Shown here: piece after piece, positions 1 to 64,000 of the stretch | Position numbering within the stretch: the first letter of the stretch is position 1 | How the letters are laid out: the number at the start of each line of letters is the position of its first letter | Assembly: GCA_963707935.1 (NCBI GenBank) | Contig: CAVPRN010000005.1 | Location: 1,426,837-1,490,836 of the forward strand | Direction: 5' to 3' | DNA length: 64,000 nt | Origin: an uncultured Acidobacteriota bacterium | GTDB taxonomy: Bacteria; Acidobacteriota; Thermoanaerobaculia; UBA5066; Gp7-AA6 | Program-made: the position numbers and the translations under genes | The notes under the pieces: generated by a model | The model's database searches: none | What the model saw: the letters and a program-made list of their open reading frames with translations, nothing else | Told to the model about the DNA's origin: nothing

Positions 1-409
1 GGTGATCGCCGGCCAGCACGCCGAGACCGCCGGCGTAGATCGGCAGCACCTCGGTCAAGCCGAACTCCGCGGAGAAGTAGGCGACGCGGTCGCCCGAATC
101 CGAGAGAGCGCGGATCGAGGGGTGCGCCGGCTGGGCGTCGTCCTCGAGGCCGATCTCCGACTGGACGGCCGAGAGGAGAGTCAGGAACGATCGGTCTTCG
201 GCGAGCCGCCGCAGGCGCTCCTCCGGGCAGTCGGCCAGAAGCGCCACCGGGTTGCCCCCGGTTCTCTCCCAGCCGTCGGGGTCGAGAGACTGGAAGAGCG
301 CGCGAAGAGAGGGGCGCCAGGTCCAGCGCAAGTCGCGTGCCAGAGTGTCGAGAGACCGGAGGTTCTCGGGCAACGGCCGAGCCGGAGGATGGATCCCGAG
401 AAGTCGCAT
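1..409 (-). CDS. glgP: alpha-glucan phosphorylase (GlgP family), 5' part only; the gene runs off the left edge
   Basis: My own minus-strand translation from the ATG at 409 reads MRLLGIHPPARPLPENLRSLDTLARDLRWTWRP...RVAYFSAEFGLTEVLPIYAGGLGVLAGDH. This is paralogous to the N-terminus of the complete copy at 51758..53458 (AYFSMEVG..LPIYSGGLGVLAGD). It is absent from the ORF track because it is open at the window edge. Confidence 0.8.
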   Translation of the reverse strand, partial: MRLLGIHPPARPLPENLRSLDTLARDLRWTWRPSLRALFQSLDPDGWERTGGNPVALLADCPEERLRRLAEDRSFLTLLSAVQSEIGLEDDAQPAHPSIRALSDSGDRVAYFSAEFGLTEVLPIYAGGLGVLAGDH

Positions 410-477
410 GGGGCGGGAAACAAGGATAGCAGAACCGGCGGTGCGCCGCGGCTCCGACGACCCCTGGAAGCCGAATC

Positions 478-493
478 TGATGCAAGCGCCTCA
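478..493. promoter_or_regulatory. class A palindrome site (TGATGCAAGCGCCTCA), in the divergent glgP/hsp20 promoter region
   Basis: One mismatch to TGAT-N8-ATCA. Its centre is about 62 nt upstream of the hsp20 ATG and about 76 nt upstream of the glgP ATG. It belongs to the recurring motif family described in the findings. Confidence 0.45.
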
Positions 494-547
494 TGGAGAA
501 ATCCGCGGCGCGGGGGAAACTCACGTCGTGAAAGCAAGGAGGACGTC

Positions 548-1045
548 ATGAATTTCAACCTGATCCGTCGCGAACCGACGTATCCCGCGTATCCGTTCTT
601 TCGTCCGTTCGGGGAGCAGCCCTATTTCCGTGAAATGGAGGAGATGTCCGATCGCCTGAACCGCCTCTTCGCGTACCCGCGTCCTTACGAGAAGGAAGCT
701 TTGAAGCTGGCGGAGTGGTCGCCGGTAGTCGACATCCAGGAGACGGAAACCGAGTACCTGGTGAAGGCCGAGCTTCCGGAGGTCCTGAAGGAGAACGTCA
801 AGGTCACCGTCGAGAATGGCGTCCTGACGATTCAGGGAGAGAGGAAGCAGGAGAAGGAGGAGAAGGGCAAGAAGTTCCACCGCATCGAGCGCTCCTACGG
901 CACGTTCCTCCGGACCTTCACGGTCCCCGAGGAAGTGGAAGCGACGAAGGTGGCGGCGGACTTCAAGGACGGCGTGCTCCGGATCCGCCTGCCCAAGACG
1001 GAGAAGCCCCGGACCAAGGCCATCGAGGTGAAGGTGGCCTCGTAA
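548..1045 (+). CDS. Hsp20/alpha-crystallin family small heat-shock protein
   Basis: 165 aa. Alpha-crystallin domain: WSPVVDIQETETEYLVKAELPEV..GVLTIQGER..ERSYGTFLRTFTVPE..DGVLRIRLPK. AAGGAGG lies 7 nt upstream of the ATG. Confidence 0.93.
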   Translation: MNFNLIRREPTYPAYPFFRPFGEQPYFREMEEMSDRLNRLFAYPRPYEKEALKLAEWSPVVDIQETETEYLVKAELPEVLKENVKVTVENGVLTIQGERKQEKEEKGKKFHRIERSYGTFLRTFTVPEEVEATKVAADFKDGVLRIRLPKTEKPRTKAIEVKVAS

Positions 1046-1515
1046 CTCCCCTCTCGGGGAGTCGGCCGCCGCACGGCGGCCTCGAAGCGGCCGGGTTCGC
1101 CCGGCCGCTTCCCTTTTCCTGGGTCACGCCGACGACGACGTTCGCGCCGAGCAGCTCGCTCGCAGTAGCGCGCCAGGTCCTCGTTGGAGAACTCGTCCCA
1201 GCCGCGGCAGGCGCCGTGCCGGACGGTCTGCGCGTCGCAGGCGAGTCCCACCCGGCACCGGACCTGCTCGGCGAGCTGCCAGAGGTTGGCGAGCTCCTCC
1301 ATCTGCGGCCGGGACAGGTGGGTGCTGCGGCCAAGCGCGTTCTTCCAGCGCCGATCGAACTCGGAGTCGGGCCAGCGGCGGAAGCCGCGGCAGAAGATCC
1401 CCTGCTCGGCGGCGATCTGGCACATCGAGTGCTCGTCGTCGGTGAGCCGGCGCAGTGCGTCTCGAAGGCGGTCGATCGCGTCGCGCCTCGACCAGACCGG
1501 CACCTGCCCGCTCAT
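895..1515 (-). CDS. conserved 5-Cys hypothetical protein, paralog of 32872..33276
   Basis: MSGQVPVWSRRDAIDRLRDALRRLTDDEHSMCQIAAEQGIFCRGFRRW...ACDAQTVRHGACRGWDEFSNEDLARYCERA aligns without gaps to the protein at 32872..33276. The ATG at 1515 overlaps the upstream stop (ATGA). The ORF closes only at 895, antisense through the hsp20 3' end and its terminator hairpins, so the true C-terminus is doubtful. Confidence 0.55.
   Translation of the reverse strand: MSGQVPVWSRRDAIDRLRDALRRLTDDEHSMCQIAAEQGIFCRGFRRWPDSEFDRRWKNALGRSTHLSRPQMEELANLWQLAEQVRCRVGLACDAQTVRHGACRGWDEFSNEDLARYCERAARRERRRRRDPGKGKRPGEPGRFEAAVRRPTPREGSYEATFTSMALVRGFSVLGRRIRSTPSLKSAATFVASTSSGTVKVRRNVP
1087..1119 (+). terminator. putative intrinsic terminator of hsp20
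   Basis: GCGGCCGGG-TTCG-CCCGGCCGC stem-loop followed by TTCCCTTTTCC. Two shorter hairpins (1045..1062 and 1064..1081) sit directly after the TAA stop. Confidence 0.5.
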
Positions 1516-2079
1516 GCCGCGGGTTCCGAGGGGCGCGCCGCCGGGCGCAGCGGATCGTCCAGCACGAGGTCGGGGAAACGGGCCCGGAACGACAGGGCGA
1601 CGTGGCAGCTCCAGCAGATCCGGTGGTGCGTCTCGAGAAGAGCGGGGAGCGACTCGGCGGCGATCTCCTCCCACTCCAGGGTCCGGCGGTCCGGCCCCAT
1701 CAGAGCGGGCCTGTGCTCGGTCCATCGGATCTCGCCGATGTCGCGGCCGCAGAGCTCGCAGTGGGCTCCCTCGTACCATCGGGCGAGGCGGCTTGCGGAC
1801 GAGACAGTCCTCGGGAGCTTCGACTTGCGCCAGACACTCCTGCCCGCAGTCGGAGCGCTCGGGCCAGCGAGAGCAGGACTGGAGGCGCGGCTCCGGCGTC
1901 CCCGACGATGTCGGTCGCGGCCGGCGCATGGCGTCGAGCTCGACGGCGACGGGCCTTCCCGTCTCGGGGCACGTCAGAACTCCCTTGCCCCGGTACCTGC
2001 GGTAGGAGCGCAGCCCGATCCAGAGGAGCGGAATCAACGACAGGACGAAGGCCGCCGCGAAGAGAAGAACGATTCGCAT
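1512..2079 (-). pseudogene. membrane-anchored multi-Cys (zinc-ribbon-like) hypothetical protein; frame broken once near 1785-1795
   Basis: The N-terminal frame reads MRIVLLFAAAFVLSLIPLLWIG..VLTCPETGRPVAVELDA..CSRWPERSDCGQECLAQVEAPEDCLVR. It continues in another frame as ARWYEGAHCELCGRDIGEIRWTEHRPALMGPDRRTLEWEEIAAESLPALLETHHRICWSCHVALSF. AAGGAGG precedes the ATG at 2079. The length is 568 nt, which is not a multiple of 3. Confidence 0.6.
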
Positions 2080-2127
2080 GACCGCCTCCTTCACCCGCTA
2101 CTGTAGGGAGGCGGCCGGCCTCCGCCA

Positions 2128-2143
2128 TGATGCAAGCGAATCA
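2128..2143. promoter_or_regulatory. class A palindrome site (TGATGCAAGCGAATCA)
   Basis: Exact TGAT-N8-ATCA and identical to the site at 51430. Its centre is about 56 nt upstream of the ATG at 2079. It generates the spurious 'MMQAN' ORF at 2127..2327. Confidence 0.55.
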
Positions 2144-2167
2144 GTTCGAACGGCTCCGACGCGGTCC

Positions 2168-2819
2168 CTACCAGCCGAGTCCGGCGACCACGAGGCCGAC
2201 CGCGGCGATCACGCTCCCGGCCGCCGCGTCGCCGTACCGGTCGAGCCAGGCGGCGGAGAGGGTCTTCGCGCCGGCGCGCGCGGGGAGCACGAGCAGGACC
2301 ATCGTGCCGATCGTGGCGAGCTCATAGAGAAGCACGATCGCCGCCGTGGGAGCCGCGCCGAGCGGCGCCGCGGCAAAGAGGATCGGGATCACCGCCACGC
2401 ACGGGTCCGCCGAGAAGAGCAGGAAGAGGGTCCAGGCGGTGGTGCGAGGACGAGTCGTGGACGTGGTCGTAACGCGTGTGGGCGTGGCCATGCAGCTTCC
2501 GGCCGGCCGCCCGGCGAAGGCCCCAGATTCCGTACGCGAGGCCGAATCCGACCAGAAGGACGCCGGCCGCCGCCTCCATCCGCGCGCCGAGCGTCTTCAC
2601 CATCTCCAGCCCCAGCCAGAGCCCCGCCAGGCCGAGCAGGGCGGAGACCGTGACGTGCCCGACGCCGCAGGCGAGCGTGATGCGCGCGGTGCGGCCCGCA
2701 GACCATCCGCGCGCTCGAGCCAGCGCCGCGAAGGGGACCCAGTGGTCGGGAGCGAGCGTGTGGAGACTTCCGACCGTGACGGCCGCGACGGCCAGCGCCC
2801 CGAAGAGGCCACCGCTCAT
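2168..2819 (-). pseudogene. nickel/cobalt transporter-like membrane protein (NicO/RcnA- or HupE/UreJ-like); frame broken near 2440
   Basis: MSGGLFGALAVAAVTVGSLHTLAPDHWVPF..., then a His-rich loop HGHAHTRYDHVHD, then a second frame (TAWTLFLLFSADPCVAVIPILFAAAPLG...VVAGLGW). The ATG at 2819 overlaps the hypB stop (ATGA). The length is 652 nt. Confidence 0.55.
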
Positions 2820-3541
2820 GACGCCACCGGGACTCGTTCCATCGCCGCGGCCTCCCGGGAGGGGCGCCGCGCCTCGAGCCAGGCGCACCATCGGGCCAAC
2901 CCCTCTCCGGTCCGCGCGGAGACCGGCAGCAGGGCGGGCTTCGGATTCACGCGCGCGAGCGCGTCGCGGATCGCCTCGACGCGCACGTCGGGCAGATGCG
3001 GCAGCAGGTCGATCTTGGTCAGAAGCACGAGGTCCGCCTTGCGAAACATGACCGGATACTTCAATGGCTTGTCCTCTCCTTCCGTGACGGAGAGGGCGAC
3101 GACGTTGGCCGCCTGGCCGAGATCGTAGATTGCGGGGCAGACCAGGTTGCCGACATTCTCGATGAAGAGGTAGTCGAGGTCCTGCCACGGAAAGTCGTGC
3201 AGAGCGCGGTGGACGAGCTCCGCGTCCAGGTGACAGGCGGAGCCGGTCGTGATCGGCACCGACGGAATTCCCGCCGCCTCGAGCCGCTCGGCGTCCCGGG
3301 TGGTCTCGAGATCCCCCGCCAGAGCCCCCAGGCGCGCGCCTCGGGGCAGGCGGCGCGCGGTCGCCTCCAGGATCGCGGTCTTACCCGCGCCCGGCGAGCC
3401 CATCAGGTTGACGGCGACGACGCTCCACTTCTCGAAGTGCTCCCGGTTATGCGCCGCCGTGCGATCGTTGCCCGCCAGGATCCGGTCGTGCACGTCGATC
3501 GGAACCAGCTCCGGGTCTCCGCAGCCACAGGTGCCACACAT
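2816..3541 (-). CDS. hypB: hydrogenase nickel incorporation GTPase HypB
   Basis: 241 aa. N-terminal MCGTCGCG metal motif, P-loop GSPGAGKT, ENVGNLVCP and LTKIDL. The start overlaps the hypA stop (TGATG). Confidence 0.93.
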   Translation of the reverse strand: MCGTCGCGDPELVPIDVHDRILAGNDRTAAHNREHFEKWSVVAVNLMGSPGAGKTAILEATARRLPRGARLGALAGDLETTRDAERLEAAGIPSVPITTGSACHLDAELVHRALHDFPWQDLDYLFIENVGNLVCPAIYDLGQAANVVALSVTEGEDKPLKYPVMFRKADLVLLTKIDLLPHLPDVRVEAIRDALARVNPKPALLPVSARTGEGLARWCAWLEARRPSREAAAMERVPVAS

Positions 3542-3882
3542 CACGCCACCTCCATTTCGACTCGCTCCAGAACGATCTCGTCTCCCGCGGAAAGCCGCGC
3601 CCTCCCGCCGCAGCGCGGGCACTCGAGGATGGCCCCCCGGGGGATCGACTGGCGGCACTCGGCGCAGTCCCAGCGCGCCGCGACCGGCAGGATCGTCAGC
3701 TTCGCTCCGGCGCAAATCGTCCGCTCCCGAAAAGTCTCGTAGGCCGTCGCGAGCAGGTCGGGCTCCACTCCCGAGAGCTCGCCGATCGAAACGAGGACGC
3801 CGTGAACCGCCCTCGCCTGGCGCTCGCGCGCCAGTTCCTCGATCCTCTCGAGGAGCGCGCCGACGATCGAGTACTCGTGCAT
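3541..3882 (-). CDS. hypA: hydrogenase maturation nickel metallochaperone HypA
   Basis: 113 aa. MHEYSIV N-terminus and Zn motif CAECRQ...CPRCGG. Confidence 0.92.
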   Translation of the reverse strand: MHEYSIVGALLERIEELARERQARAVHGVLVSIGELSGVEPDLLATAYETFRERTICAGAKLTILPVAARWDCAECRQSIPRGAILECPRCGGRARLSAGDEIVLERVEMEVA

Positions 3883-3887
3883 CCGCC

Positions 3888-4719
3888 TCACCTCTCCCCG
3901 AAGCGCGCGGGCCGGCGCTCGAAGAAGCCCGCGAGCCCTTCGGCGAAGTCGGATCGGTCGGCGATTCGGGCGAGCTCCTCGAGCTCCCGGTCGAGATGCC
4001 AGTCGAGGCGGTCGACACCGGCCGCCTGATGGACGAGCCGCTTGGCGACCCCGTAGGCCTCCGTGGGACCCTCCGCCAGCTGCCGGGCGACGCCGAGCAC
4101 GTCCTCGCGAAAGGTCTCTTGCGGAAAGACCTCGTTGATCAGGCCGATCTCGAGCGCCTTCGAGGCGTCGAGACGGGGATTTCGAAGCACGAGCTCGAGC
4201 GCCCGGCGCAGTCCGAGCAGGCGCGGCAGGAAGAAGGTCGAGCTCTCGGCTCCGGTCAGCCCCGTCTTGCCGTAGGCCCATTCGAAGCTCGCCCGCGGCG
4301 ACGCGTAGACCAGATCGCAGGCCATGGCGATCCCGAAGCCTCCGGCCGCGGCCATCCCGTCCACGGCGGCGAGAAAGGGCTTGGGCGCCCGCTTGATCTC
4401 GGAGATCGTCGAATGGATGTACTCGAGGATCTGCCGGAAGACCTCGCCGTAGCCTCCCGGCGCGTCGCGGTGGGCCTGCAGGTAGGAGAGCTCGGTTCCC
4501 TCGCCCCCGGCGCGGATGTACTTCAAGTCGGCGCCGCTGCAGAAAACGCCCCCGGCTCCGGCGAGCACGACCGCAGCGCACCTCGGGATCGCGCGCGCAT
4601 TGGAGCCCCGCCTTCCGGAAGTCGCGCGCCGTCTCGACGTCGAGAGCGTTGTACCGCTCGCGCCGGTCGATCGTGATCGTCGCGACTCCGCCCTCGCGTT
4701 CGAGGCGGATGTGGCTCAC
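3888..4719 (-). pseudogene. enoyl-CoA hydratase/isomerase (crotonase) fold protein, candidate HypX C-terminal module; frame broken near 4570
   Basis: VSHIRLEREGGVATITIDRRERYNALDVETARDFRKAGLQCARDPEVRC | VVLAGAGGVFCSGADLKYI...AAVDGMAAAGGFGIAMACDLVYA...FEWAYGKTGL. The GTG at 4719 overlaps the upstream stop (GTGA). The length is 832 nt. Confidence 0.7.
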
Positions 4720-5427
4720 GAAGCGGCCTCCGAAACCCGTTCGAGGGCCGGCGCGCCGGCGATTTGGGCGATCGCGTCGGTGAGCAGCGGGCCCCAGGCC
4801 GTCGCGAGCATCCACTCCTGGTGCGCGTAGGCGTAGGCGTTCAGAGCGTGCTCCGCTCCCGCCGCCGAGAGCTCCACGGCGAGCGGCGCAACCGGATAGG
4901 GCCGCGAGCGCCGGAGGATCGGTCCCGCGTCGAGCTCGTCGGTGACCCGGTGCGAAGTCGCGCGGGTCTCTGGCTCCCCGGCGCGAATCGCGTCGCGCAC
5001 CGCGCGAAGACCCGGATAGAGCGGCCGCCCGTCCGGCCCGCGCCGCGAGAGGTCGCTCCCGTGGACGTTGACGAGGCGTCCGCGCGTAGGCCTCGAGGAG
5101 CGGCTCGGTGGCGATGTAAAGATAACTTGACATCAGCAGGAGGTCCGGCCGCAACGGCGCGAGCAGGCGCACCGTGCGGCGGTCGAAGGCGCGGCGGACC
5201 GCGAGGTCGGCGAGCCCCGCATGCTGCCAGGCGTAGAAGCGGCGGATGAGATTGGGAACGACCGGCACACCCGCCGCGTCCAGCCGCGGATCGAAGAATC
5301 CCTCTTCGGTCGAGAGCACGCCGACGAGCTCGAAGGAGCCGCCGTGCCCGTCGAGCAGCTCCGCGAGGCCCGGCGCCCGCCGCGACGTCAGAAGGGCGAC
5401 CCGCAGGGGGGCGCGTGCGTTCAGCAT
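4716..5427 (-). pseudogene. formyltransferase-like protein (PurN/Fmt fold), candidate HypX N-terminal module; frame broken near 5075-5085
   Basis: MLNARAPLRVALLTSRRAPGLAELL...DLLLMSSYLYIATEPLLEAY | LVNVHGSDL...TSHRVTDELDAGPIL. The N/H/D formyltransferase signature (VNVHGS ... DAGPIL) is present. The ATG at 5427 overlaps the hypE stop. The length is 712 nt. Confidence 0.65.
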
Positions 5428-6467
5428 ATGCGCGGAAGCGGCTCGCCCTCGGGCTCGGCGAGCAGACGCCGGCCGAAGCCGGTGTCCAGAATGACGTTGC
5501 CCGGCCTCTCGGCGAGACAGGTCCCCACGATCGCGGCCTCGCGCCCCTGCGGGTGGGAGCGCAGCGCCTCGAGCACGCTCTCGGCGGCCTCCGGCCGCAC
5601 GCCGAGCACGGCCTTCCCTTCGTTGGCGACGTGGATCGGATCGATGCCGGTCAGCTCCGCCGCCGCCCGCACCGCCTCGGTCACGGGGATGGCGGACTCT
5701 TCCAGCAGGATTCCGACGCCGCTCTTGCCCGCCATCTCGTGGAGCGCCGAGGAGAGGCCGCCGCGCGTCGGGTCCTTCATGGCGACGACGCCTCCGTCCC
5801 GGGCGCCGAGCGCCGCGCGGACCAGGCCGTTGATCGGAGCGACGTCGGAGGCGAGGTCCCCCTCGAGCTCGAGCCCGTGCCGCGCCGAGAGGATCGCGAA
5901 GCCGTGGTCCCCGATCGTGCCGGTGACCAGAATGCGGTCGCCCGGTCGCAAGTCCCGCGTCGGGGACGACGCGGTCGGTCAGGGCGACACCGGCCGTGTT
6001 CAGGACGATCCCGTCGATCTCGCCGCGCCCCATGACCTTCGTGTCGCCCGTGACGACCGGAGCGCCGGCCTCGCGGCAGGCGAGGCGCATCGACTCCGGA
6101 GAATCCGCTCGAGGTCGGGCCTGCGGGAAATCCGTCCTCGAGGATCACGGCGCAGGTCAGGCCCAGGACCTCGGTCGCGCCCATCATCGCGAGGTCGTTG
6201 ACCGTGCCCGAGACCGCGAGCCGCCCGATGTCTCCGCCCGGGAAGAAGATCGGGTGCACGACGTGGGAGTCGGTCGTCAGGACCAGCCATCGGTCGCCGA
6301 GACGCATCGCGGCGCCGTCGTCCATCGCGGCGAGGCCGATCCCGTCCGGAGGCGCCGGCGCGGCGAAGCCCCGGAGGAAGACCTCCTCGATCAGTCGGCG
6401 CATCGCCCGACCGCCGGCGCCCTGCTTCAGGGAGACGCGTTCGACCAGCGGTTCCTTCGCGAGGCAT
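5421..6467 (-). pseudogene. hypE: hydrogenase maturation carbamoyl dehydratase HypE; at least 3 frame breaks (about 6125, 6095 and 5950); start uncertain
   Basis: Segments lie in three frames: VSLKQGAGGRAMRRLIEEVFL..TDSHVVHPIFFPGGDIGRLAVSGTVNDLAMMGA..AVILEDGFP | PDLERILRS | MRLACREAGAPVVTGDTKVMGRGEIDGIVLNTAGVA | GDRILVTGTIGDHG...EGEPLPRIC. The last segment carries the C-terminal PRIC motif. Confidence 0.88.
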
Positions 6468-6469
6468 GC

Positions 6470-7618
6470 TCACGCGAGCGCCTCCAGATCCGGATGCCCG
6501 CCGTACTGGTGCCAGATCTTGCAGGTTCCCTCGGAGGACACCATGCAGGCGCCGACCGGGTTGTCCGGGACGCATTCCTTCCCGAAGAGCGTGCAGTCGG
6601 AGGGAGACGCGATGCCCGACATGATGTCGCCGCAGATGCAGCTCGCGACGAGCGTGGGCGGCCCGTAGTCCCACAGCCCCGCCAGGTCGATCGGGAAGCG
6701 CCGGCGCGCGTCGAGGTGCGCCCATTCCTCGCGCAGGCGCAGGTTGCCGTTGGGCACGTGAGCGATGCCGCGCCAGCGTCCTCCGACCGGCCGGAAGACG
6801 CTCCAGAGCTCCTCCTGCGCCCGACGGTTCCCCTCGCGTGTGACGCAGCGCGGGAACATGTTGACGACGCGCGGCGTGCGGTCGCGCACGAGCTCGAGCA
6901 GCCTCGCGAGTCCCGCCAGGATGTCGAGCGGCTCGAATCCGGCGACGACGACCGGGATCCCGTGGCGCGCGACGAACGGCTCGAAGATCCCCCAGCCCGT
7001 GATCGTGGCGGCGTGGCCGGCGGCGAGGAACCCCTCGACGCGCGTCTCGGGCATCTCCGCCACGATCTCCATGACCGGCGGGATGTACTTGTGCGCCGAG
7101 AGGACCGAGAAATTCTCCGGGACGGGGCCGCGCACGACGGCGGCGGTCGCGACGGCCGTCGTCTCGAAGCCGGTCGCGAAGAAGACGACGGGCTTCTCCG
7201 TCGCCGCGGGCGATCTCCACGGCCTGGGCGGCGCTGTAGACGACGCGCACGTCGGCCCCCTCGGCCTGCGCGTCGGCGAGCGACTGCACGGTGCCGCGCA
7301 CCTTCACCATGTCGCCGTAGGTCGCGATCGTCACTCCCTGGCGGGCGAGGACGACGCCTTCGTCGACTTCCGGCATGTCGGTGATGCAGACCGGGCAGCC
7401 CGGGGCCCATGATCACGTTCAGGTCCTTCGGAAACGACGCGCGCAGCCCGAACTTGGCGATCGCCTGCTCGTGGCTGCCGCAGACGTGCATCACCGAGAC
7501 CGGCGATCGGCCGATTTCTCCGGTCACCCGGGCGATCGTGCTCGGCGAGCCCGCGCGCCAGCCCCGGATCCCGGAAGCGCAGCTTCCCCAGAGAATCCCG
7601 CGAGAGAATCGGGCTCAC
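6470..7618 (-). pseudogene. hypD: hydrogenase maturation factor HypD; 3 frame breaks (about 7530, 7395 and 7190)
   Basis: Segments: MSPILSRDSLGKLRFRD | SPVSVMHVCGSHEQAIAKFGL..NVIMGPG | MPEVDEGVVLARQGVTIATYGDMVKVRG..VVYSAAQAVEIA | SVLSAHKYIPPVMEIV..GFEPLDIL..ACMVSSEGTCKIW. The GTG start overlaps a TGA (GTGA). Confidence 0.9.
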
Positions 7619-7908
7619 GACGGCTCCCTCCCGCGCCGTCGCCTTCGATCTCTCCCCGGACGTCCGCGGCCATCAAGTCGTCCTTCGACGCTTCGGCGAG
7701 CAGGGTCTCGTAGAGCGCCAGCGTCTCGCCGATCTCCTCCGGCGGGATCCGCCGGATCGCGAAGCCGACGTGGTTCAGGATGTAGTCGCCCGCCTCGACG
7801 GGCTGGTCCACCACGTCCAGGCGCACGCGGCGGGACACGCCGAAGAAGTCGACCGTCGCGATACAGTCCCTCGACCGACACGACGCGGCCCGGCACGCCG
7901 AGGCACAT
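7615..7908 (-). pseudogene. hypC: hydrogenase assembly chaperone HypC; frame break near 7865; 3' end ambiguous (stop at 7615 or 7524)
   Basis: MCLGVPGRVVSVEG | IATVDFFGVSRRVRLDVVDQPVEAGDYILNHVGFAIRRIPPEEIGETLALYETLL. The ATG at 7908 overlaps the hypF stop. Confidence 0.8.
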
Positions 7909-10196
7909 CAGAGACCTCCTCGCCTGCGCGCGAGTGCCGCCGCAACGAGCGCCTGACCGATCGCGAGGCCCCCGTCGCCGGGAGGCACTTCGCCGTGGAG
8001 GAGAACCCGGAAATCGGGAGACAGCTCGGAGGAGACCCGCTCGGCGAGCAGGGCGTTCTGAAAGCATCCGCCCGTCAGGACCACCGGGAGCGCTCCCTGC
8101 CGCTCGGCGCAGAGGCGGACGAGCCGCGCGGTCGCGTCGGCGACGGTGTTGTGAAAGCGGCCGGAGATCGCCGCGGGCGAGGCTCCGGACACGAACGCTT
8201 CGACGGCGGCGCGCAGAGCGGGGCGCAGGTCGAGCGTCGCGATGTCGCCGGTCTCGACTTCGAAGGGGAAGCGGCCCGCCTCCGTCTCGTCCGCCGCCGC
8301 GTTCCACTCGAGCGCGACCTGCCCCTCGTATCGCGACTCGGGCCGGTTCAGAAAGAGCGCCCCGAAAGCGTCGAAGTAGCGGCCGACCCCGCGGGCGAGA
8401 GGCGCCCCGACGCCGCTCGGAACGAGCCTTCGGACCGCCGCGACGCGGTCCGGGGCGATCGCGCGGAAGAGGGGAAAGGCCTCCAGAGGCGGAGCGCCTT
8501 CGTATGCGTCGTCGAGCAGCGAAAGCGCGATGCGCCAGACCTCCCGGATCGCCGTCTCTCCCCCCGGCAGCACGATCGGGCGCCACGTCGCGAGCCGCTC
8601 GAAGCCACTCCGGGCGCGCGAGCAGGATCTCGCCTCCCCAGGACGTGCCGTCGGTCCCGTAGCCGGTGCCGTCGTAGGCCACACCGAGCACCGGGCTCTC
8701 CAGGCCGTGCTCGGCCATCGCGCTCGCGACGTGGGCGTGGTGGTGCTGCACGCCGACAGCGGCGACCCCCGTCCGGCGGCGCGCGTACAGCGTCGAGGCG
8801 TACCGCGGATGGAGGTCGTGCGCCACGATCTCGGGGCGGATCCCGACGAAGCGCTCCAGCCTCGAGACGGCCTCCTCGAACGCCTCGACCGTCTCCAGAC
8901 TCTCGAGGTCCCCGATGTGCGGGCCCGGATAGAGAGCGTCGCCCGCCGCGAGGCAGAAGGTGTTCTTCAGGTGCCCGCCGCAGGCGAGAACCGGTCTCTC
9001 GAAGGGACTCGGCGCGGGGAGGGCGCGCGGCACGTAACCGCGCGATCGGCGAAGCACCGTCGGTCTTCCGGCGATCACGCGAGCGACCGAATCGTCGCAG
9101 GGCGACTCGATCTCCCGGTCGTGCGTCAGGAAGATGTCGGCGATGGCACCGAGCTTCTCGAGCGCCCGCGCGTTGTCGTGCGCGATCGGATCGCCGGCGA
9201 GGTTGCCGGAGGTCATGACCAACGGGCGGTCCGTCTCCGAAAGCAGCAGGTGGTGGAGCGGGGTGTACGGCAGCAGCAGGCCGATCCACGGGTTGCGCGG
9301 GGCGACCGGCTCGGCGATCCCGCCGCCCGTCGCGCCGAAGCGCGAGGACGATGGGGCGCTCGATCGAGGTCAGCAGGCGCTCCTCCTCCGGGGAGAGGCG
9401 AGCGACTCGACGAGCGGCCTCGAGGTCCTTCACCATGACGGCGAAGGGCTTCTCCTCCCGCCTCTTGCGGTCGCGAAGGCGCCGGACCGCGAGATCCGAG
9501 GCGGCATCGCAGGCCAGGTGGAAGCCGCCGAGCCCCTTGACGGCGACGAGGAGTCCGGCTTCCAGGGCGCGCGCCGCCTGCCGGATGGGGTCTTCCCAGC
9601 CGAGGTTCTGGCCGTCCGGTCCGACCGCGGAGAGAACCGGCCCGCAGGCCGGGCAGGCGTTGGGCTGCGCGTGAAAGCGCCGGTCGCCCGGGTCCTCGTA
9701 CTCGCGCCGGCAAGCGGCGCACATCCGGAACGGGGCCATCGTCGTCGCGGCCCGGTCGTACGGCACGTCGCGCGCGATCGTGAAGCGCGGGCCGCAGTTG
9801 GTGCAGTTGGTGAAGGGATAGCGGTAGCGCCGGTCTCGCGGGTCGAAGACCTCGGACAGGCAGTCGGCGCACGTCGGAAGGTCCGGCGGGAATCGAGACC
9901 CGCCGCTCTCCCGTCTCCCGGCTCTCGACGATCACGAATTCGGAGGCGGGCTCCGCCGGTATCGGCGTCCAGTCGAGCTCCCGGATCCGGGCCGCCGGAG
10001 GAGAATCCGCGGCGAGCGAGGCGAGGAAGGCTTCGATCGCCGACGCGTCGCCGAAGGCCTCGATGGTGACGCCGCGGCTGTGGTTGGACACGCGCCCGGC
10101 AAGGCCGCTCTCGCGCGCGAGCCGGTAGATCCAGGGACGGAAGCCGACTCCCTGCACCGTTCCCCGCACCTCGATGCGCCGCCCGGTCCGGGTCAT
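7908..10196 (-). pseudogene. hypF: carbamoyltransferase HypF; 3 frame breaks (about 9895, 9340 and 8615)
   Basis: Acylphosphatase-like domain: RIEVRGTVQGVGFRPWIYRLA. Zn fingers: CAACRREYEDPGDRRFHAQPNACPACGP. YrdC-like domain: LLVAVKGLGGFHLACDA. LVMTSGNLAGDPI follows. C-terminal Kae1-like domain: VGVQHHHAHVAS..VVLTGGCFQN. Confidence 0.9.
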
Positions 10197-10603
10197 TTGC
10201 CTTCCGGAGCCACCGACCGGAGATAGGCGACGAGATCCCAGGACTGCTCTTCGTCGAGCGCTTTCCAGGAAGCCATCGACGTGCCGCTCAGTCCTTCCCG
10301 GATCACGAAGAACATGCGCTGCGGCGAGCTCTTCTCCCGCGCGGTCGGGTCGGTGAAGTCGCGCGGTGGAGTCGAGAGCCCCTCTCGCCGCACGCCCCGG
10401 CCGTCCGCCCGGACTCCATGGCAGAGGGCGCAGTGCTCCAGGAAGAGGCGGTGCCCCCTCTCGCGCGCGCTCGCCGAGGCGAGCCTCTCCACGGGCACGC
10501 GCAGGCTGCGGTAGGGAGGGGGCAGATCCCCCTCGCCCCTACAGCCCGAGAGCCCGAGCGCCATCAGCAACGCGAATGCCGTCCGGACGTCGCGGTTTCT
10601 CAC
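10193..10603 (-). CDS. monoheme c-type cytochrome, probable lipoprotein
   Basis: 136 aa. Signal plus lipobox ALLMALGLSGC and a single CALCH heme motif. Its stop overlaps the hypF ATG (ATGA). Confidence 0.8.
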   Translation of the reverse strand: MRNRDVRTAFALLMALGLSGCRGEGDLPPPYRSLRVPVERLASASARERGHRLFLEHCALCHGVRADGRGVRREGLSTPPRDFTDPTAREKSSPQRMFFVIREGLSGTSMASWKALDEEQSWDLVAYLRSVAPEGK

Positions 10604-11084
10604 GGTGCGTGAACTCGAAGCCGAGTCGGGCGGCTTCGGCGACCACCCGCTCGACCAATCCCGTCAGGTTTGCTTCCACACTCGGCGAGCGCTCCAGGCC
10701 GAGCTCGATCGATCCGGGCACGAGGCCGAGGAGCACGACGCTCTTCGGGTAGCGCTCCAGCCAGTGGGCGGCGTCGAGCAGATCCGCCACACCGACCTGG
10801 TGCGGCGAGAGGCGGGCGGCCACGGCGGGCGCGACCTCGTGCCCCTCCAGGCGCACGAAGGAACCGACCGGGGCTTCGTCCCGGATGGCGTCCACCAGGA
10901 TCACCCGGTCGGCCACCTCCACTTCCGGCAGAAGCGCCAGGCCGAGAGTCCCGCCGTCGAGCACCCGCGCCCCTTCGGGCGTCTCGTAGAGCGCGCCGAG
11001 CAGCTCCACCGCGGCGACCCCGGTCCCGTCGTCTCCGCAGATCGGATTGCCGAGCCCGAGGACGAGAAGCGGAGTCCTACGCAT
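10539..11084 (-). CDS. hupD: [NiFe]-hydrogenase maturation endopeptidase (HyaD/HupD family)
   Basis: MRRTPLLVLGLGNPICGDDGTGV...VILVDA...LSPHQVGVADLL. The 3' end overlaps the cytochrome c start by about 65 nt, so the exact stop is uncertain. Confidence 0.88.
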   Translation of the reverse strand: MRRTPLLVLGLGNPICGDDGTGVAAVELLGALYETPEGARVLDGGTLGLALLPEVEVADRVILVDAIRDEAPVGSFVRLEGHEVAPAVAARLSPHQVGVADLLDAAHWLERYPKSVVLLGLVPGSIELGLERSPSVEANLTGLVERVVAEAARLGFEFTHREKPRRPDGIRVADGARALGL

Positions 11085-11820
11085 GGTGATGCTTTCGCGT
11101 GGCGTGATCGGCGTTCGACTCCCGGAGCAGGTCCGAGGGGATGAACTTGTAGCCGGAGAAGATCGACTCGACCGTCGCGTTCTGCTCGATCTGCGACATG
11201 AGCACGCCGCTGTAGACGTGGTGCACGGTGAAGCCGAGCAGCAGCCACATCACGACGTGGTGAATCCAGCGGGCGCTCTGCGCCCCCCCGAAGAGGGGCA
11301 GCAGAAAGGAGAAGAGGCGGAAGGGGGAATGGACGCTGGCGCTGACGGCGTAGAGGGCGAGCCCCGTGCCGATCATCACGAAGTAGAGGAAGAAGACGGC
11401 CGTGTACGCCATGCCGGCGAGCGGGTTGTGCGCGATGAATCCGGGCGGCTTTCGAAGCGCGAAGAGGTAGAAGCCGAGCGTTCGGCCGAGGCCGCGTCGG
11501 TGGCGGGGCGTGACGGGGATGAAGCTCTCCCAGCGCGCGTACTGGTTGCCGGCGAACATCCAGGCCACCCGCGCGCAGACGGAGAGCCCGAACACGATGG
11601 CGGCGTAGAAATGGACCACCTTCATCGTCCCCATGACGAAGTGGAATCGCGCCTCCCCCGGGACGATGAGGAACGGGCGCCCGATGTAGATGCCCGTCAC
11701 CGACAGGACGGCGATCGAGAGGGCGATCAGCCAGTGTGTGAGGCGCACCGGCACCTCCCAGACGTAGACGCGCGTGCGCCAGCCGCGGGCCGGCGTCACG
11801 GCGGATGCCGCGGCGCTCAT
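11077..11820 (-). CDS. hupC: Ni/Fe-hydrogenase b-type cytochrome subunit (HyaC/HupC-like)
   Basis: 247 aa. Four predicted TM helices with conserved His: VRLTHWLIALS, KVVHFYAAIVF, FIAHNPLAG, WIHHVVMWLLLGFTVHHVY. The ATG at 11820 overlaps the large-subunit stop. Confidence 0.88.
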   Translation of the reverse strand: MSAAASAVTPARGWRTRVYVWEVPVRLTHWLIALSIAVLSVTGIYIGRPFLIVPGEARFHFVMGTMKVVHFYAAIVFGLSVCARVAWMFAGNQYARWESFIPVTPRHRRGLGRTLGFYLFALRKPPGFIAHNPLAGMAYTAVFFLYFVMIGTGLALYAVSASVHSPFRLFSFLLPLFGGAQSARWIHHVVMWLLLGFTVHHVYSGVLMSQIEQNATVESIFSGYKFIPSDLLRESNADHATRKHHHA

Positions 11821-13524
11821 ACGGCCTGGACGCGCGCGAGCTCGCGCCGCTTCGCGTCCACCACGTGGACCCCGCAGGCCATGCAGGGGTCGAAGGAGTG
11901 CACGGTCCGCAGGATCTCGACCGGCTTCTCCGGGTCGGCCACCGGCGTGCCGAGCAGCGCCTGCTCGTACGGGCCCCGGTTGCCCTTCGCGTCGCGCGGC
12001 CCCGCGTTCCAGGTGCTCGGCACGACGCACTGGTAGTTGGCGATCGTGCCGTCCTTGATGTGGACCCAGTGGCCGAGCGCCCCGCGCGGCGCCTCGTGGA
12101 AGCCGGCCCCGGTCGCGTCCCGGGGCCAGGTGCTCGGCTCCCATTTGGAGTTGTCGTGGATCCGCAGCTCGCGGCGGCCCATGTTCTGGGCGAGCTCCGT
12201 GAGCCAGTCCCCCATCTTCTCCGCCAGGACCTGCGTCTCGATTCCCCGAGCCGCCACGCGGCCGAGCGTCGAGAAGAGCGCCTCGGCTCCGACGCCGAGC
12301 TTCCCGAGAACGGCTCCGACGAGCTCTTTCACCCGCTCGTGCCCGGAGGCGTAGGCGACGAGCATCCGCGAGAGCGGCCCGACTTCCATCGGCAGGCCGT
12401 CGTAGCGCGGGGACTTCAACCAGCTGTACTTGCCCGCCGTGTCCAGCCGCTCGTACGGGGGCTTGGGTCCCGTGTACTTCGGCTTCGTCTCCCCGTCGAA
12501 GGGGTGTAGGGCCTGCGCGTCGCCGCCGGCGTACTCGTACCAGGAGTGCGTCACCTGCTCGGTGATCTTCGTCGGGTCGAAGGGCTCGACCTTCGAGAGA
12601 TCGCGGCCGCGCAGCACGCCCGACGGAAGGAAGAGCTTCGGGTTGACCCGATCCTCCTCGGGGTACTCTCCATAGACGAGATAGTTGCCGACTCCCTGGC
12701 CATAGCCCGCCCAATCCTTGTAGAAGGAGGCGATCGCGAGCAGATCCGGAACGTAGACCTTCTCGACGAAGTCGCGCGCCTTCGCGATCTGCCCCTGCAT
12801 CTCGGCGATCGATCCGGCGTTCAAAGACGCCTGACGGTCGGGATCGATCGGGGTCGCCATGCCGCCCACGAGGAAGCTCTGCAGGTGCGGGTTCTTGCCC
12901 CCGAGCACCGCGTGGATCTTGATGAACTCGCGCTGCCACTCGAGCGCCTCGAGGTAGTGCGCCACCGCGAGCAGGTTCGCCTCGGGCGGCAGCTTGTAGG
13001 CCGGGTGGCCCCAGTAGGCGTTGGCGAAGGGGCCGAGCTGTCCCCGCGTCGACGAATCCCTTGACCCGGTCGCGCACGCCCGCGAAGTACTTCTCCGAGG
13101 AGAGCGGCCAGTCGGAGATCGACTGCGCCAGCGCCGAGGTCTTACCGGGGTCGGCCGACAGGGCGGAGACGATGTCCACCCAGTCGAGGGCGTGCAGATG
13201 GTAGAAGTGGATGACGTGATCCTGCACGCACTGCGAGGCGATGATCAGGTTGCGCAGCAGGCGCGCGTTCGGAGGGGGCGAGGCGCCGATCGCGTTCTCG
13301 ACCGCGCGGATGGACGCGATCGCGTGGACCGTCGTGCAGACGCCGCAGATGCGCTGCGTGAAGGCCCAGGCGTCGCGCGGATCTCTTCCCTTCAGGATCA
13401 GCTCGATGCCGCGGAACATCGTCGAGGAGGACCATGCGTCCTGGACCTTCCCCCCGTCGACCTCCGCCTCGATGCGCAGGTGACCTTCGATCCGGGTCAC
13501 GGGATCGACGACGACGTGCGTCAT
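11817..13524 (-). pseudogene. hupL: [NiFe]-hydrogenase large subunit (group 1, HupL/HyaB-like); one frame break near 13041
   Basis: N-terminal RIEGHLRIE and RICGVCTTVH, and C-terminal HSFDPCMACGVH, provide the Ni-Fe ligands. The junction reads VKGFVDAG | QLGPFANAYWGHPAYKLPPEANLLAVAHYLEALEW and looks like a single extra base. The length is 1708 nt. Confidence 0.92.
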
Positions 13525-14636
13525 GGCCGTTCTCCTTTCTCCGGCTCATCGCTCTTCGCGTCGTCCCCCTCCTTCGAGGCGAGGCGCTTCGCCATGGAAA
13601 TCAGGCCGTGCGCCGCGAAGGCAGCGCCCACGCCGACGGTGGCCCAGAGGCCCACCCGGTCGACGGGAGTGGCGACGTTGAAGCCGGGAATCCCCGAGAG
13701 GTGCCGGTAGAAGGGGGTCATCTTGTCCCAGAAGTCCGGCTCCGCGCACCCGATGCACGGGTGGCCGCAGCCGATCGGCCAGTTGGTTCCGCCGTTCCAC
13801 CGGACGTTGGGACAGTTCTGGAAGGTGACCGGACCCTTGCACCCCATCTTGTAGAGGCAGTAGCCGGTCCGGTGCCCTTCGTCGCCCCAGGCCTCCACGT
13901 ACTGTCCCGCGTCGTAGTGCGCGCGGCGCTCGCAGTTGTCGTGGATCGACTTGCCGTAGGCGAAGAGCGGCCGGCGGTAGTGGTCGAGCGGCGGCCAGCT
14001 CCCGAATGTCAGGAAGTAGACGATCAGAGCCGTCAGGTTCTCGACGTTGGCCGGGCAGGCCGAGAGGTTGATGAGGTTCTTGACGCCGGGCACGGCGTCC
14101 GCGACGCCGAGAGCGCCGGTGGGATTGGGGGACGCGGCGGGGATGCCGCCGAAGGCCGCGCAGGTCCCGATCGCGATCGTCGCCATCGCGTTGCCGCAGA
14201 CCTCGCGTGCGATCTCGAGCGCCGATCGTCCGCCGACCGTGCAGTAGGCGCCGTTCTCGCCCGTGGGGATCGATCCCTCGACGACGGCGAGGTACTTGCC
14301 CGAGCGCTCCCGGACCGTTTTCGCGAGGGCCTCCTCGGCCTGGTGCCCGGCGGCCGCCATGATCGTCTCGTGGTAGTCGACCGACAGCGTGTCGAGGATC
14401 ACCTCGGCCGCGGTCGGACGCGTCGCCCGCAGGAACGACTCGGTGTTTCCCGCGCAGTCCTGGAACTCCAGCCAGACGAGGACCGGTTTCTCGGTCGTCG
14501 CGATCGCCCTCGCGATCTTGACGCCGAAGCTGCGCGGCAACGCGAGGGCCGAGGCCATCACGCTGCAGAAGCCGACGAACTCGCGCCGCGACACGCCGCG
14601 ATCCTCGAGCTCGTCCAGGAAAGAGCGCTCGATCAT
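13521..14636 (-). CDS. hupS: [NiFe]-hydrogenase small subunit with Tat signal (group 1)
   Basis: 371 aa. Tat motif SRREFVGF. FeS ligand motifs GTCAAFGG, LSACP, HDNCERR, GYCLYKMGCKGP and CPNVRWN..GCGHPCIGC. A C-terminal TM anchor is present. The first motif reads DCAGNTES rather than the usual C-x-G-C. Confidence 0.93.
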   Translation of the reverse strand: MIERSFLDELEDRGVSRREFVGFCSVMASALALPRSFGVKIARAIATTEKPVLVWLEFQDCAGNTESFLRATRPTAAEVILDTLSVDYHETIMAAAGHQAEEALAKTVRERSGKYLAVVEGSIPTGENGAYCTVGGRSALEIAREVCGNAMATIAIGTCAAFGGIPAASPNPTGALGVADAVPGVKNLINLSACPANVENLTALIVYFLTFGSWPPLDHYRRPLFAYGKSIHDNCERRAHYDAGQYVEAWGDEGHRTGYCLYKMGCKGPVTFQNCPNVRWNGGTNWPIGCGHPCIGCAEPDFWDKMTPFYRHLSGIPGFNVATPVDRVGLWATVGVGAAFAAHGLISMAKRLASKEGDDAKSDEPEKGERP

Positions 14637-14690
14637 GGCCTCCTCCTCTCGCGAGAAGAAATGCTCGCCGACGTCGATCGGCGATTCCGC

Positions 14691-15173
14691 CTAGCGCGCC
14701 GCGAGCAAGTCGTTCTCATTCATCCCGCCGCATCCATCCCGAGAGAACTGGCGGCCGCAGCCGCCCGGTTGGTCGCACGCCTTGCCCGAGAAGCCCGCGG
14801 GGTTCACGAAAGCGAGCCAGCTCCGCACCGTCTTTTCCAGGACGGCCGCGTCCGCTCCCTCGCGCGCGATCAGGAAGTTGGAAAGCCCCCAGACCGTCTT
14901 GGCGAGATTGCAGGGGCAGCAGCAGGTTTTCGCCGAGAACTTCGCGCAGCAGGCGGCCGGAGTCCGCTCGAGCACGCGATCCCGCAGGCTCTGCTGCGCC
15001 GGATCGAGCGTGATCGAGTGCGTGTACCCGATGAACTCTGCCGACTGCCGGGGGACGTCGAAGAAGCGGCGGGCCGGAGACGAGCCCGACCGGTCCATCG
15101 GCAGCGCCGATCCGGCGAAGACGACGAGGAGCAGGGCGGCCAGGCGCGGCGCGGGGATCGGCGAGGCTCGCAT
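14691..15173 (-). CDS. secreted Cys-rich hypothetical protein (CCCPC motif), first gene of the hydrogenase operon
   Basis: Signal peptide MRASPIPAPRLAALLLVVFAGSALP. Cys clusters AACCAKFSAKTCCCPCN and KACDQPGGCGRQFSRDGCGG. An alternative GTG start lies at 15221. Confidence 0.6.
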   Translation of the reverse strand: MRASPIPAPRLAALLLVVFAGSALPMDRSGSSPARRFFDVPRQSAEFIGYTHSITLDPAQQSLRDRVLERTPAACCAKFSAKTCCCPCNLAKTVWGLSNFLIAREGADAAVLEKTVRSWLAFVNPAGFSGKACDQPGGCGRQFSRDGCGGMNENDLLAAR

Positions 15174-15247
15174 GGGACGGAGCGTAAGAGGCAGTCCTCG
15201 GGCGAGGCCTGATGCGAACACACCGGAAGGCGGCGAGCTCCAAAAAA

Positions 15248-15263
15248 TGATGCCAATTCATCA
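15248..15263. promoter_or_regulatory. class A palindrome site (TGATGCCAATTCATCA)
   Basis: Perfect TGATG-N6-CATCA. It sits in the gap between the hydrogenase operon (minus strand) and ORF 15309 (plus strand). Confidence 0.6.
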
Positions 15264-15308
15264 GACCCGCGCCGAAGACGGCCGGGAGAGAATTCGGGGC
15301 GGCGGAGA

Positions 15309-15554
15309 ATGGCCGATACCCTAGAACTGACGGCGGCGCTCCTCCACCGGAGGTGGCGGCGGGCGGTCGACCTGCTGTGGCGGGAGACCGTGCGGTGCCG
15401 CGATGCCGGCCTCGCGGAGTGGGAACGGATTCGGTCCGTGCGCCGGCGCCGCAGCCTCCAGAAGATCGTCCGGCGCGCTCTGTCGGACTACCATCGCATC
15501 GAGCTCGAGCGCCAGCGCCAACCGCCGCAGCGGTCCCTCCCCGGAGAGAGCTAG
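15309..15554 (+). CDS. small basic hypothetical protein (81 aa)
   Basis: Support is ORF-only. The third-position GC bias looks coding. There is no recognisable domain and the RBS spacing is weak. Confidence 0.3.
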   Translation: MADTLELTAALLHRRWRRAVDLLWRETVRCRDAGLAEWERIRSVRRRRSLQKIVRRALSDYHRIELERQRQPPQRSLPGES

Positions 15555-15574
15555 CCCTCTTTCCTCGATCCTCC

Positions 15575-15588
15575 ATGACGCCCGTCAT
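15575..15588. promoter_or_regulatory. class B box ATGACGCCCGTCAT (FNR/Dnr-geometry palindrome)
   Basis: Perfect 5-N4-5 inverted repeat with TGA-N6-TCA geometry. Its centre is about 34 nt upstream of the ATG at 15615 and about 43 nt upstream of the ATG at 15624. Confidence 0.55.
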
Positions 15589-15614
15589 GGAACCCCGCCC
15601 CGGCGCGCGTTCCA

Positions 15615-17402
15615 ATGGCGTCCATGGAAAGAAGAATCGACCCGAAGCTCCTGGTCCGGGAGCTCGTCTCCCGGCACGCCCACGCGGGAGCGGTCCTCGC
15701 CTTCCACGGCCTCGACTCCTGCTGCGGCGGCGACCACTCGCTGGAGGAGGCCTGCGCGGCGCGCCGAGTGCCGCTCGCAAAGGTGCTCCACGAACTCGAA
15801 TCGGCGGGCGGCGAAAAGCGCGGCGAAGCGCTCGTTGCGCCGAGCATCTCGATCCGCGATCTGCGGCGCCGTTTCCCCTCCACGATTCCGGTTCTCGAGC
15901 GCCACGGTGTCGGCGACTGCGGCGGAGAGGAAGGGCCGGACGAGCCTCTCGCCTGGTTCGCGACCATTCACCGTCTTCCCTTAGACGAGCTCCTGCGGGA
16001 GGTTCGAGAGGCCGCGGCGAAGAGCGGCCCGCCCGCGGGGCTGGCCTCCCCTCCGGCCTCGCGCGCCTCGCTTCCGTTTGCGCCGCACTTCCTGCTGGGC
16101 TCGCTGCTGCTCACGTTGACTCTGGGAGCCACGACCGGGATGGTGAACCTGCTTCGGATCGCGGCCGGCGCGGACGTGCCGATCTCCCATCGCCAGATCC
16201 ACGGCCACACGCAGGTTCTCGGGTTCGCCACGCTCTTCCTGATGGGAATCGCCTTTCACGCGCTGCCGCGAATCCTGGGGATCGGAGCCGAGCGCTCGCC
16301 CATGGCCCTGCCCGCCTTCTGGCTGATGTTCTCGGGAGTCCTCCTGCGAAATCTCGGACAGCCCTGGAACGTCTCGCCGGCCGGCCGGCTCGCGAGCCTG
16401 GCGTCGGCCGGACTCGAAGGCGCCGCAGCCCTGCTCTTCTCGCGATTCGTCTTCTCGGCGCTCGCGCGCGCCCGCATGGGCAAGTACGGTCCGCGCGACC
16501 CGATGCTTCGATTCATCCGTCTGGGAACGATCTGCCTGCTCGCGGCGATGGCCGTCAACGCCGCCCAGGGAATCTGGCTCGCCGGGCATCTGGAGACGGC
16601 GCTGCCGGTCGGGCTGACCGAGCCGTTCTATTTCGCGTCGCTCTACGGCTTTCTGCTCGCCTGGATCTACGGCTTCGGAAACCGCGTGGTCTCTCTCTTC
16701 CTCGGAGTGGGACCGGCCCGGCGCGGCTCCCCCGAGGCCGCCTTCGCCGCGCAGGCCGGCGGGGTCGTTCTTGCCCTCCTCTCCTACCTCCCCGGCCTCG
16801 ACCTGCCCGCCGCGCTCGCTCTGCGCGACGCGGGTCTGGCGCTCGCGGCGATCTCGGCCCTGGCGTTCCTCGCCGGCCACGGGTTCCTCTGGCGCCGATC
16901 GGAGCTCCCCGCTCTGAAGGCGGCGGGCTCCCCTTCGGCGGCGATCCGCGCGGCGTTTGCCTGCCTCGGCCTCTGGGCCCTCCTCGAGCTCGCCGCCGTC
17001 GCGCTCTCGCGCGCCACGAGGCTCCCGGCCCAAAACCTCTGGTGGTCCGACGCGGCCCGGCACGTCTTCTCCGTCGGGTTCCTGACGCTCCTGATCGTCG
17101 GGATGAGCTTCCGGATCCTGCCGGTGTTCTCGGGAAAGACCCTCTGGTCGCCGCGGCTTGCCCGCGCGACCTACGGCCTCCTGCTCGCCGGCACGGCGAT
17201 GAGACTGCTTCAGTACCCCGCCGCGTTTCAGCCGGTTTTCTACGCGATCGGCTCGTACATGGGCGTCCCGGTCGTCCTCGCCCTGCTTCTCTTCGTCTTC
17301 AATCTTCTGAAGACGATGCGAAGCGGCGGGGAGCGGAGGCCCTCGCCGGTGTTCGCGTCCCCGTCCCCCCCGCCCTTCGTCTCGACACTTCCGGTCCGTT
17401 AG
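15615..17402 (+). CDS. nnrS: fusion protein: two ScdA_N/DUF542-like domains plus an NnrS-family membrane protein
   Basis: N-terminal VLAFHGLDSCCGGDHSLEEACAARRVPLAKVLHELE and a second copy (VLERHGVGDCGGEE...LPLDELLREV). About 12 TM helices with NnrS-like His follow (HRQIHGHTQVLGF, FHALPRI). Confidence 0.75.
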   Translation: MASMERRIDPKLLVRELVSRHAHAGAVLAFHGLDSCCGGDHSLEEACAARRVPLAKVLHELESAGGEKRGEALVAPSISIRDLRRRFPSTIPVLERHGVGDCGGEEGPDEPLAWFATIHRLPLDELLREVREAAAKSGPPAGLASPPASRASLPFAPHFLLGSLLLTLTLGATTGMVNLLRIAAGADVPISHRQIHGHTQVLGFATLFLMGIAFHALPRILGIGAERSPMALPAFWLMFSGVLLRNLGQPWNVSPAGRLASLASAGLEGAAALLFSRFVFSALARARMGKYGPRDPMLRFIRLGTICLLAAMAVNAAQGIWLAGHLETALPVGLTEPFYFASLYGFLLAWIYGFGNRVVSLFLGVGPARRGSPEAAFAAQAGGVVLALLSYLPGLDLPAALALRDAGLALAAISALAFLAGHGFLWRRSELPALKAAGSPSAAIRAAFACLGLWALLELAAVALSRATRLPAQNLWWSDAARHVFSVGFLTLLIVGMSFRILPVFSGKTLWSPRLARATYGLLLAGTAMRLLQYPAAFQPVFYAIGSYMGVPVVLALLLFVFNLLKTMRSGGERRPSPVFASPSPPPFVSTLPVR

Positions 17403-17484
17403 GAGCTTTCCGAGGGCGGCACCTCGCGGCGCGGTCGGTTTCCGATTTACGGGGAGCGGGAAACCTCTTACGATCTCTACCCTG

Positions 17485-18678
17485 GTGGGCGATCCCCGGG
17501 ACGCAATCGAGATCGTCGGAGCGGGCCCGGCCGGGCTGACGGCGGCGCTGACGGCGGCGCGCGCCGGCCGACGGGCCGTCGTGCACGAGCAGCGCGCGGA
17601 CGTCGGGGCGCGGTTTCACGGCGACCTGCAGGGCATCGAGAACTGGACGACGCCGGGCGATGTCCTGGAAGAACTCGCCGGCCTCGGCGTGGATCTCGCC
17701 TTCGCAGCACAGCCCTGCCGGGAAGGCGCGTTCTTCGATCCCGAGGGGCGCGAGTACACCTACCGCTCGCCGGATCCCCTCTTCTACCTCGTGCGCCGAG
17801 GCCGCGAGCCGGGCACGCTCGACCAGCAGTTGAGAACGCAGGCCCTTGCGGCGGGCGTCGAGATCCGATTCCGCGATCCGGTCACGAGGCTACCCGAGGG
17901 AGGGATCGTCGCCGGAGGGCCGCGCGGCCCGGATGCGATCGCCGTCGGCTACGTCTTCCGGACCGAGCGGGCGGACGGCGTCTTCGCGACGCTCTCCGAC
18001 CGCCTCGCTCCGAAGGGATACGCTTACTTGCTCGTCTCGCGCGGCCGCGGGACGGTCGCGGCCTGCCTCTTCGACGACTTCCACCGCGAAAAGGAATACC
18101 TGGAGCGAACGCTCGAATTCTTCCGGGAGAAAGCGGGACTCCAGATGTCCAACCCGGTGCGCTTCGGCGGAACCGGGAACGTGCTCTATCCGTCGACCGC
18201 CTGCCACGGCGGCCTGCTCTTCGCCGGCGAGGCCGCCGGCTTCCAGGACGCGCTGTGGGGATTCGGGATGCGCCTGGCGATGCTCTCGGGCCATCTCGCG
18301 GCGCGCGTGCTCGTCGAGGGACGGCCCGGCGACTACGACCGGCTCTGGCGCAAGCGGTTCGGGGCTCAGCTCTGGGTCTCGATCGTGAACCGCTACGCGT
18401 TCGCGAAAATGGCCGATCGGGGCTATGTGGGGCTGATGCGCTCGATCGCGCGGTCGCCCGACGCGCGACAGTGGCTCCGGCGCCACTACGCCCCGTCGGT
18501 GTGCAAGGCGCTCGCGTTCCCGCTGGCGCGACGCCACACGCGGTCGCGCCGCGAGCCGCCCGGCTGCGCGCTCTCCGGCTGCGACTGCACGTGGTGCCGG
18601 ACCCATCCGCGCGCCCGTCCCGAGCCGATCGACCGTCATCGCCTCGCCTCGGGCGGCGCCCGGTTCTTCTCCCCCTGA
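17485..18678 (+). CDS. FAD-dependent oxidoreductase (geranylgeranyl-reductase-like fold)
   Basis: GTG start. Dinucleotide motif IEIVGAGPAGLTAALTAARAG..VVHE. GEAAGFQD. C-terminal Cys cluster CALSGCDCTWC. Confidence 0.7.
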   Translation: MGDPRDAIEIVGAGPAGLTAALTAARAGRRAVVHEQRADVGARFHGDLQGIENWTTPGDVLEELAGLGVDLAFAAQPCREGAFFDPEGREYTYRSPDPLFYLVRRGREPGTLDQQLRTQALAAGVEIRFRDPVTRLPEGGIVAGGPRGPDAIAVGYVFRTERADGVFATLSDRLAPKGYAYLLVSRGRGTVAACLFDDFHREKEYLERTLEFFREKAGLQMSNPVRFGGTGNVLYPSTACHGGLLFAGEAAGFQDALWGFGMRLAMLSGHLAARVLVEGRPGDYDRLWRKRFGAQLWVSIVNRYAFAKMADRGYVGLMRSIARSPDARQWLRRHYAPSVCKALAFPLARRHTRSRREPPGCALSGCDCTWCRTHPRARPEPIDRHRLASGGARFFSP

Positions 18679-18683
18679 CCCCC

Positions 18684-19370
18684 GTGCCGGAACGCCCCCC
18701 CATTCCGTTCGACGCCGTCCCGACCCTGGCCCCCCTCTCCGCGGGGGACCGCGCCGCGATTTCTCCTCTGTGCGAACTCGCCGCCTTCGCGAAAGGGGAA
18801 ACGATCTTTCAGGAGGGAGACCCGGCCGACCGGATCTATTTCCTCTTCCTCGGCCGCGTCAAGATCGTCAAGGCCGGACCGGAACGCGACCTGATCCTGG
18901 AGATCCTGGGGCCGGGTGAACCGGTGGGAGCCGTCGCGGCCTTCGAGCGGCGCCCCTTCCCGGCCACGGCCGTCGCGATCGAGCCCTCCGGCCTGATCAC
19001 GATTCCGGAGCGCGCCTTCTTCCAGGCGATCGAGAAGCGCCCCGAGATCACGCGGCGCCTGCTCGCGGGCCTGACGCTTCGCCTGATGTCTCTCAACCGG
19101 CGCATGGCCGACATGACAGGCTCGGTCGAGTACCGGGCGGCCCGCCTCTTCGAGACGCTCGCCTCCCGCATGGGGGAGCGGCGCGCCGAGGGCGTCTTCG
19201 TTCCGCTCCCCCTCTCCCGGCAGGAGATCGCCGATCTGGCCGGGACGACGATCGAGACGGCGATCCGCGTGATGAGCCGCTGGCAGAAGGAGGGGATCGT
19301 CGAGACGGACAAGAAGGGATTCCTGATCCGGAACGCGGAGCTGCTGCGGTCGATCGCCCCCGAGCCCTGA
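18684..19370 (+). CDS. Crp/Fnr-family transcriptional regulator (no N-terminal FNR Cys cluster; Dnr/NnrR-like)
   Basis: 228 aa from the GTG at 18684. cNMP-binding-like domain: GETIFQEGDPADRIYFLFLGRVKI. C-terminal HTH: LSRQEIADLAGTTIETAIRVMSRWQKEGIV. Confidence 0.88.
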   Translation: MPERPPIPFDAVPTLAPLSAGDRAAISPLCELAAFAKGETIFQEGDPADRIYFLFLGRVKIVKAGPERDLILEILGPGEPVGAVAAFERRPFPATAVAIEPSGLITIPERAFFQAIEKRPEITRRLLAGLTLRLMSLNRRMADMTGSVEYRAARLFETLASRMGERRAEGVFVPLPLSRQEIADLAGTTIETAIRVMSRWQKEGIVETDKKGFLIRNAELLRSIAPEP

Positions 19371-19391
19371 CCGGGGGCGCCGGGACGCCGC

Positions 19392-20648
19392 TCAAGCGGC
19401 CGGCGGGCGCGGCCGCTTCTTCCAGGCGGTGTAGGGGCGCGCGAGGCCTCGAAGCAGAGCGAGCTTCGACCGATAGAGGAAGTCGGCGGGTCCCGCATTT
19501 CCAAGCCCGGCGGCTTCCTCGGGCTGCACGACGAGCGAGACCTCGATCGGAAGGATCCCGACCGGAAGATTCGCGTCGCGGCACGCCTCCCAGAGGTAAG
19601 CGAAGACTTCCCGCATCGCTCCGGGATCGGGAGGCGGCTCGTGCTCGAGCTCGCTCCCGAGCGTCGGCCGGAAGATGCAGACGGTGGGAAAGGCGCCGGC
19701 CCCGACGATCCGATCGATCCCCCGCTTCGTCGATTCAATCGGCTCCAGACCCGCAATGATCTCGCCGGAGACGCGGCCCCGGCCGAGCTTTCCCGCCGTG
19801 TACTCCATCGCCTCGAAGAAGCCGGCCTGCCCGAGCGTCTGTGCCTTTCCGGGGCAGAGGCGCGCGAAGACTTCCGGGTCTTCGAATTCGTAGCAGAAGG
19901 AGAAGTGGTCGGCGCCCGCCTCGATCAGGGCGTCGTACTCGGAGAACTTCCGCCGGGGCACCGGCATGCACTGCACTCCGAGGAACCCTCCGACCCGCTC
20001 CCGGAGCGCCTTCACGAACGGCTCGCACTGGCGCAGGCCGTGGATCGCCTCGAGCTTGTCCACCTCCTCGAAGTGGTAGCCCGTGTTCAAGTGGGTGAAG
20101 ATCGCCCCCGACTCCTCGCGCGCGGCCCGCGCGACCTCGACGACGTCCTCGACGGACTTGCGCGCCTGCTCCGAGACGCCGACGTTCTTTCCGGTCGTGC
20201 AGAACTTGCAGGCGCGCGAGGGGGTCGAGGCCCAGTAGAGGCAGCGGTTCGAGACGTAGACGCCGAGATAGTTCCCCTGCAGCACGCCGACCCGGCTCAT
20301 CTCGATTCCCGAAGAGGTGAGCCGGGAATACCAGGCGGGCTCCTCCGGAACCCGGACCGGATACTCCTCTCCGTCCCGCTCGTCCACGACGCGGTATAGA
20401 CCCCGCTCCTTCACGAGGCGCAGGGGCGAGCGCGCGGCGAATTCCTCCACGACCGGAGCGTTGGCCCAGATCTCCTTGCCGCGGGCGGGGATCACGAGCT
20501 CGAGGCCCGATCCGAGCCCCGCGCGCGTACGCGAAATCCGCCGGCCATCCTCGCCGACCGCGCAGCTCGCGTCGATCCGGATTCCGCGGCAGAAGAGCTC
20601 GATCTCGAGCTCGACCGGTCGAAGCATCGACTCGGACGGTATCGGCAT
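19392..20648 (-). CDS. radical-SAM-like protein with a non-canonical Cys spacing; family unresolved
   Basis: 418 aa. The candidate cluster motif is NRCLYWASTPSRACKFCTTG (C-x10-C-x2-C). TIM-barrel-like alternation follows it. There is an N-terminal domain of about 130 aa with unknown function. Confidence 0.5.
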   Translation of the reverse strand: MPIPSESMLRPVELEIELFCRGIRIDASCAVGEDGRRISRTRAGLGSGLELVIPARGKEIWANAPVVEEFAARSPLRLVKERGLYRVVDERDGEEYPVRVPEEPAWYSRLTSSGIEMSRVGVLQGNYLGVYVSNRCLYWASTPSRACKFCTTGKNVGVSEQARKSVEDVVEVARAAREESGAIFTHLNTGYHFEEVDKLEAIHGLRQCEPFVKALRERVGGFLGVQCMPVPRRKFSEYDALIEAGADHFSFCYEFEDPEVFARLCPGKAQTLGQAGFFEAMEYTAGKLGRGRVSGEIIAGLEPIESTKRGIDRIVGAGAFPTVCIFRPTLGSELEHEPPPDPGAMREVFAYLWEACRDANLPVGILPIEVSLVVQPEEAAGLGNAGPADFLYRSKLALLRGLARPYTAWKKRPRPPAA

Positions 20649-20664
20649 TCTTCCCCGCTCGCCA

Positions 20665-20676
20665 TGATGCAGATCA
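20665..20676. promoter_or_regulatory. FNR-like box TGATGCAGATCA (TGAT-N4-ATCA)
   Basis: Core of the TTGAT-N4-ATCAA consensus. It lies about 20 nt upstream of the radical-SAM-like ATG at 20648. Confidence 0.4.
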
Positions 20677-20691
20677 CCCGGGCCCCCTTTC

Positions 20692-20707
20692 TGATGAGTT
20701 CGGCTCA
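20692..20707. promoter_or_regulatory. class A palindrome site, degenerate (TGATGAGTTCGGCTCA)
   Basis: One mismatch to TGAT-N8-ATCA. It sits in the divergent region between the radical-SAM-like gene and the nos super-operon. Confidence 0.35.
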
Positions 20708-20794
20708 GGCGGCCATTGCGCTCGCGGCGTCAGAGTGCGGCTCATGTGGCGCGAATCGACCAATCGGCGAAAAGAGCGAAATCCGATCAGAGGC

Positions 20795-20808
20795 ATGACC
20801 CGCGTCAT
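20795..20808. promoter_or_regulatory. class B box ATGACCCGCGTCAT
   Basis: Same half-sites as the box at 15575. Its centre is about 50 nt upstream of the ATG at 20851. Confidence 0.55.
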
Positions 20809-20850
20809 ACCGGAGGGCCCTCGAGGGGCGGGATCGTCGGCGTGCGAGCC

Positions 20851-21084
20851 ATGAACCGCCGCAAGAAAGGAGAAGCCTCGACGACCGTGAGCGGCCCCGT
20901 TTTCCTCTCCCGCGGGCAGGTGGCGCAGCTCTTCGGCGTCTCCCTCTCGACCGTGACGCGCTGGGCCCGGCTGGGGCTGCTCCCCGCCGTCCGCACACCG
21001 GGCGGCCACTACCGCTACCCGGCCGACGAAACGCGCCGCGCCGCCGGGCGCGCCGCCACGAGCGACCTCGCGAGGCTCGACTGA
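20851..21084 (+). CDS. small helix-turn-helix DNA-binding protein (excisionase/MerR-like HTH)
   Basis: 77 aa. FLSRGQVAQLFGVSLSTVTRWARLGLLPAVRTPGGHYRY. Its stop is 1 nt before the next ATG. Confidence 0.7.
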   Translation: MNRRKKGEASTTVSGPVFLSRGQVAQLFGVSLSTVTRWARLGLLPAVRTPGGHYRYPADETRRAAGRAATSDLARLD

Positions 21085-21085
21085 G

Positions 21086-23044
21086 ATGCCGATCGCCGTC
21101 CGCCTCCCCGATCTCTCGCACTGGAAGGCGCAGGTGGCGTGCCAGGCGGGCTGCCCCGTCCGGACCGACGCGGGTCGCTACGTGCAGCTCATCGCCGAGG
21201 GGCGCGACGAGGAAGCGTACCTGGTGGCCCGGGCGCCCAACCCGTTCGCCTCGGTCTGCGGGCGGGTCTGCGCCGCTCCATGCGAGGACGCGTGCCGCCG
21301 CGGGGCGATCGACGCGCCGATCGCGATCCGCGCGCTCAAGCGCTTCGTGACCGAGAGGTACGGCGTCGAATCGGTCCACCCCGACGCGCAGAACCGGCTG
21401 CGCGAGAGCCTGATCGCCGAAGGGAACCGATACCCGGGCCACCTCCCCGTCCACCCGATCGGCTCGACCCGGCCCCCGGCGGGCCCCGCGCGAAGGAAGG
21501 TCGCGGTCATCGGGGCGGGGCCCGCCGGTCTCTCTGCCGCGCACGATCTGGCGCTGCTCGGCTACTCCGTGACGGTCTTCGAGGCCGCCGAAGAGCCGGG
21601 GGGAATGATGCGCTTCGGGATCCCCGAGTACCGGCTCCCCCGCACGCTGATCCGCGCCGAGATCGACAAGATCGTCGCGCTCGGCGTCGAGCTCCGGCTC
21701 CGGTCCGGTCTCTCCCCCCGCTTGGGGCTCTCGGAGCTCCGGGCGCAGGGCTTCGAGGCGATCTTCCTCTCGATCGGCGTCACCCGGGGGCGCGATCTTC
21801 AGGTGCCGGGCGTCGAGCTCGACGGAGTCGTCAAGGCGGTCGATTACCTGCTGAACATCAACCGGGGATACCGGATGGATCTCGGGCAGCGGGTCGTCGT
21901 CATCGGCGGCGGGTTCGTCGCGTTCGACGCGGCGCGGACGGCGCTGCGGTCCGGTCGCAAGGATCTGGAGGTGGAGCTCGAGCGCCTCGACGAGGCGGAA
22001 GACCACCGGATGAAGGAGGCTCTCGACTCTGCCCGCGCGGCCCTGCGCGGGGGCGCGACCCGGGTGACGATCGTTTCACTCGAGAGCTTCGATGAGATGC
22101 CGGTCCTCAAGACGACGCAAGGCCACGAGGAGTTCGAGGAAGCGAAAAAAGAAGGGGTCGTCTTCCAGACGCGCCGCGGGCCGAAGCGCTTCCTGGGCGA
22201 CGGCAAGCTCGAAGGGATCGAGCTCCGGCGAGTTCTGTCGGTTTTCGACGAGAAAGGCCGCTTCGCGCCGACCTACGAGGACGCAGACATCACGCGTCTC
22301 GAGTGCGACGCCTGCATCCTCGCGATCGGCCAGCAGCCCGACCTCTCGTTCCTCAAGCCCGAGGATGGCGTCGCACTGACTCCCGGCGGAACGATCCGGG
22401 TGGACGCCGAGACGCTCGCGACCTCGGCGGCCGGAGTCTTCGCCGGCGGCGACGTCGCCTTCGGCCCGCGCAATCTGATCGAGGCCGTTGCCAACGGGAA
22501 GCGGGCCGCGCGGTCGATCCACGAGCACCTCTCCCGAGAGGCCGCGGCCACGCGCGCGACGATCGAGATCGAGACCCTGCCGACGGCGGCTTACCGCCAG
22601 ATCGCCGGGTTCGAGATCCTGGACCGGGTGGTGCCGCCGACCCTCGAGCTCTCGCGGCGCACCGGCATCGCCGAGGTCGAAACGGGCTACGACGAGGTCG
22701 AGGCCCGTCTCCAGGCCGCGCGCTGCCTCGTCTGCCACGTGCAGACGATCTACGACCCCGAAGCCTGCGTGCTCTGCAACCGCTGCGTGGACGTCTGTCC
22801 CGAGTTCTGCCTCGCGCTCGTCCCATTCGAAGCGCTCGACCTGCCCGAAGCGGAGCGCCGGGCGCTCGCCGAGAGGGCCGAGGCGGACGGGCTGCCGCTC
22901 TCCGCAATGGTCAAGGACGACGAGCGCTGCATCCGGTGCGGGCTGTGCGCCATCCGCTGCCCGACCGACGCGATGACGATGGAGCGGTTCTCGATCACGG
23001 AGCGGTTCTTCGCTCCCGCCGGAGAAGGAGGGGTTGCCGCATGA
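21086..23044 (+). CDS. GltD-family NAD(P)H-dependent flavoprotein with an N-terminal FeS domain and a C-terminal 2x[4Fe-4S] ferredoxin domain
   Basis: 652 aa. N-terminal domain: CQAGCPVRTD..NPFASVCGRVCAAPCEDACRR. Two dinucleotide folds: VAVIGAGPAGLSAAHDLA and VVVIGGGFVAFDAA. AGGDV. C-terminal domain: CLVCH..CVLCNRCVDVCP..CIRCGLCAIRCP. Confidence 0.85.
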   Translation: MPIAVRLPDLSHWKAQVACQAGCPVRTDAGRYVQLIAEGRDEEAYLVARAPNPFASVCGRVCAAPCEDACRRGAIDAPIAIRALKRFVTERYGVESVHPDAQNRLRESLIAEGNRYPGHLPVHPIGSTRPPAGPARRKVAVIGAGPAGLSAAHDLALLGYSVTVFEAAEEPGGMMRFGIPEYRLPRTLIRAEIDKIVALGVELRLRSGLSPRLGLSELRAQGFEAIFLSIGVTRGRDLQVPGVELDGVVKAVDYLLNINRGYRMDLGQRVVVIGGGFVAFDAARTALRSGRKDLEVELERLDEAEDHRMKEALDSARAALRGGATRVTIVSLESFDEMPVLKTTQGHEEFEEAKKEGVVFQTRRGPKRFLGDGKLEGIELRRVLSVFDEKGRFAPTYEDADITRLECDACILAIGQQPDLSFLKPEDGVALTPGGTIRVDAETLATSAAGVFAGGDVAFGPRNLIEAVANGKRAARSIHEHLSREAAATRATIEIETLPTAAYRQIAGFEILDRVVPPTLELSRRTGIAEVETGYDEVEARLQAARCLVCHVQTIYDPEACVLCNRCVDVCPEFCLALVPFEALDLPEAERRALAERAEADGLPLSAMVKDDERCIRCGLCAIRCPTDAMTMERFSITERFFAPAGEGGVAA

Positions 23045-23547
23045 AGGACGAGAAGGGGCGCCGCGAGTTTCTCTGGAAGCTCGGCATCGGGAGCGGGATC
23101 GCGGCGCTCGGCGCGCAGACGGTCGCCTCGATGCGCTCGCTCGTGCCCAACGTCTCCTACGACGCGCCCACGACGGTTCGACTCGGGATGCCGCAGGACT
23201 TCCCGGACGGCCTGAAGTTCCTGCCGGACCAGAGGCTCTTCGTGTTCCGCGACGGGAATACGTTCCACGCCATCTCGGCCGCGTGCACCCACCTCGGCTG
23301 CACGGTGCGCGCCGAAGCGCTCCCGCAGGTCGAGACGAAGGACATCGCGGGACAGCGGCTGCGCCTCACGCACCGTTTCCTCTGCCCCTGCCACGGTTCC
23401 CGATACTCGGGCGACGGCTCGAACGTCTCCGGCCCGGCCCCGCGGCCGCTCGCCTGGTACCACCTCTCGGTCTCGCCCGACGACGGACAGCTCGTCGTCG
23501 ATCTTGCGCGGCCGGTCGGCAGCGATTTCCGACTGACGGTTGCCTGA
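23041..23547 (+). CDS. Rieske [2Fe-2S] subunit of a Rieske/cytochrome b complex, with Tat signal
   Basis: 168 aa. GRREFLWKLG. CTHLGC ... CPCHGS. The ATG overlaps the upstream stop (ATGA). Confidence 0.9.
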   Translation: MKDEKGRREFLWKLGIGSGIAALGAQTVASMRSLVPNVSYDAPTTVRLGMPQDFPDGLKFLPDQRLFVFRDGNTFHAISAACTHLGCTVRAEALPQVETKDIAGQRLRLTHRFLCPCHGSRYSGDGSNVSGPAPRPLAWYHLSVSPDDGQLVVDLARPVGSDFRLTVA

Positions 23548-23557
23548 AGGAGTCCTC

Positions 23558-24910
23558 ATGAGCGCCGAACAGAAGACGAGAACCGCCACCCCGGTCCGGT
23601 CCGCCCCCGGAGTGCGCCCGAAGCGGCTCTGGACCTTCCGGCCCGCGTCCGACCGGGAGGCCGGCGACGCCGTCGTCTCGAATTTCCTCCTGCACTGGTT
23701 CCCCGCGAAGTGCTATCGGGCTTCGCTCGAGTGGAACTACTCTTTCTGGCTCGGAACGGTCTCGGCCGCGCTGCTCCTGCTCCTCATCGTCTCGGGTCTG
23801 CCGCTCCTCTTCCTCTACATCCCATCCGTCGAACGCGCCTACGCGTCGGTCAAGGACATCGAGTTCGTCGTCACGTTCGGCTCCTGGATTCGCGCGGTCC
23901 ACCGCATCTCCGCGCACCTGATGGTCGCGGCGGTGTTCCTCCATCTCGTCCGTGTCTTCCTGACCGGCGCCTACAAGAACGGCGCCGGGAGAAACCAGAA
24001 GCGGCAGTGGAACTGGGTGCTGGGAGTCGCGATGCTCCTCGCGACCCTGTTCCTCTCGTTCACGGGCTACCTGCTTCCGTGGGACCAGCTCGCCTACTGG
24101 GCCGTGACCGTCGGGACCAACATCGCCTCCTCGGTTCCGTGGGTCGGTCCGACGATCCGGGAGCTGCTGATCGGCGGGCGGACGATCGAACAGCCCACTC
24201 TGATCCGTTTCTACGTGCTCCACGTCTTCTTCCTGCCGATGATCGTGGGAGCCCTCTTCGCGTACCACATGTGGCGCGTCCGCAAGGACGGCGGGCTCGC
24301 GAGCGCCGACCGGGAGGCCGCCCGGGCGGAAAAGAAGAGTGCGGCGCCTTCGAAGACGAAAACCTACACGCTCCTCGGGATCGCCCGGGGCACGGCGCCG
24401 CAGGTCCGCGCCTCCGCGCTCGAGACGGCCGACGCGATGGTCAACTCCGTCTCGGACCTGACACGCCGCGCGGCGATCGTCGTCCTCGGCACGATCGCGG
24501 TCGTCGGCATCCTCTCGGTTTTCGTTCGCTCGCCCCTCGAAGAGCCGGCCAACCCGATCATCACGCCGAACCCGGCCAAGGCGCCCTGGTACTTCCTCTG
24601 GCTCCAGGAGATCGTCACCGACACGACCATCCGAATCGGATCCTTGACGATCAACGGCGCCTTCCTGGGGGGCGTGCTGCTGCCGGCGATCCTGCTCCTT
24701 CTGCTCACGGCCTGGCCATGGCTCGACAGGAGCCCTGCCGCCGCGGCCGGCCTTTGGTTTGCCGAGAGCCGCCGCCGCCAGAATCTGGTCTTCCTCCTCT
24801 TCGTCGCGGCCGTTCTCGTGCTGACCGTCGTCGGCACGTTCCTGCGCGGGCCTTACTGGCACTTCTACTGGCCGTGGCAGCCCTGGCCCGAGCTGCCCGC
24901 GAGGATCTGA
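23558..24910 (+). CDS. cytochrome b (b6-like N-terminal part fused to a subunit-IV-like part)
   Basis: AAGGAG lies 6 nt upstream of the ATG at 23558. His pairs: AVHRISAHLMVAAVFLHL and VLHVFFLPMIVGALFAYH. The Qo-region motif reads KAPWYFLW instead of PEWY. Confidence 0.9.
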   Translation: MSAEQKTRTATPVRSAPGVRPKRLWTFRPASDREAGDAVVSNFLLHWFPAKCYRASLEWNYSFWLGTVSAALLLLLIVSGLPLLFLYIPSVERAYASVKDIEFVVTFGSWIRAVHRISAHLMVAAVFLHLVRVFLTGAYKNGAGRNQKRQWNWVLGVAMLLATLFLSFTGYLLPWDQLAYWAVTVGTNIASSVPWVGPTIRELLIGGRTIEQPTLIRFYVLHVFFLPMIVGALFAYHMWRVRKDGGLASADREAARAEKKSAAPSKTKTYTLLGIARGTAPQVRASALETADAMVNSVSDLTRRAAIVVLGTIAVVGILSVFVRSPLEEPANPIITPNPAKAPWYFLWLQEIVTDTTIRIGSLTINGAFLGGVLLPAILLLLLTAWPWLDRSPAAAAGLWFAESRRRQNLVFLLFVAAVLVLTVVGTFLRGPYWHFYWPWQPWPELPARI

Positions 24911-24911
24911 C

Positions 24912-26156
24912 ATGGAAAAGCGCACCGATTCGCCGCTTCCCAAGACGGACCGGCCGATCCTGGCGGTCGTCGGCGTGCTGCTCGTCGTCTCGACCGCGCT
25001 CTTCGCCTGGAGCGACCGGCGGCACGACTGGCGCTACTACCAGTACGCCTTCCGCGGCCTCGTCGCCGAGAAGCTCGGTGCGGAGAGGGCGAAGACGATC
25101 CCGCGCGGCGTCCAGCAGATCTGGGCGCCGGAGCTGCGCCGGGCGGACCGCTGCATCACCTGCCACCAGGCGGTCCTCTGGAAGGGCTTCGAGAACGCCG
25201 AAGAGCCCTTCCGCACGCATCCGGCCGCTCCGCTCGCGAACCACCCGGTCGAGAAATTCGGCTGCACGTCCTGCCACGGCGGGCAGGGCTGGGCGATCGA
25301 CACGGCCGAGGCGCACGCGCCGACCGAGCACTGGGAGGAGCCGCTGCTCGGCCAGGAGCTCGGCGAGGCCTATTCCCTCGCCGACGACAAGAAGGCCCTC
25401 CTGCAGATGAACTGCAACACCTGCCACCGGTACGACCGCGAGACTCCGGGCGCCGTGGCGATCAACCTGGCGAAGAAGCTCGTCTCCGAGAAGGGCTGCC
25501 GGGCCTGCCACGTGATCAACGGCCGCGGCGGGACGATCGGGCCGGATCTCACCTGGGTCGGCGACAAGGCGCCGGAACAGTACGAGTACGGCCGGCTCTC
25601 GGGGCAGAAGACCGCCTTCGCCTGGCACGTCGCCCACTTCAAGGATCCGCGGGCGCTCGTGCCGGACACGGTCATGCCCAACTTCCACCTCTCGACCGGG
25701 CAGGCGCAGGCCCTGGCGATGCTCGCGCTCTCCTGGCGCAAGGCCCCGGTGCCGGCCGACTACCGGCCGGGCCTCCCGCGCACGGACCCGCAGACGCCGG
25801 CGGAGATCGCCGAGGAGCAGCGGATGAAGACGGGGCCCGGCGCCTGGTTCGTCCAGACGGGCTGCTTCGTCTGCCACTCGATCTCGTCGCTCGGCGTCAG
25901 GAGCCCGGCGCAGATCGGCCCCGACCTCTCGACCGCCGTCGAGGACACCCAGACGCGCTTCGGCCGCACGGTGGACGACTTCCTGCGCGAGCCGACCGGA
26001 ACGATGTCGGTCGTCCTTTCGCGCCAGATCGTGCTCACCCCCGAACAGAAGGCGACCGCGGTCGAGAAGCTGCGCGAGGCCTTCGCCGAGCACCAGCGCC
26101 AGAAGGCCGCGGCCGCCGCGACCGGAAAGTCCGGAACCGATCACGCAACGCCTTGA
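24912..26156 (+). CDS. membrane-anchored pentaheme c-type cytochrome
   Basis: N-terminal TM helix. Five CxxCH motifs: CITCH, CTSCH, CNTCH, CRACH and CFVCH. The last two sit in class-I-like contexts (..GPDL). Confidence 0.88.
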   Translation: MEKRTDSPLPKTDRPILAVVGVLLVVSTALFAWSDRRHDWRYYQYAFRGLVAEKLGAERAKTIPRGVQQIWAPELRRADRCITCHQAVLWKGFENAEEPFRTHPAAPLANHPVEKFGCTSCHGGQGWAIDTAEAHAPTEHWEEPLLGQELGEAYSLADDKKALLQMNCNTCHRYDRETPGAVAINLAKKLVSEKGCRACHVINGRGGTIGPDLTWVGDKAPEQYEYGRLSGQKTAFAWHVAHFKDPRALVPDTVMPNFHLSTGQAQALAMLALSWRKAPVPADYRPGLPRTDPQTPAEIAEEQRMKTGPGAWFVQTGCFVCHSISSLGVRSPAQIGPDLSTAVEDTQTRFGRTVDDFLREPTGTMSVVLSRQIVLTPEQKATAVEKLREAFAEHQRQKAAAAATGKSGTDHATP

Positions 26157-26172
26157 AGAAGGAGGAACCTCG

Positions 26173-28044
26173 ATGAAACGCAGAACGAGAATCGGATGGA
26201 CCTGGGCGGCCGCCGCGGCCGTCGTGGTCGCCGCGGCGCTCTCGGGGCGGTGCGCCCCCTCGGCCCCGAAAGCGGCGAAGAAGGCCGCGGCCGGCGCCTC
26301 GGACCTGGCCGTCGCGGCACAGAAGACCTACGTCGCGCCGGGAGACCTCGACGAGTTCTACATGTTCGCCTCGGGCGGGCACTCGGGACAGGTCTACGTC
26401 TACGGGATCCCGTCGATGCGACACCTCTCGACGATCCCCGTCTATACCCCCTACCCCGCCACCGGCTACGGCTTCGACGACGAGTCGAAAGCCATGCTCG
26501 GAAGCCTGACGTGGGGGGACGTGCATCATCCGTCGCTCTCGGAGACGGGCGGCGACTACGACGGCCGCTGGCTCTTCGTCAACGACATGAACGGCCGCGT
26601 CGCACGCGTGGATCTGCGCGATTTCAAGACGAAGCAGATCCTCGGCCCCCTGCCCAACGTCTCGGGCAACCACGGCTCGGCCTTCGTCACGCCGAACACG
26701 GAGTACTCCATGATGGCGTCCCGCTTCTCGATCCCGATCCCGAAAGGGACCTCCGTGCCGATCGAGAAGTACGCGACCGACTACAAGGGCGTCCTCGTGG
26801 GCGTGAAGATCGACCCGAAGAGCGGCCAGATGTCGCTCGGCTGGGAGATTCTGACGCCTCCGTTCGACTGGGACCTGGGCGACGCCGGCAAGAAGGTCTC
26901 CGACGGCTGGATGTTCTGGACCGCCTACAACACCGAGCGCGCCACCGGGAAGCTCGAGGTCACTTCGGCCCAGCGCGACCGCGACTACATCGCGGCCGTG
27001 GACTGGCGCGCCGCGGAGAAAGCGGCGGCCGAAGGGAAGGGCGACATGATCGGCGGCGTCAAGGTCATCGATCCCGGGAAAGTTCCCGGTGTCGTGTACC
27101 TGATGCCCTGCGGCAAGTCGCCGCACGGCGTCGACGTCTCCCCCGACGGCAAGTACATCGTCGGCTCGGGCAAGCTCCAGGGCGTCACGACCGTCTTCAA
27201 CTTCGAAAAGCTCCAGACCGCGATCCGCAACAAGGACTTCACCGGGGACGAGGATGGCATCCCGGTCATCAAATACGAGTCGATCAAGGACGCCGAAGTT
27301 CCGGTCGGACTCGGGCCCCTGCACACCCAGTTCGGCCCCGACGGCTTCGCCTACACCTCGCTCTTCGTCGATTCCGCCATCGCCAAGTGGAAGCTCGGCA
27401 CCTGGGAAGTCGTGGACAAAGTCCCGATGTCCTATTCGATCGGGCACCTCGCCGCGGCGGAAGGCGACACCTGCTCGCCCAAGGGCAAGTACCTGGTCGG
27501 CCTGAACAAGCTCTCCCACGGCCGGCACCTCTCGGTCGGGCCCTCGCAGCCCGAAAGCTCGCAGCTCGTGGACATCACGGAAGAGAAGATGAAGATCCTG
27601 ATGGACGCCTTCACGGAGCCGGAGCCGCACTACGCGCAGATCGTCTCGGCCTCCCGCTTGAAGCCGATCGAGGTCTATCCGAAGGAGGAGAACAAGCACC
27701 CGCTCGCGATCTGGGATGTCAAGGACGCGGGCGTCACCCGTCAGGGCAACGAAGTCACGGCCAGGGTCGTGCTCGTCCGCTCGACGATCTCTCCGACGGC
27801 GATCGAGGTCAACCAGGGAGACACGGTCAAAGTCGCGATGACGAATATCGAGCAGACGACCGACGAGCTCCACGGCTTCGGTCTGCTCGACTACAACATC
27901 AACATCGTCGTGGATCCCGGCGAAACCAAGACCGTCACCTTCAAGGCGGACAAGGCCGGGGTCTTCCCCTACTACTGCACGAATTTCTGCTCGGCGCTGC
28001 ATCAGGAGATGCAGGGGTACCTGATCGTGAAGGGCAAGTCGTAA
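26173..28044 (+). CDS. nosZ: nitrous-oxide reductase NosZ, clade II (atypical) type
   Basis: 623 aa. GAAGGAGG RBS. DLDEFYMFASGGHSGQVYVYGIPSMR, several His-containing propeller motifs, and a CuA site DELHGF..CTNFCSALHQEM. nosB lies immediately downstream, and no nosR or nosX is present in the window. Confidence 0.95.
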   Translation: MKRRTRIGWTWAAAAAVVVAAALSGRCAPSAPKAAKKAAAGASDLAVAAQKTYVAPGDLDEFYMFASGGHSGQVYVYGIPSMRHLSTIPVYTPYPATGYGFDDESKAMLGSLTWGDVHHPSLSETGGDYDGRWLFVNDMNGRVARVDLRDFKTKQILGPLPNVSGNHGSAFVTPNTEYSMMASRFSIPIPKGTSVPIEKYATDYKGVLVGVKIDPKSGQMSLGWEILTPPFDWDLGDAGKKVSDGWMFWTAYNTERATGKLEVTSAQRDRDYIAAVDWRAAEKAAAEGKGDMIGGVKVIDPGKVPGVVYLMPCGKSPHGVDVSPDGKYIVGSGKLQGVTTVFNFEKLQTAIRNKDFTGDEDGIPVIKYESIKDAEVPVGLGPLHTQFGPDGFAYTSLFVDSAIAKWKLGTWEVVDKVPMSYSIGHLAAAEGDTCSPKGKYLVGLNKLSHGRHLSVGPSQPESSQLVDITEEKMKILMDAFTEPEPHYAQIVSASRLKPIEVYPKEENKHPLAIWDVKDAGVTRQGNEVTARVVLVRSTISPTAIEVNQGDTVKVAMTNIEQTTDELHGFGLLDYNINIVVDPGETKTVTFKADKAGVFPYYCTNFCSALHQEMQGYLIVKGKS

Positions 28045-28054
28045 CCACGGGCAT

Positions 28055-28086
28055 CGGAGGGCGAGGCGCGATCGCTCCGCCCTCCG
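28055..28086 (+). other. stem-loop between nosZ and nosB
   Basis: CGGAGGGCG ... CGCCCTCCG forms a 9-bp stem. The 14-nt loop is itself partly palindromic (GCGATCGC). No T-tract follows. Confidence 0.35.
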
Positions 28087-28108
28087 GTTCCGATCCCCGG
28101 AGGATTCC

Positions 28109-28758
28109 ATGAAGGCCTACTTCGAGCGCAGCAGCCGGTTTCTCCAGACGCCGCTGGACGTGGCGCCGCGCGCCCTCCTGCTCGCGGCCGTGCTGCTCCT
28201 CGTGGCAGCGACGCTCTCCCCCTCTGGAAGCTGACGATGTTCGCCCCGCAGTACCCGGAGGGGCTGCGCATGGAGATCTACAGCTACAAGCTCGACGGCG
28301 GCAACGCGGGGCAGGACATCCGCGAGATCAACGTGCTCAACCACTACATCGGCATGAGGGAGCTCTCGACGGCGGAATTCACGGAATTCAAGTGGATCCC
28401 CTTCGTCGTCGGCGCGCTGGCGCTTCTCTGTCTGCGCACGACGGTGCTCGGGAGGATGGGAACCCTGGTCGATCTCTTCGTGCTCTACATCTACTTCGGG
28501 CTTTTCTCTCTCTGGTCGTTCGGCTACAAGCTCTACGTCTTCGGGCACAACCTCGACCCGAAGGCGTCCGTGAAGGTGCCGCCGTTCATGCCTCCCCTCT
28601 TCGGGTCGAAGAAGCTCGCGAACTTCGAGGTCTACTCCTACCCGGCGTTCGGCGCGTATGCCCTGGCCCTCGTCGCCGCGGTCCTCGGGTTGGCGCTTTG
28701 GGCGGCCTGGCGGCAGGGGCGCTCCGAGGAGGCCGCGGAAGCGCGTTCGGCGGGATGA
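28109..28758 (+). pseudogene. nosB: NosB-like integral membrane protein; frame break near 28220 (C-run)
   Basis: MKAYFERSSRFLQTPLDVAPRALLLAAVLLLVAATL | PLWKLTMFAPQYPEGLRMEIYSYKL...; the multi-TM rest of the protein is intact. It sits directly after clade II nosZ. The stop overlaps the nosD ATG. Confidence 0.7.
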
Positions 28759-30071
28759 ACCTCGCTCTGCTCCTTCTGCTCTTCGAGCTTTCGCGCACGA
28801 CCGCCGCCGGCGCCGTTTCGCCGCTCCAGGCACGCGTGGACGCCGTGCCGGCGGGCGCGCGCCTCGAGGTCGGGCCCGGCGTGTATGCCGGCGATCTCCG
28901 GATCGACCGGCCGCTCACGCTCGTCGGGCGCGGCCGGCCTCTTCTTCTCGGCTCGGGGACGGGCACGGTCGTCACGATCTCGGCCGACGCCGTTGCCTTC
29001 GAAGGCTTCGACATCGACGGCCGGGGCGGCGGGGATCTCGGCCGCGACTCCTCGGGCATCTTCGTCGCGGGCAAGCGGGCCGCGATCCGCTCCTGCCGCA
29101 TCCGCGGCTCCCTCTTCGGGATCTACCTCCGCGAGGCGGACGGCTCGACGGTCGAGGAGTGCCTTGTGCGCGGGGTCGAGGGCAAGGATCCGGGCGAGAA
29201 GGGGTCCGGGTTCCACGTCTGGAACACGCAGGGCTTCCGCCTCGCCGGCAACACGGCGGTCGGCGTGCGCGACGGCTTCTACATCCAATCCTCCTCGCAC
29301 GGCGAAATCGTCCGAAACACGGCGCGGGACCTGCGCTACGGCCTCCACTACATGTTCTCGGACGACAACGTCTTCGAGGACAACACCTTCGAGAACGGCG
29401 CCGCGGGCACCGCGCTCATGTACTCGAAGCGGATCGTGTTCCGGCGCAACCGCTTCCTGCACAACCGCGGCTTCGCCTCGGTCGGCCTCCTGCTGAAGGC
29501 CTGCGACGAGGTCACGGCGGAGTCGAATCTGATCGCCGACAACGCCCGCGGGATCTTCCTCGAGGGCTCCTACCGCAACGTTTTCCGCGGCAACGTCGTG
29601 GCCGAGTCCGACACGGCGATCGTCCTCTACGACTCGTGCGGGGAGAACCGGTTCGAGGGCAACTCCTTCTTCGCGAACCTGACGCCGCTGACCCTGATCG
29701 GCCGCCGGACCGACACGGTCTTCGACGGCAACTACTGGTCGGAGGCGGGCGAGCCCGATATGGATGGCGACGGACGCGCGGACCGGCCCTATCGGCTTTC
29801 CTCGGTCTTCGACCACTTTCGAGGGAATCTGACGGCCGCGGATCTCTTTACGCAGGGCTTCGCGGCCGAGGCCCTGGCGGCGGCCGAGCGCGCCTTCCCC
29901 GTGCTCGAGCCCGTGCCGGTCGAAGACCGCTCGCCGCTCGCCCGGCCGCCGCGGCTTCCGGCGGTTCCGCGAGCGCCCTCGCGGGCCGGGACCGCGCACG
30001 CGGCGGGCCTCGCCGGCTCCGTCGCGGCTTTCCTCGCGGGCGCCGCCGCACTCGTCCGGGGGATCCGGTGA
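28755..30071 (+). CDS. nosD: NosD, periplasmic right-handed beta-helix copper-insertion accessory protein
   Basis: 438 aa. Signal peptide, then repeated beta-helix units (GIFVAG..IRGSLFGIYL..GFHVWN..DGFYIQSS..YGLHYMFS..AGTALMYS..VGLLLKAC..GIFLEGS). Confidence 0.9.
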   Translation: MNLALLLLLFELSRTTAAGAVSPLQARVDAVPAGARLEVGPGVYAGDLRIDRPLTLVGRGRPLLLGSGTGTVVTISADAVAFEGFDIDGRGGGDLGRDSSGIFVAGKRAAIRSCRIRGSLFGIYLREADGSTVEECLVRGVEGKDPGEKGSGFHVWNTQGFRLAGNTAVGVRDGFYIQSSSHGEIVRNTARDLRYGLHYMFSDDNVFEDNTFENGAAGTALMYSKRIVFRRNRFLHNRGFASVGLLLKACDEVTAESNLIADNARGIFLEGSYRNVFRGNVVAESDTAIVLYDSCGENRFEGNSFFANLTPLTLIGRRTDTVFDGNYWSEAGEPDMDGDGRADRPYRLSSVFDHFRGNLTAADLFTQGFAAEALAAAERAFPVLEPVPVEDRSPLARPPRLPAVPRAPSRAGTAHAAGLAGSVAAFLAGAAALVRGIR

Positions 30072-30967
30072 TCCGCTTCGAGGAATTCTCCAAGTCCTTC
30101 GGCGGCAGACTCGCCGTGCGGGGCCTGACCCTCGGGGTCGAAGCGGGCGAAGCGGTGGCGCTCCTCGGACCGAACGGCTCGGGCAAGACGACGACGCTGA
30201 AGGCGGCGGCGGGGCTGCTGCGCCCGTCGGGCGGGACCGTCCGAATCGGCGATCCTCCCCGGCCGGCGCTCGAGCCCGAGGCGCGGCGAGCGATCTCCTA
30301 TCTTCCGCAGCGCGTCCGGTTCCCGGAGTCGCTGACCGCCTCCGAGACCCTCGAGTTCTACCGGCGGCTGCGAGGCGCCCGCCCCGAGCGAATTCCGGAA
30401 GTGCTCCGTTTCGCATCCTTGAACGGGGCCTCCCGCGAGCCGATCGCGACGTACTCGGGGGGCATGGTCCAACGCCTCGGGCTCGCGGTCGTGCTCCTCG
30501 CCGAGGCGCCGATCCTCCTTCTCGACGAGCCGACGGCGGCGCTCGATCCGGACGGCCTCTGCGCCTTCTACGGCCTGGTCGAGCGGCGGCGCCGCGAGGG
30601 ACACACGCTGCTCTTCACGTCGCATCAGCTGGGAGACGTCGAGCGACTCGCGGACCGTTTCGCGCTTCTGGTCGAAGGGAGGCTCGCCGCGGCGTTGACG
30701 CGGACGGAGCTTTCCGACCGGCTTTCCGCGCGGGGCGTCCTGCGGCTGCGCCTCGATCGCCGCCCGCCGGGTCTGCTCGAGCGCCTGCGGGCGCTCTCGC
30801 CCCGCGCCGTGTGGTCGGGCGACGAGCTCATCTGCCCCGGACCCGCGGCCGACCGCCCTCGCGCGCTCGACCTCGTCCGCGAGGCGGGGGCCGAGATCCG
30901 GGGCCTGACGGCGGAGGAGGGGCGGCTCGACGTTCTCTATCGGGAACTCGTCGAGGAGAAGTCATGA
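30068..30967 (+). CDS. nosF: NosF, ABC transporter ATP-binding protein
   Basis: The GTG overlaps the nosD stop (GTGA). Walker A GPNGSGKTT, signature YSGGMVQRL and Walker B ILLLDEP. Confidence 0.9.
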   Translation: MIRFEEFSKSFGGRLAVRGLTLGVEAGEAVALLGPNGSGKTTTLKAAAGLLRPSGGTVRIGDPPRPALEPEARRAISYLPQRVRFPESLTASETLEFYRRLRGARPERIPEVLRFASLNGASREPIATYSGGMVQRLGLAVVLLAEAPILLLDEPTAALDPDGLCAFYGLVERRRREGHTLLFTSHQLGDVERLADRFALLVEGRLAAALTRTELSDRLSARGVLRLRLDRRPPGLLERLRALSPRAVWSGDELICPGPAADRPRALDLVREAGAEIRGLTAEEGRLDVLYRELVEEKS

Positions 30968-31449
30968 GGGCGCGCGCGCGGGTCTCCGCCGCGATCTTCC
31001 TCGTCCTCCTCGCGTGCGGGCGGGGCGCGCCGCCTCCGGCCGAGCTCGACACGCGAAACGAGCTCTGCGCCTTTTGCCGGATGCCGGTCTCGGATCGGCG
31101 CCTGGCCGCCCAGATCCTGTCCCGCGGAGCGGACCCTCGCTTCTTCGACGACCTCGGTTGCCTCGCCGGCCTGCTCGCCCGCGACGGGCGGCCGGCCGGC
31201 TCGGCGATCTACGTGACGGACCACGCGACCGGACGATGGGTTCCGGCGGAGTCGGCCGTCTATACGCGGTCGGCCGTCCTCCAGACGCCGATGGGCTCGG
31301 GCCTGCTCGCGCATGCCGACGTCGTCTCGCGGGACGCCGACTCCGCGGCGCGGGGAGGAACATCTCTCCGATTCGAAGATACTCTCTCAGGCACCGGCCC
31401 GGTTTCCGGAGGCCCGCCGAAGGCGCCGGGCCAGGAGGTGACGCGATGA
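30964..31449 (+). CDS. nosL: NosL, copper chaperone lipoprotein
   Basis: Lipobox VLLACG. CAFCRM motif. ATGA overlap with nosF. Confidence 0.85.
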   Translation: MRARARVSAAIFLVLLACGRGAPPPAELDTRNELCAFCRMPVSDRRLAAQILSRGADPRFFDDLGCLAGLLARDGRPAGSAIYVTDHATGRWVPAESAVYTRSAVLQTPMGSGLLAHADVVSRDADSAARGGTSLRFEDTLSGTGPVSGGPPKAPGQEVTR

Positions 31450-31898
31450 ACAAGGACGTTCCCGAGTCCCTGAAGATCGAGCACGACGAACTGCGCGAGC
31501 AGCTCGACCGGGCCGCCGCCGCGGGCGGGCGCACGGGCGAGGCGGCGCGCCGCGTGCAGAAGGTACTGCGGCCCCACGTCCTCCTCGAGGAGGAGTTCGC
31601 CGTCCCGCCCCTGTCCCTCCTGCCGCGCCTCGCCCGCGGCGAAGTGACGCCCGACATGCGGCGCTTCCAGCACCTGGCCGAGACGCTCAAGGCGGAGCTG
31701 CCGCGGATGCTGGAGGAACACGGGTTGATCGTCGAGGCCCTCCGCGGGCTCATGCAGGCGGCGCAGGAGGAGGGACAGCCGGGGTACGCGCAGTTCGCGC
31801 GCAAGATGATCCTCCACGCACAGACCGAGGAGGAGATCCTCTACCCGGCCTCGATCCTCGTGGGCGAGATCCTCCGGGCGAGGCTCGGAAAACCGTGA
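31446..31898 (+). CDS. hemerythrin-like (HHE cation-binding) domain protein
   Basis: 150 aa. H/E motifs IEHDELRE, LRPHVLLEEE, LEEHG and ILHAQTEEE. It overlaps both nosL (ATGA) and nosY (GTGA). Confidence 0.75.
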   Translation: MNKDVPESLKIEHDELREQLDRAAAAGGRTGEAARRVQKVLRPHVLLEEEFAVPPLSLLPRLARGEVTPDMRRFQHLAETLKAELPRMLEEHGLIVEALRGLMQAAQEEGQPGYAQFARKMILHAQTEEEILYPASILVGEILRARLGKP

Positions 31899-32743
31899 GC
31901 CGGGCCGCGACGATTTCGTCGCCTCTGCTGCTCTGCGCGCGGCAGGAGCTGCGCCTGGCGGCGCGCTCCCGCTGGACCCAGGTGTTCGCGCTGCTTTTCG
32001 GTTTCCTCGCTCTTCTCGTCGCCGGTTCCGGCTACGTCCTCTCGGGAGGGACGGGGATGCAGGACTTCGCACGCACGTCCGCGTCGCTCCTGCAGCTCGT
32101 GCTCCTCCTCGTGCCTCTGACCGCGCTCGTGATCGGCGTCCTGTCGCTCGCACCGGAGCGGGGAGAGGCGGAGCTTCTCTACTCGCAGCCGGTGCCGCGC
32201 GGCACGATCCTGCTCGGGTCGCTCCTCGGGCTTTTCGGCGCGCTCGTCGCGGCGCAGGCCTGCGGGCTCGGTGCCGCGGGGCTGCTGCTCTTCGCCCGGT
32301 CGGGTCCGTTCGGTTTCGGCGCCTATGCCCTCCTCTTCGCCGCGTCGCTGCTCGTCACCGCCATCTTTCTCGGGATCGCCGCGCTCCTCGCCTCGGGCGG
32401 GCCCGGACGGCGGACCCGTTCTCTGGCGCTCGCCGTCGTGGTCTGGTTCACGGTCGAAGTGCTCTTCGACGTGGCGGCCCTGGGAGCCGCGACGCTCCTG
32501 CCGTCGGGAGCCGGCTCGCGGGCGCTGATCCTGGCGGCTCTCGTCAACCCGATCGGGGCGATCCGAACGGGAGCATTGCTCGGCATCCAGGGCACGACCG
32601 CCTTCGGAGCCGCCTCCCTCGCATTCCTGCGCTTCACCCGGGGGCCGGCCGGAGCCGGGGCGCTTCTCCTCGTCTCCGTCCTCCTCTGGGCCGCGCTGCC
32701 GGCGGCGCTCGCGGCGCGCCGGCTCTCCCGCGCCGACCTCTAG
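31895..32743 (+). CDS. nosY: NosY, ABC-2 type permease
   Basis: 282 aa. Six predicted TM helices. It is the last gene of the nos cluster. Confidence 0.85.
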   Translation: MSRAATISSPLLLCARQELRLAARSRWTQVFALLFGFLALLVAGSGYVLSGGTGMQDFARTSASLLQLVLLLVPLTALVIGVLSLAPERGEAELLYSQPVPRGTILLGSLLGLFGALVAAQACGLGAAGLLLFARSGPFGFGAYALLFAASLLVTAIFLGIAALLASGGPGRRTRSLALAVVVWFTVEVLFDVAALGAATLLPSGAGSRALILAALVNPIGAIRTGALLGIQGTTAFGAASLAFLRFTRGPAGAGALLLVSVLLWAALPAALAARRLSRADL

Positions 32744-32820
32744 TCGCGCGAACGCGCACGACGCGGCCGCGCAACCGCGAAATCCGTCGCTTCGCCGCCG
32801 CCGGAGCCTTCCCCTCCGGA

Positions 32821-32836
32821 TGATTCGAGTGCATCA
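32821..32836. promoter_or_regulatory. class A palindrome site (TGATTCGAGTGCATCA)
   Basis: Exact TGAT-N8-ATCA. Its centre is about 43 nt upstream of the ATG at 32872. Confidence 0.55.
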
Positions 32837-32871
32837 GGCACGGCGCCCCGGCGACCTGCCAGACTTGCCCC

Positions 32872-33276
32872 ATGATGGAGCCAGCAAAACCGGTCGTGTT
32901 CGAGTCCCTGTCCCGCCCGGAGGCGATCGACATGCTTCGCACGGCGCTCGAAGGGTTGACCGACCGCGAGCACTGTCTTTGCGAGGCGGCCGGGCGGCTC
33001 GGCGTCTTCTGCGGCGGCTTCCGGGGCCTCTCGGACGAGCAGTTTCGGCAGCGCTTCGACTGGATCGCGCGAAAGCGCCCCGAGGCTTCGCGAGCCGAGC
33101 TCGAGCAGCTTGTCAGCCTCTATCACGCCGGGCGGCAGGAAGTGGCCGGCGCGCGGCTCTGCTGCGACGTCGAGACCCGCGAGCACTGCGCCTGCGACGG
33201 CTGGAACGCCTTCGACAACCGGGCGCTCGAGCGGCTCTGCCGCGAGGTGACTGGCCGCGAGGTTCGGATCCTCTGA
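32872..33276 (+). CDS. conserved 5-Cys hypothetical protein, paralog of 895..1515
   Basis: 134 aa. SRPEAIDMLRTALEGLTDREHCLCEAAGRLGVFCGGFRGL...LCCDVETREHCACDGWNAFDNRALERLC. Confidence 0.7.
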   Translation: MMEPAKPVVFESLSRPEAIDMLRTALEGLTDREHCLCEAAGRLGVFCGGFRGLSDEQFRQRFDWIARKRPEASRAELEQLVSLYHAGRQEVAGARLCCDVETREHCACDGWNAFDNRALERLCREVTGREVRIL

Positions 33277-33295
33277 GACCGGCGGCGCCGGCGCT

Positions 33296-33952
33296 TCAGA
33301 TCAGTTGGTGCTGGTAGGCGAAGACGACCGCCGCGAGCTTGGTGTGCACGTCGAGCTTGTGCAGGATGTTCTGGATGTGGTTGCGGACCGTCACGGGAGC
33401 GATGAAGAGCTTCTTGGCGATCGCCGGCGTGGACAGCCCCTCGGACAGGTGGCGGAGGATCTCCTTCTCGCGCGAGGTCAGCGAGACCGGCTCCCCCTCC
33501 TTCGTCGTCATCGGCCAGAGGGGCTCGCGGACCCCGGCCTCTTCGGCCAGATGCCTCTCGAGAGTCGAAGGCTTCTCGTCTTCCTTGCGCAGGACGTGAA
33601 CGACGGTCGAGAGCGCCGGGTGGTAGCTCGGAATCGAGAAGAGCGAGACGTCGAACCACTGGACTCCCTTCTTTCCGACCTCGATCGCGAGGGGAAAGCG
33701 GTGAACCGGGTCCTTCGGGGCTTCGCGGGCCTGATGCGCGACCGGACAATTGCGGTAGCAGTAGACATTGCCGTGGGCGTCGCGGCCTCCCAGAACCTCG
33801 TAGCAGTGCTTGCCGAGGACGCTGCGGGCGGGCCGTTGGAGCAGCTCCTCGCAGCGGCGGTTCCAGAGAATGATCCGATCAGCCGCGTCGATCGCAAAAA
33901 CGGCGTCGCCGCTGCGAGCGATGCGATCGAGGGCTTCGGAGGCGAAAGGCAC
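33296..33952 (-). CDS. PAS-domain / LuxR(GerE)-type HTH one-component transcriptional regulator
   Basis: 218 aa. PAS domain with a Cys/His-rich segment: GKHCYEVLGGRDAHGNVYCYRNCPVAH. C-terminal LTSREKEILRHLSEGLSTPAIAKKLFIAPVTVRNHIQNILHKL. Confidence 0.88.
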   Translation of the reverse strand: MPFASEALDRIARSGDAVFAIDAADRIILWNRRCEELLQRPARSVLGKHCYEVLGGRDAHGNVYCYRNCPVAHQAREAPKDPVHRFPLAIEVGKKGVQWFDVSLFSIPSYHPALSTVVHVLRKEDEKPSTLERHLAEEAGVREPLWPMTTKEGEPVSLTSREKEILRHLSEGLSTPAIAKKLFIAPVTVRNHIQNILHKLDVHTKLAAVVFAYQHQLI

Positions 33953-34021
33953 CGGTTTCCCCGTCTACAGCCTAGCAGAGCCGACGGGAGTCGGACAATC
34001 GGGACTCGCGGGGCGACGGAC

Positions 34022-34450
34022 CTACGCGGTCTTTCGCCGTCGCGGGGGCCGAACGACGGTGACCGGCCGGCGCGAGACGTAGACGAGGCGGAGAGCCGTC
34101 CCGCCGAGGACCCATTCGTTCAGGGTGTCCCGCCCCTCGCTGCCGACGACCACCAGATCCACCTTGAGCCGATCGGCCTCCCGGGAGATCGTCTCCGGAA
34201 TCGGAGCTCCCGGGCGCGTCGCGACGAAGTGGAACCGCGCCCGAACCCGTTCCCGGTGGGCGCGTTTCGAGGCGTTCCGGAGAATCTTCTCAGCGCGACC
34301 CCGAAGGCCGTTCTCCGAAGAATCTCCGACCTTCCGTTCGACCGTCAGCACGATCAACTCGGAGTCGGAATGGCCCGCCGCCAGCCGGGCCGCGAATCGG
34401 ACGGCAGCCGTCCCTCCCCGGGAACCGTCGGTCGCCGCAAGAATCCGCAT
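34022..34450 (-). CDS. universal stress protein (UspA family)
   Basis: 142 aa. MRILAATDGS...DLVVVGSEGR..LGGTALRLVYVSRRPVTVV. Confidence 0.88.
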   Translation of the reverse strand: MRILAATDGSRGGTAAVRFAARLAAGHSDSELIVLTVERKVGDSSENGLRGRAEKILRNASKRAHRERVRARFHFVATRPGAPIPETISREADRLKVDLVVVGSEGRDTLNEWVLGGTALRLVYVSRRPVTVVRPPRRRKTA

Positions 34451-34485
34451 CGAGCCAAGGCTAGCCTGCGCGAGTCTCCCGGAGG

Positions 34486-34501
34486 TGATGTAATCGCATC
34501 A
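34486..34501. promoter_or_regulatory. class A palindrome site (TGATGTAATCGCATCA)
   Basis: Perfect TGATG-N6-CATCA. It lies in the divergent promoter between the USP-(PAS-LuxR) unit and the PNPOx-like operon, 43 and 53 nt from the two ATGs. Confidence 0.6.
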
Positions 34502-34546
34502 AACTTGGGGGCCGCGGGCGGCCCGCGGCCCGGCGAGGGCATCGTC

Positions 34547-34999
34547 ATGCTCGGAATGCTCTCTTCCGACGAGATCGATCGGCTCCTTCGAGCCGAGGTG
34601 ACCGGCCGCATCGGCTGCCACGCGGACGGTCGGACCTACGTCGTGCCGGTTACATTCGCCTACCAGGCCGGGATCATCTACGGACAGGCGACCGAGGGTC
34701 TGAAGATCCGGATGATGCGCAAGAATCCGCGGGTGTGCTTCGAAGTGGACCGGATCCGGGACCTCGCCCACTGGGAGAGCGTGATCGCCTGGGGGATGTT
34801 CGAGGAGCTGCGGGGCCGTCCGGCCGTCGAGGCGATGGATCTGCTGATCGATCGGCTCGCCTCGCTCGTGACGAGCCGGACGGGCCCGTCGGTGGAGCGG
34901 AAGGGGGATCGGCCTCCCGACGGTGACGCCGACGGCCGGAAGCTCGTCACGTACCGGATCGTGCTGACCGAGAAGACGGGCCGGTTCGAGAGGAGTTGA
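34547..34999 (+). CDS. pyridoxamine 5'-phosphate oxidase-family (FMN-binding split barrel) protein
   Basis: 150 aa. IDRLLRAEVTGRIGCHADGRTYVVPVTFAY..IYGQATEGLKIRMMRKNPRVCFEVD. Confidence 0.75.
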   Translation: MLGMLSSDEIDRLLRAEVTGRIGCHADGRTYVVPVTFAYQAGIIYGQATEGLKIRMMRKNPRVCFEVDRIRDLAHWESVIAWGMFEELRGRPAVEAMDLLIDRLASLVTSRTGPSVERKGDRPPDGDADGRKLVTYRIVLTEKTGRFERS

Positions 35000-35016
35000 A
35001 GGAGACCCGACTCCGG

Positions 35017-35454
35017 ATGACTCTCGACAGGCGGACCCTGCTCGCCGCTCTCGGTGTCTGGCTCATGCTTCTGGGCTTCGCCTTCATCAACGCCCTGTTT
35101 CGCGAGAGAGTTCTCGAGCCGAATCTCGGAGCCGAACCGGCTCACATCCTCGCGACGACGACCCTCGCCGGCGCGATCCTGGTGGCGGCCATCCTCTGGA
35201 TCGGAACGAGCCCGCGCAACTACGCGTGGCGGGAGCTCCTGACGATCGGACTCCTCTGGTTCTGCCTGACCGTCGTGTTCGAATTCTCCGTCGGAAGGTT
35301 CGTCCTCGGACGATCCTGGGCAGAGTTCCTCGCCGACTACGATCTCACGCGGGGCCGGCTCTTCCTCCTCGTCCTTCTGGCGGAGCTCGCCGGACCCCCG
35401 ATCGCCGGACTCGGCCGGCGGATGGCGCGCAAGAGCGAAGGTGGTTCTCGCTGA
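35017..35454 (+). CDS. hypothetical membrane protein (4 TM)
   Basis: GAAGGAG lies upstream of the ATG at 35017. It is hydrophobic throughout and I recognised no domain. Confidence 0.5.
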   Translation: MTLDRRTLLAALGVWLMLLGFAFINALFRERVLEPNLGAEPAHILATTTLAGAILVAAILWIGTSPRNYAWRELLTIGLLWFCLTVVFEFSVGRFVLGRSWAEFLADYDLTRGRLFLLVLLAELAGPPIAGLGRRMARKSEGGSR

Positions 35455-35509
35455 ATTGCGCCGAACGGCTCGCTCGAGTCGGCGATCCGGGAGAACCGTT
35501 TCCCCTGCG

Positions 35510-36160
35510 ATGAACCCACGCGACGGGAGATTCGGGCGGCCGCCGGCGTCCCGCCGAGAGCCACTCGTCCTGGTCCTGCTGCTCGCCGCGGCGGTCGTCG
35601 TCGCCGGCATCTCTCCGAAGGACCGTCGGACCTGGCTTCTGGAGATTGCGCCCGTCCTGCTCGGGGTCCCGATCCTGATCGCGACCTTCCGTCGCTTTCG
35701 CTTGACGCCGCTCGCGTATCGCCTGATCTTCCTGCACGCTCTCCTGCTCGTCGTGGGCGCCCACTACACCTTCTCGCAGGTGCCCGCCGGGATCTGGCTG
35801 CGAGACACTCTGGGCTTCGCCCGAAACCACTACGACCGGGTCGTGCACTTCGCCGGCGGTTTTTCCTCCGCCATCCTCGGTCGAGAGATCCTGCGACGTC
35901 GGACGCCGCTCCCCGAGGGAGGCTGGCTCTTCTTTCTCGTGGCCATCAGCTGCCTGGGCGGGAGCGCGTTCTACGAGCTTCTGGAGTGGAGCGCCGCCCG
36001 GGCGATCGGCGCGGAGGCGACGACTTTCCTCGCCACCCAGGGAGACGTCTGGGACACCCAGTGGGACATGTTCCTCGGCCTGGCCGGCTCCGTCCTCGCG
36101 CAGCTTCTGCTCGCCCGCCGACACGCTCGGGAGCTCGATGCGCTCACTTCCGGAGCTTGA
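35510..36160 (+). CDS. DUF2238/YjdF-like inner membrane protein
   Basis: 216 aa. YDRVVHFAGGFS..FYELLEWSAA..QGDVWDTQWDMFLGLAG. Confidence 0.6.
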   Translation: MNPRDGRFGRPPASRREPLVLVLLLAAAVVVAGISPKDRRTWLLEIAPVLLGVPILIATFRRFRLTPLAYRLIFLHALLLVVGAHYTFSQVPAGIWLRDTLGFARNHYDRVVHFAGGFSSAILGREILRRRTPLPEGGWLFFLVAISCLGGSAFYELLEWSAARAIGAEATTFLATQGDVWDTQWDMFLGLAGSVLAQLLLARRHARELDALTSGA

Positions 36161-36190
36161 CTCTTCCCGACGGAGAAGATTCCCCGGCAG

Positions 36191-37531
36191 TCAGACCCCG
36201 GAAGGGAACGTCTCCGGCACCTCTCCGCGCTCCCATTCGGCACTTCTCTCCAGCGGCTCGACGGCCCGCGTCCGGTCGATGTGGAGAAGGGCGTCGAACT
36301 GGTCGGGAAGGCAGGCATAGAAGTAGTGACTCGCGCGCTCCGTCTCCGGAGCGTAGATCACGCCGATCGCTCTTTCGAGAAGGGGCTCTCGCAGCTCCGG
36401 AATCGGATTCTGCGCGCCGAGGGGGAGAAAGAAACGTTGGATCCCCGCCGCGTGAAAGAGAGCCTCGTAGCTCCCCGGAAGCGAGGGACGTACGCGCTTG
36501 CGTTCGGCCGGTCCATGCCAGTCGGAGGCCGCGGTGACCGTCCCCTCGTGCGTCGTGAACCCGACGAGCACCGCCTGGGATCCGTGCTGCTCGCGGACGA
36601 GCTGGCCGACGTTCCACTCGCCGCCGTGCCCCATCTCGGTCGCGCGCGCGTCGCCCAGGTGCGAGTTGTGTTCCCAGAGGACGATCTTGGCCGGCGAGCC
36701 CCCGGCGGACAGGAAGCCGAGCAGCGCCTCGAGCGTCTCCGCCATGTGCCGGTCGCGGAGATTCCATGAGAGCGCCCGCGTGCGGAACATGGAGCGGTAG
36801 TACTCCTCGGCGTTCTTGACGAGGCGGGCATTCTGCTCCGCGAAGAAGAAGTCGTCGGGCGCCAGCCGCCCGTCGCGGCGCGCGTACTCCGCCGCCGAGC
36901 GCCGAAGCTCCAGGAGCTGTCCGACCGCCTCGTCCTCGCACGACCGGGCAATCCCCAGCTCGGCGGCGTATCCGTAGGTCTGCGGATCGCCTCCCACGTG
37001 ATCGAAGCAGGAGTAGCGGCGGCGCGCACGCCGCGCGCCCTCCGGGTCCACCTTGTCGAGGTAGGAGAGGACCGCCCCCATCGAGGCGTGGAGGCTGTAG
37101 AGATCGAGCCCGTAGAAGCCGACCTTGCGATCCCCGGCCGCCGCGCGATCGTTGTGCGCCCGCAACCACCCGATGAAGTCGAGGACGTCGGCGTTGCGCC
37201 ACATCCAGGCTGGAAACCGTTCGAAGCCGGAGAGGGCGTCCACGCTGTCGGGATCCCGGCCCTCGGCACGCACGTAGCGGTTGACGCGATAGGCATCCGG
37301 CCAGTCCGCCTCGACCGCGACGGCCGAAAAGCCCTTTTCGGCGATGAGGCGCTTGGTGATGACCGCCCGCTCCCGATAGAACTCGTGGGTTCCGTGAGAG
37401 GCTTCGCCGATCAGGACCAGTCGGCAGTCTCCAATCCGTTCCAGAAGCGGATCGTAGTCTTCCAGAGCGCCGGAGAGAGGGCGCGCGACCTCGCGGACCT
37501 TCCGGGCCGCCGCGCTTTCGGTGAGAGTCAT
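36191..37531 (-). CDS. erythromycin esterase-family protein
   Basis: 446 aa. LVLIGEASHGTHEFYRERAVITKRLI..FSAVAVEADWPDA..MWRN..FYGLDLYS..VLWEHNSHLGDAR. Confidence 0.85.
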   Translation of the reverse strand: MTLTESAAARKVREVARPLSGALEDYDPLLERIGDCRLVLIGEASHGTHEFYRERAVITKRLIAEKGFSAVAVEADWPDAYRVNRYVRAEGRDPDSVDALSGFERFPAWMWRNADVLDFIGWLRAHNDRAAAGDRKVGFYGLDLYSLHASMGAVLSYLDKVDPEGARRARRRYSCFDHVGGDPQTYGYAAELGIARSCEDEAVGQLLELRRSAAEYARRDGRLAPDDFFFAEQNARLVKNAEEYYRSMFRTRALSWNLRDRHMAETLEALLGFLSAGGSPAKIVLWEHNSHLGDARATEMGHGGEWNVGQLVREQHGSQAVLVGFTTHEGTVTAASDWHGPAERKRVRPSLPGSYEALFHAAGIQRFFLPLGAQNPIPELREPLLERAIGVIYAPETERASHYFYACLPDQFDALLHIDRTRAVEPLERSAEWERGEVPETFPSGV

Positions 37532-38931
37532 GCGCGACCTCCGTGTGGACGCGCCTCCGTCTCGCGGGCGGCAGCGCTTTCGAGCAGCTCCCGGACCTCT
37601 TCGTCCCTTGTCTGTTCGAAGTTCTCGTAGAAGCGGCCGACCGCGAGAAAGGGCTCCGGTGTCGCCGCGCAGATCACGTCGTCCACGAGCGGCCGGAGCT
37701 CCCGGCAGGTCCTCGCGGGGGCCACGGGAACGGCCACCACGACGGCACGAGGGCCGAGCCTCCGGACCGCCTCGACCGCGGCGCGCATGGAGGATCCGGT
37801 GGCCAGGCCGTCGTCGACGAGGATCACCGTCCGTCCTCGCAGATCGAGAGGCGCCCGGTCCCCCCGGTAGGAATGCTCGCGCCGGCGCAGTTCTCGCTCC
37901 TCTTCGCGCGTGATCGCGTCGATCCGTTCACGGGGAATCGCGAACTGCCGCACGAGATCCGCGTTGACGACCCGAACGCCGCCGGAAGCGATGGCGCCCA
38001 GGGCCAGCTCTTCCTGACCCGGCACGCCGAGCTTGCGCACCAGGAAGACGTCGAGCGGAGCACCCAGAGACCGGGCGACCTCGTCGGCGACCGGGACTCC
38101 CCCGCGCGGCAGCCCGAGGACCAGAACGTCCTCCCGCCCGCCATAGGCCCGAAGACTGTCGGCGAGCGCCCGGCCGGCGTCCCGGCGGTCGTGAAACGGG
38201 AGCCGGACCTCGTCACGGCCCGGCGTCTCCCAAGGCTGCCCGGTGGACGCCTTCTCCGGCCGCGTGAAGTGTCGCTCGAACCAGGCCGTCGCGAGACGCG
38301 AAACTTCCTCCAGCGCGCCCGACTCCTCGAAGAGATGGGTCGCTCCCGGCACGAGGATCAGCTGCTTCTCGCAGCGGAGCGCCTCGAGCGCCGCGCGGTT
38401 CAGCTGCAACACCTCCTCGTCGCGCCCCCCCACGATCAAGAGCGTCGCCGCGGCAACGTGCGACAGGGCCGAACCGGCCAGATCCGGCCGCCCGCCCCGT
38501 GAGACGACCGCCCGGATCGCGTCGCCGAAACCCGCCGCCGCGACGAGCGCGGCGGCCGCCCCCGTGCTCGCGCCGAAATACCCGATCGGCAGTCCCCGAA
38601 CGGCCGCCTGTTCCGACGCCCAGATCGTCGCCGCGATCAGACGCTCAGCGAGAAACTCGATGTCGAATCGAAGATGAGCGCGCTGCCGGTCCGCGGCCTC
38701 TTCCCCCGGAGTCAGCAGGTCGAAGAGAAGCGTTCCGAGCCCCGATCTCTGCAACGCTGCGGCCACTCGCCGGTTGCGCGGGCTCAGACGGCTGCTTCCG
38801 CTCCCATGCGCGAAGAGAACCAGACCCTGCGCGCCCGGCGGCAGGAAAAGCTCTCCGTCGAGGTAGACCGAGCCTGCCGGTATCGAAACGGCCTTGCTGA
38901 CGGACTCGCCGAACCGAAGGGATGTATCCAT
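37528..38931 (-). CDS. fusion protein: alpha/beta (dienelactone-type) hydrolase plus phosphoribosyltransferase
   Basis: N-terminal domain: LVLFAHGSGSSRLSPRN..GYFGASTGAAAAL..LIVGGRDE..PGATHLFEE. C-terminal domain: VLGLPRGGVPVA..VRKLGVPGQEELALGAI..VILVDDGLATGSSM. The stop overlaps the esterase ATG. An alternative ATG lies at 38967. Confidence 0.85.
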   Translation of the reverse strand: MDTSLRFGESVSKAVSIPAGSVYLDGELFLPPGAQGLVLFAHGSGSSRLSPRNRRVAAALQRSGLGTLLFDLLTPGEEAADRQRAHLRFDIEFLAERLIAATIWASEQAAVRGLPIGYFGASTGAAAALVAAAGFGDAIRAVVSRGGRPDLAGSALSHVAAATLLIVGGRDEEVLQLNRAALEALRCEKQLILVPGATHLFEESGALEEVSRLATAWFERHFTRPEKASTGQPWETPGRDEVRLPFHDRRDAGRALADSLRAYGGREDVLVLGLPRGGVPVADEVARSLGAPLDVFLVRKLGVPGQEELALGAIASGGVRVVNADLVRQFAIPRERIDAITREEERELRRREHSYRGDRAPLDLRGRTVILVDDGLATGSSMRAAVEAVRRLGPRAVVVAVPVAPARTCRELRPLVDDVICAATPEPFLAVGRFYENFEQTRDEEVRELLESAAARETEARPHGGRA

Positions 38932-38979
38932 GGCCAGCCCCCCCGGTAGCAGTCTTACGCTGCGCATCGGGTGCGGCCA

Positions 38980-38995
38980 TGATCCATTTTCATCA
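38980..38995. promoter_or_regulatory. class A palindrome site (TGATCCATTTTCATCA)
   Basis: Exact TGAT-N8-ATCA. Its centre is about 56 nt upstream of the ATG at 38931. Confidence 0.55.
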
Positions 38996-39021
38996 GGAGC
39001 GTGGCAGTCCGGCGCGCGGCC

Positions 39022-41596
39022 TCATCGAGGGGAGAGCGCACCAGAGGGCGCGGCCCGCGCCCTTGCGTGGATCACCTTGAAGGCCTCGAACCACAGGATG
39101 CTGAAGACTCCCGCCGCGAGACAGATCACGAGGTCGTCGCCGTGCAGTCTGGAAAAGCCGAAGAGGTCTCGAAGGACGGGGACCCGGAGGACCAGGGCGA
39201 GAAAGAACACCGCCCCTCCCAGGACCCAGGCGAGAGCGGTGTTTCGCGATCGGAAAGAATCGACGATCGTGCGCGTCCAGGAGCGATTCGCCAGAATCAG
39301 GGCGAGGTTCGCGATGATCAAGGTCGTGAAAGCGAGCGCCCGCGCGTCCTCCGCCCCCTGACCGCGCGTGACGGCAAACGCGAAAACCCCGAAGACGACG
39401 GCGAGAACCCCGGCTCCCTGAAGAAGGGCGATTCCCACCGCGCGCCGCGAGAAGAGGGGCTCGTCCGGCCGCCGAGGCGGCCGACGCATGAGGTCGACTT
39501 CCTCCCCCTCGGCCTCGAAGACCAGGGAGCAGGCGGGGTCGATGATCAGCTCGAGGAAGACGATGTGCACGGGAAGCAGGACGAGCGGCCATCCGAAGAG
39601 CACCGGCAGCAAAGTCATTCCCGCGATCGGAACATGGATGGCGAGAATGTAGGCGACGGCCTTGCGAAGATTGTCGAAGATCCGTCGACCCATGCGGACC
39701 GACTCGACGATCGAGGAGAAATCGTCGTCGAGGAGCACGAGGTCGGCGGCCTCGCGGGCGACGTCGGTCCCCCGCTCTCCCATGGCGATCCCCATGTCCG
39801 CGGCTTTCAGGGCGGGAGCGTCGTTGACGCCGTCTCCCGTCATCGCGACGATCTCGCCGTTCGCTTTCAAGGCGTTGACGAGGCGCAGCTTCTGCTGCGG
39901 GACGACCCGGGCGAAGACGTCTACGGACGCGACCCGGCGGCGCAGGGTCTCCTCGTCCATGCGTTCCAGCTCCGGGCCCGTCAGGACGCGGATCTCGCGG
40001 GAATCGTCGAGCCCGATCTGCCGGGCGATGCTCGCGGCGGTGGTCGGATAATCCCCCGTGATCATCACGATCCGGATCCCGGCGGCGTGACATTCCCGGA
40101 TCGCCGCGGGCACCGTCGGGCGCACCGGGTCGGCCAGGGCGATCAGACCCACGAAGCGAAAATCGAAGCCGCGCGGGTCGGCCGGCAGCGCCGAGGGCTC
40201 GTGCGTCGCGCGGGCGACTCCCAGCACCCGCAGACCGTCCCCGGCCAACCGACCCACGCGGTCGAGCAGCCGCGGAGGATTCCGACGGCGATAGGCGGCA
40301 AAGTGTGGCGATCGCCTCCGGGGCCCCCTTGGCCGCGACGACGCCGATTGTCTCCGCCGGAGGACGCCAGACATGCGTCGTGGCCAGCAACCGCGGCGAG
40401 ATCGGGTATTCCCGCACGGGCTCCCAGTCGTCGTGGATCCCGCCGAAGGGCCCGAGAGCTCGAGTGCCAAGGTCACGAATGGCGCGCTCCATCGGATCGA
40501 ACGCGTCCCTTCGGCTCGCGAGGACGCCGGACTCGACGAGCTCCCGGAGCTCCTCGCGAAGAGGCCCGTCCTCCAGCGGAATCTCGTCGAGGCCGGGTCC
40601 CGCCGAGAGCTTGCGCACCGACATGCGGTTCTGGGTGAGCGTGCCCGTCTTGTCGACACAGAGCACGGTCGCCGCGCCCAGGCTTTCGATCGCGGCGAGG
40701 CGACGGGTCAGGACGTTCTTGCGAGAGATCCGCCAGGCGCCGAGCGCCAGGAAGATGGTCAGGACGACGGGAAATTCTTCGGGCAGGATCGCCATGGCCA
40801 ACGCGAGACCTGCCAGAAAACCGTCGAGCCAGTTCCCCCGCATCAGCCCGTGCACAACGACCAGGGTCAGGCAGAGGGCAACCGCACCGACGGCGACCCG
40901 GCGCACGAGGCGGCCGGTCTCCCTCTGGAGACGCGTCTTCTCGGGAACGATCGTCTGGAGGGACTGCCCGATCCGGCCGATCTCGGTGCGCGCTCCGGTT
41001 GCGTCCGCGCGGGCGACGGCGCCTCCGGAGACCAGGAGAGTTCCCGAATAGACGAACGGCTGGTCGTCTCCCCCCGGCCTGCCCCGCGACGGCGCGCCGG
41101 GCCACACCCCTAACTTCCGCACCGGCACGGACTCTCCCGTCAGAAGCGATTCGTCGGCCGAGAGACCTGAGGCCTCCAGAAGCGTCGCGTCCGCAGGAAC
41201 TCGGTCTCCTTCCGAGAGCAGCAGGATGTCCCCACGGACGACCTCCCGCCCCGCGATCCGCCGGCGCCGGCCGCCGCGACGCACGAGCGCACGGGGGCTC
41301 GCGAGCTCCCGCAGAGCTGCGAGCGCCCGCTCGGTCTTGCGGTTCTGATAGAGGGAGATTCCGATCACCACGAGGACCGAGAAGAGAAGCACCAACGCCT
41401 CGCGCAAGTCGCCGAGCAGAAGGTAGACCGTCGACGCGGCGAGGAGCAGCAGGATCATCGGCTCGCGCACGATGTCCCAGGCGATCGCGAGGAGGCTCCC
41501 CCGGCGCGCCGCGGGAAGCTCGTTGTAGCCCTCCTGCCGCAGGCGAGCGGCGGCTTCCTCTTCGGATAACCCCTCGAGGCTCTTCGAGTCGATCAT
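39022..41596 (-). pseudogene. cation-translocating P-type ATPase (type II-like); one frame break near 40290
   Basis: TGES, CVDKTGTLT (the phosphorylation site), MITGDYP and TGDGVNDAPAL. There are about 10 TM segments. The length is 2575 nt. Confidence 0.9.
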
Positions 41597-41706
41597 TCGT
41601 CTCTCTCGACGGAGCCGGAATCCGCCCGGCGTCTCGACCGGCATTCTCACCAGTTCCCGAGGTCTCGATCGCGCTCGGACCAGCGGGGAAAACCGAGGAC
41701 CCGTCG

Positions 41707-42945
41707 CTACTTCGACGCCACGAGCGCTCCGGCCCAGGCTGCGAGGATCACGAGGAGGAGCCCGGGAATCGTCTCGAGCGCGAAGCGGCGTCCGCCTGCC
41801 GCTGCCGCCGCAACCGCCTTGGTCACTGTGTTGGTGGACAGCGCCGTCAGAATCGGCCACACGGCCTCCGACGCCGAAATCTTGCTCGCGGCCGTGAGGG
41901 ACGCCGCGGAGATGGCGGCCGCGTGCGCGTCCGCGAAGCCCGCCAGGCCGACCGCGACGAGCAGGCCCCGCTTGCCCAGCCACTGGTTTACGGCCGCCGA
42001 GAGAAGCAGGATGCCCGACACCGTCGCCGCAAAGAGAAACGAGGTCTTCAGATCGAAGGCGCGTCCGAGCGGCGCCGCTCCGTCGGAACGCCGCCGGGCC
42101 AGGCGGAAGGCGAAGAGGAGGCCGTAGCCCCCGGCCGCCAGGCCCGCGAAGAGTAGCGGCAGGCGCATCGCCCGAAGGGTCGGAGGACTCGTCGCGCCGA
42201 GAACGACGACCATCTGCACGACCGTCGCGACGGACGAGAGGACGGCCCCGGCGACGGCCGGAAGGCAGAGATTCGGCTCCTTCGCGGCGCGCTGGCCCAT
42301 CGCGCCGATCGTTGCGGCGCTCGAAACGAACCCGGAGGCGAGACCGGCGAGCGGCAACCCGAGACGCACGCCGAGGAGCCGAAGGGCGACGTAGCCGCCG
42401 GCGGAGATCGCCATGACCAGAACCGTGAGCTTCCAGAGAGTGCGGGGATTCAGGACTCCGAAGGGCCCGACCGGCCGGTCGGGCGTCAGGGGGAGCACGA
42501 CTAGAGCCGCGGCTGCGAAGAGGAGCGCGTCGTGGAGCTCCTGCTCCGTCAGGACCCGTCGCACGAATCGGTGCAGGCGGGTGCGCGCGGCGAGCAGGAT
42601 CGCGACGGTGGCGCCGAGCCCCGCGGCCAGCGCCGGCTGCCGCACGGCCAGGGCGCCCAGGAGAAACGTCGTCAGCAGGGCGACCTCGGTCGTCAGCCCC
42701 GGGTCGGCCGCGCGGCTGCGAAAGTACGCGATTGCGGCGAGCGCGCCGACGGCGAGCATCGAGACGACGAGAACCGCCTCTCCGCCGAAAGCGAGGCTGA
42801 CCCCCCCCGCCAGCGCCACGAGCCCGAAGGTCCGGATCCCCGCCGGCGCCCGGCCGGGTCCCTTCCCCTTGCGCCGTTCCCGCTCCGCCCCGATGAGCAG
42901 GCCGATGCCGAGGGAGACCGCCAGCCGAACGGCGAGCGCGTCCAT
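41707..42945 (-). CDS. MgtC/SapB-family plus DUF4010 membrane protein
   Basis: 412 aa. LGIGLLIGAERE..GIRTFGL at the N-terminus, then a polytopic region. Confidence 0.7.
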   Translation of the reverse strand: MDALAVRLAVSLGIGLLIGAERERRKGKGPGRAPAGIRTFGLVALAGGVSLAFGGEAVLVVSMLAVGALAAIAYFRSRAADPGLTTEVALLTTFLLGALAVRQPALAAGLGATVAILLAARTRLHRFVRRVLTEQELHDALLFAAAALVVLPLTPDRPVGPFGVLNPRTLWKLTVLVMAISAGGYVALRLLGVRLGLPLAGLASGFVSSAATIGAMGQRAAKEPNLCLPAVAGAVLSSVATVVQMVVVLGATSPPTLRAMRLPLLFAGLAAGGYGLLFAFRLARRRSDGAAPLGRAFDLKTSFLFAATVSGILLLSAAVNQWLGKRGLLVAVGLAGFADAHAAAISAASLTAASKISASEAVWPILTALSTNTVTKAVAAAAAGGRRFALETIPGLLLVILAAWAGALVASK

Positions 42946-42950
42946 CCAGC

Positions 42951-44720
42951 TCACGGGCGCTCTCGATCGCCGGTCGCGGCCCGAGCGGCGACGATCTGCC
43001 GCGCGCGCTCGAGCGCCCCGTCGAGATCCGATGTGAGGTTCTCGCGGCCGTAGTCGTCGAGCCTCCCCGCCCGCTCCAGCGCCGCCGCCGGCTGCGCCTG
43101 GAGTCCCGCGATCAGGAACGCGATGCCATGGCGGACCGCGTCGCGGCGGAGGTCGTCGAGCACCCGAATCCCGGTCGCGTCGATCGCGGGGACGTTGCGC
43201 ATGCGCAGGATGAAGACCTGCGGGCGCCGCGCCACGAAGGAGAGAACCTCCTTGAGCTTCTCCGCCGCGGCGAAGAAGAAGGGCCCGTTGATCTCGTAGA
43301 TCTCCACACCCGCCGGAATCGTCCGCCGCGCGACGCCGTCGGGATCTCCCAGCATCGTGCCGTCCGGGGTCTCGCGGAACTCGCGGGTGACCGCCTCGAC
43401 GTTGGTCACGTCGGCCATGCGGCGCATGAAAAGGAAGGCCGCGAGCACGATTCCGACCTGAACCGCGACGGTCAGATCGACCAGCACCGTGAGGAGGAAG
43501 GTCACGAGCAGGACCGCCACGTCGCTCTTGGGAGCCCGCAGGAGTGTCACGAAAGCGTGCCATTCGCTCATGTGATAGGCCACGACCGTCAGGATCGCCG
43601 CGAGGGTTGCGAGCGGGACGAGGCTGACCCACTTCCCGAGGAGCAGGAGGACCGCGAACACCGTCAGGGCGTGGACCATGCCGGCGACCGGCGTGCGGCC
43701 GCCGTTCTTCACGTTGGTCGCCGTGCGCGCGATCGCTCCGGTCGCCGGGATCCCGCCGAAGAGGGCGGACGCGATGTTGGCGATGCCCTGCCCGACCAGC
43801 TCGACGTTCGACTTGTGCCGGCTCCCGATCATCCCGTCGGCCACGACCGCCGAGAGGAGCGACTCGATGGCGGCGAGCAGGGCCACGGTGACCGCGGGCA
43901 GGAAGAGCTCCCGCAGAGCCTCCCCCGTCACCGAGGGAATTCGCGGCGCGGGGAACCCGGAGGGAAACGCGCCGAAGCGGGATCCGATCGTCTCGACGGG
44001 AAGCTCGAGCAGCGCCGCCGCCGCGCTCGAGGCGAGGATCGCCACGATCGGAGCCGGGACCTTTCGGGAAACGCGCGGCCAGAAGGCGAGGATCGCGAGG
44101 GAGCCGGCCGAGATCGCCGACGGCGGCCGGGGAGACCGTGCCGAGGGCGCGGCCGAGGGCCTGCCACTTCGCGAGGAAGGGGGCGGGCACCGACGCCCAT
44201 CGAGCAGGCCCATCAGGTCCTTGAACTGCGAGGAGAAGATCAGAACGGCGATTCCGGCGGTGAATCCCAGGACGACGGGATACGGGATGAACTTGATCGC
44301 ACCGCCGAAGCGGGCGAGGCCCATGCGCGACCAGAAGGACGCCCGCGATGAGCGTGCAGACGAGAAGACCGTCGATCCCGTACTGCGGCCACGATGCCGG
44401 CGACGATGACGACGAAGGCTCCGGTCGGCCCGCCGATCTGCACGCGGCTGCCTCCGAGCAGCGAGATCAGGAAGCCGGCGACGACCGCGGTGATCAGCCC
44501 CTTCTCGGGCGGGACGCCGGAGGCGATGGCGAAGGCGAGGGCGAGCGGCACCGCGACGATTCCGACGACGACGCCCGCCTGCAGCGTCGGCGGCGAGCTG
44601 TCCGGCCGTGTAGCCGCGCAGGACGGTAAACGTCTTCGGCAGGAAGGCGGAGCGGGCTGCAGCCGCCGCGGGAAGAGGGACGCGCGAACCGCCGGCTTCG
44701 TCGGATCAGGCGGCGGCCAT
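42951..44720 (-). pseudogene. SulP-family anion transporter with a C-terminal STAS domain; several frame breaks (about 44590, 44385, 44195 and 44120); start uncertain
   Basis: Segments: [20 protein letters not shown] | [49 protein letters not shown] | ..[20 protein letters not shown].. | VPAPFLAKWQAL.. | SAGSLAILAFW...; the STAS segment is EIYEINGPFFFAAAEKL..ILRMRNVPAIDATG. Confidence 0.8.
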
Positions 44721-44794
44721 TCTAACGGCTGCCGGCGCGGTCGCGCCGGACGCGCTCGCCCGACGGACGCTCCCGATCGCTCGGGACCGACCGG

Positions 44795-45994
44795 TCATTC
44801 CGCCCTCAGCGCTTCGAGCGGGTCGAGCGCTGCGGCGCGGCGGGCCGGCAGGACTCCGGCGGCGAGCCCGACGGCGACGCTGACCGCGAGCGCCAGTGCG
44901 ATCGCGCCCGGCCGCGTGTGAAACGGGAAGGAGGGGCGCAGGAGGACGACGGCTCTTCCCGCGCCGACACCGAAGGCCACGCCGAGAGCGCCGCCCGCGA
45001 GCGAGAGGAGGGCCGCCTCGACCAGGAAGATCTTGAGGATCTGCTCGGAGCCGGCGCCGATCGCCCGCGCGAGCCCGATCTCGGAAGTCCGCTCCCCGAC
45101 CGAGATCCACATCATGGTCAGGATGCCGATCGCGCCGACGAGAAGCGAGATCGCCCCGATTCCTCCGACCGCGACGGTGACGGCCCCGAGGACCCGGTCG
45201 AGCACGTCGAGCATCTCCTTCTGGCTCGTGATCGTGAAGTCTTCCTCGCCGTCGTGGCGCTCGATGAGGACGCGGCGAACGCCGGCCTCGATCTCCGCGA
45301 GAGGAACCCTCGGGGAAAACGAGACGTGAATCTCCGACAGCTCGTCCAGATGAAAGAGATCCTGGGCGGCCGCCACCGGGATGTAGGCGCGGTCGTCCAG
45401 GTCGAAGCCGAGGAATTGCCCTTTCGGCTCCAGGACGCCGATCACGACGAAGCGTCGCCCGCCGATTCGGACGTGCTTCCCGAGCGCGCTCGTCTCACCG
45501 AAGAGCTCGCGCTTGACCCGCGGGCCCAGCACGGCGACCGGGGCTCCCCGACGGGGATCGCCCCCCGGCAGGAACCTCCCCTGCCGCACCGGCATCCGGA
45601 ACATCTCGGGCATCTCCGCCGTGACGCCCGAGACGATCACGTCCCGGCCTCGCTCGCCGAACTGGACGCGCGCCGAGCCGTAGGCGCCGCAGAGCACGAG
45701 CGCGACGCCGCGAACGCGCCGCAGGGCCTCGGCGTCTCCGATCGTGAGCTTGCGCACCGTCGCGCCGAGGCCCGGCAGGCCGCTCGTGGTGCGTTTCCCC
45801 TTGTTGACCGCGAGGATGTTCGTCCCGAACTGCGAGAAGTCGGAGAGGATCGCGCGCCGGGTCCCTTCCCCGAGCGAAGTCAGGAGGATCACCGAGGCGA
45901 TCCCGATCACGATTCCGAGCACGGTCAGGCGGGACCGCAGACGGTGCGCCCGGACTGCGCCCCAGGCGAGCCGTAGCAGGTCCCGCGAATCCAT
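44795..45994 (-). CDS. ABC transporter permease (MacB/FtsX-type)
   Basis: 399 aa. An N-terminal TM helix, a periplasmic MacB_PCD-like domain and a C-terminal FtsX 3-TM bundle. It is a paralog of the next gene. Confidence 0.85.
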   Translation of the reverse strand: MDSRDLLRLAWGAVRAHRLRSRLTVLGIVIGIASVILLTSLGEGTRRAILSDFSQFGTNILAVNKGKRTTSGLPGLGATVRKLTIGDAEALRRVRGVALVLCGAYGSARVQFGERGRDVIVSGVTAEMPEMFRMPVRQGRFLPGGDPRRGAPVAVLGPRVKRELFGETSALGKHVRIGGRRFVVIGVLEPKGQFLGFDLDDRAYIPVAAAQDLFHLDELSEIHVSFSPRVPLAEIEAGVRRVLIERHDGEEDFTITSQKEMLDVLDRVLGAVTVAVGGIGAISLLVGAIGILTMMWISVGERTSEIGLARAIGAGSEQILKIFLVEAALLSLAGGALGVAFGVGAGRAVVLLRPSFPFHTRPGAIALALAVSVAVGLAAGVLPARRAAALDPLEALRAE

Positions 45995-46000
45995 GAGCGC

Positions 46001-47197
46001 CTACCGCCCCGCCAGGGCCTCGACGGGGTCGAGCCTCGCCGCCCGGCGCGCGGGGATCGCCCCGAAGACCAACCCGACGAGGAGAGAGACCGAGAGCGCG
46101 GAGGCGACCGCCCAGAGGGGCGGCTCGATCGGAAACGCGGGGAGAAGCGCGGCCGCGGCCCGCGTCACGAGCCAGGACCCGAGGAGCCCCACCGCGCCGC
46201 CGGCCGTCGAGAGGAGCGCCGCTTCGATCAGAAAAACTCCGACGATCTGGCGCGCCGAGACGCCGACCGCCTTGAGGAGGCCGATCTCCCGGGTCCGCTC
46301 CGAGACCGACACGAGGAGGACGTTCAGGATCCCCACGCCGGCCACGGAGAGCGAGATCGCGGCGATCCCCGCGAGCGCCGCGGTCAGAAGCGAGAGGATG
46401 TGGCCGAAGGTCGAGAGGACAGAGTCCTGCGTGAGGAGCGTGAAGTCCTCCTCCCCGTCGTGGCGCTCCCGGAGGAGCGCGGCCGCGGCCCGGCTCGCGG
46501 CCGGGATTTCGTCGTGGGAACGGACCTCGACCAGGATCCGGAGGAGGCTCGTCTGGTTGAACATCTTCAGGGCCCGGGCGACGGGCACGTGGACCGAGTC
46601 GTCCAGGTCGATCCCGAGCGAGGCGCCCCGCGGCGCGAGCACGCCGATGACGCGGAAGCGGTCCTCCCCGAGGCGAAGCACTTTTCCGAGCGGGTTCTCC
46701 CTTCCGAAGAGCTCACGCGCCGCCTTCGGACCGATCACGCAGAGCCGGGCGGCGTCTTCCCGGGGCAGATAGCTTCCCCTCGCGATCGAGAGCCGCCGGA
46801 TCGGCGCGAGGTCCGAGGTCGTCCCGACAACGTCCACATCCCGGCGGCGGTCGCCCCACCGGGCGGTCGCGACCCCGTAGGAGAACGGAGCCGCGCGCCG
46901 CACGGAGCCGAGCTCGCGGGCGAGGGCCTCCGCGTCGGAGAGGGTCAGGTCGTGCGGCGCTCCGAAGAGGAGCCCCGCGATCCCGGTGGTCTCGGTCTTT
47001 CCCCGGGCGACGATCAGGAGGTTTGAGCCCAAGGCGGCGAACTCGCGGGTGACGTAGCGGCGCGCCCCTTCGCCGAGGCTCGTCAAGAGGACCACGGAAG
47101 CCACGGCGATCGAGACGCCGAGGAGCGACAGGGAGGAGCGCAGACGGTGGCCACGGAGCGCCCCGGCCGCGAAGGCGAGGGCGTCGCGCGCCGTCAC
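46001..47197 (-). CDS. ABC transporter permease (MacB/FtsX-type)
   Basis: 398 aa with the same architecture as the gene at 44795..45994. Confidence 0.85.
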   Translation of the reverse strand: MTARDALAFAAGALRGHRLRSSLSLLGVSIAVASVVLLTSLGEGARRYVTREFAALGSNLLIVARGKTETTGIAGLLFGAPHDLTLSDAEALARELGSVRRAAPFSYGVATARWGDRRRDVDVVGTTSDLAPIRRLSIARGSYLPREDAARLCVIGPKAARELFGRENPLGKVLRLGEDRFRVIGVLAPRGASLGIDLDDSVHVPVARALKMFNQTSLLRILVEVRSHDEIPAASRAAAALLRERHDGEEDFTLLTQDSVLSTFGHILSLLTAALAGIAAISLSVAGVGILNVLLVSVSERTREIGLLKAVGVSARQIVGVFLIEAALLSTAGGAVGLLGSWLVTRAAAALLPAFPIEPPLWAVASALSVSLLVGLVFGAIPARRAARLDPVEALAGR

Positions 47198-47904
47198 CGT
47201 CCCGCTCCCGCCGCGGCGACGCCGGAGGACACCGAAGTCTCTTCCGCGGCGATTCGCCCGTCGACCAGGCGCAGGCGGTGGCGGGCCCGCCGGCCGATCG
47301 CCGGATCGTGTGTCACGACCACGAGCGTCAGGCCCCGGGTATTCCAGTCCTCGAGCAGCCCGATGATCTCGAGCCCGGTCGCGGTGTCCAGGTTCCCCGT
47401 CGGCTCGTCGGCGAGGAGAAGCGAGGGGCCGAGAACGATCGCGCGCGCGATCGCCACCCGCTGCCGCTCCCCTCCCGAGAGCTGCTCGGCGCCGTGATCG
47501 GCGCGCTCGGAGAGCCCGACGGCCTCGAGCGCCGCTCGGACGCGCTGCGCCCGCTCGGATCGCTCGATTCCCGCGAACACCATCGGGAGCTCCACGTTGC
47601 CCGCGGCCGTCAGCCGGGGCACGAGGTGGTAGGTCTGGAACACGAACCCGATCCGGTGCCTCCGAATCCGGGTCAGCTCCTCTTCGGGCAGGCTCGCCAC
47701 CTCGCGGCCGTCGAGCCGGTAGGAGCCCGCGGTGGGATGGTCTAGACAGCCGAGGATGTGAAGCAACGTCGACTTCCCGGAACCGGAGGGACCCATGATG
47801 GAGAGGTAGTCCCCGTCCGGAATCCCGAGATCGATCTGCGAGAGCGCATGGACCGGCCGCCCCCCGACCTCGTAGTCGCGGCCGATTCCCAGAAGCTCGA
47901 TCAC
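47194..47904 (-). CDS. ABC transporter ATP-binding protein (MacB/LolD-like)
   Basis: The GTG at 47904 overlaps the upstream stop (GTGA). GPSGSGKST, LSGGERQRVAIARA and LLLADEPTGNLD. Confidence 0.9.
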   Translation of the reverse strand: MIELLGIGRDYEVGGRPVHALSQIDLGIPDGDYLSIMGPSGSGKSTLLHILGCLDHPTAGSYRLDGREVASLPEEELTRIRRHRIGFVFQTYHLVPRLTAAGNVELPMVFAGIERSERAQRVRAALEAVGLSERADHGAEQLSGGERQRVAIARAIVLGPSLLLADEPTGNLDTATGLEIIGLLEDWNTRGLTLVVVTHDPAIGRRARHRLRLVDGRIAAEETSVSSGVAAAGAGR

Positions 47905-49097
47905 CTTCCCGTCTCGGACTCGATCGAGACCCTCGCCCCGTCGACGACGCCCGCGCGGTCGAGAGAGACCACGACGAGGTCGCCGGCTTCCAATCCTTCG
48001 TGGACCTCGACGAACTGCCAGTTCTTCAAGCCGGTCCGCACCGTCCGGGAGGTCAGGCGGCCACCCTGCGCCACGAGCACCCGCCCCCCTTCCATCAACG
48101 AATCGGTGGGGATGCGCAGGACGCCCCCTCGGGCGTTCTCGATGATTTCGACGTCGGCGGACGAGCCCGGCGGGAGGCGCCGCGCGAAGTCGGCGTCGTC
48201 GAACTCCACTTCGATCTCGAAGGTCCGATTCTGATCCTCGACGTCCTGGACGTACGGCGCAACGCGGGTCACTCGGCCGGGGAAGACGCGGCCCGGGTAG
48301 GCGTCCATCGTGACGCGGACCGGCAGCCCCACGCGGACCCGACCGACGTCCACCTCGTCCATCGGAGCGCTGACGTAGGTCGCCCGGTCGTCGAGCAGAA
48401 CGATGACCGGCGGGATCGGGAGGCCGGGCGGCGACGGCGTGATCCATTCCCCCACTTCGGTCGTGACGTCGGCGACGATCCCGTCGAAAGGGGCGCGCAG
48501 CGCCGTCTTCTCCAGGTTCACTCGGGCGGCCTCGAGCCCCGCCTCGGATTGGCGGACCCGGGCGCTCGCCGCCTGGCAAGCCGCGGCGGCGCCGTCGCGG
48601 CGGGTCTGGAGCTGGTCCAGGATCTCGACGGAGACCAGACGCTCGCGAGAGAGCTCCCGATTGCGGGCGAGCTCCCGCTCGGCGAGCTCGGCCGCGCGGC
48701 ACGCTTCGGCGTGCGCGGCCCGCGCCGCTTCCAGGGCGCCTTGCTGCAGGTCCACTTGCGCCCGGAAATCCGCCGAGGCCACGCGCATCAGGAGCTCCCC
48801 CCGGCGCACTCGGACACCCTTGCGCGCCGGCAGCTCGGCCACCCGTCCTCCGACCTCGGAGGAGAGCGTCGCCCGCCGTCGCGACCGGATCGTGCCCGCC
48901 TTGCTGTTGGTCACGGTTTCTTCGACGCGTCCCAGCTCCGCGCGGGCCACCGACACCGGGATCGCCGAGGGGCGGAGGACTGTCCACTTGAGCGCCACGA
49001 AGAGCAGCGCGAAAGCCGCAAGGACGAGCATCCTCCGGACCCACCGGGGACTGACGCGGGCGGCGAGCCTCACAGGGAGCGGGAAGGCGTTCTCCAT
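47901..49097 (-). CDS. efflux periplasmic adaptor (HlyD/MacA family)
   Basis: An N-terminal TM helix, a coiled-coil hairpin (QQGALEAARAAHAE...ELARNRELS) and lipoyl and beta-barrel domains. GGAAGGAA lies before the ATG at 49097. Confidence 0.85.
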   Translation of the reverse strand: MENAFPLPVRLAARVSPRWVRRMLVLAAFALLFVALKWTVLRPSAIPVSVARAELGRVEETVTNSKAGTIRSRRRATLSSEVGGRVAELPARKGVRVRRGELLMRVASADFRAQVDLQQGALEAARAAHAEACRAAELAERELARNRELSRERLVSVEILDQLQTRRDGAAAACQAASARVRQSEAGLEAARVNLEKTALRAPFDGIVADVTTEVGEWITPSPPGLPIPPVIVLLDDRATYVSAPMDEVDVGRVRVGLPVRVTMDAYPGRVFPGRVTRVAPYVQDVEDQNRTFEIEVEFDDADFARRLPPGSSADVEIIENARGGVLRIPTDSLMEGGRVLVAQGGRLTSRTVRTGLKNWQFVEVHEGLEAGDLVVVSLDRAGVVDGARVSIESETGR

Positions 49098-49119
49098 GGT
49101 TCCTTCCCGGGCGACGCGA

Positions 49120-49578
49120 TCAGGCTCCGCGCGTGGTTCGCTCAACGAACGGCTTGCGGCGGGGCCCGCGCGAGGACAGGATCCGCCGCTTCCCTCTCGA
49201 GACCGGTCTCTCGATGCCCCGCCCGATCAGCTCGAGCAGGTCCGTCGTCGTCACGATCCCGACGAGTTTCTCGTCCTCGAGGATCGGCAGGCACCCGATC
49301 GAGTGGCCGCGCAGCCGGTTCGCCGCCTCCCGCAGGGTCATCTCGGGGTGGCCCGAAACGACCGGCGAGGACATCACGTCTCCGACGGTTTCGACCTGCC
49401 GGAGCGAACCGGCCCCGGCCACGTCCCGGTCCGAGAGGATGCCGATCACCTCACCGGCGTTCATGACGACCAGGTGGCGGATGCGGCGGGTGCGCATTCG
49501 ACTCCAGGCCGCCTCGGCGGACTCGCGTGGCGAGATGCTCTCGACCTGCTCCTTCATGACGTCGCGCAAACGGATCAT
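49120..49578 (-). CDS. CBS-domain pair protein
   Basis: 152 aa. VMKEQVESISP..IRHLVVMNAGEVIGILSDRDV..VMSSPVVSGHP..IGCLPILEDEKLVGIVTTTDLL. ATGA overlap with the USP gene. Confidence 0.88.
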   Translation of the reverse strand: MIRLRDVMKEQVESISPRESAEAAWSRMRTRRIRHLVVMNAGEVIGILSDRDVAGAGSLRQVETVGDVMSSPVVSGHPEMTLREAANRLRGHSIGCLPILEDEKLVGIVTTTDLLELIGRGIERPVSRGKRRILSSRGPRRKPFVERTTRGA

Positions 49579-50042
49579 GACGACCTCCTCGACGGGTGCC
49601 CGGATGGAACGACCAGGACGGGACACGGGGCGACGGCCACGAGACGCGCCGCCACGCTCCCCAGAAAGAGGCGCGAGAAGCCGCGTCGCCCGTGTGTCCC
49701 GACGACGACCCGGCCGGCGCGATGCGCCCGCGCGGCGCGCGCGATCGCCTCGTGTGGCGCGCCGCGCAGAAGGATGCCCTTCGCTCGCACCCCTTTCCGG
49801 CGGGCGCGTTCGATCAGCCCTCGCATCCTCTTCTCCGCGTCGGCCCGCATGACCGCGTCGAGCTCGTCGTAGGTCTGGGGCAGCACGTAACCCTCGGGCA
49901 CGAAGGGAACCGCCGGCTCGAGGGCGTGGGCGATGATCAGCGGCGACCGAGCGGTCCGCGCGAGCTCGAGGGCTTCGGCGAACGCCGACTCGGAGGCGCC
50001 GGAGAAATCGGTCGCGAGGAGGATCCGGGCTCGTTTCGTCAC
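49575..50042 (-). CDS. universal stress protein
   Basis: 155 aa. ILLATDFSGASESAF...VVVGTHGRRGFSRLFLGSVAARLVAVAPCPVLVV. Confidence 0.9.
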   Translation of the reverse strand: MTKRARILLATDFSGASESAFAEALELARTARSPLIIAHALEPAVPFVPEGYVLPQTYDELDAVMRADAEKRMRGLIERARRKGVRAKGILLRGAPHEAIARAARAHRAGRVVVGTHGRRGFSRLFLGSVAARLVAVAPCPVLVVPSGHPSRRSS

Positions 50043-50109
50043 TTGCTACCTCCGTTCGGGACTCGAGCATCCCTCATCGCGAGCATTGCCCTGCCGCCGC
50101 GGCAGCACA

Positions 50110-50125
50110 TGATTCAACCGCATCA
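50110..50125. promoter_or_regulatory. class A palindrome site (TGATTCAACCGCATCA)
   Basis: Exact TGAT-N8-ATCA. Its centre is about 75 nt upstream of the USP ATG at 50042. Confidence 0.55.
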
Positions 50126-50310
50126 GGAGGGTGGCGAATTTGTTCCGTACCGGCCGGAAGAAGAGGCGGAAGTCCTCGGACTCGGGATGCCGTTCTTCAG
50201 CGGCGCGCCGGCAGGAGCCTGGATTCTGCGTCATCTCCTCGACGGGTTGCATGAAGACTGCTTTCGATCTCCTCTCGGTCCTCTCGCCGGCGCGAACGAC
50301 TCGGACCCGC

Positions 50311-51138
50311 TCATGGAACGGCGACACAGTACCTCGCCCCTCCTTCCCGTTTCCCATCGTAGAGGGCGCGGTCGGCCTGCTCGAAGAGCTCGTCCGGGCC
50401 GGAGAAAGGCGGCGCGCTCGCGATGCCGATCGTGACGGTGACGCGGGGGGAATTCGTCCCCTCCTCGGAGCCGGACGCGAGCGATTCGAGAAGACCTCGG
50501 GCCACCCGGCTGGCGGCTTCCGTGTCCGCGCGCGGCATCACGACCGCAAACTCGTCACCGCCCCAGCGACAGGCCAGGTCCCCGACGCGCTTGTTCCGCT
50601 CGAGGCTCCGGGCGACCGCAACCAGCGCAGCGCTTCCCACCGAATGACCCCAGCGATCGTTCACGAGCTTGAGGCGGTCGACGTCGATGAGCAGAAGCGA
50701 GAGCGGCTCACCGTCGCGCTCGACCTCTTCGAGCTGACGCCGAAAGTGCCTCTCGAAGGCGCGAGCGTTCAATAGGCGCGTGAGCTCGTCGTGGTCGGCG
50801 AGGATCTCGTATCGGTCCCGGCTGCGGCGAAGACGGTCGGCCCGCAAGCCGGTGAGTCCGCCGAAGATCCCGAAGACCAGACAGGCGCCCAGGAGCATGT
50901 AGAGGTAGAAAAAAGCGTTCGCCCGGAACTCCGCCACGAAGGAACCGCCGCGCAGGATGTGGCGCAGGAGGAGGGCACCGGCGGGGGCGCCGACGCCCAA
51001 CGAGGCTGCCAGAAGGGCATTGCGGAGAGACGCCCGGAGTGTCCCGCGCCGCAGGAGACGGCCGCCCGCGAGCGGACGCTCCGGCGCCCGCCCCTGCGCC
51101 AGATCTCTTCCGAGACTTCCTGTTCGAGCGGACGGCAT
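50311..51138 (-). CDS. diguanylate cyclase (GGDEF domain) with an N-terminal 2-TM region
   Basis: LLIDVDRLKLVNDRWGHSVGSAAL..RWGGDEFAVVM..ADRALYDGKREG. The ORF is open up to 51399 and the ATG at 51138 was chosen, so the start is uncertain. Confidence 0.85.
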   Translation of the reverse strand: MPSARTGSLGRDLAQGRAPERPLAGGRLLRRGTLRASLRNALLAASLGVGAPAGALLLRHILRGGSFVAEFRANAFFYLYMLLGACLVFGIFGGLTGLRADRLRRSRDRYEILADHDELTRLLNARAFERHFRRQLEEVERDGEPLSLLLIDVDRLKLVNDRWGHSVGSAALVAVARSLERNKRVGDLACRWGGDEFAVVMPRADTEAASRVARGLLESLASGSEEGTNSPRVTVTIGIASAPPFSGPDELFEQADRALYDGKREGGARYCVAVP

Positions 51139-51429
51139 TTCCCTGTCGTCCGGGCTTCTCAACGGCGGGCCGCCTTGCGCCCGAAGCGCGCGCGCCCGGC
51201 TCTCATCCTTTGACACAGGCCATCGGCCGCCGGAACGGCTCGGAGCCGCCCCCTCGAATCTCGACGCGGAAGTTCCCGAACACGAGGCCCCGCCTATCGG
51301 CGATCGAGATGAGTTCGTTCCGGAAGGCCACGAGCTGCTCTCCTTGAAGTCTCGTCGGCGAGCGGGACGGTCCGGCCTCGTTCCTTCGCAGCCGGTCACA
51401 CGAGTCTAGCGCCATGGCGCGCCTGCCTG

Positions 51430-51445
51430 TTGATGCAAGCGAATC
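51430..51445. promoter_or_regulatory. class A palindrome site (TGATGCAAGCGAATCA)
   Basis: Exact and identical to the site at 2128. It lies upstream of the GGDEF gene and generates the spurious 'MMQAN' ORF at 51430..51807. Confidence 0.55.
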
Positions 51446-51757
51446 ATCTCCTGCGCCGCTCCTCTCGTATCATCGCGGTCGAGCGCGCGGCGAAGACGCT
51501 GACCAACATCCGCTCGATTTCCATCGAGAACTTCGAAGCGAAGGTCGAGACGAGCAAGATCCCGCGCTATCGCGTCAACGCAAAGATCTCGTCTCTCCTG
51601 GAGTGGACGGAGACTCCGGCGACGCGCCGGCGATCCTCCGCGGCGAAGGAACGACCTTCGTTCATAGGTCTTCCCGAGGCCCTGGGAGACGACATTCCCG
51701 GGGCTCGGCCGGCAGTCGGCCGGAGGGTCACCGTCCCGAGGATTGGCGTGGACGGGG

Positions 51758-53458
51758 TCAGAGATAGGCGTTTGCCGCGTACTGCTCGACCATGCGGTGC
51801 GTGTTGAAGAAGGAGGCGTTGAAGGCGATGGTGCGCCGCATGACGTCGATCCAGGCCGGACGGTCGCCGTAGTAGAGAGGGAGGATCACTCGCTCGAGCT
51901 TGTCGTGCAGCTCGGCCGCGTCTCGAGCGTTCTCCTCTTCGGATTCGGCAACCTCGCTGCCTTTCTCGGCGCCGATGGACCATCCGGTGACTCCTTCCAG
52001 ATGCCCTTCCACCCACCAGCCATCCAGAATGCTCAGGCTCGGGACACCGTTGTGGGCCGCCTTCATTCCCGACGTTCCCGACGCTTCCAGGGGGCGCAGC
52101 GGCGTGTTGAGCACGAGGTCGACGCCCGAGAGGATCAGCCGCGCCAGATCGATGTCGTAGTCCTCGAGGTAGACGACGGCCAGGCCGTCTCCGAGCCGCC
52201 CGATGGAGCGGAAGAGGCGGCGGATGAGCTCCTTTCCTCCCGCGTCCCGGGGATGGGCCTTGCCGGCCAGGACGATTTGAACGCGGCCGGCAGTCCGGGC
52301 GATCCCTCGCAGCCGCTCCGGGTCGGACAGGACGAGGTCGGCCCGCTTCCAGACGGTGGCCCGCCGGGCGAATCCGATCGTGAACGCATCGGCGTCGAGG
52401 ACGCGGGAGGTCCGCCGGCGCACTTCCTCGATCAGTTGCGCCTTGGCCTCGGCGTGCGCCCGCCAGAGTTCGTCCTGAGGGATCTGAATCGCATAGCGCA
52501 GGGAGAAAGGGTCGCGCGCCCAGCCTGGAATGTGGCGGTCGTAGAGACGCCGGAAGGGTTCGCAGGTCCACCGAAAGGAGTGAACCCCGTTGGTGATCGA
52601 GTCGATCGAATAGCCGGGGAACATCCTCTGAGAGACTTCGCCGTGCCGCTTGGCCACGCCGTTGACGTAGTGGGAGAGATTCAGGGCGAGCAGCGTCATG
52701 TTGAGGCGGTCCCTCCCTCCCAGTTTGCGGAGCTCCTCGTGGGGGATCACCTCCCCGAGAACCTCCGTCACGAGCCCGTAGTCGAACTGATCGTGGCCCG
52801 CCGGAACCGGCGTGTGCGTCGTGAAGACGCATTTCTTCCGAACGTCCTGGATGCCCGGCGCGACGGCGGACGAGTCGGGCTCCTCCGCCAGAAGCTCGAG
52901 TGCGAGCAGGCTCGCATGCCCCTCGTTCATGTGGTAGCGCTCGATCTGGCCGTAGCCGAGGGCTCGGAGCATGCGGACCCCGCCGATCCCGAGGACGATC
53001 TCCTGGGAGAGGCGATACCGCTCGTCGCCCCCGTAGAGCACGGCGGTCAACTCCCGATCGGACGGGGAGTTTTCGGGGACGTTCGCGTCGAGCAGAATGA
53101 GCGGAACGACGTGCCCCGCGATTCCGGCGATGTCGTATTGCCAGGCGCGAAGGGCGACCGGGCGCCCTTCGATCCGGACATGGACGATCGGCTCGAGCGG
53201 ACGGACCACGTCCTCCGGCTTCCAAACGACGGGCTCCTCGCTCTGGTTGCCCAGCGCGTCGAGCTTCTGGCGGAAGTAACCCTTCACGTAGAGCAGACAG
53301 ACTCCCACCGCCGGGAACTTCAGGTCGGCGAAAGAGCGTAGCGTGTCGCCGGCGAGCACGCCGAGCCCGCCGCTGTAGATCGGCAGGCGCTCGTCGACGC
53401 CGACTTCCATCGAGAAATACGCGATCCTGGCGGACTGGATCTCCGGTGCGTCGCTCAC
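51758..53458 (-). CDS. glgP: alpha-glucan phosphorylase (GlgP family)
   Basis: 566 aa and intact. AYFSMEVG..LPIYSGGLGVLAGD..HMNEGHA..VFTTHTPVPAGHD..NGVAKRHG..TNGVH..EASGTSGMKAAHNG (PLP-Lys region). Confidence 0.93.
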   Translation of the reverse strand: MSDAPEIQSARIAYFSMEVGVDERLPIYSGGLGVLAGDTLRSFADLKFPAVGVCLLYVKGYFRQKLDALGNQSEEPVVWKPEDVVRPLEPIVHVRIEGRPVALRAWQYDIAGIAGHVVPLILLDANVPENSPSDRELTAVLYGGDERYRLSQEIVLGIGGVRMLRALGYGQIERYHMNEGHASLLALELLAEEPDSSAVAPGIQDVRKKCVFTTHTPVPAGHDQFDYGLVTEVLGEVIPHEELRKLGGRDRLNMTLLALNLSHYVNGVAKRHGEVSQRMFPGYSIDSITNGVHSFRWTCEPFRRLYDRHIPGWARDPFSLRYAIQIPQDELWRAHAEAKAQLIEEVRRRTSRVLDADAFTIGFARRATVWKRADLVLSDPERLRGIARTAGRVQIVLAGKAHPRDAGGKELIRRLFRSIGRLGDGLAVVYLEDYDIDLARLILSGVDLVLNTPLRPLEASGTSGMKAAHNGVPSLSILDGWWVEGHLEGVTGWSIGAEKGSEVAESEEENARDAAELHDKLERVILPLYYGDRPAWIDVMRRTIAFNASFFNTHRMVEQYAANAYL

Positions 53459-53511
53459 ACGGTTTCTCCTGATCGAGTGCGGCCGTCGGCGACTCGCGCG
53501 GGCGGTGACCC

Positions 53512-53527
53512 TAATGCGTTCGGATCA
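53512..53527. promoter_or_regulatory. class A palindrome site, degenerate (TAATGCGTTCGGATCA)
   Basis: One mismatch to TGAT-N8-ATCA. It lies in the divergent glgP / CBS promoter, about 60 nt from each start. Confidence 0.35.
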
Positions 53528-53579
53528 CGACGCGCAGCTCCGGCGCGTGTCATTGTGGCCATGTTCTGGGAGGCCGGCC

Positions 53580-54077
53580 ATGAAAGTCAACGCGATCATG
53601 ACTCACGAGGTGACCCCGTGTGCGCCCGAGACGAGCCTGTGCGAAGCCGCGCGGACGATGCGGGAGATCGATTCGGGAGTCCTTCCCGTGCTTCGGAACG
53701 GCAAGGTTGTGGGGGTCATCACGGACCGGGACATCTGCATGGCGTTGGGAGAGTGCGAGCAGGGCGCGCCACGGATGAGCGTCGGCGAGAAGATGAGTCG
53801 CAGCGTGTTCTCCTGCTCCGAGGAGGACAGCATAGAGGAGGCGTTTCAGACCATGAAGGCCAAGCGCGTGCGCCGGCTTCCGGTTCTGGACGCGAAGCAA
53901 AGGCTGCGGGGCATGCTCTCGATGAACGACGTCATTCTCCACGCCGAGGAATCGGGCAACGACCGGGCCGTCTCATACGAGGACGCCGTCCGCACCCTGC
54001 AAGCCATTTGCGAGCACCGTTATCCCCCCCGGCCGAAGAAGCCGGAGGACGTGACGGAGCTTGCGCGATACGTCTAG
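53580..54077 (+). CDS. CBS-domain pair protein
   Basis: 165 aa. GGGAGG RBS. IMTHEVTPCAP..SGVLPVLRNGKVVGVITDRDI..VRRLPVLDAKQRLRGMLSMNDV. Confidence 0.88.
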   Translation: MKVNAIMTHEVTPCAPETSLCEAARTMREIDSGVLPVLRNGKVVGVITDRDICMALGECEQGAPRMSVGEKMSRSVFSCSEEDSIEEAFQTMKAKRVRRLPVLDAKQRLRGMLSMNDVILHAEESGNDRAVSYEDAVRTLQAICEHRYPPRPKKPEDVTELARYV

Positions 54078-54086
54078 GAGGCAACC

Positions 54087-54551
54087 ATGATTCCGAGCAC
54101 GGCCAAGAGCGATCGGCAGATCGAGCCGGACGTCCATCGGGAGTCCCGGTGGGTGGGCCAGACCGAGACCGGGGTCGCGGCCGACGGGGGCGTGAACGCG
54201 GTCGAGCCGCCGGGAGGCATCGAGCGGAGCGACATCGAGATCGCCCGAGCCGTCCGCCGCGCCTTCGAGTGGGACGAGTTCGTGCCCCGAGCAACGATCC
54301 GCTCGACCGTGTCCCGCGGATGGGTCACGCTCGAGGGAACCGTTCCGGTCCTCCAGCAGAAGGAATATGCCGAGCGGGTCGTCCGGCTCCTGTCGGGCGT
54401 CAAAGGGATTCACAACCGACTCGGCATCGCCCCGTCGAACGTGGATTCCGACGGCTCGCGCACGCCGTCAGACAACGCTCCGGGAATCCCCGGGGTTCGC
54501 GGAGCGTCTATCGAACGGAACCGGTGGCGGACGGGAAAGGAGATCCGATGA
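54087..54551 (+). CDS. BON-domain protein (OsmY-like); the C-terminal third looks degenerate or frameshifted
   Basis: DIEIARAVRRAFEWDEFVPRATIRSTVSRGWVTLEGTVPVLQQKEYAERVVRLLSGVKGIHNRL. The tail after about 54430 has no BON-like sequence in this frame. Confidence 0.65.
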   Translation: MIPSTAKSDRQIEPDVHRESRWVGQTETGVAADGGVNAVEPPGGIERSDIEIARAVRRAFEWDEFVPRATIRSTVSRGWVTLEGTVPVLQQKEYAERVVRLLSGVKGIHNRLGIAPSNVDSDGSRTPSDNAPGIPGVRGASIERNRWRTGKEIR

Positions 54552-55018
54552 GAGTCAGCGACGTCATGTGCCGCCCGGTCGTCTCCTGCACGCCGGAGAC
54601 GAGCCTTTCCTCCGCTGCGCGGATGATGGGGGAGAACGACTGCGGAGCGCTTCCGGTCTTGCGCGGAAAGACCGTGGTGGGAATGGTGACCGACCGAGAT
54701 ATCTGCGTGGCGATCGGGAAACGGAAGAAAGCCGCGTCCGAGACGACAGTCCGGGAGATCTTCAGCCCCGGCGTCGTGACGTGCTCGACGAGCGACGACG
54801 TCCGCAGCGCGCTCGCGACGATGGCGAGCAGGCACGTTCGGCGTTTGCCGGTCCTCGATGCGGATGGGGCCCTTCAGGGAATTGTGTCGCTCGACGACCT
54901 CATGCTCCGGGCGGAAGAACCCAGGCCGACCGGGGCACCGCCCGACTTGTCCCACGGGGACGTGGTGACCGCCTTTCGAAGCATCTGCGGAAAGCGGCCT
55001 CTCCGCAAGCCGGCGTGA
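54548..55018 (+). CDS. CBS-domain pair protein
   Basis: 156 aa. VMCRPVVSCTP..CGALPVLRGKTVVGMVTDRDI..VRRLPVLDADGALQGIVSLDDL. ATGA overlap with the upstream gene. Confidence 0.88.
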   Translation: MRVSDVMCRPVVSCTPETSLSSAARMMGENDCGALPVLRGKTVVGMVTDRDICVAIGKRKKAASETTVREIFSPGVVTCSTSDDVRSALATMASRHVRRLPVLDADGALQGIVSLDDLMLRAEEPRPTGAPPDLSHGDVVTAFRSICGKRPLRKPA

Positions 55019-55094
55019 GCGGCGGCGGAGCGCGGAGGCCGGCATTTCCCGGTAGCTGCGACGCGCATTCGCCCGTCCCCGGGCGAGGGGTCCC

Positions 55095-55973
55095 ATGGCC
55101 GAACCGCTGAACGCCCGCATCGCTGCCCGGCTGGAAGAGGTCTCGACCCTCCTCGAGGAGCAGGGAGCCGACCGTTTCCGAGTCCAGGCCTTCCGGAGAG
55201 GTGCGGAGACGCTGCGGAATCTGCCCCGTCCCGTCTCGGAAATCGTGGCGCAAGAAGGAACCGAAGGGTTGGACCGCCTTCCCGGGATCGGGCCGGTCCT
55301 CGCCCGCTCGATCCGCCACGTGCTGGAAGGGGGTCGACTCCCGATGCTCGACCGCCTCCGGGGTCAGAGCGATCCCATCCGTCTGCTCTCGACCGTTCCG
55401 GGGATCGGGCCCGGACTCGCCGACCGGCTTCACCACGATCTGGGGCTCTCGACACTCGAAGATCTCGAGGCTGCGGCGTCCGACGGACGCCTGGAGGTCT
55501 TCGGAGGCATCGGCAGGAAGCGGCTGGCGGGAATTCGTGATTCGCTCGCGGCCCGCCTCGGGCGCACGCGTCGGCCGGTCTCCGGATACCGCGGCCAGCC
55601 TCCCGTCTCCGAGCTGCTTGACGTCGACTCCGAATACCGCGCCGGCGCGGCCGCGGGCAGCCTCCGACGTATCGCTCCCCGGCGGTTCAATCCGCGAGGC
55701 GAGGCCTGGCTGCCGGTGCTCCACACCCGGCGCGGCGGCCGGGACTACACGGCCCTCTTCTCGAACACCGCGCGCGCGCACCAACTCGGCCGCACGAACG
55801 ACTGGGTTGTCCTCTACGTAGACGGCGCCGACGGGGACCGCCAGTGGACGGTGGTCACCGAGCCCCAGGGCGAGCTTCGCGGGCGCCGGGTGGTGCGGGG
55901 ACGGGAAGCCGAGTGTGGCGACCATTACCTCCGCGCGGCCCGGACTCTCGAGCCGTCCCGTCGATCCGCCTGA
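55095..55973 (+). CDS. helix-hairpin-helix DNA-binding protein (PolX N-terminal-like)
   Basis: Three HhH motifs: LPGIGPVLARSI, VPGIGPGLADRL and GIGRKRLAGI. The C-terminal domain is unrecognised. Confidence 0.55.
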   Translation: MAEPLNARIAARLEEVSTLLEEQGADRFRVQAFRRGAETLRNLPRPVSEIVAQEGTEGLDRLPGIGPVLARSIRHVLEGGRLPMLDRLRGQSDPIRLLSTVPGIGPGLADRLHHDLGLSTLEDLEAAASDGRLEVFGGIGRKRLAGIRDSLAARLGRTRRPVSGYRGQPPVSELLDVDSEYRAGAAAGSLRRIAPRRFNPRGEAWLPVLHTRRGGRDYTALFSNTARAHQLGRTNDWVVLYVDGADGDRQWTVVTEPQGELRGRRVVRGREAECGDHYLRAARTLEPSRRSA

Positions 55974-56011
55974 CTCTCATTCGTCGGTCTCCGACGAGAC
56001 CGCACCCCGAA

Positions 56012-56028
56012 TGATTCTTCTTGAATCA
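56012..56028. promoter_or_regulatory. possible class A-like site with 9-nt spacer (TGATTCTTCTTGAATCA)
   Basis: TGAT-N9-ATCA, one nt longer than the other copies. It lies upstream of the nucleotidyltransferase gene. Confidence 0.25.
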
Positions 56029-56089
56029 CCTCCCGAGCGGCGGTATTCCGCCATCATCGTCCGGTCGGAAAGGAACGGGGCCACTTCCG

Positions 56090-57235
56090 ATGGAGACACA
56101 GGAGGCGCGAGCCGCGCGGGCGTTTGTGCGAGGGGCCCGGCTGCCTGCGAGGCGGCCCGTTGACCACGGCGCGGGAACGCCCGAGCAGAACGCGTCAGTC
56201 TCGGACATTCACCGCCGCCTTTGGGCGATCGTTCTGGCGGGTGGAGAGGGGAAGCGTCTGCGTCCGCTCGTGCGGCACGTGCACGGCGACGAGCGTCCGA
56301 AGCAGTTCGCGACGCTCATCGGGACGCGCTCCTTGCTCCGCCAAACGCTCGATCGGGCAGCCCTCGCCGTGCCGCGCGATCATCTGGTCGTGATCGCGTC
56401 TCGCTCGCATCGCAGGTATGTCGACGAGGAATTCGCGGGCTCCCCGGCGCCGCGCGTTCTGGTCCAGCCGGCCGATCGGGGAACGGCCGCCGGCATCCTC
56501 TACCCCGCCCACTGGATCCGGGCGCGTCACCCCGAAGCGATCGTCGCCGTGCTTCCCGCCGACCACTTCATCGCGCGGGAATCGGCTTTCATGAATCATG
56601 TCGCCGCAGTCGCCGAGTGGGCGAGTTCCCATGCGGATTCGATCGTGCTCCTCGCCGCCCGACCGACGCGCGCGGAGACCGAGTATGGCTGGATCGAGCC
56701 CGCCGAGACCATCGCATCCATTCCGTCCGGGACAATCCGAAGAGTCTGGAGCTTTCGAGAAAAACCGTCCCCCGAAGAGGCCCGGAGCTGCTTTCAGCGG
56801 GGTTGCCTCTGGAATACCTTCATCATGATCGCCAGCGTGTCCGCGCTCACCGACGCGTGTCGGGTCGCGCTTCCGCAACTGCATTCGGGACTGGGCTCCG
56901 CCGTGAGATTCGGACGCGACGACGCGGGCGCCATCGAGAGCGCTTATGCGGAGGCGCCCGCAGCCGACTTCTCGCGGTCGATCCTCACCCATTGCCCCTC
57001 GTCTCTGGCGGTTTCCGAGCTGCCCGCCGTCGGCTGGAGCGACTGGGGAACCTCCGAGCGCGTGATGCGGAGCTTGAAGGAGGCCGGGCTCGAGCCGTCG
57101 TGGCTGCGGCGCCCGCTTCCGACCGAACCCCCCGCAGGGAGGCACGAGGTTCGAGATGGAGGCCGGAGTCCGGACGGACGGTTCGCCTACTTGACGAGTA
57201 GCACCGGGCATCGCGCGAGCAGCCCCACCTTGTAG
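56090..57235 (+). CDS. sugar-phosphate nucleotidyltransferase (mannose-1-phosphate guanylyltransferase-like)
   Basis: LWAIVLAGGEGKRLRPL..ERPKQF..VLPADHFI..EYGWIE..FREKP. Both the start and the 3' end (which overlaps the convergent USP) are uncertain. Confidence 0.7.
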   Translation: METQEARAARAFVRGARLPARRPVDHGAGTPEQNASVSDIHRRLWAIVLAGGEGKRLRPLVRHVHGDERPKQFATLIGTRSLLRQTLDRAALAVPRDHLVVIASRSHRRYVDEEFAGSPAPRVLVQPADRGTAAGILYPAHWIRARHPEAIVAVLPADHFIARESAFMNHVAAVAEWASSHADSIVLLAARPTRAETEYGWIEPAETIASIPSGTIRRVWSFREKPSPEEARSCFQRGCLWNTFIMIASVSALTDACRVALPQLHSGLGSAVRFGRDDAGAIESAYAEAPAADFSRSILTHCPSSLAVSELPAVGWSDWGTSERVMRSLKEAGLEPSWLRRPLPTEPPAGRHEVRDGGRSPDGRFAYLTSSTGHRASSPTL

Positions 57236-57603
57236 CTGATCGTTCCCCAGGCCTCGCCGCGAAGACGCGGCAGCTTGTGCGAGCTCATCACGATCAGGTC
57301 GATCCGATTGCCCTCCGCGTAGCGCAGGATCTCGTCCACGCGGCGCCCGTAGACCAGTTCCGCGCGGGCCCGCGCTCCCTTCCTCCGGAGCTCGTCCACC
57401 GACCCTTCCAGCTTCTGCCGCGCGCTCTTCTCGAGCTTGCGGTAAAAGGCGGCGAAAGCGCCCGGCGCGCCGGCGTCGATCCGCTCGATGACGTGCAACA
57501 GCGTCGTTTCCCCCTTCGCGGAGGCGGCCAGACGCACGGCGACTCCCGCCGCGCGGCGGCTTCGGGGGGTGAAGTCCGTCGGAACGAGGACGCGGCGGAA
57601 CAT
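57187..57603 (-). CDS. universal stress protein
   Basis: 138 aa. MFRRVLVPTDFTPRS...DLIVMSSHKLPRLRGEAWGTISYKVGLLARCPVLLV. Confidence 0.9.
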   Translation of the reverse strand: MFRRVLVPTDFTPRSRRAAGVAVRLAASAKGETTLLHVIERIDAGAPGAFAAFYRKLEKSARQKLEGSVDELRRKGARARAELVYGRRVDEILRYAEGNRIDLIVMSSHKLPRLRGEAWGTISYKVGLLARCPVLLVK

Positions 57604-58125
57604 CACTTCTCCGCGCGGTGGGACCGGATGTACTCCTGCGCGAAGGCGAGCAGGTTCGGGCTCTTGAGCCCGATGCGCCGGGCTTCCTCCTCCGCCTTCT
57701 CCTCGGTCCAGCCGTCCACGAGAACGCGCCGGATCATCCAGAAGGCTCCGACGCGATTCCCGGAGGCGCAGTGGACGAAGAGGGGGAAGACCCCCGGATC
57801 GGCCGTGGCCGCGAGGAAGGCGTCCGCCTGCTCGACTTTCGGATCCGCGCCCGAGACCGGGATGCTCACGAATCGGAGCCCGAGCTTCCGGACCGCCGCG
57901 GACTCGGCCTCGAGATCCTGCTCCGAGGGCGGACGCAAGTCGATCACGGTCCGAATCCCCTCCTCGCGCAGGCTCGTGAGCTGCGCCTCCGTCGGCTGGC
58001 CCCCCGTGCAGACCCGCTCGTCGACACGCACGAAGTGATCGATCTCCTCGACCGGTCTCGCGATGCCGACCGAGGCCGCGAAGAGCGCCGCGACCGCGAC
58101 ACGCCGCGAACCGTGTGCGCGCCAT
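57603..58125 (-). pseudogene. secreted Cys-based phosphatase-like protein (DUF442/PTP-loop HCxxGxR); frame break just after the start codon
   Basis: MARTRFAA | VAVAALFAASVGIARPVEEIDHFVRVDERVCTGGQPT...FVHCASGNRVGAFW. The length is 523 nt. Confidence 0.6.
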
Positions 58126-58127
58126 CC

Positions 58128-58574
58128 CTAACCCCTCTCCAGGTAGTCGCGGACGAAATCCGCTTCCGTGAGGATCCCGACCAGGTGCATTCCCTCGACC
58201 ACCGGCAGGCACCCGATCTTGTTCTCGAGGAGGAGCGCGGCGGCTTCGGCGAGCCGCGCTTCCGGCTCGACGGTTTCCGGCTCGATCGTCATGATCTCCC
58301 GGACCTTGCGCCCGCGCAGCAGGTCCCGTTCGACGCTCATCGGCAACTCGTCCATCCGGCCGAGAACGGATCTCGCAAGGTCCCGATGGGAAACGAGCCC
58401 GACGAGGTCTCCCTCGCGATCCACGATCGGCACGTGGCGCACCCGCCGAGCGTCCATCAGATCCTCGAGAGCGACCAGGTTGTCCCCCGGCCCGAGCGTG
58501 AAGACCTTCTCGGTCATCAAGTCCCGCACCAGGCGTTCGCGTTGCCGGGCGAGCGGCCTCTCCTTGGCAGCCAT
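58128..58574 (-). CDS. CBS-domain pair protein
   Basis: 148 aa. LMTEKVFTLGP..VRHVPIVDREGDLVGLVSHRDL..IMTIEPETVEP..IGCLPVVEGMHLVGILTEADF. Confidence 0.88.
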   Translation of the reverse strand: MAAKERPLARQRERLVRDLMTEKVFTLGPGDNLVALEDLMDARRVRHVPIVDREGDLVGLVSHRDLARSVLGRMDELPMSVERDLLRGRKVREIMTIEPETVEPEARLAEAAALLLENKIGCLPVVEGMHLVGILTEADFVRDYLERG

Positions 58575-58629
58575 CTCGACCTCCTTTCTCCTCTCGACCC
58601 CATCTCAACGCGCCGGGTCTGCCCGAACA

Positions 58630-58645
58630 TGGTGCGTTCGCATCA
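58630..58645. promoter_or_regulatory. class A palindrome site, degenerate (TGGTGCGTTCGCATCA)
   Basis: One mismatch. Its centre is about 63 nt upstream of the CBS ATG at 58574. It is divergent from the BON gene. Confidence 0.4.
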
Positions 58646-58764
58646 AAACGATGCTCCTCGCGAGCGCCGCGGCCCGATGTCGCGTGTCGGGATCGTTGCT
58701 CCCGCACGATCGAAGCGGCGAGCTCCCATCGAGGCATCGCGATCGGACCGAAAATGGAGAGATA

Positions 58765-59265
58765 ATGCGAGCCTCAAGGCCCTTTCCGAATTCGATGAGG
58801 GGACTCATGGGCGAACGAAAGGGCGATCGGGAGACTCGGCAGAAGATCCTTCGCGAGCTCGAGCTCGGAGGCCTGAAGGGTCTTCGGGTCGGAGTTCACG
58901 CGGGCCATGTGACGCTGCGCGGCACGGTGGACAGCTACGCCAAGCAGCTCGCGGCGCGCGCCGCCGCGCTCCGGGGAGCGGGAACGCCGGAGCTCGACGA
59001 CAACGTGCAGGTGCGCCTGCCCGGGAGCTCGCGCCGCTCCGATCGGGAGCTCGCCGCGGCGGTCGGGCGCGCGCTCGAGTTCGACGAGTTCGTGCCGGAC
59101 CGGCGGATCCGACTGCGCGTCTTCCACGGAAAGGTCACACTCGAGGGGGAAGTCGATTCCTCCCGCGAGAGGGAGGACGCCGCGCGCGTCGCGCGGCACG
59201 TGGCGGGCGTCACCGCGGTCGCGAACCTCATCCGCGTGCGGACCGCCACGGAGCCGCCCCGCTAG
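58765..59265 (+). CDS. BON-domain protein (two BON repeats)
   Basis: LRVGVHAGHVTLRGTVDSYAKQLAA.. and RIRLRVFHGKVTLEGEVDSSREREDAARVARHVAGVTAVANLI. The start is ambiguous (58765, 58795 or 58807). Confidence 0.75.
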   Translation: MRASRPFPNSMRGLMGERKGDRETRQKILRELELGGLKGLRVGVHAGHVTLRGTVDSYAKQLAARAAALRGAGTPELDDNVQVRLPGSSRRSDRELAAAVGRALEFDEFVPDRRIRLRVFHGKVTLEGEVDSSREREDAARVARHVAGVTAVANLIRVRTATEPPR

Positions 59266-59290
59266 CGTTTCGAGGCCTCCCGCCGCCTCT

Positions 59291-60922
59291 CTACGAGCGG
59301 AAGGCGATCTCGCCGTCGTCGCCGAGGTCGAATCGCGAGGCGAGCGGGTCCTTCGGAAGCCCCGGCATCCGGAGGATCTCCCCGGTGATCGGGATCACGA
59401 AGCCGGCGCCCGCCGCGAGCTGGATCTCCCGCACCGTCACGAGAAAGTCCTTCGGGCGGCCGAGCAGCGACGGATTGTCCGAAAGGGACTGCTGCGTCTT
59501 CGCGATGCAGACGGGAAGGCCTCCGTAGCCGAGCTTCTCGAGTTGCGCCACGTCCCGCTTCGCGCGGGGCGCGTAGTCGACTTCCTCGGCGCCGTACATT
59601 TCCCTGGCGACCGTGCGGATCTTCTCCTCGATCGGCGCCGACCAGTCGTAGAGGGGCCGGAAGGTCCCGGGCCGGCGCGACGCCATCGCGCGCACGAGCT
59701 CCGCCAGAGCGACGCAGCCGGCGCCCCCCTTCCGAGAAGGGCTTGGCCACGACCGCCTCGATGCCGTGGGACGCGCACAGGCGCCGCACCGCCTCGACCT
59801 CCGCCGACGTGTCGGTCGGGAAATGGTTGATGGCCACGACGCAGGGCTGCTCGAACTTGCGGATGTTCTCGACGTGCTTCTCGAGGTTCTCGAGCCCCTT
59901 CTCGAGCGCCGGCACGTCGGGCTCCTGGATTCGCGCGAGCGGCTTGCCGCCGTGCATCTTGAGGGCGCGCAACGGTCGCGACGAGAACCGTCCCGCTCGG
60001 CGCGAAGCCGCCGTATCGGCAGTTGATGTCGAAGAACTTCTCGGCGCCGAGCTCGAAGGCGAAGCCCGCCTCGGTCACGACGACGTCGGCCGTCGCGAGA
60101 GCGGCTCGGGTGGCGGCGATCGAGTTGGTGCCGTGCGCGATGTTGGCGAACGGTCCGCCGTGGACGAAGGCGGGCACGCCCTCGGTCGTCTGCACGAGGT
60201 TCGGCTTGATCGCGTCGCGCAGGAGCGCCGCCATGGCGCCGACGGCCTGGAGGTCGGAGGCGGTCACCGGCGTTCCGTTCGAGCGATAGCCCGACGACGA
60301 TTCGCGCCAGGCGTTCCTTCAGGTCCCGGACGCCGGTGGCGAGGCAGAGGATGGCCATCACCTCGCTCGCCGCGGTGATGTCGAAGCCCGTCTCGCGCGG
60401 GACGCCTTCGCGGTGCCCGCCGAGGCCGATGACGATGTCGCGCAGCGCGCGGTCGTTCATGTCCATCACACGCCGCCACGGCACGCGGCGCGAGTCGATC
60501 CCGAGCGCGTTGCCGTGATGCAGGTGGTTGTCGACCAGCGCGGCCAGCAGGTTGTGGGCGCAGGAGACGGCGTGGATGTCGCCGGTGAAGTGGAGGTTGA
60601 TGTCGTCGGAGGGAACGACCTGGGAGGCGCCGCCGCCGGTGCCGCCGCCCTTCATGCCGAGGTACGGCCCGAGCGACGGCTCGCGCAGCGCCACGGCCGC
60701 GCGCACACCGATCTTCGTGAGCCCCTGCGCGAGGCCGATCGAGGTCGTGGTCTTGCCTTCGCCGGCCGGTGTGGGCGTGATCGCCGAGACGAGGACGAGC
60801 GAGCCGCGCGCCGGCTTCCCGTCGAGCGCTCCGTTTCGGAGCTTGGCCTTGTAGGGCCCGTAGAGCTCGAGCGTTTCCGGCGCGAGGTCGAGCGAGCGGG
60901 CGACTTCCTCGATCGGTTTCAT
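59291..60922 (-). pseudogene. fhs: formate--tetrahydrofolate ligase; 3 frame breaks (about 60290, 59985 and 59735)
   Basis: N-terminal: ITPTPAGEGKTTTSIGL..LREPSLGPYLGMKGGGTGGG. Middle, in two other frames: [15 protein letters not shown].. and ..[20 protein letters not shown]-terminal: [30 protein letters not shown]. Confidence 0.92.
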
Positions 60923-60979
60923 GCGTGCGGACTCTAGCAGGGCGCCGGAGAACGAGAGAGCGCGCCGGAGGCGCCCGGG

Positions 60980-61945
60980 TCACACGGCGACGGGCGTGAC
61001 GGCTTCCGCCAGGCGCAGGGCGTCTTCCCGGCGGCAGAGCTCTGTCCCCGGGTTCATGACGGCCGCGGCGGCGGCGGCCACGCCGAATCGGACCGCGTCG
61101 GGCACCGGGCGGCCCGAGGCGAGCGAGAGGACGATTCCGGCGACCAGGCTGTCGCCCGCGCCGACGCTCGACGCCACCGAAACGAGGGGAGCGGCCAGCC
61201 GCTCCTGGCCCTGGCGCGACGTCCAGAGGGCGCCGCCCGCGCCGAGCGAGAGCACGAGGATCTCGCAGCATCCCGACTCGACGGCCTGCCGCGCCCGCTC
61301 CCGCCACGCCGCTTCGTCGGCTCCCTTCTCGCCGGACCACTCCTGGAATTCCCGGAGGCTCGGCTTCCAGAGGAAGACCCTCTCTTCGAGTGCGCGCGCG
61401 AGGGACGGTCCCGAGGCATCGAGGACGAAGCGCGCGCCGCGCTCTCGCGCGAGCCGAGCGAGGCGCGCGTAGAAGTCCTCGGGTACCGCGGGCGGAAGGC
61501 TGCCGCTTCCGACGAGATAGGCGGGGAACGGATCCAGGCTCGCGAGGCGTTCGAAGCACTCCCTCGACTCGCCCGGGTCGAGCGCCGGCCCCGGCAGCAC
61601 GAAGCGGAACTGCCGTCCGGTCTCCTCCTCGAGCACGTTCCAGTTCTCGCGCGTGAAACCGCGAATGGGGACGGCGATCCTCTCGATCCCCTCCGCGTCG
61701 AGCAGGTCCTCCAGGAGCCGGCCCGCCGGTCCCCCGGAGGGAAAGAGCGCGGTGGCCCGACCGCCCAGCCGTCGGATCGCACGGGCGACGTTGATGCCGC
61801 CTCCGCCCGGCTCATAGCGAGCCGCCCGGCAGCGCAGCTTCCGCTCCGAGACGACGTGGCCGACTCCGGTCGAGACGTCGATCGCCGGGTTCAGCGTGAC
61901 CGTGACGACGGGCGCCGGCGTCGCGGGGCTCCCGTCGAGGGTCAC
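60980..61945 (-). CDS. pfkB: PfkB-family carbohydrate kinase (1-phosphofructokinase / PfkB-like)
   Basis: 321 aa from a GTG that overlaps the upstream stop (GTGA). VVTVTLNPAIDV..PGGGGINVAR..GSGSLP..LGAGGAL..VGAGDSLVAG. Confidence 0.85.
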   Translation of the reverse strand: MTLDGSPATPAPVVTVTLNPAIDVSTGVGHVVSERKLRCRAARYEPGGGGINVARAIRRLGGRATALFPSGGPAGRLLEDLLDAEGIERIAVPIRGFTRENWNVLEEETGRQFRFVLPGPALDPGESRECFERLASLDPFPAYLVGSGSLPPAVPEDFYARLARLARERGARFVLDASGPSLARALEERVFLWKPSLREFQEWSGEKGADEAAWRERARQAVESGCCEILVLSLGAGGALWTSRQGQERLAAPLVSVASSVGAGDSLVAGIVLSLASGRPVPDAVRFGVAAAAAAVMNPGTELCRREDALRLAEAVTPVAV

Positions 61946-62328
61946 GGGCCGGAGGCGCCGCTGTCGAGTCCGTCCACCGTCTCCGGCAGAGCGGCCACGC
62001 GGAACTCCAGGATCGTCTTGCGGCCGCCGCCCGACACGATCTCGAGGGCCGCCTCGGCGCCGGATTCCGTCATCTCGACCCAGACTTGCTGCGGATCCTC
62101 GACGGGATGCTCGAGGTTCGAGTCCGGCCCGCGGCCGAGCAGGATCGAGATGGGACCGCGCGCCGCCGGATCGACGACGATACCCTCGAGCGGCAGGTCT
62201 CTCGCCTCGACCTGCGCGCCGATCCGGGGATCGACGATGCGCACGGTCGAGAGCCAACGGACATGCCGGCGCCCGAAGCCCTCGAAGAACGGCGCCCATT
62301 CCGCTCGCGGGATCTGGCGATTTCGCAT
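61942..62328 (-). CDS. hypothetical protein (128 aa)
   Basis: GGAAGGAGG lies upstream of the ATG at 62328. MRNRQIPRAEWAPFFEGFGRRHVRWLSTVRIVD... I recognised no domain with confidence. Confidence 0.55.
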   Translation of the reverse strand: MRNRQIPRAEWAPFFEGFGRRHVRWLSTVRIVDPRIGAQVEARDLPLEGIVVDPAARGPISILLGRGPDSNLEHPVEDPQQVWVEMTESGAEAALEIVSGGGRKTILEFRVAALPETVDGLDSGASGP

Positions 62329-62356
62329 ACGGACCTCCTTCCGAGACGAGTGCATC

Positions 62357-63082
62357 TCAGGTCGCCGGGGCTGTCTCGATGCTCTGGGATTCGGACCGGG
62401 CGCGCGCGAGCAGCTCGCGCACTTCGGCGTCGCACGTCGGAGTGAAGTCCTCGTAGAACTCGCCGACGGCGCCGAAGGACTCGGGCCGGCTCACGCACAT
62501 GGTCTCGTCGGCGAGCCGCGAGAGCTCTCTGGCGGTCGAAGCCGGCGCCACCGGCACCGCCACGACGATCGCCTCGGGCCGTCGCCCGCGCAGCGCCAGG
62601 ATGGCCGCTTTCAGGGAGGCTCCCGTGGCGGCTCCGTCGTCCACGAGCAGCACGGTCCGCCCGAAGACCTCCGGGGCGGGGCGGTCGCCCCGATAGGCGC
62701 GCTCCCGCCGCTCGAGCTCGCACCGCTCGCGCGCTTCGACCTCGTCGATCTCCTGCGGCGAAACGCCCATCCGCGCGATCAGGTTCCGATCCAGAACGCG
62801 CGCGCCGCCCGCCGTGATGGCGCCCATTGCGAGCTCTTCCCGGCCCGGGACGCCGAGCTTTCGCACGACGAGGACGTCGAGCGGCGCACCGAGCGCGCGG
62901 GCCACTTCGAAGGCCACCGGGACGCCTCCCCGAGGGAGCGCCAGGACGATCCGGCCTTTGCGTCCCGCGTGGTGGGCGAGCTTCTGCGCGAGCAGGCGCC
63001 CGGCGTGACGACGGTCTCGAAACCGCACGGCGGCCTCCTCTTCCAAACGATGCCTCGCGGAGGTCGATGCGCGTTGCGCCAT
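62357..63082 (-). CDS. phosphoribosyltransferase
   Basis: 241 aa. VLALPRGGVPVA..VRKLGVPGREELAMGAI..VLLVDDGAATGASL. It is a paralog of the C-terminal half of the gene at 37528..38931. Confidence 0.88.
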   Translation of the reverse strand: MAQRASTSARHRLEEEAAVRFRDRRHAGRLLAQKLAHHAGRKGRIVLALPRGGVPVAFEVARALGAPLDVLVVRKLGVPGREELAMGAITAGGARVLDRNLIARMGVSPQEIDEVEARERCELERRERAYRGDRPAPEVFGRTVLLVDDGAATGASLKAAILALRGRRPEAIVVAVPVAPASTARELSRLADETMCVSRPESFGAVGEFYEDFTPTCDAEVRELLARARSESQSIETAPAT

Positions 63083-63098
63083 TTCTCCTCCCGGCCGC

Positions 63099-64000
63099 CT
63101 ACTTTCTCCGCCGCAACGTGGAGACGACGAGCACCGGACGCCGGCTGACCGCGAGCAGACGCCGCGTCACGCTGCCCAGCGCCCACTCTTCCATGGCACC
63201 CCTTCCCTGCCGTCCGACGGCGAGCAGGTCCGCCCGACGGCGGGCGGCCCGCGCGGCGAGCGAGACGGCGACAGGCTCGGTCCTCCTCGGCTCGACGAGC
63301 TGCAGGCTCGCCCGCATCCCCCCGGCGCGGGCGGCGCGCTCCGCGACGGCGAGGGCCTTGCGAAGAGACCGTCGCTCGCCCGCCGCGAGTGCGTCGTAGG
63401 GCATGAGAGCGAGGATCGCCGACGAGAAGCCGAGCGCCAGGTCGCGCCGCAGCGTGCCGACGGTCGCGACCTCGAGCTCTCCGCGAGAGCGGCGGGCCAG
63501 ACGCGCGGCCACGCGGATCGCGGCGGCGGAAGCCCTCGAGCCGTCCGTGGCCGCCAGGATGCGAAGCGGGCCTCCGGCGGGGCGCGTGAAGGCCGGGACG
63601 ACGAGCACGGGTCGCCTCGCCGTGTGAATCAATCGCCGGGCCACGCTGCCAAGCAGCGCCCGGCCCGCCGCCCCCCGCCCGTGGGTGCCGACGACGATCA
63701 GGTCGGCTCCGAGCGAGGCGGCGGCGCGCTCGATCGCGCGCGCGACGGGCTCGACCCGGTGGGCCTCGACGTAACGGCGCCGGGCCGTCACGCCGAAGCG
63801 CGCCGCCTCCTTCGCGCCGCCGTCGAGGGCCTGGTCGGCCCAACGTCGATACTCCTCGGCCATGGTACGCCGGGCGAGGGGCGAGAGCCGCGGCGCTTCA
63901 AGGAGAGACGCCGGCGCATCGCCGACGACGAGAAGGTCGAGCCGCGCGCGGGAGACAGAAGCCAGCCAGGCGGCGCACCGCACGGCCACTTCGGCCTGGC
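63099..64000 (-). CDS. tandem universal stress protein; the 5' end lies beyond the right edge
   Basis: Two USP repeats: ..LIVVGTHGRGAAGRALLGSVARRLIHTARRPVLVV and LRILAATDGS..LLAVGRQGRGAMEEWALGSVTRRLLAVSRRPVLVV. The reading frame is open to the window end. Confidence 0.85.
   Translation of the reverse strand, partial: QAEVAVRCAAWLASVSRARLDLLVVGDAPASLLEAPRLSPLARRTMAEEYRRWADQALDGGAKEAARFGVTARRRYVEAHRVEPVARAIERAAASLGADLIVVGTHGRGAAGRALLGSVARRLIHTARRPVLVVPAFTRPAGGPLRILAATDGSRASAAAIRVAARLARRSRGELEVATVGTLRRDLALGFSSAILALMPYDALAAGERRSLRKALAVAERAARAGGMRASLQLVEPRRTEPVAVSLAARAARRRADLLAVGRQGRGAMEEWALGSVTRRLLAVSRRPVLVVSTLRRRK

Follow-up and report, generated by a model that had tools for sequence, protein, structure and literature searches.

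The analysis of a 64,000-nucleotide stretch of soil Acidobacteriota DNA (the window) reveals that about ten stress- and dormancy-type promoters really are marked by a 16-base palindrome, and that this motif co-travels with one uncharacterised sensor-regulator gene across many related genomes. The palindrome probably serves as operator for an autoregulated, one-component class II activator of PAS-LuxR type that would govern a stress/dormancy-like regulon. Because the motif tracks a single sensor-regulator gene across genomes, it points to an undescribed dormancy-like regulon, and a literature search found no published description of the motif or the regulon. The first-pass annotation had read the copies as transcription factor sites of an uncharacterised regulon, a view strengthened here by conserved orthologous promoters, intergenic confinement and a fixed distance to the -10 element.

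Definition and placement of the palindrome

Exact TGAT-N8-ATCA occurs seven times in the window against 0.11 expected from shuffles (positions 2128, 15248, 32821, 34486, 38980, 50110 and 51431), a count reached in 0 of 100 shuffles. The earlier count of seven was thus correct, with the last copy misplaced by one base at 51430, as were its descriptions of 15248 and 34486 as perfect 5-N6-5 palindromes and of the 16-mers at 2128 and 51431 as identical. TGATG-N6-CATCA with at most one mismatch is found 9 times (0.53 expected) and TGATGC-N4-GCATCA with at most two mismatches 11 times (1.1 expected); the one-mismatch class overall is in modest excess over chance (17 versus 5.8). The mismatch search recovered the one-mismatch copies already listed at 478, 20692, 53512 and 58630, together with six that had gone unlisted (3, 5120, 24638, 34713, 39284 and 40049). 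The half-sites proved longer than those of the TGATG-N6-CATCA consensus first given, and the full 16-bp consensus is TGATGC-RWWY-GCATCA (6-N4-6), in which the half-sites are fixed, the central 4 bp vary across copies and a T is invariant 4.5 bp from the dyad.

A scoring matrix (PWM) derived from related loci only, independently of the window sites, identified 8 strong sites (scores 22-27), 2 moderate sites (478 and 53512) and 2 weak sites (15210 and 20692) above a noise level below 9, where 34713 scored 8.4 and all remaining positions below 6 (Table 1). Recurrence in promoters was therefore borne out, with about ten regions well supported rather than at least 11; the nos-side site at 20692 is present but weak, and a 17-bp variant proposed at 56012 lacked PWM support and is not a site.

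Table 1. Motif sites and associated genes in the window
Feature	Position	Strand	PWM score	Context or basis
glgP, DUF3417 N-terminus	2-409	-		Pfam
Moderate site TGATGCAAGCGCCTCA	478..493		16.8	divergent glgP/Hsp20 promoter
Hsp20	548-1045	+		Pfam
Strong site	2128..2143		24.7	upstream of ORF 895-2079(-)
Hydrogenase operon	15173 to 11077	-		Pfam
Weak second box CGGTGTGTTCGCATCA	15210..15225	-	12.8	proximal to hydrogenase-side promoter
Strong site	15248..15263		24.8	divergent, hydrogenase operon vs operon 15309-19370
Operon: small ORF, ScdA/NnrS, FAD oxidoreductase, Crp/Fnr	15309-19370	+		Pfam
Variant radical-SAM gene	19392-20627	-		NCBIfam
Weak site	20692..20707		9.8	between radical-SAM variant and BldC-family HTH genes
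BldC-family HTH gene, then nosZ	20851-21084	+		NCBIfam
Strong site	32821..32836		23.2	upstream of Cys-rich gene
Cys-rich 134-aa gene	32872-33276	+		
PAS-LuxR one-component regulator	33296..33952	-		Pfam GerE + PAS
USP, first gene of USP-PAS-LuxR unit	34022..34450	-		Pfam Usp
Strong site, perfect TGATG-N6-CATCA	34486..34501		24.6	divergent USP-PAS-LuxR/PNPOx-like promoter
PNPOx-like	34547-34999	+		Pfam
Erythromycin esterase	36191-37531	-		Pfam
Hydrolase-PRTase	37528-38932	-		Pfam
Strong site	38980..38995		22.1	upstream of hydrolase-PRTase + erythromycin esterase
CBS	49120-49578	-		Pfam
USP	49575-50042	-		Pfam
Strongest site	50110..50125		26.9	upstream of USP + CBS
GGDEF	50311-51399	-		Pfam
Dodecin	51430-51807	+		Pfam
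Strong site	51431..51446		23.5	divergent GGDEF/dodecin promoter
Glycogen phosphorylase	51758-53458	-		Pfam
Moderate site	53512..53527		15.3	divergent glycogen phosphorylase/CBS-BON-CBS promoter
CBS-BON-CBS	53580-55018	+		Pfam
CBS-PTPase-USP	58574 to 57187	-		Pfam
Strong site	58630..58645		24.9	divergent CBS-PTPase-USP/BON promoter
BON	58795-59265	+		Pfam

All 10 good sites, and all seven exact copies, fall within the 17.4% of the window that is not occupied by genes called with a codon model (P about 3e-8 for the 10), in keeping with the intergenic placement first reported; in related loci 134 of 141 sites fall outside genes. Site centres lie 44-77 nt from start codons, and Pfam matches agree with the divergent pairs named previously (glgP/Hsp20, glgP/CBS, USP/PNPOx and CBS/BON). 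Where a genome has 70% GC, short GC-poor palindromes between genes might be of REP type. A reading of the copies as scattered REP- or MITE-like repeats, or as chance matches with no regulatory role, is nevertheless already effectively refuted: the flanks are unrelated, as had been noted, no longer repeat or repeat family covers any site, an Rfam search gave no match, both half-sites are fixed while the central 4 bp vary, the sites are kept at orthologous promoters between genomes that share only 55-85% protein identity, and the shuffles never reach the observed count.

At individual promoters, the Hsp20 ATG, with a Shine-Dalgarno sequence, begins 63 nt from the centre of site 478, the start codons around 53512 lie 61-62 nt from its centre, and at 38980 the centre-to-ATG distance is 57 nt. 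Site 2128 is followed by TACAGT at offset 23, GGAGG and the ATG at 2079 of an ORF containing a paralogue (40% identical) of the Cys-rich protein, whose own gene carries CAGACT at offset 24 and its ATG at +36 from site 32821, with orthologues behind a site in 19 related cases. The half-degenerate box at 15210, newly found, has TACGCT at offsets 24-29 and ATG 15173 at +37. The USP ATG at 34450 stands 36 nt after site 34486, behind TAGCCT; site 51431 is flanked by TAGACT on the left and TATCAT on the right at offsets 22-23; and site 58630 has TGAGAT at offset 23, ahead of GGAGG and the ATG. Orthologous sites of 50110 occur in two related loci (L088 and L089), and a further locus (L117) has strong sites at the orthologues of both genes flanking 20692. 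In the assembly, several target genes (hydrogenase large subunit, hyp genes and a P-type ATPase) are spread over more than one reading frame.

Linkage to the PAS-LuxR gene and candidate binders

Loci with a PAS-LuxR orthologue contain 103 sites (at most one mismatch) in 289 kb over 59 loci, whereas GC-matched loci that lack the gene yield 3 in 410 kb. At least one site is present in 41 of the 59, many of the loci being short contigs (1-5 kb). When 6-N4-6 palindromes of every sequence are counted in these loci, TGATGC ranks first with 39 copies, the runner-up having 8, and the genes most often behind sites are PAS-LuxR and its USP (34 and 32 cases). L004, L081, L082 and about 15 short contigs share the arrangement [site]-USP-PAS-LuxR1-[two tandem sites]-PAS-LuxR2, with the tandem sites 18-20 bp apart. 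Phylogenetic footprinting, suggested at the outset, finds the motif kept at orthologous promoters of related genomes. Even around distant homologues (34-37% identity), strong sites number 7.1 per 100 kb versus 0.5-2.4 in controls, and 4 of 7 adjoin the regulator gene.

The PAS-LuxR protein had been named as a candidate binder, and genomic linkage favours it. Its gene follows the USP gene in the same orientation after a gap of 69 bp, and its HTH resembles the DNA-binding domains of LiaR, VraR, DosR and NarL, a type that binds 16-20 bp palindromes as dimers. Residues R190, N191 and Q194, invariant among orthologues, align with the base-contacting K188, V189 and K192 of NarL. A dimeric LuxR-type (GerE HTH) factor, most likely this protein, would bind TGATGC-RWWY-GCATCA, with TGATGCAAACGCATCA as an example of a predicted target.

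Binding by an unlinked factor from outside the window, the PAS-LuxR genes being conserved regulon members, is unlikely though credible, as linkage alone does not separate regulator from target and the genes found most often behind sites (USP, PAS-LuxR, Cys-rich protein) are simply neighbours. Yet the motif follows the PAS-LuxR family down to 34-37% identity and through contigs of differing GC, where it directly adjoins the regulator gene, and is found at both paralogues as their own sites; its 6-N4-6 form also suits a LuxR-type HTH dimer, and the 289 kb of orthologue loci hold no other recurrent transcription factor gene except a BldC-type HTH. That BldC-type gene is itself behind a site.

The Crp/Fnr-family protein encoded at 18684-19370(+), also put forward initially, is highly unlikely to be the binder, since its orthologue is absent from all 59 motif-rich loci. 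An unusual CRP-type box would agree with its position in the operon downstream of site 15248, with the 5-N6-5 length shared by TGATG-N6-CATCA and TGTGA-N6-TCACA, and with the 16-bp palindromes starting TG that CRP-family proteins recognise, such as the TGTA-N8-TACA of NtcA. However, its recognition helix (E-T-A-I-R) is FNR/FixK-like without an Arg180 equivalent, which predicts that G should stand at 4.5 bp from the dyad, the position of the motif's invariant T, in line with the previous remark that the geometry differs from FNR boxes; the ScdA/NnrS and nos context is, moreover, typical of NO-responsive Dnr/NnrR-type regulators.

Promoter geometry and the proposed regulon

Of 205 flanks, 22 have a TANNNT that starts 23-24 nt past the motif, every other offset accounting for at most 2, and a relaxed -10 pattern is found in 55 of 158 gene-facing flanks versus 11 of 124 others. 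The -10-like hexamer at this distance puts the site centre near -42.5, a class II activator position, and DevR boxes are located at -42.5 and -63.5 (PMC3177182). On some flanks that face a site no -10 is recognisable, examples being the PNPOx side of 34486 and the right side of 58630. A repressor operator, at which PAS-LuxR or another factor blocks promoters until a signal releases it, appears quite improbable: repressors, too, typically use palindromic operators near start codons, the 44-77 nt spacing fits, and a clean -10 at the fixed offset occurs in a minority of flanks (strict TANNNT in only about 15% of gene-facing ones), but the hexamer lies downstream of the site rather than under it, no -35 hexamer is conserved, an extended -10 (TGnTAnnnn) occupies that position in the USP promoters of relatives, and the whole is the standard class II arrangement common to DevR.

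Activation rather than repression is thus suggested: the PAS-LuxR dimer would sit with its centre some 42.5 bp before the transcription start, its site standing in for the -35 element, whence the class II proposal. Site 34486 would be the autoregulatory site of the USP-PAS-LuxR unit, and the position of the regulator behind USP under its own site implies positive autoregulation. The regulon would comprise Hsp20, several USP, CBS and BON proteins, two glycogen phosphorylases, the hydrolase-PRTase with erythromycin esterase, the PNPOx-like protein, the GGDEF protein, dodecin, two Cys-rich proteins of unknown function, and the [NiFe]-hydrogenase and ScdA/NnrS-Crp operons.

C50, C65, C69 and H119 (Cys3-His) are invariant in 126 family representatives. 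In the PAS domain this set would hold a metal or Fe-S centre sensing O2, NO or redox state, the presumed inducing signal; alternatively it may bind Zn in a structural role. The confidence of the structure model is low (pLDDT 64), and the Cys3-His geometry is accordingly only putative.

Comparison with known systems

In function the system would parallel the mycobacterial DosS/T-DosR dormancy switch, but with a single component. DosR/DevR of Mycobacterium tuberculosis is a NarL-family response regulator whose DNA-binding domain is homologous to the PAS-LuxR HTH (E 1e-7), and its Dev box TTSGGGACTWWAGTCCCSAA is likewise a palindrome with a W-rich centre, otherwise unrelated in sequence to TGATGC-N4-GCATCA. 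Shared traits are a site centred near -42.5, tandem boxes spaced by about two helical turns at some related-locus promoters, and a regulator gene that follows a USP gene downstream of its own site, the arrangement of Rv3134c-devR-devS, where the regulator is co-transcribed. Hsp20, many USPs, PRTase/erythromycin-esterase-like and PNPOx-like proteins and a P-type ATPase recall the DosR regulon, and DosR-controlled hydrogenases are known in M. smegmatis. In contrast, the present host belongs to Acidobacteriota rather than Actinomycetota, and the Cys3-His PAS is fused directly to the HTH as a one-component protein, without a receiver domain or DosS/DosT kinases. DevR promoters need tandem boxes (PMC3177182), whereas most window promoters have a single one.

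The best Foldseek matches of the PAS-LuxR model are EL222 (LOV-HTH), VqmA (PAS-HTH) and Bacteroides 3clo, with sequence similarity confined to the HTH. PAS/LOV-LuxR regulators with solved structures bind DNA as signal-induced dimers. FG214, an HTH-PAS heme protein, is likewise a signal-induced DNA-binding dimer (PMC13060918), with the domain order reversed. The cofactors of EL222, VqmA and FG214 are flavin, DPO and heme b, unlike the invariant Cys3-His here. To our knowledge, neither these three nor 3clo have been assigned a natural stress regulon or an operator with this sequence.

The lxa (low-oxygen-activated) locus of Burkholderia cenocepacia groups genes for USP, alpha-crystallin (Hsp20), storage polymers and regulators, and an Anr/FNR-like palindrome recurs there at about 17 intergenic points, a TGA-N6-TCA motif of FNR geometry ascribed to a CRP/FNR protein (PMC3721108). 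The window resembles it in such gene clustering with a recurrent intergenic palindrome, but here N10 separates TGA from TCA and the regulator linked to the motif is LuxR-type. Streptomyces PAS-LuxR proteins of the PimM family, whose operator is CTVGGGAWWTCCCBAG, share the architecture and a 16-nt palindrome with a WW centre; they differ in half-site and as pathway-specific activators of polyene biosynthesis.

Proposed operator sequence and placement of its copies

The first-pass annotation had described a 16-bp palindrome, TGATG-N6-CATCA, in at least 11 promoter regions, and this palindrome holds, with the longer consensus TGATGC-N4-GCATCA. All seven exact TGAT-N8-ATCA copies in the 64-kb window (2128, 15248, 32821, 34486, 38980, 50110 and 51431) were recovered against an expectation of 0.11, and none of 100 dinucleotide-preserving shuffles reached seven; because the window has a G+C content of about 70%, an A/T-containing palindrome of this kind is rare by chance. 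Allowing up to one mismatch, TGATG-N6-CATCA gave nine matches in the window (0.53 expected), and TGATGC-N4-GCATCA with up to two mismatches gave 11 (1.1 expected). The one-mismatch copies that had been listed are present, but taken together the one-mismatch matches to the looser pattern contain far more noise (17 against 5.8 expected in the window) and include unlisted copies inside genes.

A position matrix built from non-window sites only refined the consensus to TGATGC-RWWY-GCATCA, with half-sites that are 88–99% conserved, a degenerate R-W-W-Y centre and flanks without conservation. Eight window sites scored 22–27 with this matrix, five further positions, including a new box at 15210, scored lower (see the table), and all remaining window positions fell below 6. 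A proposed 17-bp variant at 56012 thereby found no support, while the copy on the nos side, 20692, was matched but is weak. With two inverted half-sites of 6 bp and a variable centre, TGATGC-N4-GCATCA has, as judged from its sequence, the form expected for the operator of a dimeric LuxR/NarL-type (GerE HTH) regulator, an inverted repeat of two roughly 6-bp half-sites spanning 16–20 bp.

That the copies belong to a repeat element of the REP or MITE type, or reflect a chance pattern, is exceedingly improbable, since the flanks of the window copies are unrelated to one another and no direct-repeat family covers any site, in agreement with the first-pass annotation. A structured RNA was considered as well; the window gave no Rfam match at gathering score, and the predicted -10 element comes after the sites, which argues against such an RNA.

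Long open reading frames proved unreliable as genes at 70% GC, where two of about 800 aa were chimeras of different genes and frames, and a gene map was therefore made with a codon model self-trained on the window together with Pfam and NCBIfam. The 849-aa ORF at 3541-6090(-) matched only hypA, at its C-terminus, with enoyl-CoA hydratase similarity in another frame, and the 815-aa ORF at 11077-13524(-) joined the N-terminal part of the hydrogenase large subunit to cytochrome b. On this map all ten good sites lie in the 17.4% of the window without codon-model genes (P ~3e-8), in line with the intergenic placement given in the first-pass annotation. The divergent gene pairings named there are correct.

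Motif sites in the window with their matrix scores and neighbouring genes, and other features named in the text
Feature	Position (strand)	Matrix score	Genes to the left	Genes to the right
Site	478	16.8	alpha-glucan phosphorylase N-terminus (DUF3417)	Hsp20
Site	2128		paralogue of Cys-rich gene, 40% identical	–
Site, new box	15210	12.8		
Site	15248		[NiFe]-hydrogenase operon	operon of small ORF, ScdA/NnrS, FAD oxidoreductase, Crp/Fnr
Site	20692	9.8		
Site	32821		–	Cys-rich 134-aa gene
Site	34486		USP, then PAS-LuxR	PNPOx-like gene
Matrix hit	34713	8.4		
Site	38980		hydrolase-PRTase and erythromycin esterase	–
Site	50110		USP-CBS	–
Site	51431		GGDEF gene	dodecin gene
Site	53512	15.3	glycogen phosphorylase	CBS-BON-CBS
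Site	58630		CBS-PTPase-USP	BON gene
Cys-rich gene	32872-33276(+)			
Cys-rich paralogue	~1134-1488, within ORF 895-2079(-)			
160-aa protein gene	14691-15173(-)			
Crp/Fnr gene	18684-19370(+)			
BldC-family HTH gene, 77 aa	20851-21084(+)			
nos cluster	21086-32743			
nosZ	21086-23044			
PAS-LuxR gene	33296-33952(-)			
USP gene	34022-34450(-)			

The two Cys-rich paralogues (~130 aa) both have strong sites upstream and gave no Pfam or NCBIfam match. The 160-aa protein, which carries a dense cysteine motif, CCAKFSAKTCCCPCN, is encoded at the head of the hydrogenase operon, before the small subunit, and likewise matched no family. A number of long genes within 3541-13524 and 38993-41983 are broken up over more than one reading frame: profile positions 1-139 and 151-508 of the [NiFe]-hydrogenase large subunit fall in different frames, as do the N- and C-terminal halves of a P-type ATPase, and HypD, HypE and HypF are present as fragments only. 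These splits in the hydrogenase, Hyp and ATPase genes may represent indel errors in a MAG assembled from long reads, or else decay into pseudogenes.

Linkage of the motif to a PAS-LuxR regulator

Related loci were first sought with the erythromycin esterase, by a scan of genome contigs that yielded 80 loci, mostly horizontally scattered homologues from other phyla. Only one of the 80 carried PAS-LuxR orthologues, an Acidobacteriota MAG (L004, 71% GC) with eight sites of at most one mismatch in 21 kb, and the uninformative loci were reused as negative controls. Exact-protein look-ups of the esterase and of protein P0001 returned no match, and a plasmid collection searched for annotated relatives gave trivial matches only. 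Close relatives of the PAS-LuxR protein number in the hundreds; homologues at 81-82% identity are named Thermoanaerobaculia, and it is on these names that the assignment of the window to Thermoanaerobaculia (Acidobacteriota) is based. Through the PAS-LuxR protein, two long contigs (L081 and L082) and 73 metagenome contigs (L083-L155) were fetched.

The comparison of these loci reveals a close association between motif and regulator. Counting sites with at most one mismatch, 59 orthologue loci held 103 (39 exact) in 289 kb, against three in 410 kb for 29 control loci that lack the regulator and have a GC content of at least 0.60; the GerE-HTH regulator gene was linked to sites in 41 of the 59 orthologue loci, and sites occurred in 2 of the 29 controls. 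These observations were further strengthened by an unbiased count over the orthologue loci, in which TGATGC ranked first among all 6-N4-6 palindromes, with 39 copies against 8 for the runner-up. In 16 loci of distant homologues (98 kb) a single site was counted at this threshold, which would make them PAS-LuxR loci without the motif, a reading overturned by matrix scoring: at 34-37% identity and a different GC content, they hold 7.1 strong sites per 100 kb against 0.5-2.4 in controls, often right beside the regulator gene and with GCACTA as a frequent half-site variant.

Of the 141 strong sites counted in the related loci, 134 fall outside called genes, and the genes most often found behind sites are PAS-LuxR (34), its USP (32) and homologues of the Cys-rich gene (19), followed by other USPs, DUF5335 and Hsp20. 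A conserved layout of site, USP, PAS-LuxR paralogue 1, two tandem sites and paralogue 2 occurs in L004, L081, L082 and about 15 short contigs, the two paralogues being 52-62% identical. The tandem sites before paralogue 2 are always paired with starts 18-20 bp apart (among others L004 16241/16261, L081 10675/10694, L090 863/881 and L100 1349/1369). Our window contains the first unit only, site-USP-PAS-LuxR, with paralogue 2 absent within the 64 kb. In one contig, L088, the nos cluster, the Cys-rich gene and PAS-LuxR are arranged in synteny with the window, and the sites are kept at orthologous promoters.

The PAS-LuxR protein, of 218 aa, combines a PAS domain with a GerE/LuxR HTH (Pfam) that resembles the DNA-binding domains of LiaR, VraR, DosR and NarL, and it scored below every NCBIfam family cut-off. 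Its residues R190, N191 and Q194 are invariant among orthologues and align with the base-contacting K188, V189 and K192 of NarL. Within the PAS domain, C50, C65, C69 and H119 do not vary, either among 109 close homologues or among 126 representatives at 33-61% identity, from a family of at least ~126 clusters at 50% identity. This arrangement (Cys-x14-Cys-x3-Cys plus His) is a candidate metal or Fe-S ligand site. The AlphaFold model is poor (pLDDT 64) and too uncertain for the geometry of the Cys3-His set, and what Foldseek confirms is limited to the combination of PAS and LuxR-HTH that is common to 3clo, VqmA and EL222. PAS-LuxR is the predicted binder of the motif, and we infer binding, activation and signal.

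The first-pass annotation had named two candidate binders, PAS-LuxR and the Crp/Fnr protein, of which only the former is linked to the sites in the related loci. Although the Crp/Fnr gene stands downstream of site 15248, binding of the motif by its product is very unlikely: none of the motif-bearing related loci has an orthologue, and its recognition helix, E-T-A-I-R, is FNR-like, for which a G would be expected 4.5 bp from the dyad. A CRP/FNR box needs a G:C pair there, and in 99% of the motif sites this base is T. The TGA-N6-TCA core is not found in the motif either, and its geometry is therefore unlike that of a CRP/FNR box, as the first-pass annotation had held. No TTGA-N6-TCAA occurs in the window, one-mismatch copies are at chance level, and no FNR-type box for the neighbouring Crp/Fnr gene was found there. 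A further possibility, that a factor encoded elsewhere binds the motif, is better placed yet still unlikely, given that the motif accompanies the PAS-LuxR family even between members far apart in sequence and GC content.

Promoter geometry

Among 205 flanks, a TANNNT hexamer begins 23 or 24 nt past the motif end in 22, with at most two at any other offset, and the A/T content peaks at the same positions. The strict hexamer is found on 24 of 158 gene-facing flanks against 5 of 124 others, and a relaxed -10 pattern on 55 of 158 against 11 of 124. Corresponding -10-like hexamers in the window are TACAGT (2128), TAGCCT (34486, USP side), TAGACT and TATCAT (51431); on the hydrogenase side, TACGCT follows the weak box 15210. 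In relatives, an extended -10, TGnTAnnnn, occupies this position in the USP promoters. If the hexamer is a -10 element, its distance implies a site centre near -42.5, so placed that the site would overlap the -35 region in the manner of class II activators. The converse reading, in which the site is a repressor operator, appears improbable because of this -10 spacing. The start codons of the USP gene (34450), the Cys-rich gene (32872) and the ORF at 15173 lie 36-37 nt past the motif, directly behind the -10-like hexamer, which suggests leaderless mRNAs for these three; the remaining start codons have a Shine-Dalgarno sequence and lie 54-77 nt from the site centre.

Comparison with known regulons and proposed role

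By analogy, the nearest functional analogue is the DosR/DevR regulon. Common to both are the HTH class, an autoregulated USP-regulator unit (Rv3134c-devRS is its counterpart for DosR) and similar gene classes, the order USP-then-regulator and an Hsp20/USP-type regulon being seen here in the conserved layout and the gene families. The box position predicted here, near -42.5, would be shared as well: DevR boxes of M. tuberculosis lie at -42.5 and -63.5 (PMC3177182). The features that define DosR are nevertheless lacking, because DosR is a receiver-domain regulator with the heme kinases DosS/DosT whereas a PAS domain replaces the receiver here, no histidine kinase lies beside the regulator gene in the window, L081 or L082, and the Dev box core, GGGACT-WW-AGTCCC, differs from TGATGC-N4-GCATCA. 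The B. cenocepacia lxa motif was rejected as a match on its spacing, an FNR geometry of TGA-N6-TCA (PMC3721108). PAS/LOV-LuxR proteins of known structure bind cofactors of other kinds, and FG214, with HTH-PAS order and a heme in bis-His ligation, is a different protein (PMC13060918). Literature searches on the motif, on PAS-LuxR stress regulons and on Fe-S PAS-LuxR sensors found no description, and the system is provisionally classed, from sequence, as a putative activator regulon of the LuxR type in which operator, sensor module and phylum are all new.

Tentatively, we propose that Cys3-His PAS-LuxR proteins are widespread one-component sensors and that, in soil Acidobacteriota (Thermoanaerobaculia and relatives), they act through the operator TGATGC-N4-GCATCA to switch on a dormancy and persistence programme of chaperone, USP, CBS and BON proteins, glycogen mobilisation and an H2-uptake hydrogenase. 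If true, such a one-component system would form an independent counterpart to the DosRST of actinobacteria, and a DosR-like dormancy programme would have arisen with another input module and operator outside Actinomycetota; its PAS domain, with the Cys3-His set, may represent a new type of metal- or Fe-S-based O2/NO/redox sensor. Acidobacteriota rank among the most abundant bacteria in soil, and to our knowledge almost nothing is known of how persistence is regulated in them. What is gained is a testable operator sequence (TGATGCAAACGCATCA), a candidate sensor-regulator marked by conserved Cys3-His residues, and a set of defined targets, namely chaperones, the USP, CBS and BON proteins, glycogen phosphorylases and [NiFe]-hydrogenase. 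Operator, regulator and target elements recur across many soil metagenome contigs, and the matrix can be used at once for regulon prediction in hundreds of MAGs and for reading soil metatranscriptomes.

The nos cluster (nosZ, a Rieske protein and ABC-type NosDFY-like genes) directly adjoins regulon genes in the window, and the gene for a BldC-family (small MerR-like) HTH protein lies immediately upstream of nosZ. As a binder of the motif this protein was rejected, being a small MerR-like protein of monomer type and itself a target in relatives. In the related contig L117, strong sites stand at the orthologues of both neighbours of 20692, the BldC-type HTH gene and a variant radical-SAM gene, and the BldC-type orthologue (83% identical) heads an operon behind a perfect copy of the motif.

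Follow-up and report, generated by a model that had tools for sequence, protein, structure and literature searches.

In a hyp cluster of a soil Acidobacteriota genome, the genes for a formyltransferase-like protein (FT) and a crotonase-like protein (ECH) lie side by side between hypE and hypA, raising the question of whether this pair does the work of HypX from two polypeptides. HypX (HoxX) combines an N-terminal formyltransferase domain with a C-terminal crotonase domain in one polypeptide. As an N10-formyl-tetrahydrofolate (THF)-dependent formyl-CoA decarbonylase, represented by the Aquifex aeolicus enzyme (PDB 6J0P), it supplies the [NiFe] site with its CO ligand, and it is required for maturation under aerobic conditions. 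To our knowledge, HypX is the sole enzyme known for the CO ligand of [NiFe] hydrogenase, and it has been described solely as a fused two-domain protein. No published description of a split or two-gene HypX was found in the literature searched, a 2025 review included.

The layout of the genes is given in Table 1, with positions in the window, that is, the whole stretch of 64,000 nucleotides that was analysed. Open reading frames and Pfam matches bear out the sequence-only reading in that two HypX-type folds are encoded by adjacent genes reaching from hypE to hypA; the DNA likewise agrees with its claims that the stop codon of FT overlaps the start codon of ECH and that the N...H...D signature of formyltransferases is kept, both of its parts being located in FT. 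Overlap of the FT stop with the ECH start indicates translational coupling of the two genes. The 7-nt overlap between hypE and FT is repeated in the intact orthologous locus L001 (hypE 6961-8007, FT 8001-8714). In Cupriavidus necator pHG1, hypX directly follows hypE, and the FT/ECH pair occupies that very slot; no canonical hypX was found within the window or in any flank of the related loci. An N2O reductase, which had been noted earlier in the same organism, is encoded in the window by nosZ at 26173-28044.

Table 1. Features of the FT/ECH region and its neighbours (positions in the window)
Feature	Position	Strand	Detail or basis
hypE, immediately upstream of FT	5421..6473	-	ends in ...PRIC; one frameshift in the assembly
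ATGCTGA overlap of FT start and hypE stop	5421..5427	-	ATG 5427-5425, TGA 5423-5421
FT (stand-alone formyltransferase, assigned to the PurN type)	4716..5427	-	start ATG 5427, stop TGA 4718-4716; 236 aa after frame correction; ORFs, translation, Pfam, intact orthologues, AlphaFold2
FT active-site motif N-V-H-G-S-D	5052..5069	-	Asn120 5069-5067, His122 5063-5061, Asp125 5054-5052; within LVNVHGSD at ~5075-5052
FT Asp166, third residue of the triad	4931-4929	-	alignment to E. coli PurN; within ELDAGPIL at ~4937-4914
GTGA overlap of FT stop (TGA) and ECH start (GTG)	4716..4719	-	sequence; TCAC on the plus strand
ECH (stand-alone crotonase-fold protein)	3888..4719	-	start GTG 4719-4717, stop TGA 3890-3888; 276 aa after frame correction; ORFs, Pfam, orthologues, hhalign
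ECH active-site loop FEWAYGKTGLTGAES	4245..4274	-	Tyr149 4274-4272, Glu158 4247-4245
hypA, immediately downstream of ECH	3541..3882	-	starts at 3882, 5 nt past the ECH stop

Whether the two genes are separate elsewhere can be seen from 34 species-level related loci, mostly of Acidobacteriota and all from metagenome-assembled genomes (MAGs), none from a cultured organism. FT lies inside the hyp cluster in every one of them, showing that the pair is not associated with hyp genes by chance, and the order hypE-FT-ECH is found in 32. The carriers span classes of Acidobacteriota and include one MAG of Gemmatimonadaceae. A 4-nt overlap (ATGA or GTGA) joins FT and ECH in 24 of these 32 loci, short-read (Illumina-type) assemblies among them, while the junction elsewhere consists of a gap of 2 to 29 nt or an overlap of 32 nt. 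FT homologues from independent data sets are all stand-alone proteins of 233-276 aa. ECH orthologues have 275-292 aa and are 75-90% identical, indicating strong constraint. No FT-ECH fusion was found among the 150 best matches of 1.84 billion representative proteins. Two loci, L039 and L013, in which FT and ECH seemed to run on in the same frame, were set aside as long-read frameshifts, as three-frame reading reveals a normal stop codon in the true frame. The split, which had been put forward earlier as possibly real and as worth comparing with fused forms in related genomes, is genuine and conserved: FT-family proteins are stand-alone throughout, and no fused form was found among the relatives. 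The extent of the FT family is less sharply drawn. Among the best 150 representative matches, 101 FT clusters fall at E<1e-30, a number that is not a count of hyp-linked members because at least one match, the more distant relative P0295 with a score of 158 bits, is PurN-like and sits in a purine-synthesis cluster; regular-expression motifs are too variable to bound the family among these 150 matches.

The class of FT bears on its relation to HypX. FT matches Pfam Formyl_trans_N (51.8 bits; cut-off 26.1), and the Formyl_trans_C subdomain is absent from its Pfam matches, whereas C. necator HypX matches both. The closest solved folds to the AlphaFold2 model of FT (pLDDT 92) are those of PurN, which stands at the top of the Foldseek neighbours, with PurU and ArnA also among them; the first 50 Foldseek matches do not include HypX. 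PurN also provides the best solved relatives by sequence, and a sequence search of the PDB gave no HypX match to FT at E<1. Direct comparison of FT with HypX gave E=0.28 by BLASTP and 2% by hhalign. By sequence and predicted structure, FT is assigned to the PurN class, not to the Fmt/ArnA class, and is judged not to be orthologous to the N-domain of HypX. It is also judged not to be PurN itself, as it scores far under the cut-off of the PurN equivalog of NCBIfam, TIGR00639 (51.1 versus 150.1 bits). Asn120, His122 and Asp166 of FT align with Asn106, His108 and Asp144 of E. coli PurN (NVH...D versus NIH...D), the printed alignments spanning FT residues 76-176, and the three residues are invariant, together with Asp125, in 27 family members. 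FT His122 and Asp166 are paired by hhalign with HypX His74 and Asp109 (A. aeolicus numbering) in a match that is weak overall (2%). The invariant Asp125 stands at His+3, and the supporting Asp80 of HypX at His+6. The N-terminal loop of the FT family has invariant S15, R17, P19 and G20 (SRRxPG), and appears to differ both from HypX and from the GAR-binding N-terminal loop of PurN.

ECH is a member of Pfam ECH_1 (157.5 bits; cut-off 27) and carries the oxyanion-hole and CoA-binding motifs GGVFCSGADL and DGxAAAGG. It falls under every equivalog cut-off of NCBIfam, the best scores being 169 versus 300 for NF046063 and 147 versus 345 for PaaG. Comparison with PaaG-type crotonases gives ~140-156 bits, and comparison with the C-domain of HypX gives ~44-58 bits. 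The latter domain scores 46 bits against its best crotonase in the PDB; these scores show no specific sister relationship between it and ECH, and no orthology of the two is claimed. ECH matches HypX at 1e-12 in BLASTP, and its profile matches the C-domain of A. aeolicus HypX with a probability of 98% (E=5e-14) in hhalign, a similarity no better than that of the HypX C-domain to generic crotonases. In MAFFT, BLASTP and hhalign alignments, Tyr149 and Glu158 of ECH coincide with Tyr416 and Glu426 of A. aeolicus HypX and with Tyr439 and Glu449 of C. necator HypX. In HypX, mutation of this pair abolishes function (PMC6802093). All 30 family members have both residues, and so do nine distant loci, while the corresponding residues are Glu/Gly in PaaF, Phe/Cys in PaaG and Phe/Ala in the closest PDB relatives. 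The Tyr of ECH takes the place of the canonical hydratase Glu, which is present in E. coli PaaF, and an Ala occupies the position of the PaaG Asp. ECH has in addition a family-specific insertion of ~35 residues (positions ~67-110). Its structure model is of low confidence (pLDDT 66 overall and <50 at residues 150-165, in the catalytic loop), and Foldseek with this model retrieves generic crotonases only, so that it does not tell a HypX-like from a PaaG-like protein. Over its whole sequence ECH resembles PaaG-type crotonases most, and yet it carries the Tyr/Glu pair of HypX.

It is moderately probable, judging from sequence and context, that FT and ECH together form a two-subunit functional analogue of HypX, leading from formyl-THF through formyl-CoA to CO. 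FT would bind N10-formyl-THF and pass the formyl group to a thiol, presumably that of coenzyme A. ECH would bind formyl-CoA and decarbonylate it to CO and CoA via Tyr149 and Glu158 as the equivalents of Tyr416 and Glu426 of HypX, and the CO would then be handed to the iron on HypC-HypD. A 1:1 complex of FT and ECH is likely because their genes are distinct and show translational coupling with one another as well as with hypE. O2-tolerant maturation, put forward in the sequence-only reading, is conjectural, as is any other link to oxygen. The idea of a two-subunit HypX in the sequence-only reading stands as far as the role is concerned, which the Tyr/Glu pair of ECH and the slot after hypE make plausible, but not as HypX cut in two, with FT of PurN type and ECH nearer to PaaG. 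The alignment of both products to HypX that it had proposed recovers the catalytic Tyr/Glu in ECH but no significant similarity in FT.

An alternative that is unlikely, though worth weighing, is that the pair serves hydrogenase maturation by other chemistry while CO is made elsewhere. FT might, for example, be a formyl-THF hydrolase, or might formylate HypC/HypD or a phosphopantetheine carrier, and ECH might be a thioesterase or hydrolase. The invariant N-terminal loop of FT, seemingly unlike that of PurN or HypX, would suit such a function, as would PurU-type deformylases among its close fold neighbours and the occurrence of FT-related domains fused to CoA-ligase-like and folate-recycling domains. 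On the other hand, the Tyr and Glu of ECH specifically match the decarbonylase site of HypX, and where FT and a CoA-binding fold together take the place of hypX, the known HypX pathway is the simplest reading. It is still more doubtful that two unrelated enzymes are merely co-transcribed with the hyp genes, one a PurN paralogue of purine or folate metabolism and the other a PaaG-like or fatty-acid crotonase, with no role in the cofactor. Public annotations name the products as PurN and 2-(1,2-epoxy-1,2-dihydrophenyl)acetyl-CoA isomerase, the nearest proteins of solved structure are PurN for the one and PaaG-type crotonases for the other, and P0295 provides a distant relative of FT among purine-synthesis genes. 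Kinship of this sort, which had been regarded earlier as speaking against HypX, is indeed found in overall similarity, but the active-site residues and the synteny oppose it. Both proteins lie far under the equivalog cut-offs, the pair is tied to the hyp operon in all related loci with overlapping stop and start codons, the replacement of the crotonase Glu by Tyr and of the PaaG Asp by Ala in ECH is the pattern of HypX, and the strong constraint on ECH argues against this reading too.

Each of the two genes contains an internal frame break, and the integrity of the cluster bears on all these readings. DNA alignment to the intact orthologue in L001 reveals exactly one break per gene, a single extra G at ~5082 in FT and another at ~4572 in ECH; neither extra G is present in intact orthologues, and the corrected frames have no internal stop codon. 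By this comparison the breaks are judged to be assembly errors, as had been suspected from the start. Tracked by tblastn against intact orthologues, the reading frame changes 11 times over the 10.6-kb hyp/hydrogenase cluster (~1 per kb), versus ~1-3 frame breaks in a 6.9-kb control stretch read in three frames; segmentation of the window by GC3 phase was dropped as too coarse for such a count. This higher density could mean that the genes are real but that the cluster is decaying here into pseudogenes, with biological frame breaks, which is very improbable: the defects are all frame changes, the two cases resolved to the base (FT and ECH) are single-base insertions that leave frames free of stop codons, the proteins encoded in the cluster are still 72-95% identical to intact orthologues, frameshifts extend beyond the cluster, for example into a P-type ATPase, and similar fragmentation is seen in further long-read MAGs of this sort. 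An ordinary fused hypX, split in appearance only through an indel, could draw on the richness of the assembly in indels and on the spurious base in each gene, but the comparative data already refute it, and it is practically excluded by the 4-nt overlap kept in short-read assemblies too, by the size of FT-family proteins in independent data sets, by the explanation of L039 and L013 as long-read frameshifts, and by the PurN type of FT, which is not that of the HypX N-domain.

As to the origin of the pair, fission of a canonical HypX was considered and ruled out, FT being of PurN type without Formyl_trans_C and without significant similarity to HypX. Lack of orthology between FT and the HypX N-domain suggests that the module was independently assembled or diverged very anciently, and did not arise by recent fission. 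More tentatively, soil Acidobacteriota and at least one member of Gemmatimonadaceae may have built the CO pathway independently by recruiting a paralogue of PurN and a crotonase resembling PaaG, as a non-orthologous two-subunit HypX whose Tyr/Glu pair is convergent or anciently shared; alternatively, the pair may represent the ancestral unfused state of HypX. If the proposed function is true, the CO-ligand pathway would be modular and would work with a different class of formyltransferase. Its half-reactions would be naturally separated, one belonging to a formyl-THF:CoA formyltransferase and the other to a formyl-CoA decarbonylase, so that formyl-CoA as the proposed intermediate, and its channelling, could be put to a direct test. 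Abundant uncultured soil Acidobacteriota oxidize H2 by a cytochrome-linked group 1 enzyme, and dedicated synthesis of the CO ligand would extend to them. The names PurN and PaaG-type isomerase would then hide a role in hydrogenase maturation and would mislead metabolic reconstructions.

Among known systems, HypX shares with the pair the Pfam families Formyl_trans_N and ECH_1 and the place right after hypE (C. necator), as well as the folate-site His and Asp of FT and the Tyr/Glu of the decarbonylase site of ECH. It is, however, one polypeptide, whereas two genes encode two polypeptides here. Its N-domain has Formyl_trans_C, lacks the Asn and matches FT significantly neither in sequence nor in fold. 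FT keeps the Asn, has no Formyl_trans_C, and is distinguished by an 8-residue insertion after HGSDL and a unique conserved C-terminal helix (AHQEWML..AWGP). Compared with the C-domain, ECH is a full-length crotonase of ordinary size that is nearer to PaaG types. NCBIfam has no HypX-specific model, and C. necator HypX matches just its Fmt and crotonase models. PaaG-type/oxepin-CoA crotonases are the best global match to ECH in sequence and fold and share its oxyanion-hole and CoA-binding motifs, but have catalytic Asp/Glu positions where ECH has Tyr149 and Ala157-Glu158, and differ in operon context and in the ~35-residue insertion. PurN, which FT matches best in both sequence and fold, has the Asn/His/Asp triad in common with it, as well as the core that binds folate. 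FT differs from PurN by SRRxPG, which seems to replace the N-terminal substrate loop, by an additional insertion and by its C-terminal helix, and its gene belongs to the hyp operon instead of lying among pur genes. FT has its formyltransferase fold and its His/Asp pair in common with ArnA, Fmt and the N-terminal hydrolase domain of FDH, although these carry Formyl_trans_C, as HypX does, and FT does not. These enzymes transfer the formyl group from N10-formyl-THF, in FDH to a phosphopantetheine thiol, and this is the same chemistry as that proposed for the first step by FT.

In the window, with a G+C content of 70%, the hydrogenase cluster runs in the order small subunit, large subunit, cytochrome b, HycI protease, c-type cytochrome, hypF, hypC, hypD, hypE, FT, ECH, hypA and hypB, where FT is a formyltransferase-like and ECH a crotonase-like gene. 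Public names for these two are PurN, 'formyltransferase family protein' and PaaG-type isomerase. The sequence-only reading had proposed a split, two-subunit HypX, the latter being known as a fused formyltransferase-crotonase protein making the CO ligand of the [NiFe] site; the overlap of the FT stop with the ECH start, the FT motifs VNVHGS and DAGPIL, and exactly one frame break in each gene were found as it had described.

Positions of the features in the window
Feature	Position (nt)	Strand	Domains or remarks
Three genes downstream of hypB	~1100-2800	-	216, 188 and 128 aa
[NiFe]-hydrogenase and hyp cluster	2.8-14.6 kb	-	
ECH	3888-4719	-	Pfam ECH_1
FT stop/ECH start	TGA 4718-4716 over GTG 4719-4717	-	overlapping
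FT	4716-5427	-	Pfam Formyl_trans_N
FT start	ATG at 5427	-	overlaps hypE stop (ATGCTGA)
Small c-type cytochrome gene	10193-10603	-	Cytochrom_C / Cytochrome_CBB3
Hydrogenase small subunit	13521-14636	-	
Flavin-dependent pyridine nucleotide-disulphide oxidoreductase, upstream of nosZ	21086-23044	+	Fe-S (ferredoxin-type) domains
Cytochrome b gene, upstream of nosZ	23540-24910	+	
c-type cytochrome gene, upstream of nosZ	24912-26156	+	
nosZ	26173-28044	+	nos_propeller and cupredoxin

FT lies within the hyp cluster in 34/34 species-representative genomes, and the order hypE-FT-ECH is kept in 32 of them, with a 4-nt overlap of the FT stop and ECH start in different frames at 24 of these 32 loci. Two loci in which FT and ECH share a frame were rejected as fusions, since both are long-read contigs carrying a frameshift, and the true frame has its normal stop. 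All FT homologues from independent data sets stand alone (233-276 aa), and no FT-ECH fusion was found among the best 150 matches of a profile search against 1.84 billion representative proteins; in the longer of these matches, FT is joined to 5-FTHF cyclo-ligase, to GARS or to an ADP-forming acyl-CoA-synthetase-like module. Judged by this comparison of related genomes, which the earlier reading had suggested, the split is genuine and conserved, not an artefact. The module is found in MAGs of uncultured soil Thermoanaerobaculia, Vicinamibacteria and unclassified Acidobacteriota, and of one Gemmatimonadaceae; on a short contig, the member P0241 likewise stands between hypE (...PRIC) and ECH. Two contigs with the module, L038 and L032, are assigned to a Haloarculaceae archaeon and an uncultured Bifidobacterium, labels that probably reflect mis-binning; in L038, ECH has the reverse orientation and is placed between hypE and FT. 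FT-related domains are joined to other modules in P0380, P0319, P0348 and P0362, some with 5-formyl-THF cyclo-ligase; P0380 (952 aa) carries the ADP-forming acyl-CoA-synthetase-like module (CoA_binding, Succ_CoA_lig, ATP-grasp_5). The CoA-ligase fusion hints at a wider tie of this formyltransferase clade to CoA chemistry.

The internal breaks, which had made the split itself a possible indel artefact in the earlier reading, were read at base level in a DNA alignment to the intact locus of an Acidobacteriota MAG (L001; column identity 90%). Both are single-base insertions, one additional G at ~5082 in FT and one at ~4572 in ECH, both absent from L001, while the GTGA junction is identical. Frame tracking against L001 proteins gave, at 2800-13500, 11 frame changes across ~10.6 kb of the cluster (one each in ECH, FT, hypC, hypE and the large subunit, three each in hypD and hypF). 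The internal breaks are assembly indels, because the corrected FT and ECH frames have no stop codons, the cluster products are 72-95% identical to intact orthologues, a P-type ATPase gene outside the cluster at ~40 kb (about 40400) is also broken by at least one change, and sister MAGs from long reads are fragmented in the same way. Frame changes look denser in the hyp cluster than across a 6.9-kb control stretch. The window's own ECH fragment is on record from a 2.86-Mb contig (P0138).

The pair was compared with the HypX proteins of C. necator (pHG1, hypX directly after hypE) and A. aeolicus (PDB 6J0P). HypX matches Formyl_trans_N, Formyl_trans_C and ECH_1, whereas FT lacks Formyl_trans_C. 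FT has no significant similarity to HypX (BLASTP E=0.28; hhalign probability 2%), and a PDB sequence search found PurN as the best solved relatives (E=4e-11) and no HypX at E<1. The confident AlphaFold2 model of FT (pLDDT 92) matches the fold of PurN best, followed by PurU, ArnA and Fmt, and HypX is absent from its top 50 fold matches. FT, though nearest PurN, is not PurN itself, scoring 51 bits on TIGR00639 against a cut-off of 150. Its family has invariant features of its own: an N-terminal SRRxPG loop, a C-terminal helix AHQEWML..AWGP, 8 residues inserted after HGSDL, and Asp at His+3. P0295, more distantly related, is found among purine genes, which suggests an origin of FT from a PurN-like paralogue. 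P0295 (L044 6001-7861) stands beside a convergent, opposite-strand PurM-like AIRS gene, with purL/purQ and glycine-cleavage genes nearby; since HypE belongs to the PurM superfamily, the hypE-FT adjacency loosely echoes this pairing.

ECH has the full size of a crotonase, is overall most similar to PaaG-type enzymes (140-156 bits) and is under every NCBIfam equivalog cut-off. It is alignable with the HypX C-domain (BLASTP 1e-12; hhalign 98%); the bit scores of that domain are 44-58 for the ECH family and 46 for the best PDB crotonase, so that no specific sister relationship is indicated. In HypX, Tyr416 and Glu426 (C. necator Tyr439 and Glu449) adjoin the CoA thiol, and mutating them produces a HypX-minus phenotype (PMC6802093). 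The alignment of catalytic residues proposed in the sequence-only reading pairs them (NPHYKNIGNLYGSEF) with ECH Tyr149 and Glu158 (FEWAYGKTG-LTGAES) by BLASTP, MAFFT and hhalign; the correspondence is from alignments, the ECH structure model being poor in exactly this loop. Both residues are invariant in 30/30 family members and nine more distant loci. Identity of ECH across the family is 75-90%, indicating strong constraint.

The large subunit comes nearest to the membrane-bound enzyme of Allochromatium vinosum (PDB 3myr). The small subunit reads EFQDCAGNTESF in place of the ECTGCSES of standard group 1 enzymes, so that Asn, preceded by Asp, replaces the second Cys of the CxxC motif at the proximal cluster. 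A short-read Vicinamibacteria MAG (L003 4167-5303 (-)) has exactly this motif, which is therefore no assembly error. The motif differs from the six-Cys pattern found in group 1d enzymes, which are O2-tolerant. The N2O reductase reported earlier is borne out by nosZ. In most related loci, too, the small c-type cytochrome gene is found after the HycI protease gene and before hypF. The three conserved genes downstream of hypB (L001 10605-12303) have no Pfam match and are followed by a divergently oriented Hsp20 gene, an arrangement also present in L001, L002, L040 and L041; the first product has an HTLAPDHW motif and appears to be embedded in the membrane.

No canonical hypX is present in the window or any locus flank, where the only HypX similarity is ECH itself. 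The proposal of a split HypX holds for the separate genes and fails for a fissioned canonical HypX, which is excluded by the PurN-class FT and the PaaG-like ECH. The pair is instead a PurN-class formyltransferase and a PaaG-like crotonase that bears the decarbonylase residues of HypX, and it is fixed at the place in the hyp operon that hypX takes in C. necator. With moderate confidence, its most likely function is two-subunit CO synthesis from N10-formyl-THF, in which the two proteins would form a complex, CoA would accept the formyl group and formyl-CoA would release CO. Any link of the pair to oxygen is, like these steps, inferred. In a review from 2025 on how the [NiFe] cofactor is made, HypX appears as a two-domain protein and no split or two-gene form is mentioned; such a form is also unreported in full-text searches of incomplete coverage, leaving novelty unproven. 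Among known systems, the invariant folate catalytic residues Asn120, His122 and Asp166 of FT align to PurN Asn106, His108 and Asp144, and FT His122 and Asp166 also to HypX His74 and Asp109. At the positions of ECH Tyr149 and Glu158, E. coli PaaF has Glu, the canonical hydratase Glu, and Gly, PaaG has Phe and Cys, and the three closest solved relatives have Phe and Ala.

Follow-up and report, generated by a model that had tools for sequence, protein, structure and literature searches.

A conserved clade II nos operon encodes a cytoplasmic FeS flavoprotein together with a candidate NosZ-dedicated Rieske/cytochrome b complex

The closest described systems are the flavoprotein-bearing Rieske/cytochrome b complexes of anammox bacteria. 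All subunits of the Kuenenia complex co-migrate, and the electron path in its AF3 model leads from haem through four FeS clusters to FAD (PMC12954380). The anammox complexes were interpreted as oxidising quinol to reduce NAD(P)+; the unusual energetics of a high-potential Rieske protein combined with a menaquinone pool were argued to allow this reduction (PMC12954380). For N2O respiration, gene maps in the published nos figures colour an ‘Fe-S’ gene class beside Rieske, cyt-b and cyt-c (PMC11096178, PMC13122619), and this class, as labelled on the maps, probably includes the flavoprotein gene discussed below. A preliminary description of the present locus placed such a flavoprotein outside the standard picture of N2O respiration. 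We found no paper describing a flavoprotein-bearing bc complex wired to NosZ, and to this extent the statement holds; it has to be softened in that ‘Fe-S’ genes, the flavoprotein gene probably among them, already appear on those maps.

In the window (the whole stretch of 64,000 nt that was analysed), which comes from a soil-type Acidobacterium, six genes run head to tail on the + strand, and the order, strand and coordinates given in the preliminary description were all confirmed. A small HTH DNA-binding protein of 77 aa (20851..21084), MerR/excisionase/BldC-like by Pfam (MerR 5e-11, HTH_17 3e-10) and NCBIfam (BldC 59 bits, below the cut-off of 77), is followed by a cytoplasmic soluble FeS flavoprotein of 652 aa (21086..23044), a Tat-exported, membrane-anchored Rieske [2Fe-2S] protein of 168 aa (23041..23547; Pfam Rieske 8e-12), a fused b6-like/subunit-IV-like cytochrome b of 450 aa (23558..24910, with an alternative TTG start at 23540), a pentahaem cytochrome c of 414 aa with an N-terminal membrane anchor (cytochrome c5, 24912..26156) and a nitrous-oxide reductase, NosZ, of 623 aa (26173..28044). 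Direct reading of the DNA shows a 1 nt spacer between the HTH stop and the flavoprotein ATG and an ATGA overlap of the flavoprotein TGA with the Rieske ATG. The cytochrome c gene ends 16 nt before nosZ begins, and this gap contains an AAGGAGG Shine-Dalgarno sequence; the overlap and the 16-nt gap had both been noted before. NosZ reaches 902 bits with TIGR04246, a model for Sec-dependent NosZ (cut-off 625), which supports the earlier assignment to clade II, and matches NosZ structures in PDB with E-values down to 1e-97.

The nos genes continue downstream on the same strand. A small membrane protein of 173 aa with ∼3 TM segments (28237..28758) matched no Pfam or NCBIfam family and is called NosB-like from its position only, directly 3′ of nosZ, which is the same in most loci compared. 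Next come NosD (28698..30071, start codon uncertain; TIGR04247 371 bits against a cut-off of 300, Pfam NosD 2e-39), a NosF-type ABC ATPase (30068..30967; Pfam ABC_tran, NCBIfam ABC ATPase families) lying between nosD and nosL/nosY, and the lipoprotein NosL with a CAFCRM motif (30964..31449; Pfam NosL 31.6 bits, cut-off 24). A hemerythrin-domain protein (31446..31898; Pfam Hemerythrin 3e-08) is encoded between nosL and nosY and is present in only 12/80 loci, while the NosY-type ABC-2 permease (31895..32743; Pfam ABC2_membrane_2 2e-14) is kept downstream in most of them.

The gene arrangement is more than chance. We compared the locus with 80 related species-level loci, a neighbour being counted where the contig was long enough. 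The hosts are Acidobacteriota, Anaeromyxobacter (Anaeromyxobacteraceae), Myxococcales and Binatia, most of them MAGs of Thermoanaerobaculia, Vicinamibacteria and other Acidobacteriota. Where the contig end does not cut the locus short, the order flavoprotein–Rieske–cytochrome b–cytochrome c5–NosZ recurs, with the flavoprotein accompanied by Rieske in 77/78, cytochrome b in 74/74, cytochrome c5 in 68/69 and NosZ in 64/64 loci; the proposed synteny survey thus reveals a tight and conserved link to clade II nosZ. Median junctions along this order are −4, 10, 1 and 30 nt, the first of them reflecting translational coupling of flavoprotein and Rieske in most of 75 genomes. An HTH gene 5′ of the flavoprotein gene is confined to the more closely related loci, most of which are Thermoanaerobaculia-like. 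Across classes and phyla, identity is 72–85% for the flavoprotein and its partners, and between Acidobacteriota and Anaeromyxobacter the whole block, including nosB-like, nosD, nosL and nosY, keeps 69–81% identity, which implies that it was transferred as a single nos module.

These data bear on the view that the Rieske protein, cytochrome b and flavoprotein form a general-purpose quinol:cytochrome c oxidoreductase that stands beside nosZ by happenstance. The high conservation of the flavoprotein and its partners would be expected of such an enzyme, but the presence of NosZ behind these genes in 64/64 loci, with short junctions and its own Shine-Dalgarno sequence, as well as the apparent movement of the block as a single module, make this view very improbable. 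The flavoprotein–Rieske/b module is also found next to an HAO-like octahaem protein, a NapA/Fdh-like molybdoenzyme and cupredoxin/cytochrome c sets, so that the flavoprotein–Rieske pairing recurs in four terminal-enzyme contexts and in anammox bacteria. Such pairings beside genes unrelated to N2O, which had been named as a reason to doubt a NosZ-specific role, belong only to distant paralogous subfamilies, themselves tied to other specific terminal enzymes; within the orthologue group of the window protein NosZ is present in 64/64 loci.

In the flavoprotein, Pfam domains Fer4_20 (residues 17-91), Pyr_redox_2 (138-471) and two Fer4 motifs (555-630) bear out the N-terminal FeS domain, two dinucleotide folds and C-terminal 2x[4Fe-4S] ferredoxin domain described earlier. 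The FAD fold reads GAGPAG and the second dinucleotide fold GGGFVAFD, followed by ‘VSLE’; there is an insertion of ∼35 aa, and neither a transmembrane segment nor a signal peptide was found in the protein. The label ‘GltD family’ is apt for the fold only, as the protein scores below every GltD/GltA cut-off in NCBIfam and, among solved structures, comes closest to NfnA and NfnB. PDB matches include NfnA of the Bfu-type NfnABC (9bov/9bp5, 1e-73), NfnA 9n5u and NfnI-L 5jca, and further NfnB 4ylf, StnC 8oh5 and GltD 2vdc. In 77 sequences (the window protein and 76 nos-linked orthologues) 18 Cys are invariant, enough for four [4Fe-4S] clusters, and so is the dinucleotide-specificity motif SLE, where Kuenenia and NfnA/NfnB have YRR. 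SLE in place of the Arg-Arg of NADPH enzymes points to NADH, which is probably the cofactor; of the ‘NAD(P)H flavoprotein’ proposed earlier the dinucleotide folds are present and the NADPH option has become less likely. An AF2 model of the flavoprotein alone (pLDDT 54.5) was too poor for use.

Domains, motifs and a TM scan agree with the earlier reading of the three membrane-bound partners. The Rieske protein has an RREFL twin-arginine motif and the boxes CTHLGC and CPCHGS; CTHLGC and CPCHGSxY are conserved among orthologues (Ser 100%, Tyr at least 90%), and only the nos-linked type has a 15-aa insertion between the boxes. Its two best PDB matches are 9rk4 (Kuste4569) and 9rk3 (Kustd1480), and its potential is presumably high. 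Cytochrome b combines Cytochrome_B (residues 59-244) with Cytochrom_B_C (330-428) in Pfam and has 7 TM segments in a hydropathy scan; the nearest NCBIfam models, ExtP and ExtQ, both stay below cut-off. Alignment to b6 structures places His115, His129, His222 and His237 at the haem ligands, so that all four haem-b ligands are present. Trp64 falls where b6 has Cys35. The orthologues share no conserved Cys and hence lack a haem cN site, and this cytochrome b showed no identifiable site of quinone reduction; the loss of the cN cysteine would fit an altered or missing quinone-reducing site on the cytoplasmic side. His46 and His120 are extra invariant residues. The Qo motif, NPAKAPWYFLW, does read APWY instead of PEWY as noted before, but is not peculiar to the nosZ operon: APWY is common to Kuenenia and a large b6-like clade. 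Most members of this clade lack the flavoprotein, as do many cytochrome b relatives with His46, and neither feature is therefore evidence for a flavoprotein link. Cytochrome c5 has five CxxCH motifs, invariant in 64 sequences (the window protein and 63 orthologues), a single TM helix (residues 16-34) and Pfam pieces of Cytochrom_C, FixO and c3/c7-like type. Its N-terminal part is homologous to an octahaem subunit of Terriglobia (2e-32) and a hexahaem subunit of Kuenenia (6e-6); the PDB search gave no close solved structure. It probably carries electrons from the Rieske protein on to NosZ.

We consider it possible, at somewhat below even chances, that flavoprotein, Rieske protein, cytochrome b and cytochrome c5 form one NosZ-dedicated complex of the anammox type that bifurcates menaquinol electrons to N2O and NAD+. 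Menaquinol would give up its electrons at the periplasmic Qo site (NPAKAPWY). The first electron would pass through the high-potential-type Rieske cluster and the chain of five c haems, reach CuA in NosZ and reduce N2O. The second would cross the membrane via haems bL and bH, possibly with a stop at an extra haem held by both His46 residues of the dimer, and leave through the C-terminal di-cluster domain of the flavoprotein and its N-terminal clusters for FAD, where NAD+, favoured over NADP+ by the motif, would be reduced. The net reaction would be 2 MKH2 + N2O + NAD+ -> 2 MK + N2 + H2O + NADH + H+, and it would separate charge across the membrane. The topology signals fit: flavoprotein cytoplasmic, Rieske protein Tat-exported, cytochrome c5 N-terminally anchored and NosZ of Sec type. 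Both the attachment of the flavoprotein to the cytochrome b complex and the direction of flow, from quinol to NAD+, are inferred here.

As to attachment, the flavoprotein could be co-expressed but unwired, a soluble NfnB/GltD-like oxidoreductase that works with a ferredoxin or another partner in a different cytoplasmic job during N2O respiration, such as redox balancing, cofactor supply or repair/maintenance. Its closest solved relatives (Nfn, Stn, GltD) are soluble, and the cytochrome b has many close relatives that function with no flavoprotein at all. We nevertheless regard this as distinctly unlikely, given the translational coupling to the Rieske gene, the recurrence of the pairing with different terminal enzymes and the co-migration of the Kuenenia subunits (PMC12954380). 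Moreover, a stand-alone ferredoxin of ∼135 aa that aligns to flavoprotein residues 517-648 is encoded directly 5′ of b6 in a related subfamily from other lineages, which suggests that the C-terminal di-cluster domain may be the partner of such a cytochrome b.

As to direction, the sequence would equally allow NADH to feed the complex. The flavoprotein would then be the NADH-oxidising input of a self-contained NADH:N2O chain bypassing complex I, electrons passing from the cytoplasm into the b haems and either reducing menaquinone near haem bH (an NADH-fed Q cycle) or otherwise reaching the Qo/Rieske branch. Synteny, homology and topology apply equally to this scheme, which is strongly exergonic without special tuning, and the invariant Glu at the Arg-Arg position indicates NAD(H), the catabolic carrier. 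With potentials of about −70 mV for menaquinone and about +300 mV for the Rieske cluster, bifurcation is by comparison marginal at standard potentials: a gain of ∼0.37 V from menaquinone to Rieske has to pay for ∼0.25 V from menaquinone to NAD+ plus the work against the membrane potential, and the only benefit of the very high N2O/N2 potential is that the c-haem chain stays oxidised. Cultured relatives of the host Acidobacteriota groups and Anaeromyxobacter are largely organoheterotrophs, in which NADH is plentiful and quinol-derived NADH little needed, and this counts against bifurcation. A neighbouring hydrogenase would supply a rationale, with H2 feeding the menaquinone pool and NADH made by reverse flow, but no more than the three closest genomes have a hydrogenase cluster adjoining the operon, which weakens the argument. 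Still, we think NADH input somewhat unlikely. The canonical haem cN site is missing, a site of quinone reduction could not be recognised, and quinone-free flow from bL to Rieske is a short circuit normally suppressed in bc complexes. A high-potential-type Rieske signature with menaquinone is what bifurcation predicts and would be superfluous for a simple NADH dehydrogenase, and the homologous anammox complexes were interpreted in the other direction (PMC12954380). The complex is conserved across hundreds of species, some of which can be grown, so that quinol bifurcation to N2O and NAD+ is testable in cultured Anaeromyxobacter.

The anammox parallel drawn in the preliminary description proves to be real homology rather than mere resemblance. 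Judged by sequence, the four core subunits are homologous to those of the Kuenenia Kuste4569-72-type locus at 33–44% identity (flavoprotein 35% over 634 aa, E 9e-100; Rieske 37%; b6 44%; subunit IV 33%). Box II of the Rieske protein, CPCHGSxY, is the same as in Kuste4569 (+303 mV), and with a menaquinone pool it would pose the same unusual energetics as argued for the anammox complex (PMC12954380). Unlike in the latter, b6 and subunit IV are fused and the haem cN cysteine is absent in the nos-linked type, and NosZ takes the place of the anammox HAO-like enzyme.

The six genes under study lie head to tail on the + strand, in DNA of ∼70% G+C, and ORF reading with domain scans returned them in the order and at the coordinates of the preliminary description. 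A MerR/BldC-like HTH protein (20851–21084) is followed by a flavoprotein of 652 aa (21086–23044) with Fer4_20, Pyr_redox_2 and two 4Fe-4S motifs, a Rieske protein (23041–23547), a cytochrome b (23558–24910) with both its N-terminal (b/b6) and C-terminal (subunit IV) domains present, a c-type cytochrome with five CxxCH motifs (24912–26156) and NosZ (26173–28044). NosZ scores 902 bits with the Sec-dependent (clade II) model TIGR04246 (cut-off 625) and 432 bits with the Tat-type model TIGR04244. By hydropathy, cytochrome b has seven transmembrane segments and cytochrome c a single N-terminal anchor, and the flavoprotein has no such segment. Read from the DNA, the junctions are tight: 1 nt separates the HTH stop from the ATG of the flavoprotein gene, whose stop shares the ATGA with the start of the Rieske gene, a GGAG..AAGGAGG stretch lying 5′ of this overlap, and the 16-nt gap preceding nosZ contains AAGGAGG. 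Promoter and terminator scans gave no signal above shuffled expectation.

Directly 3′ of nosZ, in the nosB position, is a gene for a 173-aa protein with ∼3 transmembrane segments, kept in most loci and matching no family model. The + strand block 3′ of nosZ also encodes NosD (TIGR04247, 371 bits, cut-off 300), NosL (Pfam, 31.6 bits against 24) and nosF/nosY-type maturation proteins, namely an ABC ATPase and a NosY-type ABC-2 permease. Every gene of the nos block is intact and aligns end to end with its orthologues.

The flavoprotein has >8000 database relatives; the top 120 are 75–85% identical to it, and the named ones among them belong to Thermoanaerobaculia/Acidobacteriota MAGs. A one-genome-per-species scan yielded 350 stretches encoding a relative of the flavoprotein, and the best 80 were kept. 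These come from Thermoanaerobaculia, Vicinamibacteria, Holophagales and unclassified Acidobacteriota. Outside that phylum they comprise four Anaeromyxobacteraceae, among which Anaeromyxobacter sp. PSR-1 is an isolate, and a single MAG each from Myxococcales and Binatia. By tblastn, each of the best 80 of the 350 loci that reaches far enough has the order flavoprotein, Rieske, cytochrome b, pentahaem c, NosZ and nosB-like gene, with nosY farther on. When only those of the best 80 with enough downstream DNA are counted, the Rieske gene was found in 77 of 78 loci, cytochrome b in 74 of 74, the pentahaem cytochrome (cytochrome c5) in 68 of 69 and NosZ in 64 of 64; the two loci missing a gene (one Rieske, one cytochrome c5) are both near contig ends. 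Median intergenic distances from the flavoprotein through NosZ are −4, 10, 1 and 30 nt, and the outlying values probably reflect frameshifts in long-read MAGs or the choice of start codon. Across the whole block, Anaeromyxobacter and the Acidobacterium of the window are 69–81% identical, which implies that the block was transferred as one unit. The 90% cluster of the cytochrome b orthologue includes proteins of A. dehalogenans 2CP-C (ABC82174.1), 2CP-1 (ACL64898.1) and strain K; it was reportedly in this species that N2O respiration of the clade II type was established.

Upstream of the operon are a fused ScdA_N/NnrS protein (15615–17402), a geranylgeranyl-reductase-family flavoprotein (17485–18678), a Crp/Fnr regulator (18684–19370, present in 23 of the best 80 of 350 loci) and, divergently on the − strand, a ‘variant’ radical SAM protein (19392–20648). 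The NnrS, geranylgeranyl-reductase-family and radical SAM genes recur upstream in many Thermoanaerobaculia-like loci. A [NiFe]-hydrogenase cluster occupies 5400–14640 on the − strand, with the small subunit at 13521–14636, the large subunit, HypF/HypD/HypE-like ORFs and a maturation protease. Near 13000 a frameshift splits the gene of the large subunit, and several of the hyp ORFs cover only part of the family profile, owing either to assembly indel errors or to decay of the genes. Between nosL and nosY lies the gene of a hemerythrin-domain protein (31446–31898), which shares 4 nt with each of these two genes and is present in only 12 of the best 80 of 350 loci; the protein could sense O2 or NO, or could have been added to the nos maturation set for protection. 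A cysteine-rich cytoplasmic protein of 134 aa with no family match (32872–33276) lies 3′ of nosY; in some loci ORFs with weak similarity to it are found close to the operon, upstream and on the opposite strand. A PAS-LuxR (GerE) regulator on the − strand (33296–33952), convergent with the end of the nos block, was found in 2 of the best 80 of 350 loci.

The flavoprotein misses all the GltD/GltA cut-offs, scoring 263 against 472 for TIGR01316 and ∼184 against 448 and 483 for TIGR01317 and TIGR01318, and scores 396 against a cut-off of 516 for PRK12771; no GltB-like gene was seen among the part of the window ORFs that was scanned. Its closest solved relatives are NADPH-FAD-[4Fe-4S] modules, i.e. 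Bfu-type NfnA (9bov/9bp5, 9n5u), NfnI-L (5jca), NfnB (4ylf) and StnC (8oh5), and GltD (2vdc) ranks behind these among the PDB matches. Across 77 sequences (the window and 76 orthologues) 18 Cys are invariant: six N-terminal ones, C410, a CLxC pair, C575 and those of two CxxCxxCxxxCP motifs, together enough for four [4Fe-4S] clusters. The sequence V-S-L-E, which follows the second Rossmann strand, is likewise invariant in the 77 nos-linked proteins, and the same site reads V-Y-R-R in Kuenenia, in the Armatimonadetes contig L083 and in NfnA 9n5u. In Rossmann folds an acidic residue at this site favours NAD and Arg favours the 2′-phosphate of NADP, so that the likely dinucleotide of the nos-linked flavoprotein would be NADH. 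An insertion of ∼35 aa follows GGGxxAxD in the second dinucleotide fold of the nos-linked proteins.

The string CLVCH at flavoprotein residues 547–551 (window 22724–22738), invariant across the 77 nos-linked sequences, is formally a c-haem motif. A c-haem site was ruled out, for the protein is cytoplasmic and the His is not kept in the other subfamilies; these have CLKCW, CLRCW, CLKCN or CLKCD, so that only the two Cys of the string are general, and the pair are probably FeS ligands, like the CLEC string of NfnA. A NosR-like maintenance role was also discarded: there is no FMN_bind/NosR-type domain, and low-potential electrons are beyond the reach of the Rieske/c-haem branch. An AF2 model of the flavoprotein, made from a 31-sequence alignment of 75–85% identity, was set aside with a mean pLDDT of 54.5 and FeS domains below 50.

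The Rieske protein carries a twin-arginine motif and the boxes CTHLGC and CPCHGSRY, in the latter of which the Ser is invariant and the Tyr is conserved at ≥90%; an insertion of 15 aa separates these two cluster-binding boxes. Cytochrome b is a single protein of 450 aa with 4+3 transmembrane segments, a fusion of b6 and subunit IV. Alignment to b6 structures places all four haem ligands (His115, His129, His222 and His237), and the Qo motif is NPAKAPWY. In the position of b6 Cys35, the haem cN ligand, cytochrome b of the window has Trp64, and no conserved Cys was found anywhere in the 69 sequences compared (window plus 68 orthologues); the haem cN Cys is present in the Kuenenia and Armatimonadetes loci. 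The five CxxCH motifs of cytochrome c are invariant across orthologues, and the structure search returned no close solved relative for this protein.

The closest parallel named in the preliminary description was the group of anammox Rieske/cytochrome b complexes that include an NAD(P) oxidoreductase subunit (in Kuenenia stuttgartiensis, Kuste4569–4574 and Kustd1480–1485), which Kartal et al. reportedly proposed in 2013; the core proved to be truly homologous throughout. In the PDB the window Rieske protein is matched best by 9rk4 and 9rk3, the structures of the K. stuttgartiensis proteins Kuste4569 and Kustd1480 (Hauser et al. 2025, PMC12954380). Through the Kuste4569 sequence we reached a Candidatus Kuenenia contig (L081), in which the gene order is Rieske, flavoprotein (581 aa), b6, subunit IV, hexahaem c and an HAO-like octahaem protein. 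Window and contig thus have the same core gene set, made of a Rieske protein, a b6-type cytochrome b, a subunit-IV part, a multihaem c and an NfnB/GltD-like flavoprotein. In blastp comparisons all four core subunits matched: the flavoprotein (35% over 634 aa, 9e-100), the Rieske protein (37%, 4e-29), b6 (44%, 6e-56) and subunit IV (33%, 2e-23); the N-terminal part of the multihaem c gave a weak match (6e-6). The subunits of the Kuenenia complex co-migrate, and in an AF3 model an extra b haem between the monomers is bound by His43 of Kuste4571 (PMC12954380). This residue aligns with His46 of cytochrome b, which is invariant in the 69 sequences.

Further loci, found by way of Rieske proteins ∼50% identical to Kuste4569, show that the flavoprotein-Rieske-b6-subunit IV module recurs beside other partners in Terriglobia, metagenome and Armatimonadetes contigs. 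Three paralogous clusters of the Terriglobia type (L082, 5243–16186; L084, 4425–14922; L086, 3619–13691) run from an Rrf2 regulator (L082 and L084) through a ∼480-aa protein, an amicyanin-like cupredoxin, the flavoprotein, the Rieske protein, b6 and subunit IV to a cytochrome c of ∼705 aa (in L082 with eight CxxCH motifs), a small cytochrome c and a ∼450-aa protein; in one variant the cytochrome c has 1040 aa. No known terminal reductase was recognised in these clusters, and their ∼480- and ∼450-aa proteins match no family. The Armatimonadetes contig (L083, 8253–16798) has a YRR-type flavoprotein together with Rieske, b6, a subunit IV of 339 aa and two multihaem cytochromes; next comes a molybdopterin oxidoreductase similar to NapA/Fdh-alpha/NasC, so that here the module stands before a terminal enzyme of a third kind. 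In the Acidobacteria-type paralogues, as in the nos-linked type, the x-L-E motif and the insertion are present and the haem cN Cys is missing.

When metagenomes were scanned for the cytochrome b clade, with aligned b6 parts as the seed, 80 loci were obtained. The majority are sets of Rieske-b6-subunit IV-large cytochrome c-cupredoxin, with no flavoprotein within up to 20 kb; a full-length flavoprotein was found in ∼5 of the 80. In ∼15 of the 80 a stand-alone 2x[4Fe-4S] ferredoxin of ∼135 aa (with the stretches …IDQSECIMCEGCVDICPWKCIHM…DDDVCTRCALCVDRCPTGVI…) is encoded directly upstream of b6, the order in this related b6 subfamily being ferredoxin-b6-subunit IV-Rieske, as in L117, L120, L133, L148, L151, L155, L164 and L166 (∼9500–9900 in each). 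The ferredoxin aligns to residues 517–648 of the window flavoprotein, i.e. to its C-terminal domain, and looks like a minimal cytoplasmic FeS partner of the Rieske/b6 complex. Its place beside b6 suggests that the C-terminal di-cluster domain of the flavoprotein may be the part that partners this cytochrome b. Cytochrome b residues His46 and His120 and the APWY motif were considered as markers of flavoprotein coupling and rejected, since NP(A/S)KAPWY, together with LH.HP.K near the N-terminus, also occurs in b6-scan loci that lack a flavoprotein; in two loci that do have one, position 120 is Gln instead of His. APWY and His46 thus characterise a broad cytochrome b clade and are not diagnostic of the flavoprotein.

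The operon co-encodes, with translational coupling, a cytoplasmic FAD/FeS protein of NAD(H) type, a periplasm-facing Rieske/multihaem c/NosZ chain and a seven-helix dihaem cytochrome b. The flavoprotein would sit on the cytoplasmic face of cytochrome b and trade electrons with the b haems, and these electrons could run in either of two directions. Under quinol bifurcation, as proposed for anammox bacteria, menaquinol would be oxidised at Qo; one electron would pass through the Rieske cluster and the c haems to NosZ, and the second would pass through the b haems, the FeS clusters and FAD to NAD+. A high Rieske potential combined with a low-potential quinone has been argued to push haem bL low enough, and the potential of the Kuste4569 Rieske protein is +303 mV (PMC12954380). 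The window protein has the Ser/Tyr signature in common with Kuste4569, and from these sequence determinants a high potential may be predicted here too. That haem cN has been lost would accord with quinone reduction at the cytoplasmic side having been given up. Bifurcation is the reading that we tentatively adopt, at somewhat short of an even chance, both directions being compatible with the sequence.

Alternatively, NADH would feed the b haems and from there the NosZ branch, either directly or via a quinone site. The NADH-type motif of the flavoprotein fits such an input, as does the heterotrophy of relatives of the hosts, and we regard it as a serious if rather unlikely contender. What weight is left is shared by a flavoprotein unattached to the complex and by a general-purpose bc complex. 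A reason for the cell to make NADH from quinol could be seen in the [NiFe]-hydrogenase cluster, which lies a few kb upstream; as a general rationale it was rejected, because among the best 80 of the 350 loci hydrogenase genes adjoin the nos block in three, those of the three closest genomes (L001, L003 and L006).

Quinol bifurcation to NAD+, extended to a large, soil-dominant group of N2O reducers as a direct coupling of N2O respiration to NAD+ reduction in a flavoprotein-bearing Rieske/cytochrome b complex, is a proposal that we hold as doubtful. If true, it would mean a pmf-independent route from the menaquinol pool to NADH which also builds membrane potential, and what has been proposed for anammox would turn out to be a modular device of general use, set on different high-potential N-oxide reductases. 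Higher growth yields have been reported for some clade II N2O reducers, and such a route, if real, might contribute to them.

The function of Rieske/cytochrome b complexes bearing an NAD(P) oxidoreductase has been in question since the anammox proposal, and a four-subunit homologue is now tied to NosZ in at least 64 species-level genomes, probably several hundred (350 relatives were found). Cultured N2O-respiring Anaeromyxobacter strains are among the carriers, which makes deletion, complexome and membrane assays feasible. Of 172 soil metagenomes, 61 had Acidobacteriota clade II nosZ as their dominant nosZ group (PMC13122619), so that the electron and energy route into NosZ bears on models of the soil N2O sink. 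Database names of the flavoprotein gene are ‘FAD-dependent oxidoreductase’, ‘glutamate synthase beta subunit-like’ and ‘formate dehydrogenase beta subunit’. Published nos gene maps colour a class ‘Fe-S’ (iron-sulfur protein) beside Rieske, cyt-b and cyt-c, according to the figure legends of PMC11096178 and PMC13122619, and the flavoprotein gene is probably drawn within this class of the maps; neither the database names nor the label conveys its role. In the full-text literature we found no paper tying the gene to NAD(H)/FAD or to the anammox complexes, nothing joining Kuenenia with Anaeromyxobacter, nothing relevant joining bifurcation with nosZ and no match for Adeh locus tags; subscription reviews (e.g. 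Hein and Simon 2019) may mention it. We rate flavoprotein-bearing Rieske/cytochrome b complexes as already known, if still hypothetical, and the nos-linked variant as new here.

Several known systems share parts of this arrangement. [quoted passage not shown] The NfnB/Bfu-type NfnA/GltD family shares with the window flavoprotein the N-terminal Fer4_20, the FAD fold and the dinucleotide fold, whereas the window protein has an extra C-terminal 2x[4Fe-4S] domain and SLE in place of YRR, and its partners are a membrane Rieske/cytochrome b set instead of the products of GltB, NfnA-small or Bfu partner genes. Cytochrome b6f and the Firmicute/Heliobacterial b6c complexes resemble the window complex in the b6-type fold, the four His (aligned to spinach and Chlamydomonas b6), the subunit-IV part with three transmembrane segments and the Rieske protein of b6f type. 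The window differs from them in having no haem cN Cys, APWY for PEWY or PDWY, an N-terminal cytochrome b extension of ∼13 residues with a conserved His, a pentahaem c for cytochrome f or dihaem c, and an added flavoprotein partner. Among the canonical bc1/b6f traits, PEWY and the mono-haem c1/f are absent from the window and the four b-haem His are present.

In the window and in the Kuenenia complex the NPAKAPWY Qo motif is identical, the Rieske box CPCHGS.Y of Kuste4569 is shared, a Tat-Rieske protein, a flavoprotein with a C-terminal di-cluster domain and a membrane-anchored multihaem c are encoded together in both, and in both a high-potential N-oxide reductase is encoded immediately downstream. 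The order is flavoprotein-Rieske in the window and Rieske-flavoprotein in Kuenenia, where b6 and subunit IV are separate and the latter has five helices; in the window they are fused, the subunit-IV part has three, and the C-terminal extension of L081 and L083 is missing. The haem cN Cys of Kuenenia is replaced by Trp in the window, and the dinucleotide motif YRR by SLE with the insertion of ∼35 aa; the Rieske protein of the window has the 15-aa insertion, its cytochrome c is pentahaem as against hexa- or octahaem, and the terminal enzyme is NosZ in place of the HAO-like octahaem protein. Pure culture and genetic manipulation of anammox bacteria are, as far as is known, difficult; the hosts of the nos-linked type are Acidobacteriota and Myxococcota, some of them in pure culture.
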